DNA of 64,000 nucleotides from an uncultured Bacteroidota bacterium (GTDB lineage Bacteria > Bacteroidota > Ignavibacteria > UBA10030 > UBA6906). The DNA lies in NCBI GenBank assembly GCA_963700635.1, contig CAVOYH010000003.1, positions 96,001-160,000 of the forward strand. Direction: 5' to 3'. How positions within the stretch are numbered: the first letter of the stretch is position 1; every line of letters begins with the position of its first letter. Positions 1 through 64,000 of this stretch are shown in pieces. Position numbers and translations under genes: made by a program. A model generated the notes under the pieces. The model did not search any database. It was not told the DNA's origin and worked only from the letters and a program-made list of their open reading frames with translations.

Positions 1-798
1 CCCATCGCAAGAACTGCTGACGAGGTCAGGGGTATCGCTGAAGCGGTGAAGAAGAATGCCATAAAGATCACGACCGGCTATTGCTGGCGGTATCATCCGG
101 TCATTAAAGCCATGAAAGACTGCATCGATCAGGATCTTATCGGCAGCATCGTCTCCGTTGAAGCACGACTGGCCGCAGGCAAAGTGGACAGATACATCAA
201 GGGTAATGCACAATGGATGCTCGAAAAGGCTAAATCCGGCGGTGGTCCGATCTATAACCTGGGTGTCCACTGGATTGATTCACTCTGTTATGTGCTCACG
301 GACACTATTACACAGGTCTGTGCGGTGAATACCAGGACCTCCGATCTGTATGACATTGAAGACAGCACCGTGGCAATGCTCACGTTTGGAAAGGGCGCCG
401 TCGGAGTCCTGTCAACCAGCTACATCGTTCCGGATTGTTTTCCCAATGGCAGGGACCTCTACCTGGGAATCAAGGGGACCAAGGGTGTATTGAGTTATTC
501 TCCGAAGTATGAAGGAGAACAGGGATCCAGCAGTACAGGGCAGACGGATATTCTGGAACTCTACAGCGACAGTGAGAACGTATCCGGCGCATCCGCGCGA
601 AGGTTCATGTTTACTCTGGATAAGGTCAGCGGATATTCGGGCTATATGGGAAAAGCGTATCTTGACGGTTTTGTGGATGCTATTCTTGAAAACCGGGAAC
701 CTTTTATCACGATACGCCAGGCCATCGATGTGTTGAACGTTGTTGATGCAATCTACAAATCAGACCAATCCAGAAGTTGGGTAAAGGTGCGGACATGA
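1..798 (+). CDS. Gfo/Idh/MocA family oxidoreductase (5'-truncated by window edge)
   Basis: Frame 1 is open from base 1 (PIARTADEVRGIAEAVKKN...). Motifs GYCWRYHP, SGGGPIYNLGVHWID, EDS and the C-terminal 'VVDAIYKS' are typical of the family. Confidence 0.85.
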   Translation, partial: PIARTADEVRGIAEAVKKNAIKITTGYCWRYHPVIKAMKDCIDQDLIGSIVSVEARLAAGKVDRYIKGNAQWMLEKAKSGGGPIYNLGVHWIDSLCYVLTDTITQVCAVNTRTSDLYDIEDSTVAMLTFGKGAVGVLSTSYIVPDCFPNGRDLYLGIKGTKGVLSYSPKYEGEQGSSSTGQTDILELYSDSENVSGASARRFMFTLDKVSGYSGYMGKAYLDGFVDAILENREPFITIRQAIDVLNVVDAIYKSDQSRSWVKVRT

Positions 799-2111
799 AT
801 GCGATAAAAAGAGAAACAGAGATTCCGGGCCCCAAGAGCAAAGAGCTTATCAAGGAATGGCATACCTACGAAGCAGATGTGGTCGGCTATCAGGCTCAGG
901 TTGTCTGGCAATCCGCAAAGGGCTGTGTGGTTACCGACGTCGATGGCAACAGCTATCTTGACTGGACATCCGGAGTACTGGTGACCAATGTCGGCCATTG
1001 CCACCCTCATCTTGTCAGTGCAGTGAACAAGGCCTCACAGGCGTTGTTAAACAACTATGAATGTGCCAACACCTGGCGGGTTGAGGCGGCCAGAAAGCTT
1101 GTGAAAGCGTTGCCAGGGCATCTGGACAAGTGCTTCTTCCTGAGCACCGGCGCAGAAGCAATTGAGGGCTCGTTACGGTTGATGAAGAGGAAAACCGGAA
1201 AATTTGAAATACTCAGTTTTGAGGGGGGATTTCATGGCAGAACACCCGGAGCAGCCACCGTGGGCGGCATGGCAGCCCCAAAACGTCAGTACGGGCCCAC
1301 CATACCGGGGAGTATCCGTGCTATCTACCCGAATCCGTACAGGGATGAACTCGGGTTGTGTGACAATCGCTCAGGATTCAAAAAATATTTTACCTATCTC
1401 GAGCAGGTGATATCTGCAAATTCGACGGGTTCTCTGGCGGGAGTTATCGTGGAGCCATACCAGGGGGCTGCCGGGTTTGTCTTTCCGCCAGAAGGCTGGT
1501 TGAAGAGGCTGTTTGAATGGACCAGAGCGAACGGCCTGCTGTTCACCCTCGATGAAGTCCAGTCATCGTACGGCAGAACGGGGACAATGTGGGCAATGGA
1601 CCATGACCGGATCCAGCCCGATATTGTCGCACTCGGTAAAGGTATTGGAAGCGGTGTCACTGTCGCTGCGATCGCGTCCACCACGGACATTTTTTCGTGC
1701 CTTAAGAAGGGGGAAATGAGCAGTACTTACGGAGGTAATCCGGTCGCAAATGCTGCGGTGATAGCGGTCCTTGAAATCTTTGAAAAAGAGAATCTTGTAG
1801 AACATGCAGCGCGCACGGGTGAATACATCAAAAAGGGCCTTACAGAGATTGCCGGTAAGTGCGCATACGTCGGTGACGTCCGGGGCCGCGGACTGGTTAT
1901 GGGAATTGAGTTCGTGAAGGATAAACGCACAAAAGATCCCGCGCCTGAACTTATTCGACCCGTGATTGACAGATGTGCGGAACGCGGCCTTCTCGTGGGT
2001 TCGGTCGGCACCTACGGTAATGTCATACGCGTCGCTCCCCCTCTGGTGATCACCAGAGAGCAGGCCGATGAGAGTCTGGCTGTTCTAGAACATGTACTCC
2101 TGAGTCTGTAG
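795..2111 (+). CDS. Class III PLP-dependent aminotransferase (GabT/ArgD-like)
   Basis: DVDGNSYLD, GHCHP, STGAEAIE, FHGRT, DEVQSSYGRTG, PDIVALGKG (PLP lysine), STYGGNP. ATG at 795 overlaps the upstream TGA (ATGA). Confidence 0.9.
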   Translation: MNAIKRETEIPGPKSKELIKEWHTYEADVVGYQAQVVWQSAKGCVVTDVDGNSYLDWTSGVLVTNVGHCHPHLVSAVNKASQALLNNYECANTWRVEAARKLVKALPGHLDKCFFLSTGAEAIEGSLRLMKRKTGKFEILSFEGGFHGRTPGAATVGGMAAPKRQYGPTIPGSIRAIYPNPYRDELGLCDNRSGFKKYFTYLEQVISANSTGSLAGVIVEPYQGAAGFVFPPEGWLKRLFEWTRANGLLFTLDEVQSSYGRTGTMWAMDHDRIQPDIVALGKGIGSGVTVAAIASTTDIFSCLKKGEMSSTYGGNPVANAAVIAVLEIFEKENLVEHAARTGEYIKKGLTEIAGKCAYVGDVRGRGLVMGIEFVKDKRTKDPAPELIRPVIDRCAERGLLVGSVGTYGNVIRVAPPLVITREQADESLAVLEHVLLSL

Positions 2112-2195
2112 TTGCTGCTCTACACATGATGTCTCCTCACCCACTGCGACACACAACAGTGGTATGTACCTCAACGGAAAAACCGGGACACACGT

Positions 2196-3263
2196 ATGGG
2201 AACAGATATAGGTTTTGGGATTGTTGGTGCGGGGCTCATCGCTCCATTTCACTTGCGTGCCATTCACGATGCCCGGGGCGGCAGGGCCATCGGGGTTTTT
2301 GATGTCTCCGGGGAACGGGCGGCGCAGATTGCGGAGAAGTTTGCCATCAAGACGTTCTCTTCACTCCGGGAGATGCTCGAAGAAAAGGCCGTGAACGTTG
2401 TCTGTGTGGCCACGCCGAATCACCTTCACGGGGATATTGTTCTTCGGGCTGCACAAGCGGGCAAACATGTGCTCACCGAAAAACCGCCTGCCATGAGTTT
2501 GAAAGAAACGGATACGATGATTGATGTTTGCAGGAAGGCCAATGTCAAATTCGGGTGTTTTGTCCAGTGCAGAGTCAGGGAAGCGATACAGGTTATGAAG
2601 TCTGCTGTTGATTCCGGCAGATTTGGAAAGCTCCTTCACGCGGATGCGTATATGAAGTGGTACAGGCCGCAGGAGTATTATACATCCGATGGATGGCGTG
2701 GCCAGAAACAGAGCGGCAGCGGCGTTACCGTCGCCCAGGGCTTTCACTATATCGATCTGCTGCAGTATCTCGTGGGACCCGCACGGACGGTCGATGCCAG
2801 AATGACAAACATCGGCCATCCGGGGATCAACCTTGAAGACGACGTCATGGCGCACCTCCAGTACGCGTGCGGGGCAGAGGGAGTTGTGCAATTGTCAACA
2901 GCCCTCTGGCCGGGAACGGATATCAGGATCGAACTCCACGGAACCAATGGCACTGCCGTTATGGCCGGGGAAAAGATTCAGACCTGGCAATTCCGGGACG
3001 AAGAACCCGAAGACGGGCAGAGACGGAGAATCGGTGATGTATCACAGGCCACAGGCGCAGGAGGGGCCGCGGACTTCGGCCATAGAGATCACACGGTTGT
3101 GGTGCAGGATATGATAGACTCGATACACGCGGACAGGGATGTTGTCATTCCGGTGCCATCCGTCAGACACACTCTGGAAATTGTTCTGGCAATGTACCAG
3201 TCCGCAAAGCACAAAACACCTGTCACGTTTCCGGTTGTCGATGATGATACCGTATGGAGCTGA
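2196..3263 (+). CDS. Gfo/Idh/MocA family oxidoreductase
   Basis: Rossmann GIVGAGLIA, ATPNHLH, GKHVLTEKP, HYIDLLQYL. Confidence 0.9.
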   Translation: MGTDIGFGIVGAGLIAPFHLRAIHDARGGRAIGVFDVSGERAAQIAEKFAIKTFSSLREMLEEKAVNVVCVATPNHLHGDIVLRAAQAGKHVLTEKPPAMSLKETDTMIDVCRKANVKFGCFVQCRVREAIQVMKSAVDSGRFGKLLHADAYMKWYRPQEYYTSDGWRGQKQSGSGVTVAQGFHYIDLLQYLVGPARTVDARMTNIGHPGINLEDDVMAHLQYACGAEGVVQLSTALWPGTDIRIELHGTNGTAVMAGEKIQTWQFRDEEPEDGQRRRIGDVSQATGAGGAADFGHRDHTVVVQDMIDSIHADRDVVIPVPSVRHTLEIVLAMYQSAKHKTPVTFPVVDDDTVWS

Positions 3264-4304
3264 TCAGAAAAGAAACATCCCCTTGAGTGCCTGCCGCGCC
3301 AGAAGCGCATCGAAGAGTGCCTGCCACTGATCAATCGACCCTTTGTGACTGATCAGTCGGTCGTGCGGAATCAGACCGGTGTTCAGGATGCGGATCGCCC
3401 GATCCCATGACTCATACCGTGTTGAAACATTAAACAGATAGCGCACGGACTTCATCATAAATGCATCATATGGGAATTCGACTCCCGGTTTCCCCGTCAG
3501 TCCGATTGCGGTGACCGTTCCCAGCTTCCTGATGATCTGTGCACCGGTCTGTAGTGCGGCGGGTGCGCCGGATGCCTCAATGAACAGATCGACTCCGCGT
3601 CCGGACGTCACGTCGCGCACGAGCGCAACAAGGTCGTCCTTCTGAACATTGACAACGTGGTCAATTGCGGAAAGGGAGCGGCAGAGGCTCAACCGTATTT
3701 CCTCATCATCATCTACACCGAAGATGATCACGGTGGATGCGCCCGCATGTTTTGCCACAAGCGCAGCCATGATGCCGATAGGACCGGGTCCGGCCACAGC
3801 CACAACATCGCCGGCCATGACTGTCTGGGGAAGCACAACGTCAGTGACGACATTGGCGAGAGGTTCCGTCAGGGCCGCTGCCGGAAAATCAAGTCCGTCG
3901 GGTAAGCGGTGAAGAAGCCCCGGTTCCGGCCATCGCATCTGCGATGCAAATGCACCGTCGATACCCCAGCCGGGGGATCGTTTCTGGGGACAGATCTGCC
4001 TGTTGCCTGTCCTGCACAGGGCACACACGCCACAGGCCATCGTGTGGGGCTCGCCCACAACTCGATCACCCACCGCCCAACCCTGTACAGCGCTGCCGAC
4101 CGCGGCAATCGTCCCGCTGAATTCATGTCCGAGTATCACAGGCGGGTAATACGGAAACTCGTCATGGTAGATGTGGAGATCGGTGCCACAGATCCCACAC
4201 GCCTTTACATCAATCAGAACTTCCGATTCGCCTGGTGACGGCGACGGAACATCCCTGACCTCGATGAACCCCTTCCCCTTCTTCGTCTTTACGAGCGCCC
4301 GCAT
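3264..4304 (-). CDS. Zinc-dependent (MDR) alcohol/polyol dehydrogenase
   Basis: ACGICGTDLH, GHEFSG, structural Zn site CGVCALCRTGNRQIC, GPGPIG. Confidence 0.9.
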   Translation of the reverse strand: MRALVKTKKGKGFIEVRDVPSPSPGESEVLIDVKACGICGTDLHIYHDEFPYYPPVILGHEFSGTIAAVGSAVQGWAVGDRVVGEPHTMACGVCALCRTGNRQICPQKRSPGWGIDGAFASQMRWPEPGLLHRLPDGLDFPAAALTEPLANVVTDVVLPQTVMAGDVVAVAGPGPIGIMAALVAKHAGASTVIIFGVDDDEEIRLSLCRSLSAIDHVVNVQKDDLVALVRDVTSGRGVDLFIEASGAPAALQTGAQIIRKLGTVTAIGLTGKPGVEFPYDAFMMKSVRYLFNVSTRYESWDRAIRILNTGLIPHDRLISHKGSIDQWQALFDALLARQALKGMFLF

Positions 4305-4314
4305 TGATCCTCCG

Positions 4315-5577
4315 CTATGTCGTTGAGAACCCGCACCACCGTTCCAGGAATCTCAACAAGGTTTTTGCTGTCTCTTTGATTTCCGCCACCGCGATCTGTT
4401 CTTCGTTCGAATGGGCATATTTGAGACTGCCGGCGCCCATGACCACCGTGGGGATGTTCAGGAGCGCATAACGCCACGCGTCACATGCCGCGGTCATTGC
4501 CGAGACCTCCATCGGCACACCTGTATCGCCTGCAGCAGCCATCAATTCCTGCACGAGGTGATGGTCCGGCGGAAGTTCGTTTCCTTCGTTGTTCAGCATG
4601 GTAAACTGAATCTCGAAGTGTTCACGAAGGTACGGATGGGGAGAATTCCGGATAGCATCGATCATCCCCTGCTGCACCGCTCCGACATTGGTATTCGGGA
4701 GGAAACCAAAGACCCCTTTTATCGAGGCAGTCCCCGGCGCGGTTGCGGGCCAGTCGCCCGCGTGCAGCATGCCGAACGTCACCGGCATCGGATTGTCGTA
4801 AACATCAAACAGCGGGTTGAACCCTCTGGATCCGGCAAGAAGCCTGTCGTGATACTCCTCAAGCACACTCATCGCTTTTACCGCCTCTTTCAGGGCGCTG
4901 ACTACATCGGATGCGCGTCCGCTATGCCCGGGCTTCCCGCGGCAAATCACTTCAAACCACACCGCGCCACGGACAGCCGCGAAAATCTTCCTCTCCGAAG
5001 CCTCAAGGACGATTGCTCCGTCGGCAGCAACCGGGTGGCGCACCATGAACAGCGTGCCGTTTCCGCCGTTTTCTTCTTCGACCACGATATCGGCGGTCAC
5101 TGTTCCCCGCGGCCGAAGGCGGAGTTTCTTCAACGCCGAGAGCAGAAGATGGATGACGGCGATCTGCCCCTTGTCGTCGCACGCCCCGCGCCCGTACACA
5201 ACTCCTTCACGCACGGTCGGCTGGAATGCGTTTTCCTGATTCCTCGAGGGAGGGACCACGTCGCTGTGGGCATTCAGGATCAGGCTGCGGGAATTGGCCG
5301 GCGAAGTCCCGGCCAGTGTAAGACGCAGATTCTGTGTATCCTCATACGTGAGGCCCGGCAGAGGCCAACTGTACATGGGGTCGTCTTTGAACGACTCGGG
5401 TATCTGCATGAGTTCAACGTTCGTGCAGAGTCCTTTCATTCGTTCCGCGACCAGCCTGTTCACCGGACCTTCGTTCCCGCGGATGGAAGGAATTCGTATC
5501 AGGTCGCAGAGAAAGTCGGTCGTTTCGCCGGCGAGTGCGTCAATTGTTTCGTTGAGGATCTGATTGTCGAGCGGCAT
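4315..5577 (-). CDS. M20/ArgE-DapE family deacylase
   Basis: LNAHSDVVP, YGRGACDDKG, VEEENGG, GKPGHSG, AHSNEE. Confidence 0.9.
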   Translation of the reverse strand: MPLDNQILNETIDALAGETTDFLCDLIRIPSIRGNEGPVNRLVAERMKGLCTNVELMQIPESFKDDPMYSWPLPGLTYEDTQNLRLTLAGTSPANSRSLILNAHSDVVPPSRNQENAFQPTVREGVVYGRGACDDKGQIAVIHLLLSALKKLRLRPRGTVTADIVVEEENGGNGTLFMVRHPVAADGAIVLEASERKIFAAVRGAVWFEVICRGKPGHSGRASDVVSALKEAVKAMSVLEEYHDRLLAGSRGFNPLFDVYDNPMPVTFGMLHAGDWPATAPGTASIKGVFGFLPNTNVGAVQQGMIDAIRNSPHPYLREHFEIQFTMLNNEGNELPPDHHLVQELMAAAGDTGVPMEVSAMTAACDAWRYALLNIPTVVMGAGSLKYAHSNEEQIAVAEIKETAKTLLRFLERWCGFSTT

Positions 5578-5581
5578 TCCA

Positions 5582-6574
5582 TCACCCCTTCGAGTCGACG
5601 TTGTTGATCGGGAATCTGGGAGGACGCCCCCCGAGGAAGCGCCGGATATCTTCCAGAATCTTTTCGCGGATACTCAGGCCTGAATCTTCGGAATACCAGC
5701 CCAGGTGTGGAGTGAGAATGAGGTTGGGAATGCCCCGCAAAACGAAACTATCTTCCGGTGGTTCCTTTTCAAACACGTCGATCCCGGCCCCTGCGATCCA
5801 GCCTTCTTTGCATGCCCGGGCGAGAGCTTCGGCATTCACAATGGCGCCCCGTGCGGTGTTCACAAGCACCGCCGTGGGTTTCATCATGCGGAGCTCCTTT
5901 TCACCGATCATATATTTTGTCTCGTGATTGAGAGCCGGATGGATCGTCACCATATCCGCTTCCCGGAGAACCTCCTCGAGAGGCTTGCACCGGATGCCGA
6001 GTTCCTCCTGCCTCCGTTCGCTCAGATAAGGGTCGTACACCATGACATCGATCCCGAAACCCCGGAGCATTCCGACCACGAGACTCCCGATCCGGCCGCA
6101 CCCCACGATGCCCGCTTTGGTTCCCGAGAACCGATGGATCGCGCCCACGCTGCTGAAATCCCACTGTCCCTTTCTGACCGAAACCTCAAGGGATTCCTGC
6201 TGTCGAGTGAACTTACGGCGACAGACCAGGAGGAGCATCATCGCCTGCTCGGCAACTTCTTCCCGGCAATAGTCGGGAACGTAGCAGACCTGGATGCCAT
6301 GTTCCGTGGCCGCGGGCACATCGATGTTATCATACCCAACGCCGTGACGGATAATAAGTTTGCAAGCGCGCAAATTCTGAATGACTTCGCGGTCTATCTT
6401 TACCATATTGACAACCAGAGCATCCGCATCGCCGATCCGGGCAAGCAGATTGTCGCGGGAGGCGGATTTAAGTTGCAGAGCTTCGAATGTGACGGCAGAA
6501 CCCGCGAGTTGTTCCCGTTCCCATTCCAGATCCGGCTCAATGTAGTCCGTGACGACGATTTTTGCTGTTTTCAT
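5582..6574 (-). CDS. D-2-hydroxyacid dehydrogenase (CtBP/SerA-like)
   Basis: RHGVGYDNID, GIVGCGRIG, VNTARG, GIDVFEKEP, LTPHLGWYS. Confidence 0.9.
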   Translation of the reverse strand: MKTAKIVVTDYIEPDLEWEREQLAGSAVTFEALQLKSASRDNLLARIGDADALVVNMVKIDREVIQNLRACKLIIRHGVGYDNIDVPAATEHGIQVCYVPDYCREEVAEQAMMLLLVCRRKFTRQQESLEVSVRKGQWDFSSVGAIHRFSGTKAGIVGCGRIGSLVVGMLRGFGIDVMVYDPYLSERRQEELGIRCKPLEEVLREADMVTIHPALNHETKYMIGEKELRMMKPTAVLVNTARGAIVNAEALARACKEGWIAGAGIDVFEKEPPEDSFVLRGIPNLILTPHLGWYSEDSGLSIREKILEDIRRFLGGRPPRFPINNVDSKG

Positions 6575-6678
6575 TACTATCCTATCGTTAGACGTGGTGC
6601 ACTTCGCGAGTACAAGATAATGAATTCAATCTGAAATCGGTACTTCTGAGCTCAGGTAATCCGCAGGTATGTTGAGTT

Positions 6679-6751
6679 ATCGGGTAGGAGGCGGGGTTAC
6701 CCCCGCCGTCCTCCCACACCACCGTACGTACGGTTCCGTATACGGCGGTTC
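6679..6751 (-). ncRNA. Group II intron catalytic domains V and VI
   Basis: GAACCGCCGTATACGGAACCGTACGTACGGTGGTGTGGGAGGACGGCGGGGGTAACCCCGCCTCCTACCCGAT on the minus strand. Confidence 0.92.
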
Positions 6752-8164
6752 ATATTGAGTACGTGGGGCGCAAGCACTCTTGAAGCAGTGACGGAAGACC
6801 CAGTCCGGCGAAGAAGGATTCAGGGAAGGCCTCGTTCATGTGCGAGGCCCCGGCGTTCCACCACGGGCCTCGTCCGTTCGTGGCAGAGCGCCACGCTCGG
6901 GTTTCAGCGAGGCCTCGTTGCATCAGTCGTCGTGACACGTGGGTAGACCCGTTTCCACTGCCGCCACAGCAGGCAGCGCAGCTTCCGCCGTATCCATCCG
7001 TCGAGTTCCTCGAACATGTTCCTTGCCTCCGCCAGCTTGAAGTAGGCGACCCAGCCCCGAAGCAGCGGCTTGAGTTCCTCTGATGACCTGCCCAACGCTC
7101 TGTCCTCGCCCCCGGCGGAAGACTTCCCGGAGCTTCTCCTTGAGCCTTTCTCGTGAACTCGCGGCCACGTCAGCCTCGGCTTCCGATGGACGGTCATGGA
7201 GTAGCCCAGGAACTTCCGTTTCCAGGACGGCCGACCGCGCTCTTCGCTTCGTTCACCCTTAAGCGGAGATGCTTTCGTCAAGGAACCGTTCAGCGATGCC
7301 ATGCACACGCTCTCCGGCTCTCCGCGACCGCACGTAGATGTTGCAGTCGTCGGCATACCGGCAGAACGCGTGACCGCGTCTCTCCAGTTCCTTGTCCAGA
7401 TCGTCCAGCAGGATGTTCGACAACAGCGGCGAGAGCGGACCACCTTGCGGCGTCCCCTCCGTGCGCACTGCCACTATCCCATCGGCCATGATCCCCGGCT
7501 TGCAGGTAGCGGCGGATCAGCCTCAGCACCCGCTTGTCCTTTACCTTCGCGGGCCACCCGGGCCATCAGCATGTCGTGGTTGACCCGGTCGAAGAACTTC
7601 TCCAAGATCGATGTCCACGACCCACCGCTTTCCCTTCTGCCACATGGCTGTCGTGCCTGTGGCACCGCCTGGTGCGCGCTTCTGCCCGGCGCGGAAGCCG
7701 TAGCTCGAGTCCGAGAAGTGTCGGGTCAAAGATCGGCTTCAGCACCTGATGCAGTGCCTGCTGGATCAGACGGTCCACAACCGTCGGGATGCCCAAGCAT
7801 CCTTGTGCCACCTCCGGGCTTGGGGATTTCCACCCTCCGTACCGGCTGTGGTCTGTAGCTCCCTTCCAGCAGCTCCTTCTTGATGCCTTCCCAGTGATCC
7901 TCGCAGGTACGGCTGCAGCTCCTCCACCGTCATCCCATCCGCTCCAGCCGCTCCCTTGTTCTGCATCCACGCGCGCATACGCCCGCGTCATGTTCTTCCG
8001 CGCGACCACTGCCTCCATGAGCGCCGTCTCCTCTGGGCTCGACGTCTCTTCCCTTGCCGTGACGTTTGACGCTCCAGCACTCCGCTCACCTCGCGGATTC
8101 CGTCCGCTATCTGCGCGAGTCGGCCTCGGACTTCTCAGTCATCTGTCTGCGTCTCCTGCGCCAT
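6750..8164 (-). pseudogene. ltrA: Group II intron reverse transcriptase/maturase, multiply frameshifted as assembled
   Basis: Consecutive fragments in different frames: NKGAAGADG, LGIPTVVDRLIQQA, FSDSSYGFR, VVDIDL/EKFFDRVNH, GTPQGGPLSPLLSNI, YADD, FLGY, LRGWVAYF, WRQWK. No endonuclease domain is seen. The start is approximate. Confidence 0.85.
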
Positions 8165-8472
8165 CGAAAGGGAAGGATCTTGCCTCTCCTGCTTCATGTT
8201 CGGGCCTTCAGCCACGGTCGCATGACCTACTATGCCCTCTGCTGACTTCTGCTCTCCTCTCCCATCGCCTTGCAACGACGGTAGCTCATGGCCAGAGCAG
8301 CAGATCTCCCCGGGTAATGCGCACCCACTTTCACGCTTATGCCTGTCACATCTACGCCCGTAGCTTCCGTGCAGGTATTGGACTTTGAAGATATTGGCCT
8401 TCTCATCCGCTACGGTCGCCTCGTATGTGCTTCCTGTTCGTCAGGCCAGCGTTTTGCCTGCGGCTTCCTTCA

Positions 8473-8528
<56 letters not shown>

Positions 8529-8577
8529 GTCATAGGAGACTTTCACTCCTTAGTGAGTGCGCCCTGCCGGGCGCACC

Positions 8578-8612
8578 AAAAAAAATGGTCCGGCAATACA
8601 TGCCGAACCATT
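8578..8612 (-). terminator. Rho-independent terminator of the CBS gene; insertion target of the IIC intron
   Basis: Minus strand AATGGTTCGGCA-TGTAT-TGCCGGACCATT followed by a T run, then G and the intron GTGCG. Confidence 0.88.
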
Positions 8613-8673
8613 CGAGATCCGTATGTGGCGTCCTGTCTCATACGGCCTTTCGATTGTGTATTGACGGGGCTCC

Positions 8674-9108
8674 TTACGAGGACCCTCGAATATACGACTC
8701 GAGGTATTTTATCAACTGTTTCTGTTCAGAAATCACAGCCTTTACCACATCGCCTATGGAAATCACACCGACAAGTCTTTTTCCATCCACCACGGGCAGG
8801 TGCCGAACACGCTTATCCGTCATGAGGGTCATACATTCGCCTATTGACTGGCCCGGACTCACCGTTACGATTTCAGATGTCATAACTTTCCCGACAGGGG
8901 TGTTGCGGGACGATTGTCCGTGCAGCACCACTTTTCGGGCATAGTCACGTTCCGAAAAAATACCGAGGACATCTTCGCCGACCATCACCACGAGCGCTCC
9001 GATGTTCGATTTCGCCATCAACGCAAGCGCATCAAACACAGCGGCATCGGGTCCGATGGACAAGATGGCATGCCCCTTTACCTGCAAGATGTTTTCGACA
9101 GTTGTCAT
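8674..9108 (-). CDS. CBS domain-containing protein
   Basis: Tandem CBS motifs ([14 protein letters not shown]...[12 protein letters not shown]). SD GGAGGAG upstream. Confidence 0.92.
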
Positions 9109-9308
9109 ATGCTCTCTCCTCCGTACGCACTCCTACCCTGAACAATCATGAACGGTAGTCATGCGCCTTGAGCCAGCAGCCGGGCTGAAACCTGAATAGT
9201 CGTCAGGTTTGTCCCTCAAAAGTCTGCCGGCGGTTCAAAACCGGTGAGTTCCTGTGCCTGAAGGTCTCCTCAATACGGCACGCTCCCGACGATGAACTCA
9301 CTCTAAGG

Positions 9309-10241
9309 CTACTTCAACAACAAAAGTCTTCGGGTCTGAACGAAGGTCTGACCCGAGCCACCCAACTCTGAACTTGAGCCCGATCCAATCGCGGGGTTTA
9401 CCGATGAAGCAACCGCTTGCAGCCGGTAGAAGTACATTCCGGACGGCAATGATGTTGCATTAAATTTCACCTGATATGATCCGGGGGGTTCCTGCTCATT
9501 CACGAGCGTGGCCACTTCCTGGCCGAGCGGGTTGTAGATGGAGAGCCGGACGAACGCAGCCTCTGGCAAGTCATACCGGATAGATGTTTCCGGGTTGAAC
9601 GGGTTGGGGTAGTTCTGCTCCAGGGCGAAGCTCGTCGGCCTGATCGGCCCGTCACCCACCGCGGTTGCAGTCCCCTCAAACGCGAGATCGTCGATGACAA
9701 AAGCTGTCCCGACGTGCAGCGTGTCGTTCAGACCGGGCTCAATGATGGCCCAGAACCAGGCCGTATCGGGGCTCTGAGGACTGTAGTAGTCCAGCGGCAG
9801 GCTGAATTTCGTGTATGGCGTCACACTCGTCGCTGTCCCGAATTCACCTGATGCCACCGGGACGAGGAGCGATGCTTTAAACAGTTCCACAAACATGACC
9901 AGCGAGTCCTTTGACGCCGACGTGAATTTGTAGTACCCCGTGAGTGCACCCGGACGCTGCGTGTACGGAAACAGTCCCCAGAGGTAGGGCGGGTACGTCC
10001 CGATTCCGAGAACGTCCACAACTTCTCCTCTCACGGCAAAGGAGCCTGTACGGGCATCGGTCGACTTGGTGATCCCGAGGGCTAGTCCGGGGAGATTCCC
10101 CGTGACCCAGCCGGTGGGAGTATCGAATGGAGGCGTGCCTGTCCAGCTCTCGAACCCCGGATTAGGGATCTGGGCGTTTGCGGATCCCCAGAAGAATGTT
10201 AGAACCAGAAAGAACAAAGTCGGACCAATGATTCGTTTCAT
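9309..10241 (-). CDS. T9SS type A sorting domain protein with N-terminal carbohydrate-binding-like domain
   Basis: SD GGAGGA before ATG 10241; signal peptide ending ANA/Q; QIPNPGFESW; CTD LEQNYPNPFNP...LPSGMYFYRL...RRLLLLK. Confidence 0.8.
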   Translation of the reverse strand: MKRIIGPTLFFLVLTFFWGSANAQIPNPGFESWTGTPPFDTPTGWVTGNLPGLALGITKSTDARTGSFAVRGEVVDVLGIGTYPPYLWGLFPYTQRPGALTGYYKFTSASKDSLVMFVELFKASLLVPVASGEFGTATSVTPYTKFSLPLDYYSPQSPDTAWFWAIIEPGLNDTLHVGTAFVIDDLAFEGTATAVGDGPIRPTSFALEQNYPNPFNPETSIRYDLPEAAFVRLSIYNPLGQEVATLVNEQEPPGSYQVKFNATSLPSGMYFYRLQAVASSVNPAIGSGSSSELGGSGQTFVQTRRLLLLK

Positions 10242-10350
10242 ACATCCTCCTGTGGTTAGAAAGAACAAAAATTTCCCCGGCCTGCGCTCCAGAACAAACG
10301 GATCCAGGCGGGGGTTCCCGTATCCCGGGCATATCGGAGTTGTTTGTCTG

Positions 10351-10379
10351 AATATAAGCACTACGGCGAAGGTTGTCAA
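10351..10379 (-). promoter_or_regulatory. sigma70-like promoter for gene 9309-10241
   Basis: TTGACA-N17-TATATT on the minus strand. Confidence 0.7.
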
Positions 10380-10603
10380 GGGAAAAAATCGCAGGTGGTC
10401 ACACCTCTTCTCCAGAATCTGGATCAGGATATCAGGCCACGCCGGGTCATACCTGCACAGATGCAGGATATTGGACAAGCCCGGTCCGTCTGTGGCGGGA
10501 CTGGTTCGAAAACCCCAGATATCTCGATGGGACTCTTCTGGCAGAAGATTTGCATCTCCTCGGATGTCATCCGTTGGATGAGAACTAAAACATGGAGACC
10601 CCT

Positions 10604-12133
10604 ATGCGTTCTTTTACTTTCGTTTTGCTCCTTCTGGCAGCTTCCCTTGCATTTGGCCAGGTAAACGTCGTCAGCACCACGCCGGCCCACAACACGACCA
10701 GCGTTCCTCTGACAACAACTATAAGTATCACGTTCAGCGCTGCAGTTGACACCACACAACCATTTAATGCTGGCGAGAACTTCTTCACGAATGTCACCAC
10801 ACTCTTTGCACAATCATGGAGTGCGGACCGCCGGACCGTTTCGTTTTGGGTTGGACTCCAGCCTTCGGCGGTGTACTTTGTGTTGGTACACAGCGTGAAG
10901 CCTGCAGCCGGGGGAGGTTTTCCGATTCCGTATTGTTTCTACTGGACCACAGGCACGGCATTTCCCACAAATCTTTATAGTGTAAGTGGAACCATCACAA
11001 GCGGTGGCAGTCCGGTCACGCCTGATAATGCTCTGGTGGGGCTGGGAGCAGCGCCGTTTTCCGGCGGTCCACCCGATTTTATCGGCGGCGCAGTAGCGAA
11101 TGCTCTCGGACAGTTTACGATCCCTTATGTCCCTGACGGAACATGGTATCCGATTGCCGCGAAGGACGCGGACCTCAACGGCGAGATCGACCCGGGCAGT
11201 GGCGACCCGATAGCTTTCGGGACCGGTGTCACGGTAAGCGGGGCCAATGTCACAGGGGTTGCCCTGCAATTTCTCCAGTTTGAGCCAATCCGTTTTGCGG
11301 CGGCGCGTGATTCCATTTCCACCAAAGCTGCAGCGATGCTTCCTGGAAACCGCGAACTACGGCAATTCCAGGGGTGGCAGGTCGACTCAACCGGTGCGGC
11401 AAAGGACTTCTCGGCACACTATACAGTCCCCGGGAGCCCGGTTGTGACGGAGATATGGGTGGAGTCATTCGGGGCGCAGTCCGACACATCATCGGGAAAC
11501 GAATGGGTCTATTCTTCCCGCCCATTTACAGGGCTTGCCTCGGCAGCCCTGCTGGATTCTGTTGTTGCACGAGCGGAGCGGATGGGTGGAAGGGAGTTTC
11601 GCCAGCAGCCCCCTCCGGGCGGCAGTTCGTTTAGTGCCTATGCCCGCCTCGGCGCGATCCACAACTCGGAATTCGGCTGGATCATTTCCGACACAAGCCA
11701 GTACTACTGGGGCCTCCAGTACAACTTTCAGGTCCAGGTCACAAGAGACAGTAGCTACGGGGTAGCCTGGAAGACGTTTCTCGCGAATGCCACAACGGGG
11801 CAAATCATCCTTGTGACCGATGTCGACAAAAAGGATGACTCTCCGCTCCCGACTTCATATACACTCGGACAGAATTACCCCAACCCGTTTAATCCGGCCA
11901 CGACCATAAACTTTTCTGTCCCGACTCAAAGCCGGGTCTCGATCGAGGTGTTTGATCTGCTCGGACAGAAAGTAGCCACGCTCGTCAATGATATCAGGCA
12001 GGCGGGAAGCCACCAGATTGCGTGGGCTGCGAATGTTCCCTCCGGTATCTATTTCTACCGGATGGAAGCTGCGGGGGTCGATGCGCCGTCACAGCGGTTT
12101 TCACAGGTTCGCAAGATGGTGCTCGTCCGGTGA
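10604..12133 (+). CDS. T9SS type A sorting domain protein with N-terminal Ig-like (Big_5/SbsA-like) domain
   Basis: Signal peptide MRSFTFVLLLLAASLAFG/Q; VVSTTPA...ISITFS; CTD LGQNYPNPFNP...SGIYFYRM...RKMVLVR. Alternative start at 10592. Confidence 0.8.
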   Translation: MRSFTFVLLLLAASLAFGQVNVVSTTPAHNTTSVPLTTTISITFSAAVDTTQPFNAGENFFTNVTTLFAQSWSADRRTVSFWVGLQPSAVYFVLVHSVKPAAGGGFPIPYCFYWTTGTAFPTNLYSVSGTITSGGSPVTPDNALVGLGAAPFSGGPPDFIGGAVANALGQFTIPYVPDGTWYPIAAKDADLNGEIDPGSGDPIAFGTGVTVSGANVTGVALQFLQFEPIRFAAARDSISTKAAAMLPGNRELRQFQGWQVDSTGAAKDFSAHYTVPGSPVVTEIWVESFGAQSDTSSGNEWVYSSRPFTGLASAALLDSVVARAERMGGREFRQQPPPGGSSFSAYARLGAIHNSEFGWIISDTSQYYWGLQYNFQVQVTRDSSYGVAWKTFLANATTGQIILVTDVDKKDDSPLPTSYTLGQNYPNPFNPATTINFSVPTQSRVSIEVFDLLGQKVATLVNDIRQAGSHQIAWAANVPSGIYFYRMEAAGVDAPSQRFSQVRKMVLVR

Positions 12134-12154
12134 CAGCTGTTTGATGAATTGGTG

Positions 12155-12187
12155 ACAAAGGCCCGCCCAACGGCGGGCCTTTGTTTT
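12155..12187 (+). terminator. Rho-independent terminator
   Basis: ACAAAGGCCCGCC-CAAC-GGCGGGCCTTTGT followed by TTT. Confidence 0.85.
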
Positions 12188-12219
12188 GCTGTCAGCGCGC
12201 ATGGAATGCGAACACGAGG

Positions 12220-12257
12220 AAAAACAAACGGTGCCACCATCACTGACGACACCGTTT
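12220..12257 (-). terminator. Rho-independent terminator after tRNA-Phe
   Basis: Minus strand AAACGGTGTC...GGCACCGTTT then GTTTTT. Confidence 0.75.
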
Positions 12258-12260
12258 TCG

Positions 12261-12333
12261 TGGACGGGGACGGAATCGAACCGCCGACACAAGGATTTTC
12301 AGTCCTTTGCTCTACCAACTGAGCTACCCGTCC
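12261..12333 (-). tRNA. tRNA-Phe(GAA), CCA not encoded
   Basis: GGACGGG TAGCTCAGTTGGTAGAGC AAAGGA CTGAAAA TCCTT GTGTC GGCGG TTCGATT CCGTC CCCGTCC A forms a full cloverleaf with anticodon GAA. It is followed by CGA, not CCA. Confidence 0.97.
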
Positions 12334-12364
12334 AACTACCGCGTGTTTCTAAGATTCAGCTGAT

Positions 12365-12393
12365 AATATAGCAACTCCCCGCAAAAAACGCAA
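12365..12393 (-). promoter_or_regulatory. sigma70-like promoter for tRNA-Phe
   Basis: TTGCGT-N17-TATATT on the minus strand, ~30 nt upstream of the tRNA. Confidence 0.6.
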
Positions 12394-12398
12394 CCGTC

Positions 12399-13013
12399 CT
12401 AAGTCCCGTCCGCCAGCTTCTCTACCAACTCCCTCAGATTACTCTCCCGCATACTCCCGTACCGGTCCTGCGCATACGAGGTGTGAAATGTGCACCGCTC
12501 CACAAACTCGATGTTCTTCTCCAACCACTTCTCCTCGGTAAAACGTACCCCCCTCCGCATCTCCCATTCCATTCGCAAGGCGTCACTGTGTGCCCAGAAT
12601 GTATTACCCCCGATGTACGCCACATCACTGTCGCACATGATCTTCTGAAGCAGCGTCGCGGGCCGCTGCGGTATCTTCGTGGCCCGGATACATCCCACCA
12701 CATCCCGGATCCGATCCTCCGGATATGCCCGGGAACGGAGAAATTCCTCCGCAACCGCGGCACTGCGTTCTTCATGTTCCTCCGCCCCCTCTACGTACCC
12801 CGCATCATGGAACCACCCGGCCAGCAAGACCACTTCCATGTCCGCTGCATCAAGCTTCATACCAGCGCCGATTTCCAGACAGAACGCAACGACCTCCCGG
12901 GTGTGCGCCAGCGTGTGATACTTCGCCCACGAAGGAAGCCGGGTCCCGTACAATGCCGTTACGCTCGCTTCCGCCCCCTTCAGGATCTCTGAAGAAGCAC
13001 TCATATCCTCCAT
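12399..13013 (-). CDS. HD domain-containing phosphohydrolase
   Basis: YHTLAHT...AGWFHDAGY...HEERSA...IRATK...MCDSD. SD GAGGA. Confidence 0.85.
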   Translation of the reverse strand: MEDMSASSEILKGAEASVTALYGTRLPSWAKYHTLAHTREVVAFCLEIGAGMKLDAADMEVVLLAGWFHDAGYVEGAEEHEERSAAVAEEFLRSRAYPEDRIRDVVGCIRATKIPQRPATLLQKIMCDSDVAYIGGNTFWAHSDALRMEWEMRRGVRFTEEKWLEKNIEFVERCTFHTSYAQDRYGSMRESNLRELVEKLADGT

Positions 13014-13025
13014 TCCTCCTGGTGA

Positions 13026-15656
13026 TTAGAACGCAAAACCTATCGTTGCATACAGCATCACATGTTCATCCGAGATCCCCAGACTCGCCGTCAACGTCGT
13101 CTTCCGGTTCCAGGGAGCGGCCCAGATTCCACCCCCGATCGACGGATGCCACTTGCTCGAATTCTCACCGCGGACAAAGACCCTTCCAGTTTCTATAAAT
13201 CCAAACATCCCGACATCCGTGGGAACAACATAATTGACTTGTCCCATCCGGATCCGCGTCTCAAACACAGCCGCCAGAGATGCCTCACCCAGAAACCGAC
13301 CCTGCTGGTATCCCCTCAATGTGGTACTGCTGCCAATCGTTGCCGCTTCAAAGTACGGAACTTTTCCCCAGGTCTTTTCTCCCAGCAGACGCACGGATAA
13401 CGTCACCACATTCTCCTCGCCGGGGGTGTAAAAATACCGGATGTCGGCTTTTGCCTTGCCAAACCCCTCCCCCGGAGTAAATGCTTTGGGAAAAAACGTG
13501 CCACCAAGGTCAACAAACAGGCCGCTGTAAGGATGTGGTTCATCATCTTTCGTATTCCAGCGCAGCCAGCCACCCAGGGAAGCAATCACCATGTTCTCAA
13601 TGCCGTACGGGTACGCGGTCACGACAGAGCTGCTCTTCGTCCTGTCGGTTTGCACATACCTGAGCCCCGCTTTCATCTGTACCGCAAACGGCCCCTTCAA
13701 AGGGTACATCAGGCCCTGCTCAACCCTAAACTGCACCTGACGAACCCTGTAATACTCATCCCCGGGATCCCGCGCGGGCACCGTTTCGTTCCCCTGACCG
13801 AAATAGGTGAGAACCTCATAACCCGACGCAAGTGCTTCAAACGTTATCGATGTATTCGGGAGTGAAGACCTGAAGTCCGCGTTCAACACCACTCTGCCAA
13901 CATTCGCAAAGGGAGCATACCCGGCAAGCAACGATATCCTGGAGACATAGGGATCTGCTCTGAAACCATAATGATATAACACGGGTCCAACACCTGCAAT
14001 CGGACCGAGCTGAGCGTTCCAGTCGAACATCAGATCCAAACCCCACCCTGTACCCCGATCCTCCAACTGCGGCGCATATCGCACCGTGTCGTTCGCCGGC
14101 AGCGGATACGGCCTGCGGTTTACCTCCGTGCTGGCGCCTTCAACGACCGTACACCCGTCCGAGTCGTACACATATGTCCGGGTTTCCGCGTCAGCGATAA
14201 AAGGAACCACACCAAACAGGACACCGTCAACATACGATGAGTCTACAACTCTGTCATCCCCGTCACCACCCACGACAACAACCGGAATTGATTCTTTCAC
14301 AGATCCACGCACCTCAGCCAGATCATTCCCCCCGTTCATGTACAATCGGATTTCCCGGGTCTCTTCAGCGTAAAACTCCCGGTGGTAGAGAAGCCGGCCA
14401 CCTCGTGGACCCCCTTCTTCATCCCCGGCGAAGATACTCACCGAGACCCGCCTCTCATCGTTGCGAACAATCTTCACAAACTCTGGTTTGTTGCTCAGTC
14501 TGATGTCAACGGTGTTTGCAAGCCAGCTATAGTATCGATCTGTGACCCGGGGTAACCGCTGGCGCCGCTCTTTCAGTACGGCAATCAACGCCGGGCCTTC
14601 ACGGTCGAAGATGGCAGGTGGCAGCCGTCGAACAGCTCTTTCAATGAGTGAATCTGTCAGTTGGGATGATATGACGGCCGTCACAGAATCCCACGTTGAG
14701 CGCCCCAACGGAGAAAGGAACCATCGGTCCAGGTGTCTTCCGGACCAGCCCAGATCGCGTATTCCGCTGTAGTTTTTGCCAAATGCACTGAGCTGAGGGA
14801 TAAAGAATGAGCCTATCCAGGGTGCCAAACCATCATACCGGCTGAAGGCACTGTAGTGGCATTGTGGGATGGGCGCCCAGCTCTCGACTCCCTCCTCATG
14901 GTGCACCTGCCACCGCCAATGATCCACACGGGGGTCCCAATCGCCGAGGTACATACCCATGATTCTCGTCTTGAGGTACTCCGGACGATTCACCTGATTC
15001 CGGTAGTCCTGCTCCAGAAGCCGCAGGAGACCGACCGTACCCACAATCATGTTGTCTGACGAAGGGAAACAGAGTCCTCCCGCATTCCCCTTCCGATGAA
15101 TCCCAAGAAACCCGACCGTGCCCCCGAATACCTCCCTGTGCGAACCGAGCCGGTCATCGTCGGGTAACACAACGAGTGATGATGTGTCACTCAGCACGCC
15201 CACAGCCTGAAGAAGCGGCGCGGCGACAAGACTTCCGTACGGGTTTGTCGTCGCAACAAGGTCACGCAGCACATCCCCTGCAAACATCTCCTGTATCGCC
15301 CCGGGCAGAATCACATACGGGTTCTTTCCGAGTTTTCGAAATGTATAGACGTTTCCATCCCCGCCCTCGAGGCCCAGACATCCCGCCGAGTCACCGGTCG
15401 CTGCCTCAATCACCGTAAGGCCGCCTGCGAACCGGTCCAAATCAAGAACTTCCGCGTCCACGGGAGTATTCCAGACATCACGCCAGAGTTCACCAAAGAG
15501 GAACCTGTGGAATGAACCGGCAGCGAACTCGGGACCCGGTATGATACGGACAGTGTGGGAAGTGCTGTCGGGGCGGGCTGCCGCCGATTCAGGAAAGCAC
15601 AACAAGCCCGCGAAGAGAACAAATAGAGCGATGAGAGTGAAACGTTTGCCGTCCAA
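13026..15656 (-). CDS. BamA/TamA (Omp85)-family outer membrane protein with N-terminal kinase-like region
   Basis: Signal peptide; C-terminal barrel with LRGY...GRFLG, ETGRVF and a terminal GFAF; N-terminal MYLGDWD...WRW...PIP segment. Confidence 0.75.
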   Translation of the reverse strand: MDGKRFTLIALFVLFAGLLCFPESAAARPDSTSHTVRIIPGPEFAAGSFHRFLFGELWRDVWNTPVDAEVLDLDRFAGGLTVIEAATGDSAGCLGLEGGDGNVYTFRKLGKNPYVILPGAIQEMFAGDVLRDLVATTNPYGSLVAAPLLQAVGVLSDTSSLVVLPDDDRLGSHREVFGGTVGFLGIHRKGNAGGLCFPSSDNMIVGTVGLLRLLEQDYRNQVNRPEYLKTRIMGMYLGDWDPRVDHWRWQVHHEEGVESWAPIPQCHYSAFSRYDGLAPWIGSFFIPQLSAFGKNYSGIRDLGWSGRHLDRWFLSPLGRSTWDSVTAVISSQLTDSLIERAVRRLPPAIFDREGPALIAVLKERRQRLPRVTDRYYSWLANTVDIRLSNKPEFVKIVRNDERRVSVSIFAGDEEGGPRGGRLLYHREFYAEETREIRLYMNGGNDLAEVRGSVKESIPVVVVGGDGDDRVVDSSYVDGVLFGVVPFIADAETRTYVYDSDGCTVVEGASTEVNRRPYPLPANDTVRYAPQLEDRGTGWGLDLMFDWNAQLGPIAGVGPVLYHYGFRADPYVSRISLLAGYAPFANVGRVVLNADFRSSLPNTSITFEALASGYEVLTYFGQGNETVPARDPGDEYYRVRQVQFRVEQGLMYPLKGPFAVQMKAGLRYVQTDRTKSSSVVTAYPYGIENMVIASLGGWLRWNTKDDEPHPYSGLFVDLGGTFFPKAFTPGEGFGKAKADIRYFYTPGEENVVTLSVRLLGEKTWGKVPYFEAATIGSSTTLRGYQQGRFLGEASLAAVFETRIRMGQVNYVVPTDVGMFGFIETGRVFVRGENSSKWHPSIGGGIWAAPWNRKTTLTASLGISDEHVMLYATIGFAF

Positions 15657-15685
15657 CCTGATTCCACATTCTGAATGCTCGGTGA

Positions 15686-18649
15686 TCAGTTCTGAATCTG
15701 GCTCCCCTCCACAATCGCTCTTACCACAGCGTCATGGACGGCGGGGCGGATTCGGGCGATCTTGAGGTTTGCCCGCGTCGGGTGCACCCGGTTCGTGAGG
15801 AGGATGACGCTCAGCTTCCGTTCGGGATCAGTCCAGATGGATGTACCCGTAAAGCCGGTATGGCCGAACGAGGAGGGCGAAAAAAGCGAACCCGCCGATG
15901 AACCGAGAACCGATTTCATGTCCCACCCCAGGTACCGATCCTGCCCCTGAACATATTTCCGCGTAAATTCTATCACGGTGCTTTCCTTGAGGAAGCGGAT
16001 CCCGCCGTACGTTCCTTTGTTCAGGAGCATCTGCATATAGATTGCCAGATCGGACGCCGTGGAGAACAAACCGGCATGTCCCGCAACACCCCCGAGCAGC
16101 GCCGCATTCTCATCGTGCACCTGTCCGCACACAAGCGCCTTCCGCCACAGTGTGTCTATCTCCGTGGGCGCCACCCGATCGTGGATGTCTGCGGGAGGAT
16201 TGTACATGGTATTCTTCATGCCAAGCGGTAAAAAGAATTCATTTTGCACAAACTCCGACAACGGCATACCCGTAATCTTCTCCACAACCTTCCCCATCGT
16301 GATCATGCCGATGTCGCTATAGATAGTCGTGTCGCCTGGCACGGCTACAAGGGGCGTGGCATAAATGGAATCCAGGGCCTCCTCGGCCGTTGAACACATC
16401 AGGAAGAACCTGCGGAATGGCGGGAACCCCGCCCGGTGTCTGATAAGATGCCGGATCGTGATGGCGCTCTTGGGCCCTTCCCGGAACTGGGGCAAATACG
16501 TTCCCACAGAGTCATCCAGGGCGATCCGCCCCTGGTCAAAGAGTTTCATCACGGCAGATGTTGTTCCGATCACCTTGCTGACCGAGGCCAGATCAAACAC
16601 TGTCGTGTAGTCAATGGGTCGTAACGATGAATCATACGTGTACGTGCCGAAGGGCTTGTTATACACGAGAATCCCGTCCCGCACCACGGCGAGCTGGGCT
16701 GCGGGGAATGCGGAATCCCGGATGGCATGTTCGATGATACTATCCAGGGCCAGCAGCCGCTCGGGATCAAACCCTGCCACCGATGGATCATCCCAGCGGA
16801 GCCGGTCCTTCGGGCATGAAGTTCCGCTTCCCAGTGCAAAGTAGTCCGCGATCTCTATGGGTAATTTGCCACAGATACCACTTTCGGCAAAGATCGCTTC
16901 CACGGTCGCCTCCACAAGCGGCTCGTTGTCTCCGTAGGCACACACAATGGCATCCGCCCAGCCAAGAGTTCCGGCAAGGTAAGGATTTCCAAACAGCATC
17001 ACGACCGTTGGTATTCCCGATTCTTTCACCTTCTTCAGGAACGGCTGCAAACCCTGGGGCAAATCGATCTTTCCCGAGGACGTCCTGACTTTGACGTGCA
17101 CGGGCAGGAGAAGGAGGTCCGCACGTTTGACGCGCGCAAGTGCCGCATCAATATCGATGATATTGCTGGATGGCGAGAGCCGGTAGGTATCAATCTGGCC
17201 GTTCTTGCGCTGGAGCAGCTGGTGAAAATATGCGCCCGGTAGTTCCCCTGTTCCAGAATTCGAAGCACGGTTGATATCCACCCTGCCATCCGGCGTATCA
17301 GTCAAGACGACGGATACAATCCGTTTGCGTATGGGAGTCTGCAGGGGCAGCAGGGTGCGATTGTTCTTCAGGAGAGTGATAGAGTGGCGCGCAACATCCC
17401 GGGCCAGTCTCCAGTGGGCCCGCGTGCCTACCTGTGTAGAAATTGCGTTGATATCCACAGTCCGCAAGGTATCCAGACCCAGATTCTGTTTGACTGCAAG
17501 AATCTTGCGTACAGAACGATCCAATCGTCCTTCGGTGATTTCGCCGCTCCGTGCCGCAGCAATCAGCGCAGAGAACGCGGCCTCCTCGTCAGGCGGCATC
17601 AACACAATGTCCACGCCTGCCTTTACCGCCATCACGCTGGCCTTGCCGGGAGAGTACCCGCGCGTCACACCCCGCATATCCATCGCGTCGGTCACAACCA
17701 GTCCCTCAAATCCCAGTTCCCGTTGCAGGACTCCGGTGATAATCGCCGGCGAGAGGGATGATGGGAGCAGGCGTGACGGATCCAGTGCCGGTACGGCAAG
17801 ATGGGCAATCATGACGGATTGTGCACCGGCCTGTATGGCGGTCCGGAATGGCGCCAGTTCAATGGAGTCAAGCCTGTCCCGGGCAAAGGGTATACGCGGG
17901 AGTTCCAGATGTGAATCGGTTCCCGTATCCCCGTGACCGGGGAAATGTTTGGCCGTCGAAAGCACTCCGCCATCCGTCGTTCCCCTGATAAATGCCGAAA
18001 CCATCTCGTGCACGATGGCCGGGTCACTGCCGAACGACCGGGTGTTGATGACAGGGTTGAGCGGATTTGTGTTCACATCGGCAACCGGAGCATAGTTCTG
18101 ATGGACCCCGATCGCCCGCGCTTCCCGGGCTATCGCCCGGCCTATTTCATAGGCATACCGTGAGTTTCGTGTGGCGCCGATGGCCATTGCATCCGGGAAT
18201 GGCGTACCACGGCGGATACGCATGGCGACACCACGTTCAAAGTCAGCACTGACGAGTAACGGGAGACGCGACAGACCCTGAAGCGTGTTGAGTCTCACCG
18301 CCGCTTCGTACACATCACCCTGCCAGAGTATGAACCCGCCAACATGTTTCTCCTGAACGAGCCGGACAAGACGGGCAAACTCATCACTCTGCTGGCTGTA
18401 GTACTGCCCGAACACACCGACCATCACCATCTGCCCGACCTTCTGCTCGAGCGTCATCGTGGCCATTACGCTGTCAACCCAGTTCTCCCGCACGAATACA
18501 CTTGCGGGCCGGTCAGCGGTTGTTATGACAGGTCTCGTGGAGGTTGCCGGCATCCCCCGTTGCGGAACAGATGTGGGGGCGCAGGAGTTTACAGAGAGGG
18601 CAAACACCACAATCGCAACGATGGTATGAACGTGTGAACCGTGCTGCAT
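15686..18649 (-). CDS. nagZ: GH3 beta-N-acetylglucosaminidase (NagZ-like) fused to a beta-lactamase-fold serine hydrolase (AmiE-like); lipoprotein
   Basis: Lipobox VNSC; ADFERG, APVADVN, RSFG, KHFPGHGDTGTDSH, VVTDAMDM; C-terminal FDLASVSK (SxxK), YSD, GHTGFTG. Confidence 0.9.
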   Translation of the reverse strand: MQHGSHVHTIVAIVVFALSVNSCAPTSVPQRGMPATSTRPVITTADRPASVFVRENWVDSVMATMTLEQKVGQMVMVGVFGQYYSQQSDEFARLVRLVQEKHVGGFILWQGDVYEAAVRLNTLQGLSRLPLLVSADFERGVAMRIRRGTPFPDAMAIGATRNSRYAYEIGRAIAREARAIGVHQNYAPVADVNTNPLNPVINTRSFGSDPAIVHEMVSAFIRGTTDGGVLSTAKHFPGHGDTGTDSHLELPRIPFARDRLDSIELAPFRTAIQAGAQSVMIAHLAVPALDPSRLLPSSLSPAIITGVLQRELGFEGLVVTDAMDMRGVTRGYSPGKASVMAVKAGVDIVLMPPDEEAAFSALIAAARSGEITEGRLDRSVRKILAVKQNLGLDTLRTVDINAISTQVGTRAHWRLARDVARHSITLLKNNRTLLPLQTPIRKRIVSVVLTDTPDGRVDINRASNSGTGELPGAYFHQLLQRKNGQIDTYRLSPSSNIIDIDAALARVKRADLLLLPVHVKVRTSSGKIDLPQGLQPFLKKVKESGIPTVVMLFGNPYLAGTLGWADAIVCAYGDNEPLVEATVEAIFAESGICGKLPIEIADYFALGSGTSCPKDRLRWDDPSVAGFDPERLLALDSIIEHAIRDSAFPAAQLAVVRDGILVYNKPFGTYTYDSSLRPIDYTTVFDLASVSKVIGTTSAVMKLFDQGRIALDDSVGTYLPQFREGPKSAITIRHLIRHRAGFPPFRRFFLMCSTAEEALDSIYATPLVAVPGDTTIYSDIGMITMGKVVEKITGMPLSEFVQNEFFLPLGMKNTMYNPPADIHDRVAPTEIDTLWRKALVCGQVHDENAALLGGVAGHAGLFSTASDLAIYMQMLLNKGTYGGIRFLKESTVIEFTRKYVQGQDRYLGWDMKSVLGSSAGSLFSPSSFGHTGFTGTSIWTDPERKLSVILLTNRVHPTRANLKIARIRPAVHDAVVRAIVEGSQIQN

Positions 18650-19588
18650 TTATTTCCCTTGCAGAAGTTGTTGCGCCACAATCACGGCTCCGCGAACCGG
18701 CGGATAGAGGGCCGGATGGACCTCCGCACCCGGAACCAGTTCTGCTATGGCATCGCGAAGGATGTGCGCGTAGATTGTTTCGTGATCGATAAGTCCGCCG
18801 ATGAACACGACGCCGACAGGTGAGACTCCGGGCATCCGGCGTACTAATGCGGCAAGCGTTTCCGCGAGGTGATTCGCCGATTGATGCAAAAGGGTCACGG
18901 CGACCCGGTCACCTTCTGACGCCGCATCCATTACAAGGGGGGCAAGAGAGGCAAGATCGAATTTCTCCTGATACACCGACGCGATAATCCGGTCGCGGGA
19001 TATCCATCCAAACCGCTCGGCAAACAAGACGCGAAGTCCGGAAGCGCCGCTTCGTCCGTCGAAATCCCTGACCACCGCCCTGGCCGCTTCGGCCCCGAGG
19101 AAGTACCCTCCGCCTTCGTCTCCCAGCACACGGCCCCACCCTCCGACAGAGGCGATCGTACCGTCGGGCATTTTGCCGATCAGGTTGGAACCTGTTCCTG
19201 CAATGACAACGACACCCGGTCCTCCACCGAACGCGCCTTCAACGGCAATTCGGGCGTCCGTCTCGATGGTCATCGGCATCGATGACCAGCCGCGGGGGAT
19301 GCAGAGAGTCTGGAGTGCCTCCTGAAGCTTCTCCCTGACGGGTTTACTCCCCACACCGGCGAGTCCGAAAACAACGGCCCCGATGTCGAGAGGGGAACGC
19401 CTGGCAGTACTGCAGCAACCGGCGATCAACTCCAGGAGATTTCTGGCTGCGACGTCAACCCCGGCGACATTCGGATTTCCCGTCCCCAGCTGCATGCGAG
19501 CCAGTTCGGTACCGGATCCATCAGCGAGGACGCCAAGGGTTTTTGTTCCGCCTCCGTCAGCCCCGAATACAAGTCGAGATTCAGGCAT
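18650..19588 (-). CDS. BadF/BadG/BcrA/BcrD-family amino-sugar kinase (MurK/NagK-like)
   Basis: GADGGGTKT, TDARIA, IAGTGS, VGGWGRVLGDEGGG. Its TAA abuts the nagZ ATG. Confidence 0.85.
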   Translation of the reverse strand: MPESRLVFGADGGGTKTLGVLADGSGTELARMQLGTGNPNVAGVDVAARNLLELIAGCCSTARRSPLDIGAVVFGLAGVGSKPVREKLQEALQTLCIPRGWSSMPMTIETDARIAVEGAFGGGPGVVVIAGTGSNLIGKMPDGTIASVGGWGRVLGDEGGGYFLGAEAARAVVRDFDGRSGASGLRVLFAERFGWISRDRIIASVYQEKFDLASLAPLVMDAASEGDRVAVTLLHQSANHLAETLAALVRRMPGVSPVGVVFIGGLIDHETIYAHILRDAIAELVPGAEVHPALYPPVRGAVIVAQQLLQGK

Positions 19589-19634
19589 GGTACGCTTCTC
19601 TGATTAGTCTATGCATGGCGCGTTTGGTCTGCTC

Positions 19635-19705
19635 AATGTACCGAATGACCGGACGAGATTCAAGAAAACCATCGGGTTGCATCTATCCATGCTGCTGAGT
19701 AGTTT
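19635..19705. promoter_or_regulatory. Back-to-back sigma70-like promoters for kinase-nagZ (minus) and namZ (plus)
   Basis: Minus strand TTGAAT-N17-TACATT (19663-19635); plus strand TTGCAT-N17-TAGTTT (19677-19705). Confidence 0.6.
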
Positions 19706-19741
19706 ACGAATACTCACTCTCACATTTCAACGGACCCGACC

Positions 19742-20980
19742 ATGTATGCCCGAATCGTGAAAGGACTTCTGATAACCCTCCTCCTCCACTCGCCCCTCGA
19801 CGCACAGCCGGTTGTCAAGACCGGGATTGAGACCCTTCGGGACAGTGGCTTTAAGATCCTCCGGGGGGCCCGGATCGGGCTCATCACGAATCCGACTGGT
19901 GTGGACGCGAACCTGGCCTCGACTATCGACATACTCCATGCGGCAAAAGGAGTACAACTCGTCGCCCTCTTCGGCCCCGAACATGGCGTGCGGGGGGACT
20001 TCGCGGCTGGCGACAAGATCGATACATATACCGACAGCCGGACGGGACTGCCGGTCTATTCCCTCTACGGAAAAACCCGCAAGCCAACGCCGGACATGCT
20101 CGCCGGCATCGATATGCTGGTCTACGACATCCAGGATATCGGTTGCCGCTCATACACCTACATCAGCACGATGGGTCTGGCAATGGAAGCCGCCGCCGCG
20201 CAGAAGATTCCGTTTGTGGTGCTTGACCGGCCAAACCCACTCGGGGGTTTACGCGTCGAAGGGAATATCGTTGAAAAACCATTCGAGTCTTTTGTCAGTC
20301 AGTTCCCTATACCCTACGTGTACGGGCTCACGTGCGGCGAACTTGCCCGTTTGCTTAATGGCGAACGGATGCTTGCCGGCGGTGCCGTCTGCTCGCTCAC
20401 CGTTGTTCCGATGCAGGGGTGGAAGCGCGCGATGACCTTTCCGGAGACCGGACTCCACTGGGTCCCCGCATCTCCTCACATACCGCGTGATGGCTCAGCG
20501 CTTCACTACGTCAGCACCGGTGTCCTGGGTGAACTCGGCGTTATCTCGGAGGGTGTGGGGTATACTTTGCCCTTTGAAACGCTTGCAGCGGCGTGGATCG
20601 ACCCGGCCCTGCTTGCCGACAGGATGAACGCCCTGAAACTCAAGGGGATACTTTTCCGTCCGATTACATTCAAGCCGTTCTACGGCCGTGATGCAGGAAA
20701 ACAACTGAACGGCGTGCAGGTTCATCTGGCCGGTCCGTCGCCCGCAAACCTCATGGCCATACAGTTTCTGTTTCTGCAGGTCCATCACGAGCTGTATCCG
20801 GACAAAAATCCGTTTCTGCTGGCCGATGGCGGGCGTATCCGCATGTTTGACAAGGTTGCCGGTTCCGATCAGGTGCGGCTGCTGTTCAGTAAACGAATGG
20901 TGTTTGATGATGTGAAGGGGATGCTGGAGAGGGATGTCGAGGGATTCAGAAAGACGGCCCGGCACTATCTTCTCTACTGA
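19742..20980 (+). CDS. namZ: Exo-beta-N-acetylmuramidase NamZ (DUF1343/YbbC)
   Basis: Signal peptide; GLITNPTG, LFGPEHG, SLYG, DIQDIGCRSYTY, LDRPNPLGG, SEGVGYTLPFE. Confidence 0.92.
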   Translation: MYARIVKGLLITLLLHSPLDAQPVVKTGIETLRDSGFKILRGARIGLITNPTGVDANLASTIDILHAAKGVQLVALFGPEHGVRGDFAAGDKIDTYTDSRTGLPVYSLYGKTRKPTPDMLAGIDMLVYDIQDIGCRSYTYISTMGLAMEAAAAQKIPFVVLDRPNPLGGLRVEGNIVEKPFESFVSQFPIPYVYGLTCGELARLLNGERMLAGGAVCSLTVVPMQGWKRAMTFPETGLHWVPASPHIPRDGSALHYVSTGVLGELGVISEGVGYTLPFETLAAAWIDPALLADRMNALKLKGILFRPITFKPFYGRDAGKQLNGVQVHLAGPSPANLMAIQFLFLQVHHELYPDKNPFLLADGGRIRMFDKVAGSDQVRLLFSKRMVFDDVKGMLERDVEGFRKTARHYLLY

Positions 20981-20989
20981 CAGCGGAGC

Positions 20990-22012
20990 TTATGATCCCC
21001 GGAACAGTTCGAGGCTTGCTGCAAAGTCCGGGTGGGAAATCTGCACTTCCTGGTACATCTTCACAAGATGCGCCTGATTCACCTTGTGGAAGTCGGATTC
21101 GAGAGGTGTGATTGAGAGGCCGCCGAGATCGACCGCGGCCGGACTGATAAGCAGGCGCTCCTCTCCCTCCGCAAAAAAGAACGACGGACGGTGCTGCACG
21201 CGGGGAAAAACGAGTACATACCATGTCGCTGCATCATACCAGGCAAGGATGTTCACCATGGGTTCCTCCTTCTCCCCTCTGATTTCCTGCAGCGAAGAAA
21301 GGTAACGTTGCAGGGAATGGCGAAGGAGATCCGGATCGGTTCCCTCCCATGACAGGAAGCGTCTCCCACCCCCCTCAATGGCGATGGCACGCAGAGCCGG
21401 AGAGTCCAGCATCACTGTTCCCCTTTCCGACCGTACTCTTCCATATTCCGATTCAATCGGCATGGTCATCCGCGTCCCCGCCTGGAAATGAAGATGATCC
21501 GGGGCGGAGGCTCCACACCGTGCTCCATTATAGAAGGTGCTGTAGCGGGGAGCAAGGTCCCGTGTGAGGCTCAACATCACGCTCAAATCTTCGCCGAGAC
21601 GCTGCGGCACATGGTCGATGCGCGGAATCGTAAAATGTTCCGGGAGAATCGGGAATGGATTACACAGGAGAATATAGCGCTCGCCGTAGGGGATTCCCCT
21701 CTGATGCTCCGGCAGGTTGGAGAGGCACAGGAAACACCGCCGTTCGCGGATGGACTGGTCATCCACCCTGGCTGCAGAGGATGTCAGCCGTCCCGGATTA
21801 AACTGGACCAGAACCTCACACCCATCAAACTGGAATCGCCGCGTCTGCACCGAGTCAAGACTGGCATATCCGGCACGGAGCATTTCCCAGGTCTCTTTCT
21901 GCTGCAGGAAGAGCCCGTGTGCACGGTCCGCCCACGATGTCGGAAGTCCGCCATACTGTGCAAGAGAACCCGGCTCAATCTTTACACGGTCCAGAGCAGC
22001 ATTGACCGCCAT
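20990..22012 (-). CDS. DUF4922 family protein (HIT/GalT-like nucleotidyl phosphorylase fold)
   Basis: VQFNPGR..SSAA, CFLC, LCNPFPI...HFTI, YNGARCGASAPDHLHFQAG (HxHxQ), HRP, ISPAAVDLGG. Confidence 0.82.
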   Translation of the reverse strand: MAVNAALDRVKIEPGSLAQYGGLPTSWADRAHGLFLQQKETWEMLRAGYASLDSVQTRRFQFDGCEVLVQFNPGRLTSSAARVDDQSIRERRCFLCLSNLPEHQRGIPYGERYILLCNPFPILPEHFTIPRIDHVPQRLGEDLSVMLSLTRDLAPRYSTFYNGARCGASAPDHLHFQAGTRMTMPIESEYGRVRSERGTVMLDSPALRAIAIEGGGRRFLSWEGTDPDLLRHSLQRYLSSLQEIRGEKEEPMVNILAWYDAATWYVLVFPRVQHRPSFFFAEGEERLLISPAAVDLGGLSITPLESDFHKVNQAHLVKMYQEVQISHPDFAASLELFRGS

Positions 22013-23619
22013 TATGTGCCCCGCCTGCTTCGCTTCGCTGTCTTTCCCTTCCCGGCTTTCCTGGTGGTCATTCTTAGTTTTCCGGACCCTGCACGTCTTT
22101 TTGTCCGGGACGGGGTACGTTTTGTAGCGACGCCTTTCCCTGCCGGCTTCCGCCCTGAGGCCGCGTTCTTCCTGATTCTCGCCATCACTTCCATCGTCCG
22201 GATCTTATCCTTGTAGAAGTTGAATCCGTTCAACTTTGGTATGTCAAGATCCGCATCGGAGTTTCCCTCCCAGCGGCGGCAGAGGTAGATCGGTTCGTAG
22301 ATGCGCCCGATCTGATAGTCACGCGAAATTGCCAGTCCGAGCGCATAATCTTCACCATAGCTCACATTAGGGACCTTGAGGTCGCGGAGAATGGACGTCA
22401 CGAAGGCACGCGGGGCGCCGAGTCCGTTGATACGGAGAGCATTGTTGCGCCCGTTCGCCGGAGTCCATTCTTTGTGGTCAATAATGCCGGGGGGTATCGG
22501 TTCGAGCTGGAAATTTGTCATCTGGTAGCTTCCGATCACCATCGCACAGCCTTCGGCGTGGAAGGCGTCCACTACCTTCTGCAGTGTAGATTCATCCTTG
22601 TAGAGGTCGTCGCTATCCAGCTGCACCGCAAAGCGTCCGCACTGCGCATGATGAACACCCAGATTCCAGCACCCCCCGATGCCAAGGTCGTTCCGGTCGG
22701 GTATCACATGGATGATCCTGTTGTCGCACGCAGCCAGTGACCGGAGCAGCTCGGTTGTTCCGTCGGTCGAATGGTTGTCCACCACAATCACATTAAAGAC
22801 AAACCGGGTCTGCTGTTTGAGTACTGATTCTACCGCCTCCCCGACGGTGCGCATCCGGTCCCGGACCGGAATGATGACCGAAGCTTCGACGGGAAACGCG
22901 CCGGAACTCAGGCCGGCTTTTCTGAACCTGGGAGGGAGATACGCTTTTATTTTCTTGAGGTGATATGTGGCCGCCTGCTCCATTTCAACCTGAACCTGGC
23001 GGTTCCTGGGATCAACATAGTCAAAGAGTTTCTCACCGGATCTCCGGACGTCACTTTCTACTTTGCTGTACAGATATTCGCCAACACGGAGAACCGGCGC
23101 AAGGCGGGAGAGGGCCAGACGCAGGGCATACCATCCGGCAAAAGAGTACTTCTGACCGGCAATTTCCCGAAGCGCACGTTTGAGTGTCTTACCCTCAAGG
23201 AGTACCACCGACCCGAAATTGAAGTCATCGCGGAGACTGCCTTGTTGGTATTCGATCACCGGGTGGGCTGTCCGGTGCCCGTCTTTCATGTCGTAGTAGT
23301 CCGAAAAAACAATTCCCGCCCCGGTTTGTTCCGTCACCGCGTGAAGACGTTCAATACCAAACTGACCAAAATCGATCAGGGTGTCGTGCAGCAGAAGAAG
23401 GGCATGGGAAGTCCTGAGTTGTTTTCCGATCTGCGCCATCGTTCCGCTTCCCAGAAGTGCACCGGTGGTGATGATACTGCATCCGTCAATGGGGGGAACA
23501 TCCTTGTCCGTCGCAAGCAGAACAACATGCTCGACCAAACCTGATGTTTCAAGCTGATTGACCGTTTCGCGCGTGAACGCTGAACCGGAATACGGAAGGT
23601 AGGCGGTGATGTGTTTCAT
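22012..23619 (-). CDS. Glycosyltransferase family 2 protein (two GT-A-like halves) with Lys/Arg-rich tail
   Basis: YQQGSLRDDFNFG; ASVIIPVRDR, VVDNHSTDGT, QLDSDD, SYGEDY, RRWEGNSD. TAATG overlap with the DUF4922 gene. Confidence 0.88.
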   Translation of the reverse strand: MKHITAYLPYSGSAFTRETVNQLETSGLVEHVVLLATDKDVPPIDGCSIITTGALLGSGTMAQIGKQLRTSHALLLLHDTLIDFGQFGIERLHAVTEQTGAGIVFSDYYDMKDGHRTAHPVIEYQQGSLRDDFNFGSVVLLEGKTLKRALREIAGQKYSFAGWYALRLALSRLAPVLRVGEYLYSKVESDVRRSGEKLFDYVDPRNRQVQVEMEQAATYHLKKIKAYLPPRFRKAGLSSGAFPVEASVIIPVRDRMRTVGEAVESVLKQQTRFVFNVIVVDNHSTDGTTELLRSLAACDNRIIHVIPDRNDLGIGGCWNLGVHHAQCGRFAVQLDSDDLYKDESTLQKVVDAFHAEGCAMVIGSYQMTNFQLEPIPPGIIDHKEWTPANGRNNALRINGLGAPRAFVTSILRDLKVPNVSYGEDYALGLAISRDYQIGRIYEPIYLCRRWEGNSDADLDIPKLNGFNFYKDKIRTMEVMARIRKNAASGRKPAGKGVATKRTPSRTKRRAGSGKLRMTTRKAGKGKTAKRSRRGT

Positions 23620-23643
23620 AGGATTCTGCCCGTGTACGTTATT

Positions 23644-24936
23644 CTATTGAGTGCTGACTTTTTTTCCGAAACCGGCCGGTATTTTTATGAATGCCGGCAC
23701 CACAAAGCCCGGAATTGTTGAGATAATAACCCAGATGAAGAAGCCCTGGTATCCGAGCCATTCCTGGACGGCGCCGCTGAACATGCCCGGGATCATCATC
23801 CCGAGAGCCATAAAACCGGTACAGATTGCATAATGCGCCGTCTTGTGTTCACCTTCCGATACGAGGATCATGTACATCAGGTATGCCGTAAATCCAAATC
23901 CGTATCCGAACTGTTCGAGGGCAACGGCAATATTGATGACGACAAAATTTTCAGGCATCGCCTGGGACAGGTACACAAACGCCAGGTCCGGCGTGTGGAT
24001 GATGAATACCATCAGCCAGAGCCAGAATTTCAGCCCGTGCCGTGACACGACGTATCCCCCGAGAAGACCTCCGAGGGTCAGTGCGATGATCCCCACCGTG
24101 CCGTACACAATCCCCACCTCACTGGTGGTCAGCCCCAATCCGCCCACCGCACGCGGATCCAGAAGAAATGGTGAGACCAGTTTCACGAGCTGAGCTTCTG
24201 CAAACCGGTACAGGAGGAGAAACGCAATGGTTACACCGATATGTTTCTTCTTGAAGAACAGAACAAAGATATTAAAGAATTCGGCTACAGGCGTGCGGGT
24301 TGTGTCGCGCACCATGGTAGTATCCGATACCGGATACGGAAGGAGAAACTTGTGGTAGATGAAGAACACGAGGAAGAGCGCCGCGAGGATGCCGAAGGTA
24401 ATGGCCCAGGCCATGGCGATATTACCCTGGAGATTGGTTTCCAGCTGTCCGGCCACGACAACAAGTATCCCCTGTCCGGTAATCATGGCGATACGGTAAA
24501 ACGTGCTCCGGACTCCGACAAACGCGGCCTGTTCATGCTCCTTCAATCCAAGCATGTAAAATCCGTCAGCCGCTATATCATGGGTTGCTGAACTGAACGC
24601 CATGAGCCAGAAAATCGCCAGCGTGTATTGGAAAAACTCCGGCATCGGGATGGTGAGTGCGACCGCAGCAAGTGAGGTACCGATAAAAAACTGCATGATC
24701 ACGATCCAGAACCGTTTTGTCCGGAAGATTTCCACCAGCGGACTCCAGAGCGGCTTGAGCACCCACGGAAGGTATAACCAGCTTGTATAGAGGGCAATGT
24801 CCGTGTTGGATATCCCCAGCCTCTTATACATGATCACAGACACCGTCATGACCACGACATAAGGAATTCCCTGGGCAAGATATAACGTGGAGACCCACGC
24901 CCACGGATTACGTGTTGTCGGTTTGGCGAATGCCAT
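23644..24936 (-). CDS. ampG: AmpG-family muropeptide MFS permease
   Basis: TLYLAQGIPY, LPWVLKPLWSP, SATHDIAADG, YRFAE; about 12 hydrophobic segments; peptidoglycan-recycling gene context. Confidence 0.85.
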   Translation of the reverse strand: MAFAKPTTRNPWAWVSTLYLAQGIPYVVVMTVSVIMYKRLGISNTDIALYTSWLYLPWVLKPLWSPLVEIFRTKRFWIVIMQFFIGTSLAAVALTIPMPEFFQYTLAIFWLMAFSSATHDIAADGFYMLGLKEHEQAAFVGVRSTFYRIAMITGQGILVVVAGQLETNLQGNIAMAWAITFGILAALFLVFFIYHKFLLPYPVSDTTMVRDTTRTPVAEFFNIFVLFFKKKHIGVTIAFLLLYRFAEAQLVKLVSPFLLDPRAVGGLGLTTSEVGIVYGTVGIIALTLGGLLGGYVVSRHGLKFWLWLMVFIIHTPDLAFVYLSQAMPENFVVINIAVALEQFGYGFGFTAYLMYMILVSEGEHKTAHYAICTGFMALGMMIPGMFSGAVQEWLGYQGFFIWVIISTIPGFVVPAFIKIPAGFGKKVSTQ

Positions 24937-24959
24937 ACAAAATCCTTGCGGTCGTCAGT

Positions 24960-25481
24960 TTACACGTGAATGGGGCGGTACCCGATACGGTGCGGTACCG
25001 ATGTGGAGCCCATCGTAAAGGGCTGTTCTTCAACAAAAACAAAACCATTCCTGAGATACCAGGCAAGCGCCGCGGCGTTTTGTACCATCACGCCCAGCCA
25101 GATCTCTTTCACCCCGAAGGTAAGGGCATGTTCCTCGGCCTTTTTGAGAAGCAGCCTTCCAAGTCCGTGCCCCTGATATTCCGGGAGCACGTACAAAGAC
25201 GAAACGTAACATCGTGTTTCGCCGGGCGCGTACCGGACCTTTGCATATCCGGCGGGTTCGCCGTTCACCTCCGCCAGAAGACCCCGGAAGTGCGGGGAGG
25301 CATGGAGCTTTGCCAGTTCCCGGATGGTATAGGCCGTATCGAAGTGGGCCTTGAGATCAGGCCCGGGGATGAACGACCCGTACGCATCGAGCCAGGTTGT
25401 CCAGGTAATGCGCCTCACTGTCTCCAGGTCTGCCTCGCACCAACCCCTCACCACCCTGTCAGCGTGTTCGTTCTTCTCCAT
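24960..25481 (-). CDS. GNAT family N-acetyltransferase
   Basis: LYVLPEYQGHGLGRLLL (acetyl-CoA motif A), WLGVMVQNAAALAWYLRNGF. Confidence 0.88.
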   Translation of the reverse strand: MEKNEHADRVVRGWCEADLETVRRITWTTWLDAYGSFIPGPDLKAHFDTAYTIRELAKLHASPHFRGLLAEVNGEPAGYAKVRYAPGETRCYVSSLYVLPEYQGHGLGRLLLKKAEEHALTFGVKEIWLGVMVQNAAALAWYLRNGFVFVEEQPFTMGSTSVPHRIGYRPIHV

Positions 25482-25526
25482 ATGGTTCCGGCGCGAGAGC
25501 AACCCGGGATAATGCCTGCGCCATGT

Positions 25527-28163
25527 TCATTTGACGAGTAGGAGTTTGATAGATCCGCCGAATAACCGTGCCCCGTTCTCCCCGGTTACCGAGAGGCGTG
25601 CGATATACACTCCGCTTGAGGCCTGCCCGTTCCGGGTGGGGCTCCATTCGATCACATGCCGGCCGGGATCCTGATGCTGTTCTACAAGCCGGACGACCTC
25701 CCGCCCGAGCAGGTCATACAGGATCAACGAGACCATGCCGGGAGAGCCGAGATCGTACCTGATCCGGGTGGAAGGGTTAAACGGGTTGGGCGAATTCTGG
25801 TGTAACGCAAAATGCGCCGGCACGACGGAGAGTTCATCGTTCACCGCCGTCACCGTTCTGTCAATGAGCTCCAGCTGATCAACAAAAACGGCAGTGACAG
25901 GCCGGCTGACACCCGGCACATAGGAAAACTCCAGCCCTTCGAAGCGGAGTTTACTGTCGAGAAACCCGTTTCCCGTGCCGCTCCCAAGCGTATCAACCGC
26001 AAGATCCCATGTTACCGCCCGCCAACCGACCCAATCCACCGGAATCCAGCGGGTAACTTCCCTGTGCCCGGAAAAGCCCGGGGGGACAACGTCGGCGCTA
26101 TCCGCAACCACCAGGCGCATCTGAGAACGGCTTCCGTCCCCATACACATAGGCGCGCAGAAGCGTGTTCTCTTTACCGAATTGCGTCCGGCTTGCGGGCC
26201 GGCTCGTATCGGTCGGCACGCGGACCAGCCAGAGCGCCGCAGTGGTGTCCCACTGTATGCGGATCGCGGCAGAACCGGTGTTAGCCGCATCAAGTCCAAG
26301 CTTGCGGACCGACGATCCCGTGACCGAGACACTGTCCGCACCTGTCCTGTCTGCGGTGAGTGAGGAAAGAGCGAAGCCCGGAAACGTCGCAGTGATGGAA
26401 TCCAGGATGGTAGCCGTATACGCCCCCGATCCCACGGAAAAATCCCAGAGTTGAAAGGTGCTTGTGGGAAGTGCGTTGCCGATCAGATCGGCAAGTCCTT
26501 TGATGCCCACACGATAGGCATGTCCCGGAAGGACCCCGTTGGTGAGATACGTCGTCACTCCCCCCTGTCCGTTTTCCTGCGCATATTCGAGCGTCCGTAA
26601 TTGTGCCACGCCCCCGAGTTGCACGACCACGATGTTGGCAACGGTCACAGTAGATTGATTGAGCGGTTCATCAAAGGTCATATTGATGACTGAGCTGGGA
26701 GCCGTGAGGCGTGTCCCGGAAGCGGGTATCACATAACTCAACGAGGGGGGAAAAACGTCAATATATTTTGTCCTGAACGAAAGGAGCAGCGGATCCCCGG
26801 GCACGCCGTCTCCATTCGCATCAAGTGATTGCCCGGAAGCCGACCTGGCGGTGGTATCGATGCGCACAACATAGTCCACATAAAACGCGAGGATCTGATC
26901 GGGGTCGAATGTCACTCTGGTATTACTGCTGTTCCACAAGAGGCGTCCCGGCACCGGAGGCGTAATGGAAAATGCGGAGCGGACCGATGCGGTATCCATG
27001 GGTTTTGAAAACGCGACTTCGATCGAACTGGCCGCGGAGAACGCCGTATCATTGTCTGATGGGACAGTTACAAGAACACTGGGGGACGCAAAAGAGACAA
27101 GGCCCCTGTCTGCAAATACCGTTGCGCCGGTTCCGACAGTTACCTGCATGGAATCTGTGCTGTAGCCGGGGGTTTCAAATCGGAGCGTATACGCACCGGG
27201 AAGGAGGTTGTCAAACATGAAGAAGCCGTTGTTGTAGGCATCCCCGAGCACGACCCGATTATCGGGAAGCAGACGCACGCGGCTCAGGTTAACAAGTTTG
27301 CCCGTCGCAATATCACTCTGGATGCCCGCAATGATACCCAGCGTATCGGCCGGTACACCAAAGTACTGCATGAAAGAGTTGCGCAGGGCATACGATTCCA
27401 TCTTCAGATACAGATTGTTCATCAGCCGGCGCGTTTCAGGAAAAAAATCATGGAACGAGCCTTCCGAAAGTTCGCCGGGCATGGTTAGACCGTTCAGCAC
27501 CCCGAGATTGAACCCGCCGTTGGTTCCGCCATAGAATGTGTAATCAAGATACGTCCATGTCGAGCGCGGAGAGTTCCGGAGTTTGGCATAGATGGCCGGT
27601 CCGATGATGTTGGACATCGTGACGGCTTGCGGCCAGGCCGGCTGGCGTGTGGCGATATTTTCTTTGACCAGCATCAATGTGTAGTTGACTGTTGTATTGC
27701 TGGCCCAGCCGGTCGCGTTGCTGTGAATGGAATGAAACCAGTGCACATTGTTGGCATTGGCCAGTTGCCACCGGGCCGTCAGGGAGGGCTCGTTGTCTGA
27801 TGGATAGTCATTCGTGTATCGTGTAAGAATGACCCACGCGCCGCGGGCCTGGAGCAGTGTATCCAGCCGCATGGCCTTCTGAAAGTTGCTTTCTGATTCC
27901 CAGAAGTCCGTTCCGGCGTCGGGAATTACATGCCTGTCATTTGCCGCGTTATGCCCGCCGTGGCCGGCATCAATGCAGAACTTGAGACCAGAAAGATCCA
28001 GCGGCTGTGTGATCGCCGGGGCGGGCTGGAAGAGTGTAAGACCGAACACCACAAGCAGAAAAGATACCCAGCGACAACACGCTACCCCTGCCCGAAAAGC
28101 AAAAGTGTTGTCGCACCCGCCTGAGTTTTCACGGATGTCTCTCACCACGACTGTGTCCTTCAT
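25527..28163 (-). CDS. N-acetylmuramoyl-L-alanine amidase (Amidase_3) with Ig-like domains and T9SS type A CTD
   Basis: CIDAGHGG...WESESN, SIHSNA, LSEGSFH (Zn ligands); two Big_5-like FSKPMD/FDEPLN domains; LHQNSPNPFNP...SGVYIARL...KLLLVK. ATGA overlap with the upstream gene. Confidence 0.88.
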   Translation of the reverse strand: MKDTVVVRDIRENSGGCDNTFAFRAGVACCRWVSFLLVVFGLTLFQPAPAITQPLDLSGLKFCIDAGHGGHNAANDRHVIPDAGTDFWESESNFQKAMRLDTLLQARGAWVILTRYTNDYPSDNEPSLTARWQLANANNVHWFHSIHSNATGWASNTTVNYTLMLVKENIATRQPAWPQAVTMSNIIGPAIYAKLRNSPRSTWTYLDYTFYGGTNGGFNLGVLNGLTMPGELSEGSFHDFFPETRRLMNNLYLKMESYALRNSFMQYFGVPADTLGIIAGIQSDIATGKLVNLSRVRLLPDNRVVLGDAYNNGFFMFDNLLPGAYTLRFETPGYSTDSMQVTVGTGATVFADRGLVSFASPSVLVTVPSDNDTAFSAASSIEVAFSKPMDTASVRSAFSITPPVPGRLLWNSSNTRVTFDPDQILAFYVDYVVRIDTTARSASGQSLDANGDGVPGDPLLLSFRTKYIDVFPPSLSYVIPASGTRLTAPSSVINMTFDEPLNQSTVTVANIVVVQLGGVAQLRTLEYAQENGQGGVTTYLTNGVLPGHAYRVGIKGLADLIGNALPTSTFQLWDFSVGSGAYTATILDSITATFPGFALSSLTADRTGADSVSVTGSSVRKLGLDAANTGSAAIRIQWDTTAALWLVRVPTDTSRPASRTQFGKENTLLRAYVYGDGSRSQMRLVVADSADVVPPGFSGHREVTRWIPVDWVGWRAVTWDLAVDTLGSGTGNGFLDSKLRFEGLEFSYVPGVSRPVTAVFVDQLELIDRTVTAVNDELSVVPAHFALHQNSPNPFNPSTRIRYDLGSPGMVSLILYDLLGREVVRLVEQHQDPGRHVIEWSPTRNGQASSGVYIARLSVTGENGARLFGGSIKLLLVK

Positions 28164-29080
28164 CGTGCCACCTCCTCGTACCGGAGCATGTAGACCTCTC
28201 CGCTGAGCGTACTGCACACGATCTGATTGTCGGTAGGAGAACAATCCGGCAGGAGTTCGATCGCCGGACTTTCCGTCAGACGGACCGTCGTCAATCCGTC
28301 AGACGAAACACAATAAAGATCTGACGAGACAATGGCGTGACCGTCATCGCGGTCGTCCATATAGACCAGCCACTTTCCGCTCCGCATCCATACCGGCGCA
28401 TCACGCCTCCCAAGCTCCGCCGTAACGGTGCCATTGAGGTCGCAGATGATGGTGCCGCGCGCCATGTCGTACACGACGAGCTGTGTGCCGTCCGGCGACA
28501 ATCCCGGCCAGATGTAACTCCCATCTCCGAACGGATCCAGGAGGCGTTTTGTGCCATTCAGCAGAAGAGAAATTTTTGTATTTTCGATCCCCAGCACGAT
28601 CGGGCGCGGATCGGATACCCCTGCCGCCGTCGCCAGGTCGTTTGCCTCCATTTCCTGGTAGAGAACGCCGTTGGTCCGGTACACCGGAACGGAGAGATCG
28701 CGCCCGCGCGCCAGCGAGACCTCATCCAGCGTCCGAAGGTCAACGTCCACGATCTCCTGCGTACGGTCGAAGATATTTTCACCCGTTGTCGTTCGCCTGA
28801 AAGCAAGCCGGGCGCCATCAGGAGAAATGCTGAACCCGTATCCGGATCCCGGCTCATCGGTAATCTGCCGGAGCACACCGGTTTCAGGATGGAACTGCCA
28901 TATACCGTGATAACCGGCAGTGGTCATGAAGAGAGACTGACCATCGGGCGAGAATCGCGGGGCACTCCAGTGCTGGTCGGACGTGAGGGGGAGCCGTGTG
29001 GCGGAAGTAATAGTCACCTGGCCGATCGCCATTGTTGAGAAGCAGGCGACAAGCGCCATCATCACAATACGCATACTCAT
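28160..29080 (-). CDS. TolB-like beta-propeller (PD40 repeat) secreted protein
   Basis: Signal peptide; repeated FSPDG/ISPDG/LSPDG/CSPTD. Confidence 0.8.
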   Translation of the reverse strand: MSMRIVMMALVACFSTMAIGQVTITSATRLPLTSDQHWSAPRFSPDGQSLFMTTAGYHGIWQFHPETGVLRQITDEPGSGYGFSISPDGARLAFRRTTTGENIFDRTQEIVDVDLRTLDEVSLARGRDLSVPVYRTNGVLYQEMEANDLATAAGVSDPRPIVLGIENTKISLLLNGTKRLLDPFGDGSYIWPGLSPDGTQLVVYDMARGTIICDLNGTVTAELGRRDAPVWMRSGKWLVYMDDRDDGHAIVSSDLYCVSSDGLTTVRLTESPAIELLPDCSPTDNQIVCSTLSGEVYMLRYEEVAR

Positions 29081-31434
29081 TCCTTTGCTTCAGTAAGTTT
29101 TTTCAGTTCGCGGACTTTCTCATAAAACTCAGCCAGACCCATTTCCTTGAGGAAGATCATTCCCCGTGCCGCCCGCATACGTGGATGGGAATGTTTCTGG
29201 AAGAAATCGTGACCCAGACAACTCTTCAGCATGTCATACTGCCCCACCTGAATCTGCTGCGCCAGCTCCGAGAACGGGCCGTCATGTTCATAACTCGGGA
29301 ATGAGGCCGCGCTCTGTGAACCGAAACAATTCATAAAGGCAGTGTGCAGCAGCGAGAGGGAATTCAGAGAGACGGGAACCATAAGATCTGTTTCTGACGG
29401 ACGGAAACGATACCACACGTTCCTGTATCCCCAGACCCTCATCGATGTGTCGCCGCTCTCTTTCTCGTACATGCGGAGGCCCTCGGCGACTGCCTGGAGC
29501 GCCTTGTAGTGCGTGTCCGGACCGCTTCCTTCCGGATCAAAGGCGACCGAGAGCACGTTTGGTTTGACTTTCTTAATCAACTGGTAAATAGGGAGAACAT
29601 CCCGGTCCATTTCGGGTTCCTCGGAAAAAATATCTCCTTTGTAGAACCCCAGCCGCAGGGCAGAAATGGCAGACGTGTCAATCCCGAAGTATGCCCAGAG
29701 CAGTTCCACTTCCCATTCCCTGATGGTGCCCTTGAACAACTGAATATCGGGTGGGTCTTTCGCACCCGGATACTGCGTCAGGAAGTACTCCTCCAGTTCT
29801 CTCACCCGTAACCGCAGCACCCGCAGATCACTGGTTTTGTACACTTCTATCAGGTTGCGCAGCATCCGCCGTGCTTCCCCCTCCTCCTTTTTCTCGTCAC
29901 TCTTCCCTGCGACGCCATCAAGGTAGAGGTACACATCTTCCATTCTGCGTGCACTGTTTTTTGGATCGAAGTATCCGTCCTTAAGCAGTTTCGGGAATGC
30001 GCTGCCTCCAAGGTATGTCTGGAGATTCCGGATGATGGAGAGACAAAATGGATTTGCGACCGCGGTGAAGCCCGACGTCAGATTGGCGAAGTAGTGCTTG
30101 TTGCTGGGATCCCGCACAAGATGGTAGATGTGTGCAAGATAGCCGAGCATGATATCATCATGATGTGGTTCGGTGTGGAGGAAAACGGTCCGGGTGACAG
30201 GAGCAAGACCCCAGTCAATTTTCTGGTTCAGCCGTTCCACCACCCCCTGCGTCAGATCCCGGATCGGAAGGCCCGTTTTCTTGAGGAGTTCAATCGCAAA
30301 ACGATCCCGGGCCACATCCTCCTGCTGCAGGGTTGTAAGTTGTTTTCCGCTTTCCAGCGAAAGCTGGATGATGACATCGTCGATATCCGGTTCGGTGATG
30401 GCCGATTTGTTGACAAAATGCTCGAACCGTCGTTCCACAAGCTGGTTCGCCGCCCCCCTGGTGAGGTACATCCTCCCCCCCTCGAGCCCCTGTAACACCG
30501 ATGCCGGATACTGCGGACTACGTTTCTGCTGAATGGCTGATGCCACAATGGACGCCTTGGCGTCTCCCGCCGCGATAATGATTACCGTGGCTGTCGGGTT
30601 GTACGTTATCGACGCCAGTCCGATGGTGATCACAAGACGGCTGCGCGACACTTCGATCCCGCCGAGGTCCGTCGCAGCCGCGGCCTGTGTTTCGTAATTT
30701 GTCCCTGTCAGGCGTGTGACGGAATAGACGCTGGACCCCCGGACATTAAAAGCGATGTGTCCGTCCGGACCGATCCCGCCGAGGAAGAATCCGATCCCGC
30801 CCATCTCGCGGATCCGGCTTTCGTATTCCATGCAGAACTCGTCCACACGGTTGATCACTTCCTTCTGCAGCCGTTCCAAATCGGTTCTGGTTTGACGCAC
30901 CCGGAGGGAGAGATCCACGACATTGTTCGAAAAGACCTCCTGCATCGTGACACCCGGCGGGACGCCCAGACTGGTCGCATCAATCAACAACGCGTTCTCC
31001 GCACGGAGGCCGAATCCCTTCAAATACAGCTCGTTGACGTACCAGTGAAAGCTGTTCTGCTGGGTGGCATCCATGGGGTAAAACTCATCAATCTGAACAA
31101 ACGAAAGACTCTGCATGTCCGGACGCCGGGAGGAATCGATGCCATAGGCTGTACACTGTGTGCGAATCTCGGGAGTGTCCCAGCGCTCCAGAATTCTGGT
31201 CACCCACCTGATAAAATGTTCCGGCGTTTTACCGGTCGGCAGGGAGATCACACCGCCGGGATTCTTCAGAACCCACTCGATGAACCGGAACGCGGTGAGC
31301 TTGCCCAGCAGGGGGAAGTTGTCCACCTCGATAACCCTGATCTTTTCGGTCGGCGGATAGAGGAATGCACGACCACTCTTCTGCAGCTCGTACGTTTCTA
31401 CGGAAGAGGAGATGTTATATGTCCGTTGTGCCAT
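29077..31434 (-). CDS. nagB: Glucosamine-6-phosphate deaminase fused to a PIG-L/LmbE-like domain
   Basis: SLPTGKTP, VQIDEFYP, GGIGPDGHIAFN, ITIGLASI; C-terminal EPHHDD and GPDTH. Start MAQRTY at 31434. Confidence 0.87.
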   Translation of the reverse strand: MAQRTYNISSSVETYELQKSGRAFLYPPTEKIRVIEVDNFPLLGKLTAFRFIEWVLKNPGGVISLPTGKTPEHFIRWVTRILERWDTPEIRTQCTAYGIDSSRRPDMQSLSFVQIDEFYPMDATQQNSFHWYVNELYLKGFGLRAENALLIDATSLGVPPGVTMQEVFSNNVVDLSLRVRQTRTDLERLQKEVINRVDEFCMEYESRIREMGGIGFFLGGIGPDGHIAFNVRGSSVYSVTRLTGTNYETQAAAATDLGGIEVSRSRLVITIGLASITYNPTATVIIIAAGDAKASIVASAIQQKRSPQYPASVLQGLEGGRMYLTRGAANQLVERRFEHFVNKSAITEPDIDDVIIQLSLESGKQLTTLQQEDVARDRFAIELLKKTGLPIRDLTQGVVERLNQKIDWGLAPVTRTVFLHTEPHHDDIMLGYLAHIYHLVRDPSNKHYFANLTSGFTAVANPFCLSIIRNLQTYLGGSAFPKLLKDGYFDPKNSARRMEDVYLYLDGVAGKSDEKKEEGEARRMLRNLIEVYKTSDLRVLRLRVRELEEYFLTQYPGAKDPPDIQLFKGTIREWEVELLWAYFGIDTSAISALRLGFYKGDIFSEEPEMDRDVLPIYQLIKKVKPNVLSVAFDPEGSGPDTHYKALQAVAEGLRMYEKESGDTSMRVWGYRNVWYRFRPSETDLMVPVSLNSLSLLHTAFMNCFGSQSAASFPSYEHDGPFSELAQQIQVGQYDMLKSCLGHDFFQKHSHPRMRAARGMIFLKEMGLAEFYEKVRELKKLTEAKE

Positions 31435-31447
31435 AGGTATCCAGACG

Positions 31448-33178
31448 TCAGTGAGATGTGCCGAGTTTGTAATCAAGCGGAAGCCGGGACAGCCACGGCC
31501 GGAGAAAAGCCGGCACCACTTCATCGTGGCCGACCGCTGCGGGAACTGCCCGGAAACGACGGGCAACCGCACCGGAGAGGGCGCCGGCGAAAGATGTGTG
31601 CTCCTCCTTTAGGTGATCGGTATATGCCGCATCGATGACCCCGGATCCCGATTCAAGCCAGGTACGGTAGTAGTCGAAATTCGCGTAGAAGGCATCAAAG
31701 AGAAAGAGATGCGTGATCACATCGTTCATCATCCCACGGTCGATACAGGTGGCCACCGGCCGGTATCCGCCGCTGTGAGCAGAGAGCACCATATGCGCCA
31801 CGCGCGTGTCGGTTATGACATTTTCCTTTTGCATTGTCCGGACCACATCCTCAACAAACCGCTTCAGGCCGCCGGCATCTTCCATTTTTCCGCCGAAGGA
31901 ATCCCGCGCCCGGTAAGGACCCTGCGGCAACACCAGAATTGCGTTGATCTTCTCATCCACCATCGCCTGAGACATACCGTACCGTTCAAGGACTCCCAAA
32001 TTGTCATTGGAATGCCCGTGGAAGTGCACGATCAGATTCACGCCGTCCGGACCCGGCTTCAGGCCGTCGGGAACAAAAACCACGATACTACTGTCGCTGT
32101 AATGCGGGAAGAGCGGATACCGCGTGCTATCGTTGCGGACCATACCCCGGGCCCGGTCGGGATGCGGAAATGGCGCCGCGGGGGAACGCCAGATTCCCCA
32201 CTTGCCGCCGGGAATGACATTCCAGTCGACGTGTGCGGTGTGTGCGGTGCCGGCCGTGTATCCCGTCATCCCGGTGAAGTGGTTCCAGATGGCACGGGCG
32301 ACATGCGCGGCAAGCAGAACGGCCCCGTTATTTCCCCCGTCCCCGTGATCCGGATGCTTGTCGACCAGAATCGCGACAGCCATGTCGAGTTTGTCGGAAA
32401 GCACCAGCCCGGCGTCGGTCTTTGTCTCCTGCACCCCGCCGGTCTTGTGTGCCACCGCAAACGCGGCGCACTCCTGTGCGGGCAGGAAGCGCGGGATCAT
32501 GGTATTGTACATCTGATCTTTCAGGATGCCGAGCATCTCCCCCGATGCCTGTTCGCTGACAAGCGATTTTCTGTACAGGGCCTCTGAAAGGGTGACCATA
32601 TCTTCCGGCGTGGTTACGCCGATCCCGTAGCGTATACCTTCCGGCGTCCGCTGTTTGGTGTCCCAGGAATAGAGCCTGTTTAATAACCGTGTGTTCTTGA
32701 GACCAACCGTTTTCACAAAATCATTCACATAGGCGAGACGTTCACTGTGGCTCTCCGCCAGCCGGTCAAGGACGAGATTAGTAGCCGTGTTGTCGCTCAG
32801 GATGATCATCAGCCGCACAACATCCCGGAGAGAAAGAGTCGCTCCCTCATCCAGCCCCTGAAGAATCCCCGAACCGGTTTTTTTGTCTGCGGCCGTGAGT
32901 CTGATGCTCATGTCGGGTTTCACGCGTCCTTCAGCGACGGCCTGGAAGTACGCCGCCATCACAGGGTATTTGATCAGACTTGCCGTGGGAAAACGTTCCT
33001 CGGCATTATACCGGACCGTTTCACCGGTCCGGAGGTTTTTCGCCATAACGCCAAGGTGGCCTCCGTACTGACCTTCGAGGCGCTGTATCTCGGCAATCAC
33101 GGATGCTGAATCCGAACCTGCTGCGGCGATTGAGGCCATAGAGACTATCGTCAAGAGGAGTACCAGGAACCGGGACAT
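31448..33178 (-). CDS. Secreted class A beta-lactamase/PBP-fold serine hydrolase fused to an alpha/beta-hydrolase-like domain
   Basis: Signal peptide; FPTASLIK (SxxK), SDN, HKTG; C-terminal HFHGH and SAHSGG nucleophile elbow. Alternative start at 33220. Confidence 0.8.
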   Translation of the reverse strand: MSRFLVLLLTIVSMASIAAAGSDSASVIAEIQRLEGQYGGHLGVMAKNLRTGETVRYNAEERFPTASLIKYPVMAAYFQAVAEGRVKPDMSIRLTAADKKTGSGILQGLDEGATLSLRDVVRLMIILSDNTATNLVLDRLAESHSERLAYVNDFVKTVGLKNTRLLNRLYSWDTKQRTPEGIRYGIGVTTPEDMVTLSEALYRKSLVSEQASGEMLGILKDQMYNTMIPRFLPAQECAAFAVAHKTGGVQETKTDAGLVLSDKLDMAVAILVDKHPDHGDGGNNGAVLLAAHVARAIWNHFTGMTGYTAGTAHTAHVDWNVIPGGKWGIWRSPAAPFPHPDRARGMVRNDSTRYPLFPHYSDSSIVVFVPDGLKPGPDGVNLIVHFHGHSNDNLGVLERYGMSQAMVDEKINAILVLPQGPYRARDSFGGKMEDAGGLKRFVEDVVRTMQKENVITDTRVAHMVLSAHSGGYRPVATCIDRGMMNDVITHLFLFDAFYANFDYYRTWLESGSGVIDAAYTDHLKEEHTSFAGALSGAVARRFRAVPAAVGHDEVVPAFLRPWLSRLPLDYKLGTSH

Positions 33179-33248
33179 AACGAACAACTCTTTTGTTGGA
33201 GATCTTTTTACAGCCGCCACCGGCCCGTCCGGATTGCCCGCATATGTC

Positions 33249-34412
33249 TTATACCTTCAAGAACCACTTCTTCTTCCACATATACCAGACAACAACAAAC
33301 ATGGTGGTAATAAATGTGACGGCAAAGAGTAACGAGGCATTCACCGGACTCGCCAGAGGCACAAACACACTCTGATAGATCCAGACTTGTACGTTCATCT
33401 TCGTTCCATCCCCCGTGGTCCACCTGATGAGGTACATTGTCTTGGCGACCAGGCCTGAGAGCACAAACACCGTGATGGCATTCATTCCATAGATCACAAA
33501 CGGTGTGGCCCACTTCTTTACTTCTTGCACGTCGATCAGCCAGTAGAACATGGCAAGACAGACGTTTGCCCATCCTGCCATAAAAATCGCGTACGAGCTG
33601 GTCCAGAGATTCTTGTTTATCGGCAGCCACATATCGAGCACAGCGCCGAGGAGGAGCAGGACATTCCCTGCCACAAACATCCAGGCCGTTTTTTCTTCCC
33701 GCGACCGGTCCGAACGAAGCCAATGACCTGTGAGGACTCCCAAAAGTGTCGTGCCGATGGCCGGTATCGTGCTGAAGATCCCTTCCGGATCAAAGCCCGG
33801 CACCGGCGCGCCTCGCCAGGTATGCCCACCCAGCAGGTGTGAATCGATGTACCAGCAAAGATTTCCCGTCGGTTCCAGCCCCCCCGCGCCAAATCCCGGA
33901 ACGGGAATGAGCTTGATCATAAGCCAGTAGGAGACCAGAAGTCCGACGATCCAGTACACCTGGCCCTTTACATCCGTATACATAAAAATCGTGCTGGCGA
34001 TAAGGTAGCAGACGGCGATCCGCTGAAGGACGCCCGGGATTCGTATTGTCGCCCAGGAGAACTCATGCGTGGGAAGGAGTCCGAACGGAAACCCGTTGAG
34101 AAAGATTCCGAGTCCGAAGATGATTGCCGCCCGCCTGAAGACATGCAGCAGGAGTTGCGGCTTGTTGGCTCCCTCCTGAACACGGCGGGCAAACGAGAGC
34201 GTCATGGCTACCCCGACGATCCAGAGAAAGAACGGGAAGATAAAGTCTGTGAATGTCCAGCCATGCCATGCCGCATGGCGGAGCTGGGGATAGATATCGC
34301 TCCACGTGCCCGGGTTGTTTACGAGAATCATGCCGGCAATCGTTGCACCGCGGAAGGCATCAAGCGATACGAGGCGTTGCTGAGTCGAGGCCATTCTTTT
34401 CCTGCTGTTCAC
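33249..34412 (-). CDS. Heparan-alpha-glucosaminide N-acetyltransferase-like membrane protein (DUF5009/COG4299, NagX-like)
   Basis: RLVSLDAFRG, MILVN, LRHAAWHG..FTDFIFPFF, PGVLQRI, FDPEG, PINKNLWTSS, YGMNAI. Confidence 0.88.
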   Translation of the reverse strand: MNSRKRMASTQQRLVSLDAFRGATIAGMILVNNPGTWSDIYPQLRHAAWHGWTFTDFIFPFFLWIVGVAMTLSFARRVQEGANKPQLLLHVFRRAAIIFGLGIFLNGFPFGLLPTHEFSWATIRIPGVLQRIAVCYLIASTIFMYTDVKGQVYWIVGLLVSYWLMIKLIPVPGFGAGGLEPTGNLCWYIDSHLLGGHTWRGAPVPGFDPEGIFSTIPAIGTTLLGVLTGHWLRSDRSREEKTAWMFVAGNVLLLLGAVLDMWLPINKNLWTSSYAIFMAGWANVCLAMFYWLIDVQEVKKWATPFVIYGMNAITVFVLSGLVAKTMYLIRWTTGDGTKMNVQVWIYQSVFVPLASPVNASLLFAVTFITTMFVVVWYMWKKKWFLKV

Positions 34413-34447
34413 ATCCGTGTATGGTGTCTTCCGGACCCGCCCGGCGC

Positions 34448-35635
34448 CTACTGAACAGGCACCACCCCGATGCCCGGACGGTCAGGCAGTGTCACTTTCC
34501 CGTCAACAATTGTCGCACCGTCAAAGATGTCGTTCTTGATGAGCACGGCGCCGTCCAGATCGGCCCACTCCGCTAGGGGTGACATCTGGGCGGCGGCTGA
34601 GATGGCACATGACGTTTCGGTCATACACCCCAGCATCACTTTCATGTCCAGCGCGCGGGCGAGGGTAATCATCTTGTACGCTTCACGCATCCCGGTGCAT
34701 TTCATCAGCTTGATGTTGATACCGTCATACACTCCCCATGCCTTCTTCACATCCGGCAGGCGTTGTACGCTTTCGTCACCGATAATCGGCAGGGGGCTCT
34801 TCTCGCGCAGCCACACGATGTCGTCGATCTGTTCTTTTGGCATCGGTTGCTCGACAAACAGAATATTTTTCTTTGCAAGCCATTCGATCATCTGTAACGC
34901 ATCCGTCTTGTCCTTCCATCCCTGGTTCACATCCACCGAGATCGGCGTGTCGGTAACTTCCCGGATGGTTTCGATCATCATCTTGTCCGTATCGCGTCCG
35001 AGTTTGACCTTGAGCACCTTGTAGATGCTCGCTTCTTCGGTCTTCTGGCGCACCACCTCTTTGGTATCAATCCCGATGGTAAACGAAGTCACCGGGGTCT
35101 TTGTTGGATCGAGCCCCCAGATGCGGTACCATGGCTGACCGATCTTCTTCCCCACCCAATCGTGGAGAGCGATATCAACGGCCGCTTTTGCCGCGGGATT
35201 TCCGGGGAGGATGAGGTCGATTGACCTCAGCACATCTTCGAGCTGGAAGGGGTCGGGAAATGCCGACAGGTCGACCATCTCAAGGAACGCGCGTGCCGAC
35301 GCCTGGCTCTCCCCGAGATAAGGGGGCATGGACGCCTCTCCATACCCCACAATCCCGTCCTTTGCCACCTGAACCATCATCGCCGGTGTGGTCGTGCGGG
35401 AACTGGTGGCGATGGTGAAGGTATGTTTGAGCTCGAGGGTGTAGGGATAAAATTCCAGTTTCATGTCATTAACCGAAAGAGTGAATGGAGATGAACCGGC
35501 ACGGGAACCGAACGTCACGGCAACACCGGCAAGAGAAAGAAATCGGAGCACGTCCCGGCGGGTCGTGCCTCCGGCCGGGACAGGGGATACGCCGCTCAGG
35601 CCCGGGAGGAAACGCTGAAGAAGTGAGTTACTCAT
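34448..35635 (-). CDS. Dipeptide (L-Ala-D/L-Glu) epimerase, enolase superfamily, with Tat-like signal
   Basis: GYGEAS, AVDIALHD, KVKLG, DVNQGW, EQP, GDES, NIKLMK, GCMTE, ADLDG; N-terminal TRRDVLR. Confidence 0.9.
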   Translation of the reverse strand: MSNSLLQRFLPGLSGVSPVPAGGTTRRDVLRFLSLAGVAVTFGSRAGSSPFTLSVNDMKLEFYPYTLELKHTFTIATSSRTTTPAMMVQVAKDGIVGYGEASMPPYLGESQASARAFLEMVDLSAFPDPFQLEDVLRSIDLILPGNPAAKAAVDIALHDWVGKKIGQPWYRIWGLDPTKTPVTSFTIGIDTKEVVRQKTEEASIYKVLKVKLGRDTDKMMIETIREVTDTPISVDVNQGWKDKTDALQMIEWLAKKNILFVEQPMPKEQIDDIVWLREKSPLPIIGDESVQRLPDVKKAWGVYDGINIKLMKCTGMREAYKMITLARALDMKVMLGCMTETSCAISAAAQMSPLAEWADLDGAVLIKNDIFDGATIVDGKVTLPDRPGIGVVPVQ

Positions 35636-35661
35636 GAGTATTTCCGTAGTATGGCAGGTCT

Positions 35662-36846
35662 TTAAGGTCGCCGCACTCCCACCGCCTCTCCCAGTCCGAT
35701 AATTCTTCTGGCCCGGAGGAATGTCTGTTCTCTGAACTGGCTGTAGTCGGTGTCGGCGGAAGCCAGGCTGTTGATGCGGACATCGGAGGACGCATGGATA
35801 AACCGTTTGCCTCCGAGCGAGATGGCGACATGCGTTACGCGTTCCTTCCGCTCGGGCGTGGCCCGGAAACCGAAGTACAGGAGGTCACCCGGACTGAGGT
35901 TGATCCCCCCGGTTGTGTCAACGAGTTCGCCCACGTTCACCTGCTGGCTTGCGTCGCGGGGGAGGAGGATACCATTGAGAAAAAACACGGTTTTCGTGAA
36001 CCCCGAACAATCCATCCCCTTGGCGGATGTCCCGCCCCACAGGTATGGAATCCCCATAAAACGTTTAGCCGTTGCGAGAATCGTTTCCGGTGTTTCGTGG
36101 GCCTGTTCCAGCCAATCGCCATAACGTTGCCCCATCTCCTGGGGAAGAAACGCAACACGCCCGTCGGGGTACTCCACGGTATAGTACCCGGCGGCCTGCT
36201 CCTTCAGCGCAAGGATGCTCCCGGCCACCACATCACTGACAACCTGCGATGAACGGTCTCCGGATTGTCTGGTGAACGCGATCTCGGTGGTGACAAGCAG
36301 CTTCGGTTTTGCGGACCAGACAGCGGATTGATCCGGATCCATCATCACCACGTGGTCATCGGTCCAGCCAAGATAGTCATCCGGGGTCTGGACGTAATAC
36401 CATCCGCGTTCCTTCTTAAGAATCCTGAGCGGGGTCCCGAGAAGTGCCTGTGTGCCCATCTCGGCGGCATGGTCCGGCCTCGTACGAATATTGGCGACGC
36501 TGATGCTGACGATACCGGTTGTTTTGTTTCCGAGTGCAGGGTGCGGGAGTACAAGAATGCTGTCTTCGATGGTCACTGCGGCGTGGTCTCGCACGTATGT
36601 GAGGAGTTCTTTTTTGAGTTCGGAAGAGTGAATTTCCCCCTTGAGGACGACGGTTGAGCCATGATGTTCCTGGCGCACATCAAACACCACGGTACGCCGA
36701 TCAGGTGCAAATTTCAACCGGGCCTCCTTGAGCACATCATCCATTATACTGCTCCCCTGCTCCTGAGACGAGGCTGAAGTCGGCCAGACTATGATCGCAA
36801 GAAATAGGCCACAGAGTGGCACTCTGATACATCGAAGTGCATGCAT
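35662..36846 (-). CDS. NlpC/P60 (C40) gamma-D-glutamyl-diamino acid peptidase with SH3b domains (YkfC-like)
   Basis: Signal peptide; TQALLG, PYLWGGTSAKGMDCSGF, LPRDASQQ, GDLLYFG, HVAI, FIHAS. The true end may be 35628 (see frameshift finding). Confidence 0.9.
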   Translation of the reverse strand: MHALRCIRVPLCGLFLAIIVWPTSASSQEQGSSIMDDVLKEARLKFAPDRRTVVFDVRQEHHGSTVVLKGEIHSSELKKELLTYVRDHAAVTIEDSILVLPHPALGNKTTGIVSISVANIRTRPDHAAEMGTQALLGTPLRILKKERGWYYVQTPDDYLGWTDDHVVMMDPDQSAVWSAKPKLLVTTEIAFTRQSGDRSSQVVSDVVAGSILALKEQAAGYYTVEYPDGRVAFLPQEMGQRYGDWLEQAHETPETILATAKRFMGIPYLWGGTSAKGMDCSGFTKTVFFLNGILLPRDASQQVNVGELVDTTGGINLSPGDLLYFGFRATPERKERVTHVAISLGGKRFIHASSDVRINSLASADTDYSQFREQTFLRARRIIGLGEAVGVRRP

Positions 36847-36917
36847 AACAATTCCTTTCAGCAGATACTGTACTCATCGTATACTACGACCCGGACCATC
36901 CATAGACCATATGCGGG

Positions 36918-39299
36918 TTATCGGAGCAACAACATCCGCTTTGTGTCCACAAACCCGCCACTCTGCATTCTGTAGAAGTACGTCCCGCTTGCCGCACGGG
37001 ACGCGTCCCAGGCGACCGTGTATGTTCCGGCGGGCATTTCGCTGTCCACGAGAGTCGTCTCCTCTCTGCCAAGCAGATCAAACACCGTGATCAGCACCCG
37101 GCCGGCATTGGGGACGGAAAAACGGATGCGCGTGGTCGGATTAAACGGATTCGGAAAGTTCTGACTCAATCCGTACGACGACGGGAGTTCGGGTTCCGCC
37201 GCGATGTCCGACACCTGTACGGTCCGGAAGCGGAACGCAGGAGACCAGGGACTTGTACCGAGTCCGCTCGTAGCACTGACCCGCCAGTTGTAAATACGAT
37301 TCAACTGCAATCCGGTCACGTCGAGTGTGGTGTCCGCTATATTTGATGAATCCAGGAGGAGCACAGAAAAATCGGCCACAATCGAAAGCTGGAACCGGTA
37401 TGACGACGCCGTGGCCGACATGTTCCAGGAAAATGTCAGCGCGAGCGGGACGTCCAGCAGCAGGTTTGCTGGTGAAACCGGGACCGGGCTGGCCGGGAAG
37501 CCGGTCGTAAACGAATGTACGGAGGAATACGAGCCTGTGCCCGCAGCGTTGGCGGCACGCACGCGCCAGTAGTAGGTTGTATGCCCATCCAGTCCGGTTA
37601 TGGCGTACGATGTATCCGTGACGGTGGAATCATCGATCGCCACGCCGGACACAAACGTCGAATCAACGGCAACCTGCAGCCGATACCCGGATGAGGGTGA
37701 TGTGGGCGACCAGGTGAAACGTGCCACATCTGCTATACCGGTACTGCCGTTTGCGGGATACACGGCAAGCGGCGGCGTCGGGGGCGCGACAAGAAGCACG
37801 TTGCTTGTATCACCCTCGTTATGATTACGGTCCAGCGCGGTGACGACGTAGTAGTAGGGACCGCCGGGAGGAGGCGCAGGCGGGATACACAGGCGTTCCC
37901 CCACCACGGAGATGATGTTGGCCGGATTGTCGAGCTCAGCCGCAGCAGGCGGGTGGTCAAAACGATACACCACATAACGGTTTGCACTATCTCCATCGGC
38001 CGCAACCAGAGGAAGGTCCCATTGTATCGCGGCCGGACCGGTCCCGCCGATCCGGGCATACCGGATGGCGCGGGGGGGATTCGGCGCCACGACGCCCTTC
38101 CAGGGCATCACGGGACTCAGGGCGATCGAGGTATAATACCTGTCTCTCAGGCTGTCAGCGAAGCCGAGAGAGTTGCTCACCAGCTGTGCCGCGCGGAAAT
38201 AGACCTCTCCATGCACTTTGGCGTTCGCGCGCGCAAGTTTTAGCTGGTTCGGGAGTTCCGGGTTCGTGTAGGTGGTCCCGAAGATGTGTCCGGGATAATA
38301 ATGCCGTGAGTGCACAGCAATAGAATCCGCCCACCACGGCATAAGCTTACTGTAGTCCTGGCTGCCTCCGATTTTCCAGTACAACTGCGGCGTGAAGTAG
38401 TCCACGGATCCATCCCGCAACCATGCAATCGCGTCGCCATAGATCGTGCCGTAGGCGTCAAGTCCGGTGATGCCGGGCGGTACGCCGTTTTTCCAGATGC
38501 CGAACGGACTCATACCAAACCGTACATACGGTTTGATGACATTGATGCTGTCCATGATCTGTTTCATCAGGAGGTTCACATTGTCGCGGCGCCAGTCGCC
38601 GATGTCAGAGAACCCGCGGTTGTATGTGGAGAAGGTGGCCGCATCCTGGTTTGTGATTGCCTGGGGCGGGTACGGATAGAAGTAGTCGTCCGCATGGACA
38701 CCGTCGACGTCGTATCTCCGCACGATATCGGCCACCACACGCGCCACGTGATTCCGCACATCCGGAATGCCGGGGTTCAGGATGTTGAGTGGACCCGTGC
38801 TGCCCGATGCTGCAAACGTGAGAATCCAATCGGGATGCTGATTGACCACATGCGTGGAGGCAAGTGTATAATTGCCAACTAGCCGTTCGGCCCGGTAGGG
38901 ATTAAACCAGGCGTGAAGTTCCATCCCCCGCTTGTGGGCCTCTTCGACGGCAAATTCCAGCGGATCCCAGAATGGGACGGGGGCCGCGCCCTGCGACCCG
39001 GTGAGCCACCTGGACCATGGTTCAAGACTCGAATTGTAGAGCGCATCACACTCCGGGCGGATCTGAAATATGATGGCGTTGAAGCCCATCCCCTTCAGCG
39101 ACTCAATAATGCCCACGAGCTGGTCCCGCTGAGCCTGGGGAGGAAGCGAAGGTGTCGGCCAGTCCAGGTTGACGACCGTCGCAACCCACGCCGCCCGGAA
39201 TTCTCGTTTGGGAGGCGGCTGAGCGGTCAGGGACACAACGAGGGAAAAAAGGAGTACCACAACGGGCAACATTCTCAGAGAGAGGGTCATGATGGGCAT
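36918..39299 (-). CDS. Family 10-like glycoside hydrolase (GHL10/DUF187, DigH-like) with FN3 domains and T9SS type A CTD
   Basis: REFRAAWVATVVNLDWP, HAWFNPYR, YDVDGVHADDYFY, PQLYW; YYWRVRA/YNWRVSA FN3 repeats; SQNFPNPFNP...KRMLLLR. Confidence 0.88.
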   Translation of the reverse strand: MPIMTLSLRMLPVVVLLFSLVVSLTAQPPPKREFRAAWVATVVNLDWPTPSLPPQAQRDQLVGIIESLKGMGFNAIIFQIRPECDALYNSSLEPWSRWLTGSQGAAPVPFWDPLEFAVEEAHKRGMELHAWFNPYRAERLVGNYTLASTHVVNQHPDWILTFAASGSTGPLNILNPGIPDVRNHVARVVADIVRRYDVDGVHADDYFYPYPPQAITNQDAATFSTYNRGFSDIGDWRRDNVNLLMKQIMDSINVIKPYVRFGMSPFGIWKNGVPPGITGLDAYGTIYGDAIAWLRDGSVDYFTPQLYWKIGGSQDYSKLMPWWADSIAVHSRHYYPGHIFGTTYTNPELPNQLKLARANAKVHGEVYFRAAQLVSNSLGFADSLRDRYYTSIALSPVMPWKGVVAPNPPRAIRYARIGGTGPAAIQWDLPLVAADGDSANRYVVYRFDHPPAAAELDNPANIISVVGERLCIPPAPPPGGPYYYVVTALDRNHNEGDTSNVLLVAPPTPPLAVYPANGSTGIADVARFTWSPTSPSSGYRLQVAVDSTFVSGVAIDDSTVTDTSYAITGLDGHTTYYWRVRAANAAGTGSYSSVHSFTTGFPASPVPVSPANLLLDVPLALTFSWNMSATASSYRFQLSIVADFSVLLLDSSNIADTTLDVTGLQLNRIYNWRVSATSGLGTSPWSPAFRFRTVQVSDIAAEPELPSSYGLSQNFPNPFNPTTRIRFSVPNAGRVLITVFDLLGREETTLVDSEMPAGTYTVAWDASRAASGTYFYRMQSGGFVDTKRMLLLR

Positions 39300-39367
39300 C
39301 TTCTTCTGGACATTTCACAGACCGGATTTCAGGAACAAGGCTTCTGTAATATACGGAATCCTCCGTT

Positions 39368-39408
39368 AAAACGAGAGGCATCCGTCAGATGACCGACGGA
39401 TGCCTCTC
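39368..39408 (-). terminator. Rho-independent terminator ending the first TonB-receptor operon
   Basis: Perfect 14-bp stem GAGAGGCATCCGTC/GACGGATGCCTCTC followed by GTTTT on the minus strand. Confidence 0.8.
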
Positions 39409-39494
39409 CTTACGTCCTCCCACAAGTCCGAAAAGCACCGCTGTGTGTCGTGCGTGTGATGCGTGTCTTTCCGTCTTTGTGAGCAACAGGCAAC

Positions 39495-40856
39495 TTACTT
39501 CACGAGCATCATCTTCTTGTTCATCCGGAAGTCACCCGTCACGAGCGAATACACATAGGTGCCGGATGCCAGGTTGTTGGCATTAAACCCGATCTTGTAC
39601 GAGCCCGCATTCAGGTTCTCGCTCACAATCGAAGCAACTTCACGGCCGAGCAGGTCATACACTTTCAGCGTCGTAAAACCGGCCTTCGCGATCGCAAACT
39701 GGATTTCCGTCGTGGGGTTAAACGGATTCGGGTAGTTCTGTGAGAGCGAGAAGCCGTTGGGGATACCGTCACTCGTCGGCTGGACGCTGGTCACGATCTT
39801 CTTGTACCACCGGACACCCGGGTTGTTCCGTTCGCCAAAGACGATCACATACGCTGTGTCGCCGGAAACGCTGAAGTCGATCCCACGTGGACGTTCGTTG
39901 GCATTCCGGGGTTTGTTGAACACCCACTTCAGACTGTCAATCACTGTATTGGTGAATGTGTTGTACCCGTACCACATGGCCGTATCCCATCCGGTGATCG
40001 TGCCGGGGAAGCTGTTCGGCAGCGGTGCGTTGTAGGAACCGGAACTGACCCACAGAAGTCCGGTTTTCTTCTGCCACCCGAATGTCTCCACAACCATGCC
40101 CCTTAACAGGGTATCCGCCAGCTCATATGTTAGAGAGGTGGGATTGTAGGTGAATTTGCCCACGTAACTCGCATCGTACCCGGCATGGAATATGTCATTC
40201 CCGTCCTTTGAAACTTCAATGGCACGGGAAAAATTCTTTGCCGTGTCCAGAGCGTTGCCGATAAGCACAAGGTCTTTATCATAGATCTTGAGTGGCGTAC
40301 CCGGACCGACCGAACGCCAGTAGACATAACCCAGACTGTCGATGCCGACCGAAACGCCGGTCAGGTTCGCGCCTGTAGCAGTTGGTGCGGCCGCCTGAAC
40401 CTTCGCCAGTCCGGCTCCGGTCTTGTAGTCGATCTTGTAGAGCATGTCACGATAGGTTGCGTAGATGTTCCCATCGGGACCGGTGCGCAGTCCGGCGCCG
40501 GCTTTTGCAGTCCATGCCCCAGCGGCGGTGGTGAACCCTCCGAGCGTGTCAGTCGTGGCGCCGACCGTGACAAACCTGATCGGAGAAAACGCAGCCTGTT
40601 GTCCATTCGGAAGATGAACGTACAGAACACGGATGGCAACAACCTTGTTCTGGTCTGACCCGACATACATGCTGTCCCGTGTGTAGGTGGAATAATTCTG
40701 AATCCACACTTTACCGTCCGGGTCCACGGCAATGCCGTGCACGTAGGAATCGTGGATCGAATCCGGCGGGAAGACTCCCATGTGCTGCCACTGCGCGGAA
40801 GCCGTGCCGGATACGAGCACGATTGCAAGCAGTGTAACAGTAACGATTGCCTTCAT
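39495..40856 (-). CDS. T9SS type A sorting domain protein, predicted beta-propeller
   Basis: SD AAGGAG; signal peptide ending ASA/Q; HGIAVDPDGKVW, RPRGIDFS; CTD LSQNYPNPFNP...KKMMLVK. Confidence 0.8.
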   Translation of the reverse strand: MKAIVTVTLLAIVLVSGTASAQWQHMGVFPPDSIHDSYVHGIAVDPDGKVWIQNYSTYTRDSMYVGSDQNKVVAIRVLYVHLPNGQQAAFSPIRFVTVGATTDTLGGFTTAAGAWTAKAGAGLRTGPDGNIYATYRDMLYKIDYKTGAGLAKVQAAAPTATGANLTGVSVGIDSLGYVYWRSVGPGTPLKIYDKDLVLIGNALDTAKNFSRAIEVSKDGNDIFHAGYDASYVGKFTYNPTSLTYELADTLLRGMVVETFGWQKKTGLLWVSSGSYNAPLPNSFPGTITGWDTAMWYGYNTFTNTVIDSLKWVFNKPRNANERPRGIDFSVSGDTAYVIVFGERNNPGVRWYKKIVTSVQPTSDGIPNGFSLSQNYPNPFNPTTEIQFAIAKAGFTTLKVYDLLGREVASIVSENLNAGSYKIGFNANNLASGTYVYSLVTGDFRMNKKMMLVK

Positions 40857-40926
40857 GATGCACTCCTTAAGTAGTGAGATGGTGGTGTGATTGATGAATC
40901 GTATCATGGCATGGTGCAAGCCATCC

Positions 40927-42166
40927 TCAGGGCCTGCCGTAGTACGGAGCCCCTTGTTTCTGTGTGTTGACTCTTGATGACCCGCTTGCCGGACCCATCC
41001 GTTGCGGGACCGGTACGCGAGAGATAGAGTTCCTTGCCGTTGCTGTACGTGAGGAAGAGATTGTCCAGTGTAAGCAGGCCAGGATAGAACGGTTCGGCGG
41101 TCTTGTCCGGATGCACCAGCAGAAGTGAGGATGCGCCGGAAGTCGTGGCGATGAACATGTCGCCATCGAGCGAGAAGGTGATGCCGTTTACACTCGCACC
41201 GTAGTAGTTGGCCGTAAGATCGTAGTACTTCTCCGCAGCACCCAAGGTGTCACCCGCAAGCGGGAAACGCCAGACACCTTCCACTGTGTCGATCCGCCCG
41301 CCGACATAAAGGTGGCTGTTGTACACCCGGACAGAACGGATATTAGCGGAAAAGGGGAATGTTCTCTGAGTCTTGTCCGGTTTTACGCGGATAATATTTG
41401 GCATATTGCCACCCACCCACATGTTGCCCGCGGGGTCGATATCAAAGTCATAGGGCACGATCCGCCCGAGCCCCACAAACGAGGCCGGGGTTCCGCCGCC
41501 TGCAGGAATCTGGTAGATGGCCCCGTCACGGCCGACAACCCCGCAGGCATACAGCGCGCCTCCCGTGCCAAACTTCAACCCGGTCCACTTCAGCACACCC
41601 GCGATAGGCGCACCGTACGTTCCGGCATCTGTCGTTCCGTTGGATTGAATACGTTTAATCCCTCCGGCCACATTATTTGTCACGATTGCCACATACACGT
41701 TCCCCGCCGCATCACAGGTGATAGCAAATGGTTCGCTTCCGCTGCCGAGATTTCCGAACACTCCGACCGCTTCTTCAAGCTTGTAGACAAACGCCGGCGC
41801 ACTGATCGCATCGGCACCGACAACGGAAACCCGGACATTGATGGAGTCCTTGATCAGTTTCGGGGCCAGCACCTGCAGCTGCGTTGCCGATGCCTGGAGG
41901 ACCTCTGCCATTGTGGCATCGAAAAACACAAGGTTTTCGCTGCGCACAGCGGAAAAATTCTGCCCGGTGAGCGTGATCCGTGTAACACCCGCCAGACCAC
42001 CGCCGGAAGGACTGAGGGAGCTCAGCACAGGGGTCAGCTTGCTCGCCGAGTTGTAGGTGGCATCATCATAGATGCTGACCGGGGGATCTTCCTTGCAACT
42101 GCTGAGCAATCCCGTCGAGAGCAGCACCAGGGCCACCCGGACCAGATGAGTCATAGAAGGTTTCAT
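40927..42166 (-). CDS. IPT/TIG-domain lipoprotein with beta-propeller (probable +1 frameshift near 40972)
   Basis: Lipobox LLSSC; TPVLSSLSP...ITLTGQNFS...NLVFFD. The frame-shifted C-terminus reads VNTQKQGAPYYGRP*. Confidence 0.78.
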
Positions 42167-42214
42167 GCGTACGATCCTATCCATCGTCTCGTTTCTATCG
42201 CGCGTTCAGTACCG

Positions 42215-43249
42215 CTACAACGAAAACTGAAATGAGAACCGGTGCACATTATTAAATATTCCGAAGGGAGTGATACAGTAGTCCACGGCGAGCCCCACGC
42301 CGCCGAGATCCTTACGAAGTCCGACGCCGTAGGTCATGGTGTATTCATCGCCGCCGCTGACGTATCCCGCCCGCAGGGCAACCAGGTCCATAAACAGGTA
42401 TTCCCCGCCGACACGGATCTGTTCCTGAAAATCACGCGGATGCTCTGCGTCAATGGCGAGCAGAAACTGGTGTTCGCCGGGATCAAGGTCCGTGAGATCC
42501 AGCACGTTCATCGACATCCCGATCCTGAATGTCAACGGAAGCTGGAACCCGTCCTTGATGTAGGTTACCTCTCTCGAGAAATTCCGCACTGTCATGCCGA
42601 AGGCCAGACTCTTGTACCCGGTATGGTAGAGAATGCCAAAGTCAAAGGCGAACACCCCGGTGCTGTTCGATGCCCGCACCGGATTGCCGCTTTCATCCAG
42701 CAGCAATGCCCCGCCGCTGCCCAATGCATTGACAACATCTCCGAGTGACTGGTTCACATACTTCACATTGCCGCCGATGGAGAATTTATCGTTTAGCGCG
42801 CGCGCATACCCCACGCCGAACATGTAACTTGTCGGTTTGAACGTGCCGAGGTCGAGATATCCCCGGTCATTGGGCCACCGGACAGTCTCCTCGAATGTCC
42901 CGTAGTTTGCCACCTGCAGCATAACACCCAGCACCCCGTACTCGCCTTCAAACGGATTAAATGCTGCAGAGGCGTACATATAGTTGATGTCCGCAATCCA
43001 GTTTGTCCGGGAGAGAAACACCGACGAGGCCCCTTGTAGTCGGGACATCCCCGCTGTGTTATAGAAGAGGGAAGACGACGTGCCCTCCACTGACGTAAAG
43101 GCTTCACCCAGCGCAACGGCCCGCGCATCCGGCAGAACATTCAGAAATTTCATGCCGGTTTGTGCGAGTTTCTTCTGTGCCACCGCCTCAGAAGGAAAGG
43201 CCCCGGCACAGAAGATCACCAGCACAAGACTTGTTACAATCGTTCTCAT
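42215..43249 (-). CDS. PorV/PorQ-family outer membrane beta-barrel
   Basis: KKLAQTGMKFL...ARAVALGEA, LFYNTAG, WIADI, LPLTFRIG, ALRAGY, VHRFSFQFSL. Confidence 0.85.
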   Translation of the reverse strand: MRTIVTSLVLVIFCAGAFPSEAVAQKKLAQTGMKFLNVLPDARAVALGEAFTSVEGTSSSLFYNTAGMSRLQGASSVFLSRTNWIADINYMYASAAFNPFEGEYGVLGVMLQVANYGTFEETVRWPNDRGYLDLGTFKPTSYMFGVGYARALNDKFSIGGNVKYVNQSLGDVVNALGSGGALLLDESGNPVRASNSTGVFAFDFGILYHTGYKSLAFGMTVRNFSREVTYIKDGFQLPLTFRIGMSMNVLDLTDLDPGEHQFLLAIDAEHPRDFQEQIRVGGEYLFMDLVALRAGYVSGGDEYTMTYGVGLRKDLGGVGLAVDYCITPFGIFNNVHRFSFQFSL

Positions 43250-43267
43250 GGGAAGCTCCGCTTTCCG

Positions 43268-45364
43268 TTAGCGTATCACAGACAATTTCTTGATCACGCG
43301 TTCACCGGTCCGGGTGTTCTCAAACACCACAATGTAGATTCCGCTCACGATCACCTGATTCGATGATGTCACGGAATTCCAGTACGCATCGCCGCTCCCG
43401 TCGGTGTGGTCAATCTCTTTGATCAATTCGCCCAGTTCGGTGTAAATCCGGATCTTGCAGTATCCGGGAATGTTGAAGAACGCAATCTTGTCCGGCTCCT
43501 GGTCGAACCGGAGTGTGGCAGCCGTTGAGGAGATACTGAACGGGTTGGGGACAATACGGATATCATTCATGGTCCAGCGGCCGTTTGTCCAGGTATTCGA
43601 CGTATCCTGATCCCCTGCCTGGCGCTTCAGGTAGGCGGGGTCAAACGACTGGGCATAAAGACGGCTGCTTGTGAGTGCGACGCCGGCCGGAGTGAGTCCG
43701 CCTCCTGTGTTAAGAGCGGGATCTCCCACAACCAGCACGTGATAGTAGTATGCCGGACCCCGGGCAGCGGTCATGTCATTGTAACTCCGGGCCGTCGATG
43801 GCAATTCGGCAAGCATGGTGTAGTCACCATCGTACCGTCCTTGAGCGCGGTAGACTCTGAATCCCTTCATGTTCGGATCGCCCGCATCGTAGACTTCCCA
43901 TTCCAACCCGATCTTGTCTCCCTGGGATGTAATCGTCAGAGATTTCGGGGGCATGGGGGGAGCGGCGAGGGTGTAGCCGGATTTGAAATTTGCCAGGGCC
44001 CGCCGGAAAGTCTGGAAGAGGGAGTCTTTTCCTGTGAGCACCGCGGTGTTCTTGATGAGGGCCTGGGCCGGGGTGGGGTTCGCCTTGTAGGCACGGCCAA
44101 CAGCAATCTGATTTTCGCGATCGAGACCGGACACGCCTTCGGCGAGCACGATCCGGACATCCTGTCCGGGCTCAAGTGTGTAGGGTCCGTAGCCATTTGC
44201 ATTGGACCAGCCGCCCGGCGTGCCGAGTGCGGGGTCGCCTGTCGGGGTAGCGAAGGCGCCGGTTGGCTCCACCCTGTCGGCGTGGCGCACAACATGTCCC
44301 TTCCGCATCCACCCCCACTTGGCCGTCATGCGGGCGGCGTTAAACATGTCGGCGTCAGGATTCGCCAATGGCTCATCGGAGCCCTCGTGCGAAGTCGTCG
44401 ATGGCTGGCTCAGATCATCCGTCGAGTCGGTCGCCGACCTGTCAGCATGTAACGTCACGATCCCGGCAAACTGCGAGGCACCCAAGCGTCCGACGGTATC
44501 CCGGGTATCGCCATACAGACTTGTTGCAGCAGGCGTCCAGATCGGCCCGCCAAGATTATCGTATTGTGTGAAGCCGGGATACTTGCCGTGCCAGGCATAC
44601 TGAACGCGCATATGCGGGGCGGTGTAGACGCCCGGGACATTCACGGCATCGTCCGGGTCATTCTTTACGCCGTCACCACGGACATCCAGCATCGTGTTGA
44701 TTCCCCAGCCTGTCGCATTGCCGATGACATAACGTGTCGTGGCGCATACCGCCAGACGGTACTGAAAATATACCACCACCGAGTCGAGCCGCTTGCCCGA
44801 TGTATTTGTAAACCGGTAGTCGCTGATGATGTAGTTGTCATGATACTGCTGGCTGAACTGAAAGATCTTCCGGGTCATGTCCAGACCGATGGAGGTCTTG
44901 ACCTCATTGAGAATCATCCGGTCGCCGGTAATGGTCGGGTCGATCCGTTTGATGTCAACAAGCTTGCCGTAGGAGACGACGCCGTCCACCGTGACCACAG
45001 GCGGCTCAAATCGTGAGACCAGCTCAAACTTCTGCGGGATAAAGGTATTACTCCCGCCGTACCGCGGGCCGACGCTGATCACCTTGTGCGGATAGACCGT
45101 GCCGTCAGCATCCTGATAGTTGGTGGTGCCAATCCACATCCCTTTTGCAGCCTGCATGTCCTGGTTTGTATAGATGGCGTTCCACTGGAGTCCGTCCTGC
45201 TGCTTCAGCACCCTCCCCTCCTCCTTTTCACACCCCATGTTCGCATACCAATTGTGCAGCGTGCCGACCGACATCCAGGTGGTCTCGTAATTCTGCGCCC
45301 ACGATGCCGGAGTAGTCACCAGAAGAACAATCCCGGGGACCAGAAACCTAACGAGGTTTTTCAT
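43268..45364 (-). CDS. Secreted FN3-containing protein with variant T9SS-like CTD (partner of the TonB receptor)
   Basis: Signal peptide ending SWA/Q; APPMPP...IGLEW...GFRVYR...YYYHV FN3; C-terminal IRIVPNPF...FFNIP..CKIRIYTELGELI...SGIYI...KLSVIR. Confidence 0.75.
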   Translation of the reverse strand: MKNLVRFLVPGIVLLVTTPASWAQNYETTWMSVGTLHNWYANMGCEKEEGRVLKQQDGLQWNAIYTNQDMQAAKGMWIGTTNYQDADGTVYPHKVISVGPRYGGSNTFIPQKFELVSRFEPPVVTVDGVVSYGKLVDIKRIDPTITGDRMILNEVKTSIGLDMTRKIFQFSQQYHDNYIISDYRFTNTSGKRLDSVVVYFQYRLAVCATTRYVIGNATGWGINTMLDVRGDGVKNDPDDAVNVPGVYTAPHMRVQYAWHGKYPGFTQYDNLGGPIWTPAATSLYGDTRDTVGRLGASQFAGIVTLHADRSATDSTDDLSQPSTTSHEGSDEPLANPDADMFNAARMTAKWGWMRKGHVVRHADRVEPTGAFATPTGDPALGTPGGWSNANGYGPYTLEPGQDVRIVLAEGVSGLDRENQIAVGRAYKANPTPAQALIKNTAVLTGKDSLFQTFRRALANFKSGYTLAAPPMPPKSLTITSQGDKIGLEWEVYDAGDPNMKGFRVYRAQGRYDGDYTMLAELPSTARSYNDMTAARGPAYYYHVLVVGDPALNTGGGLTPAGVALTSSRLYAQSFDPAYLKRQAGDQDTSNTWTNGRWTMNDIRIVPNPFSISSTAATLRFDQEPDKIAFFNIPGYCKIRIYTELGELIKEIDHTDGSGDAYWNSVTSSNQVIVSGIYIVVFENTRTGERVIKKLSVIR

Positions 45365-45419
45365 TCGCGCCTCAAGAAAAATACACATGTGGCTCCCGTA
45401 TGCACCCACAGGGAGCCTC

Positions 45420-48400
45420 TTAGAGATCTATCGAAAAACGGATTCCGTAAAAGATGTTCCGCGGGTTCAGAAACGTGAAGGTCTCCTGATTCGGCATGTC
45501 AATGTAGGCCTTGTCTTCAAGCGCCTGCCCGAGCTTGCCGGGATCCGCAGGTCCCATCTGTCCGTTTGCGAACTGATAATACTGTCCGTTCTCCGCAACG
45601 TAGTAGAACGGCCGTGTATGCTGGTTTTCGGCTTTCTGGAGATCCGAGAGAAGTCTCACCGCTACAATCGGCTGGAATGCAACACCTTCTTTGCGGACTG
45701 CGCCGGGACGATCATCACCGGGGACATTCACATACCCGACGGCTGTTCTGAATTGTTCCGGGAAGTCTGGCAGATGCAGTGACTTCATGTAGTTGTTGTA
45801 ATCATACGTGCCGAAGAACCCGTACGTTCCGGGAAAATACCGGAAATTCAGCAGGTTGGATACGTCCATGAAGAACTGCACGTTTGTCGGGCCAACTTTA
45901 AAATTCTTGCTGAGCCGCATGTCCACGTTCCAGTAATCCGTCCACTGCACATTGTATTCGAGTCCAGGGATTGAACCTCCGCCAGCCCATGTCGCGTACC
46001 GGCCGGAAGACCAGGTGCCCACGAGGTTCAGGCGCCATTCCCCGAGCAGAGACAGGCCGAGAAATTCCGGGCCGAGATTCGAGGGAGTGAAAAAATCCAC
46101 ATTCGCCCGGGCGAAAGGCCGCGGGATTGGTTTCTCCTGATACACATTCGACCGTTCGTAGTTCCGCTGCTCCACCGCACTCTCGTAGTAGGTGCCAAGT
46201 CCGAAGTAGCCCGTGGTGCGGACATCGTAGGTATAGTTAAAGAAACCCTGCACCCAGTTACCACGGTTCTTGTTCACCTGGATTTCGAAACCGCGGATAT
46301 CCTGATACTGATTGCTTGTCCGCTGGGTATAACTGACAAGCGAATTACGGCCGTAGTAGTTTACCGTTTTCGCCTGATTTGACACGTCTTTGTAGTAGGC
46401 AGCAATCCTCAGCAGATACTCGTCAAACAGACTGTGTTCGTATCCCAGTTCATACTGTACGGTTCTGGGGAACGGCGCTCCCGGATCAGCGATACTCATC
46501 ACCTGTCTTGTGTCGGTGTACCTGCGGATCAGGAAGAGGTTCAGCGGATCCGGAATCTGACGGAAGTGCCCGTAATTAAAGAACAGCTTTGCCTCATCGG
46601 AGATCGGGAACGCAATCGCAAGCCGCGGGCTCACCGTCAGCGTGGTCGGAGCTGAGACTCTCACCAGCGCGGTGTCGAGCAGGCTCTGGCCGGAAAAAGC
46701 GCTGTTGAACATGTCATCGGCGTATTCATACCAATCCCCGTTGGGATTCAAATACTCCAGTCTCAGTCCGACATTCGCAATCATCCCTTCGAATTCGAGT
46801 TTGTCCTGGAGATAGAGAGCGGCCCGGATTGGATAGTTGTGCCATGCGGTGTTGTAGCGGCCGCTTGGCAATGCGATATCTTCATTCCGTGACCGGACCC
46901 AGTTGTCCGTGTAGGCAAACTCCACGCCCGCTTTGACCTGATTATACTTGTCGAACTGTGTGGTCAGATCGAATTTCAGGCTCCATGTCGCCACGAGACT
47001 CGTATCACGGGAGTTGCTCATCCCAACACCGGTTCTCATGCCGGTGATTCCGGAACTCTCCGTATTATATGGCCAGTACCCGAATGGCGTTTCGTCAACG
47101 AAGTATCCGGGAACGATTTCGTACTTCTTCTCCTTGTCACGCAACGAACCGGGATTTGTGTTTGTCCCCTGGGAGTACTTCTGAAACGTGGCTTCGTAAA
47201 AGGTTACCGGACCGATTGCGTGTGAGAATTTTGCTCCGAGCATCTCGATGTCTGTTGTCGTCGGAGCCCAGTAGTCCGTCCCGAAAATCCTCGCATCGAC
47301 GTAACCCGACACAGAGTTGAGAGAGGTGAGCGCTTCTGCAATACTTGAGGCCGACTGGAAGATTCCTGGATTTCCGAGATTGTTGTCGTTGGTACCCTGC
47401 ATCTGGGCGCGCAGGTAGGAGCCCATCAGCTTCATGCCCGGCCCAACGTCGGATGTCAGCTTGATCTGGCCGCTGTATTCACGGTATGCCGGACGGGAGA
47501 GGGGAATAAGATACTGTGTTGCCTGCTGACGGTATGAGGCAAAGAACCGCAGGTTGCCGAGTTGCTTCCGATACTGCCGGGACCGGACCCCCAAAACCCA
47601 TATCCACGTCCCAGTCAGGATCTTTGATTTCCGGCTGACGACGGTGCTCCCAGAGCCACAGTTTCTGGACCGCCGAGGGGGAAAGATCATTAGTGGGATC
47701 TGCGTCACTCAACAATTTCCTTGAAATACTCTTCCATCCTTCAAAATCCGCGTACTGATCACGCGTCCACCTGTCCCATGAGGGTTGTCCATCGGAACCA
47801 AGCGAAGCCTGCGTTCCATCCCAGCATACGGCATCATCAACAAACGGACGGATCCAGTACGAGTTAAAATCGTAAATGGATGGGCCAAAATGTTTGGGGG
47901 CGGCCGGACGGTACCGGCCGATAAAATTAAAACTGTATTTGCTGGTGCTGCCTTCGCGGGTCACGACGTTCACAACGCCTGAACGGAGGTTGCCGTACTC
48001 TGCGTTGAACCCTCCGGTCTGAACCTGGACGTCCTGTATCGAACTGATACTGATCCCGGTGAACGGCTGGTTCGTACGTTCATCGCGCAGGGTCATCCCG
48101 TCCACAACAAACGCAGCCTGGTCAGCTCCACTGCCGCGGATCACAAGCCCCCCCTGAATACCCGCCTGAAGGGTGACCACACTGGCGACGTCGGTGACCG
48201 GGAGTTTCTCAATCTCATCGATCTCGATATTCGCCCGGCTGGCCGCGACGTCCCGTTGAACGACCGGACGCGTCGCAACGATGGTCACTTCTTCACCGGC
48301 TATGACCTCTTCGCCAAGGCGCAAGTTCAGGTCGGTTGTCTGGTCAATATCGACCCGGACGCCTGTCATGGATGTTGCCTTGTATCCCACCAGGGCAGCG

Positions 48401-48624
48401 GTAATTCTGTAACGTCCCGGGGGGATATTCAGTATGACGAAATACCCGTCAGGATTTGTCGCTGCGCCGAGCAGTGTCCCTTCGATCACAACATTCACGC
48501 TGGGCAACGGCTCACCGGTCTGTGCGTCACGCACCGTCCCAGCAATTTTTCCCGTTGTGCCGGCAAAACTGATCGATGAGACAACGATCAGGGCAGCACT
48601 GCAAAGAGTAAGGCACACTCTCAT
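45420..48624 (-). CDS. TonB-dependent receptor with N-terminal carboxypeptidase-regulatory-like domain (probable +1 frameshift near 47568)
   Basis: GTTGKIAGTVRD..TGEPL, IRGSG..Q..FVVDG, TGGFNAEYG...SGVVNVVTREG. After the shift it continues QLGNLRFF..., YLQDKLEF, VSPRL, YGHF, YELG, PRNIFYGIRFSIDL. Split in the ORF track as 47479-48624 and 45420-47708. Confidence 0.88.
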
Positions 48625-48738
48625 AGATGCTCCTGAAATGGTAGGTCCTGATATAGTGCTGAGGAATGGTCCGAGGTGCCGACTTGTCTGCGCGCAGGCT
48701 GGTAAGAGGACGGTGAGCAGACAATGGACAGTTATGAC

Positions 48739-48776
48739 TTGTGAACGAATTTACAAAACACAACTTGTATTGTCAA
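48739..48776 (-). promoter_or_regulatory. sigma70-like promoter of TonB operon 1 with overlapping palindromic operator
   Basis: TTGACA-N17-TAAATT (48776-48748); palindrome TTGTGAA-CGAA-TTTACAA at 48739-48756. Confidence 0.7.
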
Positions 48777-48822
48777 GAAAACTGATGCGAGTAAAGATTC
48801 AAAGAACGAACGTGTAAACCCT

Positions 48823-49827
48823 TTATTCATAGTCACTTACATGGATTTCGCGCTGATGGCCGGAATTCCGGAACAGGATAGTTCCATCACGGGACGATAT
48901 GTGCGCAGGTGTGTCATTACTCCCGGCAAATGATTCCCTCACTATCTCTCTTCCCCCTTCCGTAACAACATGGAGCGTGGGATCTGCATAACGAATACCC
49001 TCTGCCCCTGCCAGAATCCGTTCCATGACAAATCCTGCCGAAGTGCCTGCGCACGTCACACCGGTGATCACGCTCCCGCCGGGCGGTGATGTCCATTGAG
49101 AACACTCTCCGGATGGATCCAGCGGTCCGAACATCACTTCGTTTCGATCTGCCACAACAAAACGCCCGCTGCGAGCGTCAACAGCGGCGTTCCTCATCAG
49201 CAGCGGAAGAACTCTGACGCTCGCTCCCCGGACATCAAGAATTTCCGTCGCAACGGTTGGCAGCCCGGATCCCGACGCATAGGAAGAAACTATCACGGTG
49301 GCCCCATCACCGGATAAATAGATTTCGGAACCCGACTCAAAAGCGAGCACACCGGTCCAGAGCTCCTCCCCGGCCACCGAGTACATCACCACCCGTGCGC
49401 GATCGAAGGAAGGTCCGGAAACCAGAAAGACCATCCGGTCTCCGGCAACCGAACACTTGAGTATCCGTTCATGGTCCGGGGCGGCATCACCGAACGGGCG
49501 CCAGATGTTCACAGTGTTTCCCCGCGCATCAAGGAACTCAACGACTCCCGCGAACGCATCCACAACAACGGCTTCACCGGCATTGTCGCTCACCAGCACA
49601 CCGGGAAAGGGAGAGCCATACGGCACTAATTTTTCTATGGTATGCAGCAGAACGCCGGAGCGGGTGAGGATTCGCGCACTCCAGCGGCTGGCTTCAGGTT
49701 CTCCTTTTATCCCTTCGGTCGTCACCAACGATTTAATCCGGAAATTCCCGCGGCGTGATTCCAGATCCTCAGCAGAAAGTACGGCTGAGACGCCGAGAAC
49801 AACACACAGCATCAGAACAGGTTTCAT
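48823..49827 (-). CDS. Hypothetical secreted protein
   Basis: Signal peptide MKPVLMLCVVLGVSAVLSA; ATGA overlap with the upstream M23 gene; beta-rich composition. Confidence 0.7.
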   Translation of the reverse strand: MKPVLMLCVVLGVSAVLSAEDLESRRGNFRIKSLVTTEGIKGEPEASRWSARILTRSGVLLHTIEKLVPYGSPFPGVLVSDNAGEAVVVDAFAGVVEFLDARGNTVNIWRPFGDAAPDHERILKCSVAGDRMVFLVSGPSFDRARVVMYSVAGEELWTGVLAFESGSEIYLSGDGATVIVSSYASGSGLPTVATEILDVRGASVRVLPLLMRNAAVDARSGRFVVADRNEVMFGPLDPSGECSQWTSPPGGSVITGVTCAGTSAGFVMERILAGAEGIRYADPTLHVVTEGGREIVRESFAGSNDTPAHISSRDGTILFRNSGHQREIHVSDYE

Positions 49828-52181
49828 CGTACGAGCACCATTCGTATTGTCGCAGTCTGTAAACCGGCGGACAGCCGGCAATAATAGATACCACTTGCAG
49901 CGTTCTCGGCACGCCACTCTCTGGTGTGCTCACCGGCATTATGCATCTCATTTGCAAGAGTCACAACCACCCTGCCCAGAACATCGTACACCTGAAGCCT
50001 GACGTGGTCCTGCGTTTCTATGGCGTACCGGATGGTCGTGGAGGGATTAAAGGGATTGGGATAATTCTGCTGGAGTCCGAAGTGCACCGGTTGAGTCTCC
50101 GGACTGTCCCCTGCCGCCACTTCCGTCACGCCCCCGAAAAACAGGAAGATCCTGGCCATGAGCGAGTCCCGCTGCGCCGCGCTCACAACAGTCTCAATGG
50201 GGAATCCAAGAGTCACCACGGCTCCCGGAGTACTCCCGCCAGAGAAGATCCCCTGATACCCTACACCGGCTGTGCCGCCCGTCCCTGAGAGATTATACAA
50301 CAGAATGCTCTGGGATCCTCCCCATGTGACCAGCACGTCCGGCCAGTCTTCTTCGTAGGGTGATCCTTCACCGACCACACCATATCGGAAGTTCATTCCG
50401 GAAAACACCGAGGTTCCATTTCCGATTACGGTGTACTCGTTTGCATCGTCGGACAGATATCCGGCCTTCAGAAAATCATGCAAAAAATCCCGGTCGGCTT
50501 GAGTTGGACCGGAACTACGATCCAGGTCGTATCCGATTTCCGATCCGCTCACCAGAAGTCTCCCGCCCTGGTGGAGATAGGTCCGGACTAATCCCTGTTC
50601 CTGTGCCGAGAATGTCTCGTCATTTGTCGATTCATCCCCCAGCACCCAGATCACCCTGGCATAACCCGGTAATAAGAAAGAGCTGTCGAGCAGCGCTTCA
50701 TTGGCGCATGTTTCGAAGTCGCCGGGCACGGAAGACCCATGCGTCATGGCAAAGGGGTGGGATGGTCCATGGTAGCTTCCCGATGCTTCGGTCCGGTCAA
50801 AGCCGTCCACAATAAGTGTCTTGTCCGGGGAACTGTTCAGTCGCAAGCCGTACACATCACTGTACCCGCTGACATTTGTGGGAGAGGCGGAATCCACAGC
50901 CACCATCCGGAAGAAGATCCGGCCCGAGCGGATATTATCATAGGAGATGCGCGTGACGTCTTTTCCCAACCGTTGTTCGTTTTCCCGTTGCGACCATGTT
51001 GTCCCGTCGTTCGAGAAGTATAACCGGTACCCGAGAAGATCTGCCTCCATGTTGGGAAACCAGGAAATACTGACCCGGTTGATGGAGTCGTTCACCACCG
51101 ACCGGAGCACCGGTGGTGCCGGCGCAATCAGGTCACCCCGTTCCACCGTCACAGCAACGTAATCTGTGTCCGTCCAGCCACGGGTGTCGGCGGTAAAAAT
51201 CATCACCCGGTACGGACCGGTCGGCAGTAACTCGGTGTTCCAGAAGTTGTTGGGAACGGAACCCGTTGCGTGTATGGCATCAGCGCCATTGCCGTTGGTC
51301 ACCGAATAGATGTGGGTGGAGAGGTCCGACCCGGTGGCAAACACACGGTGGACATCGGAATTGTACGGCTTCCGGTCGAACCTGAACCTGACGCCGGCTG
51401 CGGGGGGTTCATACACAACGGCTGTCCCGTCGCTCGAAAGAATTTTGTACCCGAGGATGTATGTGCCGTTGTTCGTGGTTGATGAGGATAGCTCCCAGGA
51501 CTGTGAGGCGTTTGTCTCCTGGACGTGGACCCTGATATCCACGGCCCCGCTCAGACGCCCGCCCAGGAATTCCGTTTCCCCTTCGTCCACGAAGAAGCGT
51601 ATCGACATGATCCGCGGCGGATAGTTGTCAATGTATGGCGTGAAACCGCCGACGGGCCGGATGGCATTTATCTCCGAGCCGGAGAGCCCGTGCGTGAAGT
51701 GTACGTGCCCCAGACCGGGAAGAATTGTCCCAAGGACCGTCTGATAGGCAAGCACCGGATCGCCCACCCTGAGAGCCGGATTCGGGCTGATATGCACGTA
51801 TGCATCACTCTTGGAGAGCCCGCTCACGGAATACCACACGCGCACATAGGCATTAGTCCCCTGATCTTGTGTCGTCCCGATGGCCGTGATGGTCCCGTTG
51901 TACACGGAATAGACGGGAGAGCCATCCGGCATGGGGATATCGACGCCATTGTGGAAGTGGTCGCTGGTGAGCGTATTACGAAATTCACAAAATGTACCGG
52001 TGATCGGGTGTGATGAGAAAAACTGCAGCACGGGCCACCCGTGGGTTGTCGTGTCAGTCTGTGCAGGGAGTATCCCGAACCCGGACAACACCAGTATCAT
52101 CAAGAACCAACCTGATCTCTTTTTCAAAAGCCGCTCCTGTCCGATGTGCTCTCTCCTGCGCACGATTCTTCGCGCAGTCAT
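49824..52181 (-). CDS. M23-family metallopeptidase with FN3, shared accessory domain and T9SS type A CTD
   Basis: HFHNGVDI (HxxxD), YVH, GHVHF (HxH); LGYRLY FN3; LQQNYPNPFNP...RMVLVR. Confidence 0.8.
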   Translation of the reverse strand: MTARRIVRRREHIGQERLLKKRSGWFLMILVLSGFGILPAQTDTTTHGWPVLQFFSSHPITGTFCEFRNTLTSDHFHNGVDIPMPDGSPVYSVYNGTITAIGTTQDQGTNAYVRVWYSVSGLSKSDAYVHISPNPALRVGDPVLAYQTVLGTILPGLGHVHFTHGLSGSEINAIRPVGGFTPYIDNYPPRIMSIRFFVDEGETEFLGGRLSGAVDIRVHVQETNASQSWELSSSTTNNGTYILGYKILSSDGTAVVYEPPAAGVRFRFDRKPYNSDVHRVFATGSDLSTHIYSVTNGNGADAIHATGSVPNNFWNTELLPTGPYRVMIFTADTRGWTDTDYVAVTVERGDLIAPAPPVLRSVVNDSINRVSISWFPNMEADLLGYRLYFSNDGTTWSQRENEQRLGKDVTRISYDNIRSGRIFFRMVAVDSASPTNVSGYSDVYGLRLNSSPDKTLIVDGFDRTEASGSYHGPSHPFAMTHGSSVPGDFETCANEALLDSSFLLPGYARVIWVLGDESTNDETFSAQEQGLVRTYLHQGGRLLVSGSEIGYDLDRSSGPTQADRDFLHDFLKAGYLSDDANEYTVIGNGTSVFSGMNFRYGVVGEGSPYEEDWPDVLVTWGGSQSILLYNLSGTGGTAGVGYQGIFSGGSTPGAVVTLGFPIETVVSAAQRDSLMARIFLFFGGVTEVAAGDSPETQPVHFGLQQNYPNPFNPSTTIRYAIETQDHVRLQVYDVLGRVVVTLANEMHNAGEHTREWRAENAASGIYYCRLSAGLQTATIRMVLVR

Positions 52182-52189
52182 TGCTGATC

Positions 52190-54706
52190 TTATTTTAGCA
52201 CAACCATTTTTCGCATGGTCGTCTTCCCGCCCATAAACAGAACGGCAAAATAGGTGCCGCTCGGCAGGTGCGTCGCGTCAAACATGACGCTGTGATCCCC
52301 CGCCGGTTTTTCTTCGTTTACAAGGACACCCACTTCCTGTCCGAGCAGATCAAACACCTTTAACGTCACAACACCCGGTTGTGAGAGTGTGTATTCGATC
52401 GTGGTCCGGGGATTAAACGGATTGGGGAAGTTCTGGCGCAGCTCCCAGATGCCCGGAACGGCATGATCTCCGGCCACGGCAGAGATCCCTTCGAAATACC
52501 CCAGCACCTTTCCGATCAGATTCGCCCTCCGTGCCGGTGACCCGATGGTCTCGACGGCAAATCCGATGTAGATCAGTTTCCCCGTCGCCGTTCCGGATCC
52601 AAACGGTCCGGCATACTGAACGGCGGCGGTACGTGATGCCGAATAGATCAGCGCCGCAAGGGATCCTCCTGTCGGGGTGATGTAGTCCGGATAGTCTTCG
52701 GGATACACCTCCCCGAAGGTTCCGCTCTCGCCGTGAAATGCCGACCCGGCGACCCCGGTGTATGTCAGTGTCCCCGCATTATCGCCTGCATACGTCGCCT
52801 TAAGATAGCCGGAATAGAATGCCGGGGCATAATTCGCCGAAACACTCCGGCCAAGATCGTATCCGATCTCCGAGCCGGTGATACACAGATGACCTCCGTT
52901 CTGAAGGTATGTCTGGAGAAGAGTCTGTTCAACGGAATTCAGGGAAAGGTCAGCAACAGATTCGTCGCCGAGGAACCAGAGAAGCCCGGCGTACGACGGA
53001 AGTGACACGATGGCGCGTTGCACAGCATCATTGTCCGCCGCATCCGATTGCCATCCATTCTCCCCCAGGGCTCTTACGTACTGTGCTGCAAAATTGTGGT
53101 GGCGCCGGCTGTAGCTCCCCGTCACCCGGTCGAACCCGTCAATGACAAGATACCGTTGTCCGGTCCCGGTCCGCACGGCGTAGGTGTCGGACGTATCACT
53201 CAACCGTATGCGTGAGCTATCCACCGCCAGCATCCGGACATAATAAGTGGTCTTGTCTGCAAGCTTCGGGATCACAGCCGAGCGGCGCTCGGGAGTAAGA
53301 ATACTTTCATCCAGATGGGGTGTGGCCGGCCAGACATCCGGGTTCTGACTCACGAACAAACGGAACCCGCCCAGAAACTGTTCTCCCGCCGATTCCCATC
53401 GAACAAGAATTCTGGATTCGGAAGGTGTTGAACTATCTTTTACCGCCGCAAGCACGGGCGCGGATGGAATCCGCGGCACATACCCGGAATCCGTCATGTA
53501 CTGGGCAAGGACGTTCCAGATATCCTGATTACCCGCATCCATTCCCAGAGCCCACATCCCGACTCCCCCCAGGTCACGGTCCAGTACAAACTGGTACTTG
53601 TGACTCATACTCTCGGGATCGTCGTACCATCCCTGATACCATTGCGTGCCCGCCTGGTAACGGAACCATGCGTTGAGGGCTGACTGCTCCCAGAGCCGGC
53701 CATACGTTCCAATATATCCCAGGGCATCGGGATAGTATATGACCGTGCCCGAACCCTGCGTCAGCGCCTTTGGATCGCCGGAGGCGGCCGGCCATCGGTA
53801 CCCGAAGTGGGGAACGCCCAGAATTATTTTGCCGGCAGGAATCCGCGCCTGCACAAAATCGATGAACGTGGTGATATTCAGACTTCCCCAGAAACTGTTG
53901 TTCGGCAGGAGCCCGACGGGACGGGTTGTGCTGGTGCCCGACCAGCCGTAGCCATATCCCTGGAAGAAGAAGAGATCCACTGAACCGTAGAGAGCCACCA
54001 GATCCCAGTCGCCGGCGCGGGTATCAAAATCCGTCGGCGCACACGAGACCTGCGACCCCGGCATCCGGATGTGGAAACTGTCCGCCAGAACCTGCATAAA
54101 CTCCGTCAGCGCATCCCTGCTGCCGCTGTTGATCCCTTCGAAATTGATGTTGATCCCATCGCCGTTTCCGGCCTGGACAATGGCAAGGGCCTGCTGGATG
54201 AATGTGGTCCGATAGAGGGGAGTGTTTACAAGCGCGTCGATGTCGCTGGAACTGAAGTTGGTAAAGCAGAGCACTACCTTTACGCCGTTTGTGTGGGCGG
54301 TGTTGATCATGCTGATCACATCAGCAACCGCCGCGGGGTCGCCCGGATATCGAGGCCAGCCGTGGGTGTCACCGATCGATCCATCGGTATTAATCTCCCC
54401 GCTGAAGTAGGCGATGGTGCTCACGAGCCGGTAGTTGAGCTGTGTCCATCTGGACCGGAACCAGTACGGCAAATACCCGAACACTTCACGAGTAAGCGAG
54501 ATGTTTTTCTGGGAGAGATCAAGAGGCAGGATGGTATACCCCGCCGGTGCGATTTCAACGGACGCGGTTTTCTCCGTTTCCCTGTACATGCGGGCAAACA
54601 TCCCGTGCACACTGGAATCAGCCGGAAGAATCTCGGGGAATGATACGGTGGGCCAGAGCAGACACAGGAAGATAAAAAGGTTGCGCCGGCCGCTGCGATG
54701 TGACAT
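52190..54706 (-). CDS. GH18-family glycoside hydrolase with FN3, shared accessory domain and T9SS type A CTD
   Basis: EVFGYLPYW, DGININFE, ILGVPHFG, WYDDPES...K, LGGVGMWALG; LRQNFPNPFNP...KMVVLK. Start taken at ATG 54706. Confidence 0.82.
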   Translation of the reverse strand: MSHRSGRRNLFIFLCLLWPTVSFPEILPADSSVHGMFARMYRETEKTASVEIAPAGYTILPLDLSQKNISLTREVFGYLPYWFRSRWTQLNYRLVSTIAYFSGEINTDGSIGDTHGWPRYPGDPAAVADVISMINTAHTNGVKVVLCFTNFSSSDIDALVNTPLYRTTFIQQALAIVQAGNGDGININFEGINSGSRDALTEFMQVLADSFHIRMPGSQVSCAPTDFDTRAGDWDLVALYGSVDLFFFQGYGYGWSGTSTTRPVGLLPNNSFWGSLNITTFIDFVQARIPAGKIILGVPHFGYRWPAASGDPKALTQGSGTVIYYPDALGYIGTYGRLWEQSALNAWFRYQAGTQWYQGWYDDPESMSHKYQFVLDRDLGGVGMWALGMDAGNQDIWNVLAQYMTDSGYVPRIPSAPVLAAVKDSSTPSESRILVRWESAGEQFLGGFRLFVSQNPDVWPATPHLDESILTPERRSAVIPKLADKTTYYVRMLAVDSSRIRLSDTSDTYAVRTGTGQRYLVIDGFDRVTGSYSRRHHNFAAQYVRALGENGWQSDAADNDAVQRAIVSLPSYAGLLWFLGDESVADLSLNSVEQTLLQTYLQNGGHLCITGSEIGYDLGRSVSANYAPAFYSGYLKATYAGDNAGTLTYTGVAGSAFHGESGTFGEVYPEDYPDYITPTGGSLAALIYSASRTAAVQYAGPFGSGTATGKLIYIGFAVETIGSPARRANLIGKVLGYFEGISAVAGDHAVPGIWELRQNFPNPFNPRTTIEYTLSQPGVVTLKVFDLLGQEVGVLVNEEKPAGDHSVMFDATHLPSGTYFAVLFMGGKTTMRKMVVLK

Positions 54707-54867
54707 GGGTGACAGGATCGTGCTTTCTTTTAAGGAGACGAATGCCGGGGAAAATGTCAACAGAGCACCCCACTCCGGCGACCTTCTTTCAGAAGAACGG
54801 CTGCAGAAGGACCTAACCGGGAGCGCCTGACTCCCGGGTGGTAATACTGAAAGAAAGAGGTCCGCTG

Positions 54868-54902
54868 AAACAGAGCCCCCCGCCAGAAAAAAAGCGGGGG
54901 GC
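54868..54902 (-). terminator. Probable terminator/stem-loop after gene 54998-56464
   Basis: GCCCCCCGC...GCGGGGGGC stem followed by TCTGTTT on the minus strand. Further hairpins lie nearby. Confidence 0.55.
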
Positions 54903-54997
54903 AATATACGGGCGGCGTTCACGTTGGGCGGAACCCGGAACGTACCGCCGCCGGTCTGGGTCCGGTGTATCGGACCACCGGCGGACCCGGAATATCC

Positions 54998-56464
54998 TTA
55001 CTTCAGAATCACCATCTTCTTTACTGCGGAATACGATCCTGCCTTCAGCGTATAAAAATATGTTCCGCTGGGCAGGTTTGCTGCGTCAAACGTGGCGCGA
55101 TACGTTCCCGCACCTTTTTCCTGGTTTATCAGCGTCGCGATTTCCTGGCCGAGGACATCAAACACCTTCAACGACACAAAGCCTGACTGCGGGATGGTGA
55201 ATTCAACGGTCGTCGTCGGGTTAAACGGATTGGGGTAGTTTTGCGACAGGGTATAACCCGATGGCAGTTCTCCGCCTATCTCTTCTACGCCGGTCGTGAA
55301 GCTGGGTAGTGTCCCGTTGTATTTCCACTTCTCAACGGTCCACCCGTAATACGATTGGCTGTAGAGGTTCTCGTTCTGATCCCATTTTACGTCGTAGGTG
55401 GAGGCGTACGCAGAAACGTTTCCCGGAATGTCTCCATCACCGCGCGATGAGTAGCTTCCGGTGATCGCAAAGGCCCAGGCGGCCTGATCGATCGTATTCA
55501 TGCTCGTGTCCGGAGAAATGAACGCGCCGGTGTTGCCGTTCAAGAGATAAATCCTTCCGTAGGAGTAGTTGGTCCCTCCGGACGGTTTCCACATCGAATC
55601 ACATGCCACAGCGAGGATGTTTTTTGATGCGAGATGAGCCAGCCCGATCGGTCCCGTACGCGATGGGGCTAAGGTACCGGTCAAGGTATCTTTGGGGCCC
55701 ATGCTGAAGCTGAATCCCGGTGCAAGAGTGTAACCGGTCGCGGGTGTCCCCACGTACTTTATCACCCTGAAATTTTTGTAGTCTGCGATGAATATTGCGT
55801 TCCCACTGGACGTCACGGCGATCCCTTTATAGACGCCGTCGGGAAGGTTGATTGTCGTGATCGGCGCATCGGTGTGTCCTGCAGGTGTCCACTGGGCAAT
55901 GGGGCGATACACTTTCAGGTCTGCGGTGACGCCCGTTGTCGAGTCGTTACACACGTAGACGTAACCGTTGGCGTCAACATCAATACCAAAAATGTTGTTC
56001 GTGCCGGTTTGCTGGCGGGGGAACGGGTCCACAATAGTGATCGTATCTGCTGTGTATTTGAACACCAGCACATTGTGGTCCGGATCATTATTTGCAACGT
56101 AGATCAGACTGTCCGGTGTTGCTTTGATTTTATACGCATTCAGCATCGGCACCTGGTCGAATCCGCCGTCGGTCCAGACCTGATAGATGCCCGATGTGAC
56201 TCCGGACCCGTACCCGTAAAAGTACTTTCGCCCGAGTCCGGAATCCGCATTAACGTAGGGGACCATAAAATTCCGGGTATTCCGGGTTGTCACGAGCGCA
56301 ACGAACATGTTTTCTTTGATCACACCCACACCCATGACCTGGTGCCCCGTGCCGTTGGCTTCGTTATCCCACGTTGCGTACAGGCAGTTCCACTGGGCGT
56401 CGGCGGAAGCGCCGAGTACCAGCATGAGTACAACCAACAAGCCGAATTGTAGGAATTGTTTCAT
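54998..56464 (-). CDS. T9SS type A sorting domain protein, predicted beta-propeller
   Basis: SD GGAGGA; signal peptide ending ADA/Q; GIDVDANGYVYV, GIAVTSSG..IFIAD; LSQNYPNPFNP...KKMVILK. Confidence 0.82.
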   Translation of the reverse strand: MKQFLQFGLLVVLMLVLGASADAQWNCLYATWDNEANGTGHQVMGVGVIKENMFVALVTTRNTRNFMVPYVNADSGLGRKYFYGYGSGVTSGIYQVWTDGGFDQVPMLNAYKIKATPDSLIYVANNDPDHNVLVFKYTADTITIVDPFPRQQTGTNNIFGIDVDANGYVYVCNDSTTGVTADLKVYRPIAQWTPAGHTDAPITTINLPDGVYKGIAVTSSGNAIFIADYKNFRVIKYVGTPATGYTLAPGFSFSMGPKDTLTGTLAPSRTGPIGLAHLASKNILAVACDSMWKPSGGTNYSYGRIYLLNGNTGAFISPDTSMNTIDQAAWAFAITGSYSSRGDGDIPGNVSAYASTYDVKWDQNENLYSQSYYGWTVEKWKYNGTLPSFTTGVEEIGGELPSGYTLSQNYPNPFNPTTTVEFTIPQSGFVSLKVFDVLGQEIATLINQEKGAGTYRATFDAANLPSGTYFYTLKAGSYSAVKKMVILK

Positions 56465-56535
56465 CGTTCCTCCTGATTGTTGCATGGCGTGAATGGCTGC
56501 CGGAATGACAGGCAAAAAGGCGCAGTCCTTCAATG

Positions 56536-56602
56536 AAGTTAACACAAACAATGTAAAAATCAAGGATTCCGGCTTGACTAAGGATGGGGGTTTGTCTATA
56601 TT
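56536..56602. promoter_or_regulatory. Divergent sigma70-like promoters
   Basis: Plus strand TTGACT-N17-TATATT (56574-56602) for TonB operon 2; minus strand TTGATT-N16-TAACTT with TG extension (56563-56536). Confidence 0.62.
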
Positions 56603-56726
56603 TTTACACAGTAACGGTGATCCTAGCCCCTCCGTCACATCCACAGATTTGCAGGAATGAGACCTTTTTTTCCCTTCTCAATCTCCCAGTAGACGAATGG
56701 CATTAACATCAACTAGAAGGTACACC

Positions 56727-59567
56727 ATGAGCATCCTTACCCGATGTGTGGCGGTTCTGCTCGGCCTTTGCCTCTGTATCCCCACGCTGTTTGCCGGGAC
56801 TTCCGGCAAGATTTCCGGCACAGTCCGGGATTCCAGGACAAAGGAACCACTTCCCGGGGTGAACCTCATTGTTGAGGGAACAACGCTCGGCGCATCAAGC
56901 TCCATCGACGGCCGGTATGTGATCCTCAATGTCCCGCCGGGGCGCCACAAGGTAATGGCCTCATTGATCGGTTACCGCCGATTTGAGGTAAACGAACTGC
57001 GCGTATCGGTGGATTTTACCACTCCCCTTGACATCGATCTGGTGGAGGGGAGCGTGGAACTTGACGCGGTGGTAATTCAGGCCGAGCGTTCGCCGCTCAT
57101 CCGCCAGGATCTCACCAACCCGGTGGCTTCCATCTCTTCGGAGGCCATCGAAGCCCTCCCGGTGACGGATATCAGCGAGGTGATCGGGCTACAGGCGGGG
57201 ATTACCGTCGATGACGACGGCAGTATCCATATCCGCGGCGGTTTGGGCAATGAGATCGCCTACACCCTGAACGGTATGAACATCAATAACCCGTATGGCA
57301 ACACCCGCTCGGTCGGCGTCGCCACCAATGCCGTCCGGGAGGTTTCCGTTTCCAGCGGCACGTTTAGTGCCGAATACGGCAGCGCCCTGAGTGGAGTGGT
57401 AAATTATGTTACCCGGGACGGCGGATCCAGGTGGGCTGGCAGCGCGAAGTATTACACCGGCGACCACGTCAGCAGCCACAAGGATCTCTTCTTTAATATT
57501 GACAATTTCAACCCCGCAAATGTGAACCGGACAGAGTTTACGATCGGCGGTCCCGTCGTGGGTGACAACCTGATGTTCTTTGCTTCAGGCGTCTACAACT
57601 GGAGCGGCGGACACCTGTACGGCCAGCGGATCTATCTCCCCACCGATTCGTATCTCTCACGGGAGGGGTTCCCTTCCGACGATCCGCGGCGCGGCACGGC
57701 GTCCTCTCCCTACTATTTCGGCCCGGTCGGTCACGACACGACGGACACGGTTGGTCTGCCCGGGGGTGACGGCAGTACCGTCTCCCTGAACTGGAGCCGT
57801 TCTTATAATATCCAGGGAAACCTGAGCTGGCGCGTTTTCCCTGAGATGAAGTTGAAGTACGAGTTTATTGTAAATTTTGATGAATCACCGGATGTAAACC
57901 CCTTCGCTGCCCGGTACAAACCTGACGGCATCGCTCTTGAACGTTATGAAGGGTACATGCACGCGGTGGAGTTCACACACACGGTGAGCCCTTCGATGTT
58001 CTACACGGTGAAGGGATCGTTTATCACGGATAAAGGACGTAGCTGGGCGTACGATAGCCCCACCGACCCGCGCTATGTCCCGTCATTTTATTCCCGCACC
58101 TTTCCCAATACGTCATACCTGACCGGCGGCACAGATCCCGATCGCTTCAGCCGGAAAACTGAGACTCTGGCGGGCAAGGTGGACCTCGTGGCGCAGCTAT
58201 TTGGCAACCATGAAGTAAAAGCCGGTATAGAAGTGCGGAGCCACCACCTGACGGTCGAGTCGTACACACTCCAGTTCCGCGATCCGAACGACCCGAGCGC
58301 GGAACCCAGCTTCACCAATGCCATCGGGAACGGGAATGTCTTCCTCCCCTATATCCCGACCGTTGAGGGGGGCTACACCGCCTATGACAGGAAGCCGCTG
58401 CAAATGGCCGCCTATGTGCAGGACAAGATCGAGCTCTTCCAGTCTATCATCCTCAACCTTGGCGTCCGTTACGAATACTTCGATCCGGCAGCCAGGTACA
58501 ACAACAACCTGAGCCAGGAAGTGACCGATTCGAACACGACGTTTATTCAGGCTAACCTCGCCGATGCGTCAGTCAAACACATGGTCAGCCCCCGTATCAG
58601 CGTTTCGTATCCCATTACGGATCAGGGGACCATTCGATTCTCCTACGGACATTTTTACCAGATTGGTTCTCTCTCCAGTCTGTACAGCAATCCCAACTTC
58701 CGCGCACCACAGGGCTCGACTCCGTCATTCGGCAATCCGGACGTGCGTCCTCAAAAGAGCGTACAGTATGAACTCGGCCTGCAGCAGGGGTTGACTGAGG
58801 ACCTGAAAATAGAACTCTCGGGTTATTACAAGGACGTGCGCGACTACATATACTCGCAGCGCGTGATCACCGCCCGGGGCGACAAGCAGTACAACCTGCT
58901 CACCAATTTGAGTTATGCCAACACCCGCGGTATCAGCATTTCGCTGCTCAAGCGGCGTTCTGTTGATGACCTCCTCTCGGCCACACTTGACTATACCTTC
59001 CAGGTGGCCGAGGGGAACCGCACACAGCCCACGGATGAGATTTTCTTTAATGAGCAGCAGGGGAGGCTGAGTCAGACCTATCTGGTGCCGCTGAGTTTCG
59101 ACCGGAGCCACACGATTACCAGCACGGTCTCTCTTTCACAACCCAACGACTGGTCCGTGAGTATGATCGGCTATCTGCGCACCGGCACCCCGTACACTCC
59201 GGAGTTCCCGTCGAACGTGATTCCTATCTCGTTCGTGCAGAACAGCGACCGCCAGCCGATGCAGTGGAATGTGGACCTGAAGGTTGAGAAGTTCTTCACC
59301 TTCGGTCCGTTTTCCTATTCCGTGTTCGTGCAGGTGGATAATCTGTTCGACGCCCAGAATGAGCTCTACGTCTACGTGAATTCCGGCCGCGCGCTCTACA
59401 ATATCTCCCAGACACTGCAGCCGGAGCTCCTTTCCGACCTCAGAAACCGGATCACTCGGGACGACCCGGGGATGATTCCGTTGAGCGGCGTGGACAACTA
59501 CTATGCTAATCCGGGAAATATCAGCACCCCGCGGTTGATCCGCGTTGGTGCATCGATCCTATTCTAA
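56727..59567 (+). CDS. TonB-dependent receptor with N-terminal carboxypeptidase-regulatory-like domain
   Basis: GTSGKISGTVRD..TKEPLPG, HIRGG..NE..Y.LNG, SGTFSAEYG.ALSGVVNYVTRDG, YVQDKIE, VSPRI, SYGHF, YELG; terminal F. Confidence 0.9.
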   Translation: MSILTRCVAVLLGLCLCIPTLFAGTSGKISGTVRDSRTKEPLPGVNLIVEGTTLGASSSIDGRYVILNVPPGRHKVMASLIGYRRFEVNELRVSVDFTTPLDIDLVEGSVELDAVVIQAERSPLIRQDLTNPVASISSEAIEALPVTDISEVIGLQAGITVDDDGSIHIRGGLGNEIAYTLNGMNINNPYGNTRSVGVATNAVREVSVSSGTFSAEYGSALSGVVNYVTRDGGSRWAGSAKYYTGDHVSSHKDLFFNIDNFNPANVNRTEFTIGGPVVGDNLMFFASGVYNWSGGHLYGQRIYLPTDSYLSREGFPSDDPRRGTASSPYYFGPVGHDTTDTVGLPGGDGSTVSLNWSRSYNIQGNLSWRVFPEMKLKYEFIVNFDESPDVNPFAARYKPDGIALERYEGYMHAVEFTHTVSPSMFYTVKGSFITDKGRSWAYDSPTDPRYVPSFYSRTFPNTSYLTGGTDPDRFSRKTETLAGKVDLVAQLFGNHEVKAGIEVRSHHLTVESYTLQFRDPNDPSAEPSFTNAIGNGNVFLPYIPTVEGGYTAYDRKPLQMAAYVQDKIELFQSIILNLGVRYEYFDPAARYNNNLSQEVTDSNTTFIQANLADASVKHMVSPRISVSYPITDQGTIRFSYGHFYQIGSLSSLYSNPNFRAPQGSTPSFGNPDVRPQKSVQYELGLQQGLTEDLKIELSGYYKDVRDYIYSQRVITARGDKQYNLLTNLSYANTRGISISLLKRRSVDDLLSATLDYTFQVAEGNRTQPTDEIFFNEQQGRLSQTYLVPLSFDRSHTITSTVSLSQPNDWSVSMIGYLRTGTPYTPEFPSNVIPISFVQNSDRQPMQWNVDLKVEKFFTFGPFSYSVFVQVDNLFDAQNELYVYVNSGRALYNISQTLQPELLSDLRNRITRDDPGMIPLSGVDNYYANPGNISTPRLIRVGASILF

Positions 59568-59597
59568 CAATTTCATTCTTAATCAGCGGGATTCCGT

Positions 59598-62500
59598 ATG
59601 AAGAAGACGATGATCATGCTCCTCGCGTTCCTGGCCATTGTGGTGCTGCGCACCGCGGCCACGGCACAGGAGATTGACTGGAAGACGTTTGATCCCAAAC
59701 GGGCGACCCCGGATGAATGGCAGCGCGTCCTGAGTTTTATGGAACAGAATGAGCGGCGCCTGGCTAAAACAACAGGCGAAGCGCGTGAGATCCGCAGCCT
59801 GATCATCCGCGGCAACAAGATTACCACCGTCGTCTATAATTACGGGAGTATAACCCGTCCGAATACGCTCGGCAACGTGGCGGACCTAGTGTGGAACCGC
59901 CTGGGATACGGGTTTGAGTTTACTCCTCTGGTCGGCGCAACGGTCACCGACACCAGCGGCAGGCAGGTCAGCATTCTTAATGACGGCATGTGGCTGGCCA
60001 ATCAGGGGGGGTATTCTCCCGACAACACGGTCAAATGGGGATGGCTCCCGAAGGCCGGTTATGCAGCTTCCGGCCAGAATGATATCGCCGCATGGAGTCA
60101 CCGGTCCGATGTGGGTGGCGACCTGACACGCCGGCCCCACAGCTGGCCGGAGTCATGGTACAACCAGACACTCGGACGGTATGTCTGGCCGGCATTCCTC
60201 GGAAACGATGCAACTGCCCCGGACGAAGAGGCATATTTTGTTGTGGACGATTACACCAATGCCAAGTATCCATACTATCCGTTTCCCGATGATTCATCAA
60301 AGCGCGGCCTGGGTCTGGATATGGAGTGCCGTTTCTTCCAGTTCAACAACCCTCTGGCCGAAGACATCATTTTCCTCGTCTATCGTGTAACGAACAAAAG
60401 TCCAAAAACCATCAACAAGGTCTACTTCGGCATGTACGGTGACCCGCATGTCGGTGGTCCAGCCGATTACGGAGATGACCTCGCGTATTTTATCCCCCCC
60501 AGGGGGGTGCTCGCCGACCCGTTTCCCCAGCGCGCACGATCCATGGTCTATGCCTGGGATGACAATGGGACGGGGGACGGCGGTCTGACCTGCGGTTACT
60601 TCGGGTTCAAATTTCTCGAATCGCCGACCAACTCCGCCAACGGGCGGGACGATGACGACGACGGGATCAACGATGAAAGTCCGTTTAATGACGCAGGATT
60701 CTATATTGACGGTGTGACGTTCCCCCTGAACACGGGAATCGAGGACACGATAAAATACATCAAAGTGTTCGGAAAAATCAAAGCCCGGTGGGCGGGCGAC
60801 GAGGATGGCGACTGGGATCCTGAAAAAGACGACGTCGGCATCGATGGTATCGCCGGCACCGGGGATTTCGGCGAGGGGAACAAGAAACCGGACATCGGGT
60901 ATGACGCCAACGGCATCCTGGTCTCCGAACCGCACTTCGGCATCCGTGACGTTGACGAGTCGGATCAGATCGGTCTGACCAGCTTTAATGCCCTCGGCTA
61001 TACCAACGGCGTTCCGAATGTCCCGAAGAATGACGTCTTCTTCTACCAGCTGCTGTCTTCCGACAGTATTGCCATTGACCAGGTGCTCTTCCGGACGCCG
61101 AGCGACAACATCTTCCTCTACGGCTCCGGACCATTCCCGCTGGCTCCGGGCGGGACCCAGCGGTTCTCGATCGCGCTGATGATGGGGGAGAATCTGCCCG
61201 ATCTGCTCCTGAATGCAGAAACTGCACAGCGTGTGCTTGAAGCCAACTACCTGTTTGCCCAGCCCCCGCCCAAACCAAACGTTCGTGCAATCCCCGGCGA
61301 CCGAAAGGTAACCCTCTACTGGGACGCTGCGCCGGAAATTGCCGTGGATCCGCTTACCGCCACGCAAGATTTTGAAGGGTACAAGATTTACCGGAGCGAG
61401 GACTATACCTTCAGTGATGTCTACACCATCACCGACGCGAACGGCGCGGCATTCCTGCCGAATGCGATGATCGATGCGACCGGGCAACGCGCGCAGTTTG
61501 ATCTCGTGAACGAGTGGTCCGGCCTGCATCCTGTGGAGTACATCGGCCGCGGCGTGAAGTACAACCTTGGCAACAACTCCGGCCTCGTCCACGAGTTTGT
61601 GGACTCAACCGTCACCAACGGCAAGACCTATTACTACGCCGTGGCGTCCTACGACCATGGCTTCGACAGTCTCGGTGTACAACTCCCTCCGACAGAGTCG
61701 CAGATCGCAATCACGAAGGACCCCGTGACCGGCGTGCTGTCTTTTGACCAGAACACGGTCTCCGCCGTGCCGGGACCGCTTCCATCGGGTCAGACAAAAG
61801 CGATAGTCGACAATGACTTTATGCCCAGGCGCGTGAAGGGGATCTCCACCGGTTCCATGACTGTGAAGGTCATGGAGGATGTGGCTGTCCTCGATGGCGC
61901 TCAGTACAATATCGATTTCCGCACAGCGGCCTCGAAGGTGGTCTATGATATTCAATCCCTCACCTTCCACACCGACAATTTCATCTCTCGCGACACGGTG
62001 TTCGTTCCGCTGAGCAGGAAAAACCTCATTACTTCCACCGTTACGGTAAAAGATGCTGCCGGTGCAACCGTTAACCCGTCGCTCTATCGTATTGATGTTC
62101 CGGGAGGAAGGATCCGCGGTGTTGCGCCCGGCAACCTTCCGGCTAATGCGGCATTCAGCATAACGTATCAGTACTACACCGTGTTCGAAAGCAACCGGCT
62201 TGCCGCGGAAGATGATAACGCGGTATTCGACGGTATGCGCGTGTATGTCAAAGATGTGCCGCTGGGGATTGATTCGGCCAACAGCGGCTGGGCAAGCAAG
62301 AATAATACATCCCTCACCGCACGTGTGCACAAGACCATTGCCCTGCCAACCGCACCGTTCCGGCCGGCCCCGCTCGATTTCCAGATTCAGTGGAACAGAA
62401 CTGACACGACGGCCAACGGCAAGTGGGCATTCCCGGGTGACACGCTCCTGAACAATTCCGGCCGCCGTGTGGTGGTCTGCCCGTTCAGAATCATCAACGT

Positions 62501-63095
62501 CACCGATACCTCAACCATCCGCGTACTCGTGGACAAGGCCCAGACGGATAGTATGTGGAGACCGGGACGGGAGATTGTCATCGTCACACCGCCCAAATAC
62601 GCTCCCCAGTCCCCCATCCCTGTGCTGGTCTCAGTCACGTTCTCCGCAACCCCCGGACAGGCATTAGTCCTTCCCACACAGGGTAACGTGTTCGAGGTCA
62701 AGACCTCGAAACCGTTTGCGGCCGGGGATCAATACACCTTCACGAGTACGTCGTCCAAATTTGATGCCGCCCGGGCCACCAATGCCCTGGATCAGATTCG
62801 TGTGGTCCCGAATCCCTACGTCGGCTACAGCGACATAGAGCAGCCGGGAGCAAGCTCGATCCGCCGCGGAGAAAACAAACTGCAGTTCCGCAATCTCCCT
62901 CCAAAGTGCACGATTCGTATCTACTCGCTTGTGGGTGAACTCGTCGATACAATCGTGAAGGATGATGGCAACAGTTATGTTGACTGGCAGTTGCTCTCCT
63001 ACGAAGGCCAGCGGCTTGCCTACGGCGTGTATATCTATCATGTGGATGTGCCCGGTGTGGGCGAGAAGATCGGCCGGTTGGCGCTGATTAAGTGA
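59598..63095 (+). CDS. Large secreted protein with acidic Ca-binding-like motifs, FN3 and variant T9SS-like CTD (partner of the TonB receptor)
   Basis: Signal peptide ending ATA/Q; NGRDDDDDGINDE, DEDGDWD; PPPKP...KVTLYWD...DFEGYKIYRS...YYYAVASYD; IRVVPNPY...FRNLP.KCTIRIYSLVGELV...GVYIYHV...RLALIK. Confidence 0.8.
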   Translation: MKKTMIMLLAFLAIVVLRTAATAQEIDWKTFDPKRATPDEWQRVLSFMEQNERRLAKTTGEAREIRSLIIRGNKITTVVYNYGSITRPNTLGNVADLVWNRLGYGFEFTPLVGATVTDTSGRQVSILNDGMWLANQGGYSPDNTVKWGWLPKAGYAASGQNDIAAWSHRSDVGGDLTRRPHSWPESWYNQTLGRYVWPAFLGNDATAPDEEAYFVVDDYTNAKYPYYPFPDDSSKRGLGLDMECRFFQFNNPLAEDIIFLVYRVTNKSPKTINKVYFGMYGDPHVGGPADYGDDLAYFIPPRGVLADPFPQRARSMVYAWDDNGTGDGGLTCGYFGFKFLESPTNSANGRDDDDDGINDESPFNDAGFYIDGVTFPLNTGIEDTIKYIKVFGKIKARWAGDEDGDWDPEKDDVGIDGIAGTGDFGEGNKKPDIGYDANGILVSEPHFGIRDVDESDQIGLTSFNALGYTNGVPNVPKNDVFFYQLLSSDSIAIDQVLFRTPSDNIFLYGSGPFPLAPGGTQRFSIALMMGENLPDLLLNAETAQRVLEANYLFAQPPPKPNVRAIPGDRKVTLYWDAAPEIAVDPLTATQDFEGYKIYRSEDYTFSDVYTITDANGAAFLPNAMIDATGQRAQFDLVNEWSGLHPVEYIGRGVKYNLGNNSGLVHEFVDSTVTNGKTYYYAVASYDHGFDSLGVQLPPTESQIAITKDPVTGVLSFDQNTVSAVPGPLPSGQTKAIVDNDFMPRRVKGISTGSMTVKVMEDVAVLDGAQYNIDFRTAASKVVYDIQSLTFHTDNFISRDTVFVPLSRKNLITSTVTVKDAAGATVNPSLYRIDVPGGRIRGVAPGNLPANAAFSITYQYYTVFESNRLAAEDDNAVFDGMRVYVKDVPLGIDSANSGWASKNNTSLTARVHKTIALPTAPFRPAPLDFQIQWNRTDTTANGKWAFPGDTLLNNSGRRVVVCPFRIINVTDTSTIRVLVDKAQTDSMWRPGREIVIVTPPKYAPQSPIPVLVSVTFSATPGQALVLPTQGNVFEVKTSKPFAAGDQYTFTSTSSKFDAARATNALDQIRVVPNPYVGYSDIEQPGASSIRRGENKLQFRNLPPKCTIRIYSLVGELVDTIVKDDGNSYVDWQLLSYEGQRLAYGVYIYHVDVPGVGEKIGRLALIK

Positions 63096-63195
63096 GAGAC
63101 GCTGTGCCCCCTCCCCCGGACTGACGAGCGGGAGGGGGGATACGCAGAGAAGGACAGAGAATTGATGTTCACTACTGAAAGCGTATGGAGGTTGT

Positions 63196-64000
63196 ATGAA
63201 TAGTAGCTACTGCACACGGGGCACACAGGCGGTGGTGCTTCTGCTGGCGTTCGCTGTTCTGAGCACCGCTTCTGCGGATGCCCAGCTGTTCCGCAGCACC
63301 GCGAAGGTCGGCACGACAGCAGCCCAGTTCCTGAAGATCGGTGTCGGCGCCCGCGCCCTGGGCATGGGCGGGGCACAGGTGGGAGTCACGGGCGACATCA
63401 GCGCCATCTACTGGAACCCCGCCGCTCTCTCGCGCATGAACGTGGTCAGCGAACTGACCTTTAACCATGCAAACTGGCTCGCCGACATCAACTACGACTT
63501 CGCCGCAGGCGTGATGCCAATCGGCGACCTGGGCACGTTCGGACTCTCGGTCATCTCCCTCCGCGTACCCGAAGAGATCGTCACCACCGTCGCCAACCCC
63601 GACGGCGACGGCCGGCGCTGGGACGCTTCCTCACTCGCGTTCGGACTCACCTACGCGCGGAACCTGACGGACCGCTTCTCCATCGGGCTCAACTTGAAAT
63701 TTATCCATGAGAGTATCTGGAGCGAGAGTGCATCCGGGTTTGCCATCGACGTCGGCACACTGTATATCACGGAGATTCCCGGCCTCACGATCGGGGCGTC
63801 GATCGCGAACTTCGGCACAAAAATGCAGCTCGACGGCCGTGATCTCAATTTTAACTACGATCCGGACGACAATGCCGGCACAGGGCCGAACAACATCCCC
63901 TCCAAACTCGAAACCGGAGCGTATGACCTTCCGCTCACCTTCCGGATTGGTCTTGCCTGGGACCTCTACCCCGTTGATGAGTTCAGAACAACATTTGCGG
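63196..64000 (+). CDS. PorV/PorQ-family outer membrane beta-barrel (3'-truncated)
   Basis: Absent from the ORF track because it has no stop in the window. SD GGAGG, ATG 63196; translates KVGTTAAQFLKIGVGARALGMGGA...IYWNPAALS...WLADI...LPLTFRIG. Confidence 0.88.
   Translation, partial: MNSSYCTRGTQAVVLLLAFAVLSTASADAQLFRSTAKVGTTAAQFLKIGVGARALGMGGAQVGVTGDISAIYWNPAALSRMNVVSELTFNHANWLADINYDFAAGVMPIGDLGTFGLSVISLRVPEEIVTTVANPDGDGRRWDASSLAFGLTYARNLTDRFSIGLNLKFIHESIWSESASGFAIDVGTLYITEIPGLTIGASIANFGTKMQLDGRDLNFNYDPDDNAGTGPNNIPSKLETGAYDLPLTFRIGLAWDLYPVDEFRTTFA

What the first reader, a model, noticed from the sequence alone, without database searches (positions are those of the whole stretch)
15686..64000. 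~48 kb peptidoglycan-foraging locus: secreted wall hydrolases, outer-membrane uptake and near-complete recycling in one block
Seen: nearly every identifiable enzyme across 48 kb belongs to a family acting on peptidoglycan or its monomers. Four carry T9SS CTDs and so are predicted to act outside the cell (Amidase_3, M23, GH18, GHL10). Periplasm-targeted steps are the NagZ/AmiE-like fusion, NamZ, NlpC/P60, SxxK hydrolase and epimerase, followed by an AmpG-like permease, a BadF kinase and NagB. Twelve genes (39299 down to 20990) form a tight minus-strand operon with overlaps or gaps under ~75 nt. Known: namZ-ampG-GT-murK clusters salvage peptidoglycan in Tannerella forsythia, and nagZ/amiE/namZ do so in Bacillus subtilis. 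Inference: the exported hydrolases and two TonB receptors turn self-recycling into a PUL-like system for consuming other bacteria's walls (necromass scavenging or predation). I do not know of such a system characterised in this lineage.
Basis: partly seen in the sequence, partly recalled or inferred. Interest (0 to 1): 0.88.

Follow-up and report, generated by a model that had tools for sequence, protein, structure and literature searches.

The report
Peptidoglycan-harvesting locus with outer-membrane import
A 48-kb block of genes in an uncultured Ignavibacteria-like bacterium looks built to cut up other bacteria's cell walls outside the cell, import the pieces and digest them, and much of the block recurs across related phyla, pointing to a widespread, undescribed route for recycling bacterial biomass.

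Summary

Corrections:
- Six proteins, not four, carry canonical T9SS type-A CTDs.
- TonB receptor 1 is broken by one frameshift near 47,568.
- The GH18 has an Asn where GH18 enzymes have the Asp before the catalytic Glu.
- No MurQ or NagA lies in the window.

New findings:
- The GHL10 domain matches Cwp19, a proven peptidoglycan lytic transglycosylase (E 4e-85).
- Each TonB receptor heads a SusD-less module: receptor, then a large uncharacterised protein with a divergent CTD, then a PorV/PorQ-family barrel.
- I fetched 73 related loci (Ignavibacteriota, KSB1, Calditrichota, Balneolota, Kryptoniota). In these, receptor-X713-PorV-TIG-CTD474 is nearly invariant.
- Among the 37 loci with full flanks, 30 hold at least one wall-acting family and 27 hold GHL10.
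- The stem-peptide epimerase carries a conserved Tat signal.
- A complex model docks the X713 tail on the PorV-like barrel (0.91; best control 0.00).

Enzyme activities and induction remain untested. My reading is a PUL-like peptidoglycan-foraging system: a new variant of a known kind.

The parts
15686..18649 (-). Exported (lipoprotein-like signal) fusion of a two-domain GH3 beta-N-acetylglucosaminidase (NagZ/YbbD type) with an AmiE-like PF00144 serine hydrolase
   Evidence: Pfam GH3_N 301 bits, GH3_C 40 bits, Beta-lactamase 218 bits. Best solved relatives are GH3 N-acetylglucosaminidases, including B. subtilis YbbD/NagZ 3bmx (E 1.6e-71 over residues 58-602). Motifs KHFPGHG (234), SVSK (689) and HTG (930) are present. 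MurNAc-L-Ala amidase activity is inferred only from the B. subtilis nagZ-amiE pairing (passage read).
18650..19588 (-). Cytoplasmic BadF/ASKHA sugar kinase, MurNAc/GlcNAc-kinase-like
   Evidence: BcrAD_BadFG 126 bits. Best solved relative is 8zo3, 'N-acetylmuramic acid/N-acetylglucosamine kinase', E 1.9e-24. The 'Putative novel MurNAc kinase' 8ow9 scores only 1.3e-6.
19742..20980 (+). NamZ (GH171) exo-beta-N-acetylmuramidase with signal peptide
   Evidence: NamZ_N 290 bits and NamZ_C 117 bits. Hydrophobic N-terminus.
20990..22012 (-). DUF4922 protein: GalT-branch HIT fold, candidate NDP-sugar phosphorylase or nucleotidyltransferase
   Evidence: DUF4922 190 bits. Invariant DHLHFQAG (HxHxQ) in 27 homologues. 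Model pLDDT 87, pTM 0.89. Foldseek hits: Apa2 4i5t E 3.3e-9, GalT, ADP-glucose phosphorylase.
22012..23619 (-). Cytoplasmic GT2 glycosyltransferase with an unassigned 240-aa N-terminal part and a basic tail
   Evidence: Glycos_transf_2 82 bits at residues 247-379. Homologues at 51-55% identity lie directly upstream of the receptor, or after the module, in 10 of 73 loci.
23644..24936 (-). AmpG-like MFS permease (inner-membrane import of GlcNAc-MurNAc-type disaccharides)
   Evidence: TIGR00901 172 bits, below its cut-off of 350; MFS_1 52 bits. Function is inferred from T. forsythia AmpG (passage).
24960..25502 (-). Cytoplasmic GNAT acetyltransferase, substrate unknown
   Evidence: Acetyltransf_1 80 bits.
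25527..28163 (-). T9SS-secreted N-acetylmuramoyl-L-alanine amidase (Amidase_3, two Big_5 domains, type-A CTD)
   Evidence: Amidase_3 44 bits, Big_5 78 bits. TIGR04183 27.9 bits, cut-off 23. GHGG, SIHSN and LSEGSF segments are present where the family's Zn and catalytic residues lie (residue roles recalled). Homologues occur in 14 of 73 loci. All 9 with a complete 3' end carry a CTD signature.
28160..29080 (-). Periplasmic PD40/TolB-like beta-propeller protein, paired with the amidase
   Evidence: PD40 54 bits. The Ami3CTD-PD40 pair is kept in 10 of 73 loci.
29077..31437 (-). Long NagB-like glucosamine-6-phosphate deaminase
   Evidence: NF002557 194 bits (cut-off 384); TIGR00502 80 bits.
31448..33220 (-). 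Exported class-A beta-lactamase/PBP-fold serine hydrolase with a 300-aa C-terminal extension; candidate D-Ala-trimming peptidase
   Evidence: Beta-lactamase2 189 bits, Peptidase_S11 35 bits. bla_class_A 110 bits, against a cut-off of 200. SLIK, SDN and KTG are present; I saw no ExxLN in the printed sequence.
33249..34412 (-). NagX-like polytopic membrane acetyltransferase
   Evidence: NF046061 213 bits, E 5e-63, below the cut-off of 480. Present in 12 of 73 loci.
34448..35635 (-). MR/MLE-family epimerase (L-Ala-D/L-Glu epimerase or N-acetyl-D-Glu racemase type) with a twin-arginine export signal
   Evidence: MR_MLE_C 125 bits. DgcA 207 bits (cut-off 400) and L-Ala-D/L-Glu epimerase 141 bits (cut-off 343). 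An RR-x-F-L motif followed by a hydrophobic stretch is present here and in 11 of 14 orthologues; 3 were not assessable.
35662..36846 (-). Exported YkfC-like NlpC/P60 endopeptidase with SH3b domains
   Evidence: NLPC_P60 74 bits, SH3_16 57 bits. NlpC and Epim co-occur in 15 of 73 loci.
36918..39299 (-). T9SS-secreted Cwp19-like GHL10 peptidoglycan glycosidase or lytic transglycosylase (GHL10, fn3, CTD)
   Evidence: GHL10 226 bits. Cwp19 5oq2 E 3.7e-85, query 31-391 against 24-384. TIGR04183 31.6 bits. Found within 8 kb downstream of X713 in 26 of 42 loci with at least 9 kb of flank. CTD signature in 33 of 40 homologues.
39373..39408 (-). 16-bp perfect hairpin followed by GUUUUAAC: terminator- or attenuator-like break between the uptake module and the 12-gene array
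   Evidence: MFE -35.5 kcal/mol, z -6.1, matched by 0 of 200 shuffles.
39495..40856 (-). CTD474: T9SS cargo of unknown function, weak beta-propeller repeat signals
   Evidence: Por_Secre_tail 35 bits; sub-threshold SBBP, Reg_prop and NHL hits. Follows TIG in 54 of 73 loci.
40904..42184 (-). TIG-domain lipoprotein, probably surface-exposed (candidate glycan-binding protein)
   Evidence: TIG 42 bits. A lipobox Cys followed by at least one acidic residue is present in 58 of 59 orthologues. Present in 62 of 73 loci.
42215..43249 (-). PorV/PorQ-family outer-membrane barrel, cognate to X713
   Evidence: NF033709 196 bits, cut-off 90. Present downstream of X713 in 56 of 56 loci with at least 4.5 kb of flank. 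The complex model supports binding of the X713 tail: 0.91, best control 0.00.
43268..45364 (-). X713: uncharacterised conserved protein (beta-rich N-domain, fn3, divergent type-A CTD), candidate surface substrate-capture subunit
   Evidence: No Pfam family. 1107 homologues; names seen are 'hypothetical protein', plus one 'fibronectin type III domain-containing protein'. 552 cluster representatives at E<=1e-30. Model pLDDT 74. Foldseek finds only fn3 and the PorZ CTD. hhalign to the window's CTDs: 89%, E 2.3e-6.
45420..48624 (-). TonB-dependent receptor 1 (CarboxypepD_reg, Plug, barrel), interrupted by one frameshift near 47,568
   Evidence: Intact in 63 of 64 assessable relatives.
48823..49827 (-). 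Exported protein of unknown function (U364)
   Evidence: No family. Homologues only in 2 of 73 loci.
49824..52181 (-). T9SS-secreted M23 (LytM-type) metallopeptidase
   Evidence: Peptidase_M23 26.1 bits, below the cut-off of 28.7; Por_Secre_tail 40.7 bits. HNGVD and HVH are present and kept in 2 orthologues. Shares a 441-aa C-terminal region (36% identity) with the GH18 protein.
52190..54706 (-). T9SS-secreted GH18 of the YdhD/SleL/YaaH-like group, with a variant active-site motif
   Evidence: Glyco_hydro_18 79 bits over the full profile. Best solved relatives: YdhD 3cz8 E 1.7e-14, cortical-lytic enzyme 4s3j, YaaH 4s3k. The motif is DGININFE here and in L003 and L027, and DGVNIDFE in L004.
54998..56644 (-). 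T9SS cargo with weak NHL repeat signal, function unknown
   Evidence: Por_Secre_tail 46 bits. Present in 11 of 73 loci. A terminator-like hairpin lies at 54902-54875.
56697..59567 (+). TonB-dependent receptor 2, paralogue of receptor 1
   Evidence: Barrel 103 bits, Plug 44 bits, CarbopepD_reg_2 61 bits. 43% identity to the receptor 1 N-part over 232 aa.
59598..63095 (+). X1165: second uncharacterised large protein with a CTD-like tail homologous to that of X713
   Evidence: No family. The tail is 33% identical to the X713 tail over 127 aa. 1795 homologues; every name shown is 'hypothetical protein'.
63196..64000 (+). Second PorV/PorQ-family barrel (cut by the window end)
   Evidence: NF033709 166 bits, cut-off 90.

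Best explanation
The block is a PUL-like system for harvesting and catabolising peptidoglycan from outside the cell. Whether the source is dead or living neighbours cannot be distinguished.

Inferred course:
1. The type IX secretion system exports a MurNAc-L-Ala amidase, a Cwp19-like GHL10 glycan-strand cleaver, an M23 cross-link endopeptidase, a YdhD/SleL-like GH18 and two propeller-like CTD proteins. These solubilise sacculi.
2. Fragments are captured at the surface by a TIG lipoprotein and by X713. X713 keeps its divergent CTD and sits on a dedicated PorV/PorQ-family barrel beside a TonB-dependent receptor, which imports the fragments. A paralogous second module (receptor 2, X1165, PorV2) lies next door.
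3. In the periplasm, the NagZ-AmiE fusion and NamZ peel GlcNAc, MurNAc and stem peptides from the strands. A YkfC-like NlpC/P60 peptidase, a Tat-exported epimerase and a PBP-fold serine hydrolase process the stem peptides. A NagX-like membrane enzyme may re-acetylate glucosamine residues.
4. AmpG takes disaccharides into the cytoplasm. There a MurNAc/GlcNAc-type kinase and NagB feed amino sugars into glycolysis. A GT2 and a GalT-type HIT enzyme act at a step not yet understood.

Shown: family memberships, signal and CTD features, gene order and its conservation, and a modelled X713-tail/PorV contact.
Inferred: every substrate, the direction of flow, and co-regulation.
For: Families and motifs.

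GHL10: aligns over its full length with Cwp19 (E 3.7e-85). Recombinant Cwp19 has lytic transglycosylase activity (abstract).

GH18: the nearest solved relatives are YdhD, a 'cortical-lytic enzyme' and YaaH.

Localisation forms a complete outside-to-inside series:
- Six canonical CTDs.
- CTD signature kept in 33 of 40 GHL10, 9 of 9 amidase and 43 of 53 CTD474 homologues.
- Lipobox followed by acidic residues in 58 of 59 TIG orthologues.
- Tat motif in 11 of 14 epimerase orthologues.

Synteny:
- The 73 loci were fetched with X713 alone.
- The receptor is present in 66 of 73, PorV in 66, TIG in 62, CTD474 in 54 and GHL10 in 37.
- With both flanks of 9 kb or more, 30 of 37 hold at least one of 8 wall-acting families and 18 of 37 hold two or more.
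- The 70 primary X713 copies lie on one side of a branch with 100% SH-aLRT support, apart from the 7 tandem second copies.

Related loci add fitting parts (42 unexplained ORFs in 10 of the 73 loci):
- A Reg_prop/Y_Y_Y sensor kinase with a LuxR regulator, in M. roseus and S. electus.
- A POT peptide transporter.
- An M19 dipeptidase.
- A GH84.
- A ROK regulator.

Docking of the X713 tail on PorV1: ipSAE 0.91, best of 3 controls 0.00. This mark was reached by 58 of 80 solved complexes and 2 of 110 mismatched pairs. The runs share at least 97% of contacts and partner pLDDT is at least 86. The precedent is that the PorZ CTD is retained and binds PorQ (review passage). If a like complex has been solved, this pass may reflect that likeness.

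The T. forsythia model already proposes periplasmic processing of exogenous, peptide-free glycan strands followed by AmpG uptake (passages).
Against: - No activity, binding or expression has been measured.
- Receptor 1 is frameshifted here. This may be an assembly error or a real inactivation.
- No MurQ, NagA, AnmK-type or LD-carboxypeptidase gene was found among the 42 ORFs scanned, so the catabolic route is incomplete within the window.
- The GH18 lacks the Asp before the catalytic Glu.
- M23, AmpG, NagX, NagB, the kinase and the epimerase all score below the curated cut-offs of their specific models.
- GHL10 specificity rests on one characterised member.
- 7 of the 37 full-flank loci have no wall-acting homologue within 10 kb.
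- No regulator and no shared operator motif were found in the window.
- Promoter and terminator scans do not exceed shuffles.
- NagX, NagB, GH18 and the kinase would equally suit chitin or other GlcNAc polymers.
- I did not measure the background frequency of these families in the same genomes.
Confidence: 0.68

Rival explanations
1. This is a general amino-sugar polymer locus (chitin, chito-oligosaccharides or other GlcNAc-rich glycans). The receptor modules import GlcNAc oligomers, and the peptidoglycan-specific enzymes merely share the downstream GlcNAc pathway.
For: GH18, NagZ-type GH3, NagX-like, NagB-like and NagK-like functions are the core of described GlcNAc/chitin pathways; the NCBIfam names NagX_SO_3504 and NagK_SO3507 point there. 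Related loci hold a GH84 N-acetylglucosaminidase and a ROK regulator.
Against: The genes most tightly linked to the receptor module across phyla are GHL10 (Cwp19-like), NlpC/P60 with the epimerase, and Amidase_3. None of these has a role on chitin. NamZ, the AmiE-like domain, M23 and AmpG are wall-specific. The GH18 is nearest the YdhD/SleL/YaaH group and has a weakened motif. No GH19 or GH20, and no AA10-type LPMO, was seen in the Pfam scans.
Confidence: 0.12
2. This is self-directed wall remodelling and turnover. The CTD hydrolases are the cell's own autolysins or cell-separation enzymes, the periplasmic and cytoplasmic genes recycle its own muropeptides, and the TonB modules serve an unrelated nutrient.
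For: Cwp19 itself is an autolysin. Amidase_3 and M23 enzymes commonly act in cell separation (recalled). AmpG-based recycling of a cell's own wall is the textbook case.
Against: T9SS cargo ends up outside the outer membrane, on the far side from a diderm's own sacculus. The receptor module and the wall enzymes stay adjacent and co-oriented across several phyla. In relatives a PUL-type sensor precedes the module. Periplasmic exo-enzymes plus peptide catabolism plus NagB point to consumption, not only re-use.
Confidence: 0.1
3. Receptor-X713-PorV-TIG-CTD474 is a housekeeping outer-membrane or T9SS-associated complex with no substrate link to peptidoglycan. Its adjacency to wall genes reflects shared regulation or history only.
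For: X713 is unusually conserved for a substrate-binding protein: at least 51% identity in the best 120 clusters. 7 of 37 full-flank loci lack wall genes nearby. The PorV/PorQ family is otherwise T9SS machinery.
Against: A second, paralogous module and tandem duplicates exist. That is typical of nutrient-uptake families, not of single-copy machinery. Wall genes sit on both sides of the module in different arrangements in different lineages.
Confidence: 0.06

Closest known systems
Tannerella forsythia peptidoglycan-salvage cluster Tanf_08345-08385 (two Gtf, LytB, AmpG, NamZ1, MurT, MurK, MurQ)
   Same: AmpG, NamZ, a MurNAc/GlcNAc-type kinase and glycosyltransferase-annotated genes of unknown role lie together. 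The model is use of exogenous wall material processed in the periplasm (passages).
   Different: The window has no MurT or MurQ. The kinase is closer to the 8zo3 MurNAc/GlcNAc kinase than to the MurNAc-kinase entries 8ow9 and 8oqw. This locus adds T9SS hydrolases, two TonB modules, stem-peptide catabolism, NagX and NagB. The host lineage differs. Whether the two Tannerella Gtf genes are GT2 and DUF4922 was not checked.
Bacillus subtilis murQRP-amiE-nagZ-namZ operon
   Same: The same exo-enzyme trio (YbbD-type NagZ, AmiE-type hydrolase, NamZ) acts outside the cytoplasm.
   Different: Here NagZ and the AmiE-like domain are fused and work in a diderm periplasm. Uptake is by AmpG, not a PTS. No MurQ or MurR is present.
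Bacteroidota SusC/SusD polysaccharide utilization loci
   Same: The logic matches: surface capture, a TonB receptor with a CarboxypepD_reg and Plug N-terminus, extracellular endo-enzymes, periplasmic exo-enzymes and an inner-membrane permease. Relatives have a Reg_prop/Y_Y_Y sensor kinase.
   Different: No SusD-family protein was found. The receptors score 60-77 bits against a cut-off of 368 for the SusC/RagA model. In place of SusD there is X713 with a PorV/PorQ-family barrel. The enzymes are T9SS cargo rather than lipoproteins.
PorZ-PorQ and PorU-PorV pairs of the T9SS attachment complex
   Same: A CTD-bearing protein is paired with a PorV/PorQ-family barrel, and the CTD is retained as the anchor (review passage). 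The X713 tail aligns with type-A CTDs and is modelled onto PorV1.
   Different: The pair is encoded inside a nutrient-uptake operon next to a TonB receptor. The partner is not a sortase or an LPS-delivery protein. Binding is modelled only.
Cwp19 of Clostridioides difficile (GHL10 lytic transglycosylase)
   Same: The catalytic domain aligns end to end, E 3.7e-85.
   Different: This protein has fn3 and a T9SS CTD rather than the cell-wall-anchoring part of Cwp19 (domain type recalled). Its presumed target is foreign walls rather than autolysis.
ykfABCD-type stem-peptide catabolism (YkfC endopeptidase with YkfB L-Ala-D/L-Glu epimerase)
   Same: An NlpC/P60 peptidase with SH3b domains sits next to an MR/MLE epimerase. 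The pair is kept in 15 of 73 loci.
   Different: The epimerase carries a conserved twin-arginine signal, so the step would be periplasmic. Its specific substrate is not settled: DgcA and L-Ala-D/L-Glu models both score below cut-off.

Membership tests
Canonical SusC/SusD PUL | SusC/RagA-subfamily TonB-dependent receptor | tested here: not met
   TIGR04056 scores 60 bits (receptor 1 N-part) and 77 bits (receptor 2) against a cut-off of 368. Only the N-terminal CarboxypepD_reg/Plug part matches.
Canonical SusC/SusD PUL | Adjacent SusD-family lipoprotein | tested here: not met
   No SusD-family hit in 29 ORFs at E<=1e-3, nor in X713, X1165 or TIG at E<=0.5.
Canonical SusC/SusD PUL | Co-located carbohydrate-active enzymes and a dedicated sensor or regulator | tested here: inconclusive
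   Enzymes are present. No regulator lies in the window. A Reg_prop/Y_Y_Y histidine kinase with a LuxR regulator lies upstream of the module in L018 and L069, and a ROK regulator in L059.
T9SS type-A cargo | C-terminal type-A sorting domain (TIGR04183 / PF18962) plus an N-terminal signal peptide | tested here: met
   TIGR04183 is at or above its cut-off of 23 for the six proteins at 25527, 36918, 39495, 49824, 52190 and 54998. N-termini are hydrophobic. X713 matches only by profile-profile comparison (89%).
GHL10 / Cwp19-like peptidoglycan lytic transglycosylases | Full-length homology to the Cwp19 catalytic domain | tested here: met
   PF02638 226 bits. 5oq2 E 3.7e-85 over residues 31-391.
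GHL10 / Cwp19-like peptidoglycan lytic transglycosylases | Formation of 1,6-anhydro-MurNAc products from peptidoglycan | not testable with these tools
   Needs a muropeptide LC-MS assay.
T. forsythia / B. subtilis MurNAc catabolic pathway | NamZ, NagZ, an AmiE-type hydrolase, a permease (AmpG, MurT or MurP) and a MurNAc kinase | tested here: met
   AmpG and the kinase are below equivalog cut-offs. No MurT or MurP was found.
T. forsythia / B. subtilis MurNAc catabolic pathway | MurQ etherase (SIS domain) | tested here: not met
   No SIS-domain protein among the 42 ORFs of at least 100 aa scanned in the window. The rest of the genome was not available.
GH18 active glycosidase | DxxDxDxE catalytic motif | tested here: not met
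   The motif reads DGININFE. The Glu is kept and both later Asp positions are Asn. The same is true in L003 and L027, while L004 has N-I-D-F-E. Family membership itself is met (79 bits, full profile).
M23 (LytM) metallopeptidase | HxxxD and HxH zinc motifs; Pfam PF01551 | tested here: inconclusive
   The motifs are present at 77 and 159 and conserved in 2 orthologues. The Pfam score of 26.1 is below the cut-off of 28.7.
PorV/PorQ family | NF033709 above cut-off | tested here: met
   196 and 166 bits against a cut-off of 90. The specific PorV, PorQ and PorV2 equivalogs all fall below their cut-offs.
L-Ala-D/L-Glu epimerase (YkfB/YcjG) | Equivalog-level match; cytoplasmic enzyme | tested here: inconclusive
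   141 bits against a cut-off of 343. The best hit is DgcA, 207 bits against 400. The protein carries a Tat signal.

The most novel reading that the evidence does not exclude
Ignavibacteriota, KSB1, Calditrichota, Balneolota and Kryptoniota share a SusD-independent, T9SS-coupled glycan-import machine. In it, a TonB-dependent receptor works with a surface protein (X713) that keeps its divergent CTD and is docked on its own PorV/PorQ-family barrel, helped by a TIG lipoprotein and a propeller-like CTD protein. The machine's ancestral substrate is bacterial murein, which would make these lineages dedicated consumers of cell-wall necromass. In addition, the GT2 and DUF4922 (GalT-type HIT) pair next to AmpG forms a so far unknown cytoplasmic route for the imported GlcNAc-MurNAc disaccharide: reverse glycosyl transfer to an NDP-sugar, followed by phosphorolysis.
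Probability: 0.3. Interest if true: 0.9.

Novelty: new variant of a known kind. Interest (0 to 1): 0.78.

Why it matters
Peptidoglycan is a large, nitrogen-rich pool of dead microbial biomass in soils, sediments and reactors. Who consumes it, and by what machinery, is poorly defined at gene level. Community studies mostly count GH23, GH73 or GH103 genes (passages read).

This locus gives a concrete, conserved gene set that could serve as a marker for murein consumers. At least one cultured carrier, Stygiobacter electus 09-Me (L069), is available for tests. MAG records labelled Melioribacter roseus and Ignavibacterium album also carry the module.

It also exposes an outer-membrane uptake architecture without SusD, built around two protein families with no annotation (X713 and X1165) and locus-specific PorV-like barrels. 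If confirmed, this would extend both the PUL concept and the known roles of T9SS components.

In five searches I found no paper describing such a system. Supplementary files were not examined.

Tried and rejected
- Operator search. I looked for shared 9-mers on either strand among eight intergenic regions. I found 7 distinct shared 9-mers (14 counting reverse complements), about what chance gives by my estimate. There is no evidence for a common operator.
- Promoter and terminator scans. Counts do not exceed shuffles. Single sites in the gaps upstream of receptor 1 (48776-48748), receptor 2 (56574-56602) and the kinase (19730-19701) are noted but carry no weight.
- Fold search of X713. Only the fn3 and CTD parts matched. 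The 400-aa N-terminal domain stays unassigned. An enzyme role for X713 is neither supported nor excluded.
- ESM Atlas for X713 and GT2. It returned only 'hypothetical protein' and generic GT2 clusters.
- DUF4922 single-sequence PDB search. Nothing was found. The profile search and fold search were needed.
- Recent horizontal transfer. I considered and dropped this. GC is 0.54-0.59 throughout, with no step at the locus borders.
- Two separate genes at 45420-48624. I considered and rejected this, because orthologues are single ORFs.
- Including the Omp85-like gene (13026-15656) and the two upstream CTD proteins (9309-12133) in the system. Nothing links them to it, so I left them out.

Full report
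**What is there.** I scanned 29 ORFs between 13026 and 64000 against Pfam and NCBIfam, and 13 upstream ORFs against Pfam.
- Periplasmic and cytoplasmic set: a GH3/GH3_C/PF00144 fusion (15686-18649), a BadF-type kinase, NamZ (plus strand), an AmpG-like MFS, a NagB-like deaminase, a class-A beta-lactamase/S11-fold hydrolase, an MR/MLE epimerase, and an NlpC/P60 with SH3b domains.
- Secreted set: an Amidase_3 protein, a GHL10-fn3 protein, an M23 protein and a GH18 protein.
- Two TonB-dependent receptors.

With the starts I adopted, the 12 genes from GHL10 to DUF4922 are separated by -4 to 71 nt. The co-directional minus-strand run extends to 56644 and holds 21 genes. It has three larger gaps, of 195, 198 and 291 nt.

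A 16-bp perfect hairpin followed by GUUUUAAC lies in the 195-nt gap before GHL10 (MFE -35.5 kcal/mol, z -6.1). So the uptake genes and the 12-gene array may be separate or attenuated transcription units. GC content is even across the window.

**Corrections to the observation.**
- Six proteins, not four, carry canonical type-A CTDs.
- Receptor 1 is read in two frames. Comparison with the L004 orthologue puts a single-base shift near 47,568, not in a homopolymer. The orthologous receptor is a single ORF in 63 of 64 assessable related loci, with 9 not assessable. I cannot tell an assembly error from a real lesion.
- The GH18 motif is DGININFE. Two orthologues share the Asn and one has the usual Asp. 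From what I recall of GH18 chitinases, this Asp matters for catalysis, so activity is uncertain.
- M23 is below the Pfam cut-off, but HxxxD and HxH are present and conserved.
- Amidase_3 has the GHGG, SIHSN and LSEGSF segments where the family's metal and catalytic residues lie (residue roles recalled).
- No SIS-type MurQ and no NagA-type deacetylase is among the 42 ORFs scanned.

**Sharper identities.**
- The GHL10 domain aligns end to end with Cwp19 of C. difficile (E 3.7e-85). Recombinant Cwp19 has lytic transglycosylase activity on peptidoglycan (abstract).
- The GH3 part is of the two-domain YbbD/NagZ type (3bmx, E 1.6e-71).
- The kinase is nearest a MurNAc/GlcNAc kinase (8zo3, E 1.9e-24).
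- The nearest solved relatives of the GH18 are YdhD, a 'cortical-lytic enzyme' and YaaH. From memory these are the spore-cortex peptidoglycan group.
- DUF4922 has an invariant HxHxQ motif. Its model (pLDDT 87) matches Ap4A phosphorylase Apa2, GalT and ADP-glucose phosphorylase. Plant GDP-L-galactose phosphorylases are assigned to the same superfamily (passage).

**The uptake modules.** The two receptors are paralogues. Each is followed by a large unannotated protein and a PorV/PorQ-family barrel.
- X713 and X1165 share only their last ~125 residues.
- That tail aligns with the window's own type-A CTDs (hhalign 89%, E 2.3e-6) and with the PorZ CTD by fold.
- The rest of X713 (model pLDDT 74) is beta-rich plus one fn3, with no informative structural match.
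- X713 has 1107 homologues at E<=1e-5, and the best 120 are all at least 51% identical. The names shown are 'hypothetical protein', apart from one 'fibronectin type III domain-containing protein'.
- A profile of X713 finds 552 cluster representatives at E<=1e-30 among 1.84 billion.
- X1165 is similarly conserved and unnamed.

A T9SS review states that the PorZ CTD is retained to bind the PorQ barrel, and suggests that cognate PorV-like barrels protect CTDs from cleavage (passage). In line with this, a complex model of PorV1 with X713 residues 575-698 scores 0.91, with the best of 3 controls at 0.00. This mark was reached by 58 of 80 solved complexes and 2 of 110 mismatched pairs. The runs share at least 97% of contacts, and partner pLDDT is at least 86. 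The model supports binding but does not show it, and if a like complex has been solved the pass may stem from that likeness.

The TIG protein has a lipobox Cys followed by acidic residues in 58 of 59 orthologues. Bacteroidota use an N-terminal export signal to send lipoproteins to the surface (passage). That this signal is acidic is my recollection.

**Conservation.** I searched genome contigs with the X713 alignment, choosing a probe that is not itself a wall enzyme. This gave 73 distinct loci with up to 10 kb on each side. By record title they are Bacteroidota 34, Ignavibacteriota 23, Calditrichota 2, Balneolota 2, Kryptoniota 1, Chlorobiota 1, Cyanobacteriota 1, and 9 without a phylum, including KSB1. 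Several of these labels are submitters' bin labels.

tblastn of the window's 29 proteins (E<1e-8, coverage >0.3) found the following numbers of loci out of 73:
- receptor 66, PorV 66, TIG 62, CTD474 54
- GHL10 37, NlpC/P60 15, epimerase 15, Amidase_3 14, NagX 12
- NHL-CTD 11, PD40 10, GT2 10
- GH18 4, M23 4, NagB 4, X1165 4
- DUF4922 3, kinase 3
- BlaA 2, NamZ 2, U364 2
- AmpG 1, NagZ-AmiE 1

The recurrent order is receptor-X713-PorV-TIG-CTD474-GHL10-(NlpC-epimerase-NagX-...). Upstream there is often either amidase(-)/PD40(-)/GT2(+) or NlpC-epimerase.

Allowing for contig ends:
- PorV is present in 56 of 56 loci with at least 4.5 kb downstream, TIG in 55 and CTD474 in 50.
- GHL10 lies within 8 kb downstream in 26 of 42 loci with at least 9 kb of flank.
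- Of 37 loci with both flanks of 9 kb or more, 30 hold at least one of eight wall-acting families and 18 hold two or more.
- Seven hold none: L017, L020, L030, L034, L048, L059 and L067.

In a quick tree of 77 X713 homologues, the 70 primary copies lie on one side of a branch with 100% SH-aLRT support. The 7 tandem second copies (33-39% identity) lie on the other side. I did not measure how often these families occur elsewhere in the same genomes, so the enrichment is argued, not computed.

**Extra parts in relatives.** I scanned 42 unexplained ORFs from 10 of the 73 loci against Pfam.
- A Reg_prop/Y_Y_Y/HisKA_3 sensor kinase with a LuxR-type regulator lies upstream of the module in the M. roseus and S. 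electus loci.
- A GlcD-like FAD oxidase follows DUF4922 in those same two loci.
- L063 has a POT peptide transporter between AmpG and NlpC/P60.
- L073 has an M19 dipeptidase, L066 a GH84, L059 a ROK regulator and L061 an SASA-type esterase.

**Topology.** The parts form a complete outside-to-inside series.
- CTD cargo and a surface lipoprotein lie outside the cell.
- The receptor and PorV-like barrel sit in the outer membrane.
- Proteins with a signal peptide or lipobox: NagZ-AmiE, NamZ, NlpC/P60, BlaA and PD40.
- The epimerase has a twin-arginine motif here and in 11 of 14 orthologues, with 3 not assessable.
- AmpG and NagX are in the inner membrane.
- The kinase, NagB, GNAT, GT2 and DUF4922 have no signal.
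- CTD signatures persist in 33 of 40 GHL10, 9 of 9 amidase and 43 of 53 CTD474 homologues with complete 3' ends.

**Interpretation.** The best reading is a PUL-like system for foreign peptidoglycan (confidence 0.68). Its logic equals that of SusC/SusD loci, but it fails their membership tests: there is no SusD, and the receptors score far below the SusC/RagA cut-off. Its recycling half resembles the T. forsythia and B. subtilis pathways (passages) but lacks MurQ in the window.

The rivals are:
- a general GlcNAc-polymer locus (0.12);
- self-directed remodelling with unrelated receptors (0.10);
- a housekeeping envelope complex that is adjacent only by history (0.06).

**Literature.**
- The phrase 'peptidoglycan utilization locus' gave 0 papers.
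- Searches combining peptidoglycan with PUL/GH171, Ignavibacteria/TonB, PorV/TonB/PUL, and necromass listed no paper on such a system, judging by titles and abstract starts.
- I read passages in four of the listed papers. They treat peptidoglycan degradation at the level of GH-family counts.
- No supplementary files were opened, and subscription papers are outside the library.

Noticed in passing
window 6679-8491 (-): A group II intron. Rfam finds D1-D4 at 8203-8491 and the domain V/VI region at 6679-6750. Between them, only a maturase-domain ORF (GIIM, 6904-7443) and short fragments remain, so the intron-encoded protein looks degraded.
   Followed up: partly
window 12260-12333 (-): tRNA-Phe (GAA), between an HD-domain gene and two T9SS CTD proteins of unknown function at 9309-10478 and 10592-12133.
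   Followed up: no
window 34448-35635 (-); orthologues in L002, L003, L023, L027, L032, L035, L043, L047, L055, L058, L060: The MR/MLE epimerase carries a conserved twin-arginine signal. From memory, the characterised L-Ala-D/L-Glu epimerases are cytoplasmic, so a periplasmic member would be unusual.
   Followed up: partly
window 20990-23619 (-); L018 18388-21091; L069 15770-18200: GT2 and a DUF4922 enzyme (HxHxQ motif, Apa2/GalT fold) travel with AmpG or with the uptake module. In two Melioribacteraceae loci they are followed by a GlcD-like FAD oxidase. One idea is that they process the imported disaccharide by reverse glycosyl transfer followed by phosphorolysis. This is untested.
   Followed up: partly
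window 49824-51120 and 52190-53465 (-): The M23 and GH18 proteins share a 441-aa C-terminal region (36% identity, E 2e-65). It consists of an fn3-like stretch, an unassigned domain of about 220 aa, and the CTD. The same module is mounted on two different catalytic heads.
   Followed up: no
window ~47,568 (-): A single frameshift splits receptor 1. The site is not a homopolymer. L002 shows a comparable split in its X713 gene and L011 in its receptor, so indel errors in long-read assemblies are a plausible cause.
   Followed up: partly
L009, L017, L019, L020, L059, L065, L067: KSB1, Caldithrix, Kryptoniota and related loci carry a second receptor-X713-type module in tandem (33-39% identity). These copies form their own clade. 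Their substrate is unknown.
   Followed up: partly
L033 1-6700, L045 1-6700, L059 3-3662: In more distant genomes, an X1165-like protein and a PorV2-like barrel lie directly upstream of the X713 module. In L033 and L045 a GHL10 gene sits between them. The two module types are therefore linked beyond the window's close relatives.
   Followed up: partly
window 63096-63195: A G+C-rich inverted repeat lies just after the X1165 stop, with no T-run after it (sequence printed).
   Followed up: no

Follow-up and report, generated by a model that had tools for sequence, protein, structure and literature searches.

Within the 64-kb window (the whole 64,000-nucleotide stretch of DNA that was analyzed), two gene sets, A on the minus strand and B on the plus strand, each encode a TonB-dependent receptor, a middle protein and a PorV/PorQ-family barrel. 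These sets probably represent, at modest confidence, two paralogous outer-membrane uptake modules, each combining a receptor outside the SusC group with a non-lipidated surface protein and a private barrel; the barrel would capture the tail of the surface protein, and substrate would be handed over to the receptor. The locus around both modules is best explained as a peptidoglycan-degradation locus of roughly 43 kb from an Ignavibacteria-like bacterium. The arrangement is conserved across several bacterial phyla, yet it is so far undescribed.

The twofold occurrence of this three-gene order had been claimed from the sequence alone, and open reading frames together with HMM matches recovered both triads at the positions named (Table 1). 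The two sets point away from each other and are separated by 8 kb that carries four minus-strand genes. With identities of 26 to 33% between corresponding proteins (BLASTP for the receptors), A and B are distant paralogs, not copies.

Table 1. Positions in the window of the genes of modules A and B and of the genes following module A
Feature	Position	Strand	Identifying features
Receptor A, N-terminal piece, 381 aa	47479..48624	-	Signal peptide, CarboxypepD_reg-like domain, Plug
Receptor A, barrel piece, ORF of 762 aa	45420..47708	-	BLASTP to receptor B; weak TonB-receptor NCBIfam matches
Middle protein A, 698 aa (second Met)	43268..45364	-	Sec signal without lipobox, N-domain, probable FN3, linker, variant CTD
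PorV/PorQ-family barrel A, 344 aa	42215..43249	-	NF033709, 195.9 bits
Conserved lipoprotein, 426 aa	40904..42184	-	Lipobox Cys, TIG/IPT domain, beta-propeller repeats
Unnamed protein with canonical type A CTD, 474 aa	39495..40919	-	TIGR04183, 38.4 bits
GHL10 glycoside-hydrolase-like enzyme, 793 aa	36918..39299	-	PF02638, fn3, canonical type A CTD
Receptor B, 956 aa	56697..59567	+	CarboxypepD_reg-like domain, Plug, TonB-dependent barrel
Middle protein B, 1165 aa	59598..63095	+	Sec signal without lipobox, N-domain, FN3-like, beta domains, variant CTD
PorV/PorQ-family barrel B, first 268 aa	63196..64000	+	NF033709, 165.8 bits; ends at window edge

Both receptors, with gene A interrupted, class as TonB-dependent receptors, which are marked by a Plug and a 22-strand barrel domain. 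Using Pfam, the N-terminal piece of receptor A matched PF13715 (E value, 3e−19) and Plug (E value, 1.8e−8), and receptor B matched PF00593 (E value, 5.5e−29) and Plug (E value, 4e−11); BLASTP aligned the two receptors with 26% identity over 505 columns (E value, 3e−30). Receptor A is split over two overlapping frames by a one-base frame change near position 47565, followed by a stop. Sequence comparison showed that the homolog in locus L002 is intact, its frame continuous across this point, and intact homologs in other loci are 1,063 to 1,070 aa long. The true reading of the barrel piece continues from the N-terminal piece near 47565. On the SusC/RagA model TIGR04056 (cutoff, 368 bits), receptors A and B scored 60.3 and 77.1 bits, respectively, and intact receptor A homologs 62 to 72 bits. 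The sequence-only reading had framed the module as a replacement for SusD beside SusC; with these scores, and with relatives that are Ignavibacteria-like and not from Bacteroidia, that framing was off target.

Middle protein A has alternative starts at 45409 and 45364, giving 713 or 698 aa, and comprises an unnamed beta-rich N-domain (residues ∼25 to 470), a probable FN3 domain (∼476 to 556), a linker and a variant CTD (∼596 to 698; window positions 43268 to 43579). Its AF2 model (pLDDT 80.8, pTM 0.81) ends in a C-terminal seven-strand sandwich. In middle protein B, the N-domain is a distant relative of its counterpart in A and contains Asp-rich inserts; next come an insert-bearing FN3-like domain, additional beta domains (∼700 to 1060) and a variant CTD in approximately the last 101 aa (window positions 62790 to 63095), and the model reached a pLDDT of 67.9. 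More than 1,000 homologs were identified for each protein, those of A nearly all unnamed. The two middle proteins share 33% identity across the last 127 aa (E value, 8e−13), and hhalign of the B and A profiles gave probabilities of 98 to 99% for the CTD, 82% for the N-domain and 78% for FN3.

Pfam searches identified no family in either middle protein, FN3 included, and PF00041 matched one of 43 A-family and none of 40 B-family members. The FN3 domain of A is supported by profile matches to solved FN3 modules at residues 476 to 556 (E value, 2.6e−4) and by Foldseek matches of its model to FN3 tandems; for B the assignment comes solely from the profile-profile alignment to A (probability 78%), with an insert of ∼55 residues. 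A lipobox-like motif was absent from 42 of the 43 A-family members and from all 40 of the B family, and no SusD family was matched in Pfam (E value of 0.01 or better) among these 83 proteins, both as the earlier reading had anticipated. Many polar residues of the N-domain are invariant, and structure and profile searches returned no informative fold match for this domain; on these two grounds, a role for the middle protein as an enzyme appears as possible as one in binding.

Membership of the T9SS type A class was assessed with TIGR04183 (cutoff, 23 bits) and PF18962. The tail of middle protein A scored 17.0 bits on TIGR04183 and that of B gave no match; among 79 variant tails, 76 fell below the cutoff and three reached 23 bits. 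PF18962 was matched (E value of 0.01 or better) by none of the 83 family members. When compared by hhalign with the type A T9SS CTDs of the window, the tail of A was related to them (probability 93%; E value, 3e−7), and that of B weakly so (probability 35%). The proposal of a T9SS-like C terminus was supported by this relation to type A CTDs, clearest for A. The middle-protein tail appears to be a diverged type-A-like CTD, related to but outside the type A family model. No match to the type B model CHU_C (PF13585) was found in the middle proteins of the window, and two of 43 A and two of 40 B relatives matched it weakly (E value, about 1e−3).

The top NCBIfam match for 74 of the 79 variant tails was the PorZ C-terminal tail. 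Three relatives (L025, L076 and L049:848-4531) carry a canonical type A tail instead; none of them matched the PorZ tail, and all three lack an adjacent barrel and receptor. These relatives form a natural control, which argues that the middle protein is cargo held by its own barrel. From its tail, we infer that the middle protein is T9SS cargo. No T9SS core genes lie within the 64-kb window, and the presence of a T9SS in the organism is suggested by the eight proteins with canonical type A CTDs encoded there.

A PorV/PorQ paralog had also been claimed to follow the middle protein, and both barrels, B being partial, exceeded the whole-protein curated cutoff of 90 bits for the PorV/PorQ family model NF033709 (Table 1), as did homologs in loci L004 and L038 (194.1 and 192.5 bits). 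Scores remained below the equivalog cutoffs for PorV (NF033710, 250 bits), PorQ (NF033711, 220 bits) and PorV2 (NF052325, 325 bits): barrel A gave 73, 92.7 and 45.9 bits, respectively, and barrel B 72.9, 86.9 and 99 bits. For B, the PorV2 comparison carries less weight, since the window end leaves just 268 residues to score. The L038 homolog likewise scored 79.9 bits for PorV and 77.1 bits for PorQ. Judged by NCBIfam cutoffs, the barrels are not orthologs of PorV or of PorQ. Barrels A and B share 30% identity (E value, 2e−25), and the family profile matched PorV of F. johnsoniae (6h3i_F; E value, 1.6e−16).

The copy A triad was found on one strand in 64 of the 66 loci evaluable on both sides, all from distinct species and with carriers in Ignavibacteria, Rhodothermales, Balneolales and KSB1; the order is thus kept in other genomes, and the arrangement is not due to chance. 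The receptor gene directly precedes that of the middle protein in 70 of 72 loci, and a barrel lies beside the variant-tail middle protein in all 71 loci evaluable downstream. A third paralogous module, C, was identified in six loci, where the order is reshuffled to barrel, receptor and middle protein with all three genes kept. Across modules A, B and C, the receptor-then-middle-protein adjacency is the most constant feature. Barrels and variant-tail proteins occur 1:1 in loci with two modules. The full-triad counts are those of copy A; outside the window, what was seen of module B is receptor B followed by middle protein B, in L017 and L041. Cultured carriers include Stygiobacter electus, Rubrivirga sp. 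IMCC43871 and Rhodohalobacter sp. 8-1.

The triad is only the first part of a longer conserved operon. The gene for a lipoprotein with a TIG domain (Pfam E value, 8e−11) and matches to propeller repeats comes next after the barrel gene in 62 of 68 loci, and 64 of 80 loci contain a homolog. The lipobox Cys of this protein is followed by Lys-Glu-Asp, and acidic residues also follow the Cys in homologs, making it a candidate surface lipoprotein and an equally good candidate for a lid. Next in the order barrel, lipoprotein, CTD protein comes the 474-aa type A CTD protein, with homologs in 60 of 80 loci. The GHL10 enzyme (PF02638 E value, 8e−67, with fn3; homologs in 43 of 80 loci) matched Cwp19 (PDB 5oq2; E value, 1.2e−84) and is Cwp19-like, likely cleaving the glycan strands of peptidoglycan. 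Further cell-wall genes in the window encode Amidase_3, M23, GH18, NamZ, NagZ-PBP4B, NagK, AmpG, NagX, an L-Ala-D/L-Glu epimerase and NlpC/P60 proteins. The lipoprotein, CTD protein, GHL10 enzyme and amidase are co-conserved with the triad. This gene context points to peptidoglycan fragments as the uptake substrate, in agreement with an earlier guess of muropeptides.

In the mechanism proposed, the middle protein would cross the inner membrane via Sec, as its visible signal peptide suggests. Co-occurrence and tail similarity suggest that its tail would then stay on, neither cut nor swapped for a lipopolysaccharide anchor, and would be captured by the co-encoded barrel, in the manner of PorQ-PorZ, PorV-PorU and PorP/SprF with type B cargo. 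A private PorV-like barrel probably holds the middle protein on the cell. Judging by the operon context, the N-domain and FN3 stalk would be exposed on the cell next to the receptor, whose gene lies immediately upstream. There they may bind or process peptidoglycan-derived glycans, which two secreted enzymes encoded alongside, the amidase and the Cwp19-like one, would release, and may hand them over to that receptor. The middle protein may also cap the receptor as a lid, the role first proposed for it.

A rather unlikely alternative is that the barrel anchors the middle protein as a surface enzyme or glycan-capture protein without any contact with the receptor, whose lid or partner would be the TIG plus beta-propeller lipoprotein. 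The place of the lipoprotein gene after the barrel in most loci, its lipobox Cys with acidic residues behind it, its propeller repeats and the invariant polar residues of the middle-protein N-domain would all fit, and the lids of non-SusC receptors known in Bacteroides, including the BtuG family, are all lipoproteins as far as a preprint describes them (bioRxiv 10.1101/2023.03.17.533168). However, it is the receptor and middle-protein genes whose adjacency is most constant in modules A, B and C, no catalytic fold was recognized in the middle protein, and in six of 68 loci no lipoprotein gene was detected immediately behind that of the barrel.

We regard as improbable a different role for the barrel, in which it would be a FadL-like channel, or an outer-membrane accessory of the uptake system, and the middle protein an ordinary T9SS cargo served by housekeeping PorV and the sortase. 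The PorV family does lie within the FadL superfamily, barrel B has weak Toluene_X and BamG matches, and roles outside T9SS are described for FadL-like barrels, e.g., BamG (PMC12578637). Yet the barrel co-varies with tail type, lying beside none of the three canonical-tail relatives but beside the variant-tail proteins in 71 of 71 loci evaluable downstream; barrels equal variant-tail proteins in number in two-module loci, and the middle-protein tail resembles that of PorZ. It is very improbable that the genes adjoin by coincidence, or in the source genome alone, and without functional meaning: the sole point in favor is that receptor A is interrupted here, and the retention of the triad in 64 of 66 loci, which come from different species in several phylum-level groups, contradicts this view.

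Much of the carbon and nitrogen stock of soils and sediments is bacterial cell wall, and the analysis marks a conserved locus for scavenging it, along with two large unnamed protein families of more than 1,000 relatives each. Returning to the uptake-module reading, it is possible, although we offer this broader view only tentatively, that in Ignavibacteria, Rhodothermota, Balneolota and KSB1 a widespread second TonB-dependent capture architecture exists, in which a T9SS-delivered non-lipoprotein subunit retains a tail like that of PorZ, and its own PorV/PorQ-family barrel docks it next to the receptor or over it; this three-part machine, here for peptidoglycan glycans, would have duplicated as a unit (A, B and C). 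If so, non-Bacteroidia lineages would fit TonB-dependent receptors with T9SS-delivered partners instead of or alongside lipoproteins. Private PorV/PorQ paralogs, for which such a task has so far been hypothesized only in a review, would gain a concrete job as permanent holders of specific cargo, and PorZ-like tails would escape the sortase. As cultured carriers exist, the idea is testable.

One of the closest known systems is the attachment complex of the Porphyromonas gingivalis T9SS, in which, as described in PMC10202324 and PMC10947112, T9SS cargo keeps its CTD and is held at the surface by a PorV/PorQ-family barrel: the retained CTD of PorZ is bound by PorQ and that of PorU by PorV (PMC10202324). 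The same review proposes that CTDs are protected by cognate PorV-like barrels. The middle-protein tails match the PorZ tail best, and the barrels are members of NF033709. In contrast to PorQ and PorV, the barrels here miss both ortholog cutoffs; the middle protein resembles PorZ in its tail only (Foldseek to 5m11, 241 columns; TM 0.13); the genes form part of a receptor operon at a nutrient locus and are not grouped with those for secretion; and retention of the tail is here presumed.

The module also recalls type B systems (SprB-SprF and PG1035-PorP), where PorP-like barrels bind type B cargo and a specific T9SS cargo has a dedicated co-encoded barrel as its anchor in place of lipopolysaccharide, as reported in PMC9143113. 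Unlike in those systems, the barrel belongs to the PorV/PorQ rather than the PorP/SprF family, the tail is type-A-like, and there is a link to a TonB-dependent receptor. With SusC/SusD of Bacteroidota polysaccharide utilization loci it shares a surface accessory protein gene directly after the receptor gene, a receptor with an N-terminal CarboxypepD_reg-like domain and secreted degradative enzymes in the locus; it differs in that the receptors fall outside SusC/RagA, no SusD is matched and the partner, whose contact with the receptor is putative, is not a lipoprotein. As in BtuG, XusB and the DUF-family lids described in the preprint of Price et al., an accessory protein proposed to bind at the outer face is conserved beside a non-SusC receptor. 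Those lids, as presented there, are lipoproteins delivered by the lipoprotein route, whereas the present partner carries a T9SS-like tail, comes with a barrel of its own and is additionally followed, two genes downstream, by a lipoprotein gene.

Both receptor/middle protein/PorV-like barrel gene sets that the sequence-only reading had described in the window were recovered by ORF listing and family scans and are termed A and B. The middle protein is an unnamed secreted protein encoded directly after the TonB-dependent receptor, and the three genes together are referred to as the triad. Barrels A and B fell below the PorV, PorQ, and PorV2 ortholog cutoffs, though both are PorV/PorQ family members, and receptors A and B were below the SusC model cutoff. 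Identity between the sets was 26% for the receptors, 30% for the barrels, and 33% for the middle proteins (last 127 residues). In profile-profile comparisons of the two middle proteins, the tails aligned with a probability of 98 to 99% and the N-domains with 82% (E value, 1e−5; 349 columns). Judged from their sequences, the two sets are old paralogs. The best sigma-70-like matches (10/12) were located just 5′ of each receptor gene (48776 to 48748, minus strand; 56574 to 56602, plus strand); overall, neither the sigma-70 nor the terminator scan yielded more matches than shuffled sequence did.

Features of gene sets A and B, the fused hydrolase, and the canonical-tail relatives of middle protein A (window coordinates unless a locus from another species is named)
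Feature	Coordinates	Strand	Basis or remark
Receptor A, TonB-dependent	48624-45420	minus	ORF listing and family scans
Middle protein A, 698 aa, no Pfam/NCBIfam family	45364-43268	minus	ORF listing and family scans
Barrel A, PorV/PorQ family, 344 aa	43249-42215	minus	NF033709, 195.9 bits (cutoff 90)
Receptor B, 956 aa	56697-59567	plus	ORF listing and family scans
Middle protein B, 1165 aa, unnamed	59598-63095	plus	ORF listing and family scans
Barrel B, PorV/PorQ family, first 268 residues (window end)	63196 onward	plus	NF033709, 165.8 bits
NagZ-like beta-N-acetylhexosaminidase (residues ~74-385) and PBP4B/AmpH-like serine hydrolase (residues ~620-960) fusion, 987 aa	15686-18649
Canonical-tail relative, L025	9983-12034
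Canonical-tail relative, L076	10001-12085
Canonical-tail relative, L049	848-4531		Second gene in L049

Receptor A is split over two overlapping frames (ORFs of 381 and 762 aa). Because the intact homolog in L002, a locus from another species, reads continuously across the junction, the split was attributed to a one-base frame shift near 47565, which may mark either a true pseudogene or a fault in the assembly. Receptor homologs are likewise split in L005, L022, L041, L042, and L066, all from other assemblies, and these splits may be assembly errors rather than decay.

Synteny was assessed in species-representative genomes by a joint-alignment scan, using the best 80 of 99 confirmed relatives and leaving out 19 weaker ones; all 80 loci are of the A family. 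By record label, 31 were Ignavibacteria-type (Melioribacter and Stygiobacter included), 20 Rhodothermia-type, 5 Balneolales-type, 2 KSB1/Zhuqueibacter, 10 generic Bacteroidetes/Bacteroidota, 7 Cytophagia or Chitinophaga-like, and 5 simply "bacterium." To call neighbors, every ORF in the 80 loci was compared with the window proteins. A same-strand receptor lay directly upstream of the middle protein in 70/72 evaluable loci, and a PorV-family gene was found ≤1.5 kb downstream in 71/73. The complete A triad, the order of which had been expected to persist in other genomes, was kept in 64 of the 66 loci evaluable on both sides. An extra gene for a 320-aa lipoprotein lies between the middle protein and barrel genes in Ignavibacterium loci L052 (11988 to 12950), L055, and L058 to L060.

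A third paralogous module, C, follows A directly in six loci from KSB1-like and unassigned Bacteroidota MAGs (L004, 14628 to 21304; L024; L026; L033; L037; and L079); in this module the barrel gene comes first, followed by the receptor gene and then the middle protein gene. In a given genome, A and C share 44 to 46% identity in the receptor, 35 to 40% in the middle protein, and 44 to 54% in the barrel, and the C barrels formed a single clade in a quick tree (support, 99). A divergent B-like receptor gene was identified upstream of A in six loci and is followed by the B middle gene in two of them (L017 and L041).

Middle proteins A and B each carry a Sec signal peptide without a lipobox. A lipobox-like motif was present in just 1/43 A-family and 0/40 B-family members, in line with the proposal that the protein is not lipidated, and a SusD search of the same 43 A and 40 B members was negative, as anticipated. 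With regard to the FN3 domain ascribed to the middle protein, the A profile matched solved FN3 modules at residues 476 to 556 and the FN3 region of B aligned to that of A (profile-profile probability, 78%; insert in B); Pfam fn3 was matched by only one of the 43 A members and none of the 40 B members. The N-domains are unnamed, and PDB profile searches, Foldseek, and the ESM Atlas gave no usable match. Fold searches of the PDB with both middle-protein models returned FN3 chains, PorZ, and weak N-domain matches only; the weak matches of the A N-domain (TM, ∼0.2) were to the beta-sandwich found at the N terminus of GH94 and cyclic-glucan enzymes and do not point to any function. The ESM Atlas placed the A N-domain in unnamed clusters only, and matches scoring 0.92 to 0.94 hint, as leads only, at relatives among the Zixibacteria, Fidelibacterota, and Gemmatimonadota. 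The model of middle protein B is of low confidence (pLDDT, 67.9). Residues ∼340 to 460, within a low-confidence region of this model, contain family-conserved Asp-rich stretches reminiscent of calcium-binding repeats.

Eight proteins in the window have canonical type A tails, and two, both middle proteins, have a variant tail, a diverged type-A-like T9SS C-terminal domain. The variant begins with Ile-Arg-Val/Ile-Val-Pro-Asn-Pro-Phe/Tyr, followed by an insert of ∼8 to 14 residues and a conserved Cys-x-Ile-x-Ile-Tyr ... Gly-Glu-Leu block. The A tail aligned over its full length with the type A tails of the window (probability, 93%; E value, 3e−7), and the B tail aligned weakly (35%). The model of middle protein A (pLDDT, 80.8) ends in seven strands, in agreement with the 3+4 sandwich named in PMC11285876. 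When 83 C-terminal fragments of 140 residues were scanned against NCBIfam, the C-terminal ∼90 positions of the PorZ model were the top match in 74/79 A/C-type variant tails (E values down to 1e−10), ranked second in two, and were absent in three, all from Rubrivirga. Only 3/79 reached the TIGR04183 cutoff. The variant tails fall outside both the type A model and the type B model; the B tail of the window gave weak PorU-tail and PorZ-tail matches. PorZ and PorU are reported to be exactly the two T9SS proteins with retained tails, their holders being PorQ and PorV (PMC10202324). Searching 1.84 billion representatives with the variant-tail profile gave 10,207 matches at an E value of 1e−3, 3,595 at 1e−10, and 98 at 1e−30; ordinary tails are probably among the matches in the weaker tiers, and therefore no family size was taken from these counts. 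The giant proteins P0241 (3,930 aa), P0252, P0310, P0368, and P0374 carry 11 to 26 internal repeats matching part of the profile, which suggests kinship between the core of the variant tail and a repeated Ig-like module.

Three relatives of middle protein A (L025, L076, and L049) carry a canonical type A tail (TIGR04183, 41.5 to 44.6 bits). All three lacked a PorZ-tail match in the NCBIfam tail scan, and neither a PorV-family gene nor a receptor adjoined any of them; the two exceptions in the synteny count are precisely L025 and L076. Tail type is coupled to barrel presence, and the canonical-tail relatives without a barrel, few as they are (n = 3), follow the direction that an anchor model predicts. 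The neighbors of the L025 relative are other type-A-tailed proteins.

Set A lies within a region of ∼43 kb (13026 to 56644) where almost all genes are on the minus strand and are associated with peptidoglycan breakdown and recycling. Secreted enzymes with type A tails are Amidase_3, M23, GH18, and GHL10 proteins. The cluster also holds NagK, an AmpG-family permease, NagX, an L-Ala-D/L-Glu epimerase, NlpC/P60, a NagB-like protein, NamZ (plus strand), the NagZ-PBP4B fusion, and a class-A-beta-lactamase/S11-like protein. The GHL10 enzyme, whose Pfam family also includes E. coli DigH, matched Cwp19 of C. difficile (E value, 1.2e−84). Cwp19 has been reported to be a lytic transglycosylase (PMC6016235), and DigH to degrade denuded glycans (PMC12288456). 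In a protein of 876 aa encoded in the region (13026 to 15656), just the last ∼200 residues matched the Omp85 family, and the long stretch before them received no assignment. Genes for a DUF4922 protein and for a GT2-domain protein of 535 aa lie among the catabolic genes (20990 to 23619); the GT2 gene was also located upstream of receptor A in 18/80 loci. A single tRNA-Phe (GAA) gene marks the lower edge of the cluster (12260 to 12333, minus strand).

A longer conserved operon begins with the triad and runs in the order receptor, middle protein, barrel, lipoprotein, type-A-tailed protein, and GHL10 enzyme. The lipoprotein, with TIG and beta-propeller domains, was present in 64/80 loci and directly followed the barrel in 62/68; the type-A-tailed protein was co-conserved in 60/80 loci and the GHL10 enzyme in 43/80. 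The amidase gene was frequently close by (26/80). The lipoprotein Cys is followed by acidic residues, a pattern resembling the Bacteroidota surface-export signal.

Gene content, family memberships, conserved order, and the kinship of the variant tail to type A and PorZ tails are direct observations. Extending from these, the middle protein would be exported via the T9SS, its tail would be retained by the private co-encoded barrel, and it could help hand peptidoglycan-derived glycans to the receptor. That it might act as a substrate-capture lid over the receptor is an idea drawn solely from the constant receptor-then-middle adjacency in modules A, B, and C. The TIG and beta-propeller lipoprotein is a serious rival for this role, since the alternative lids reported so far, as described in 10.1101/2023.03.17.533168, are all lipoproteins. 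A three-part machine of receptor, middle protein, and barrel is put forward only tentatively, as a rather doubtful arrangement.

Protection of tails by cognate PorV-like barrels has already been suggested in a review (PMC10202324). No description of the receptor-linked triad was found in searches of the main texts of openly accessible papers. In its proposed anchoring of a tail by a barrel, the triad may be likened to PorQ-PorZ and to SprF-SprB; it would differ from both in its link to a nutrient receptor.
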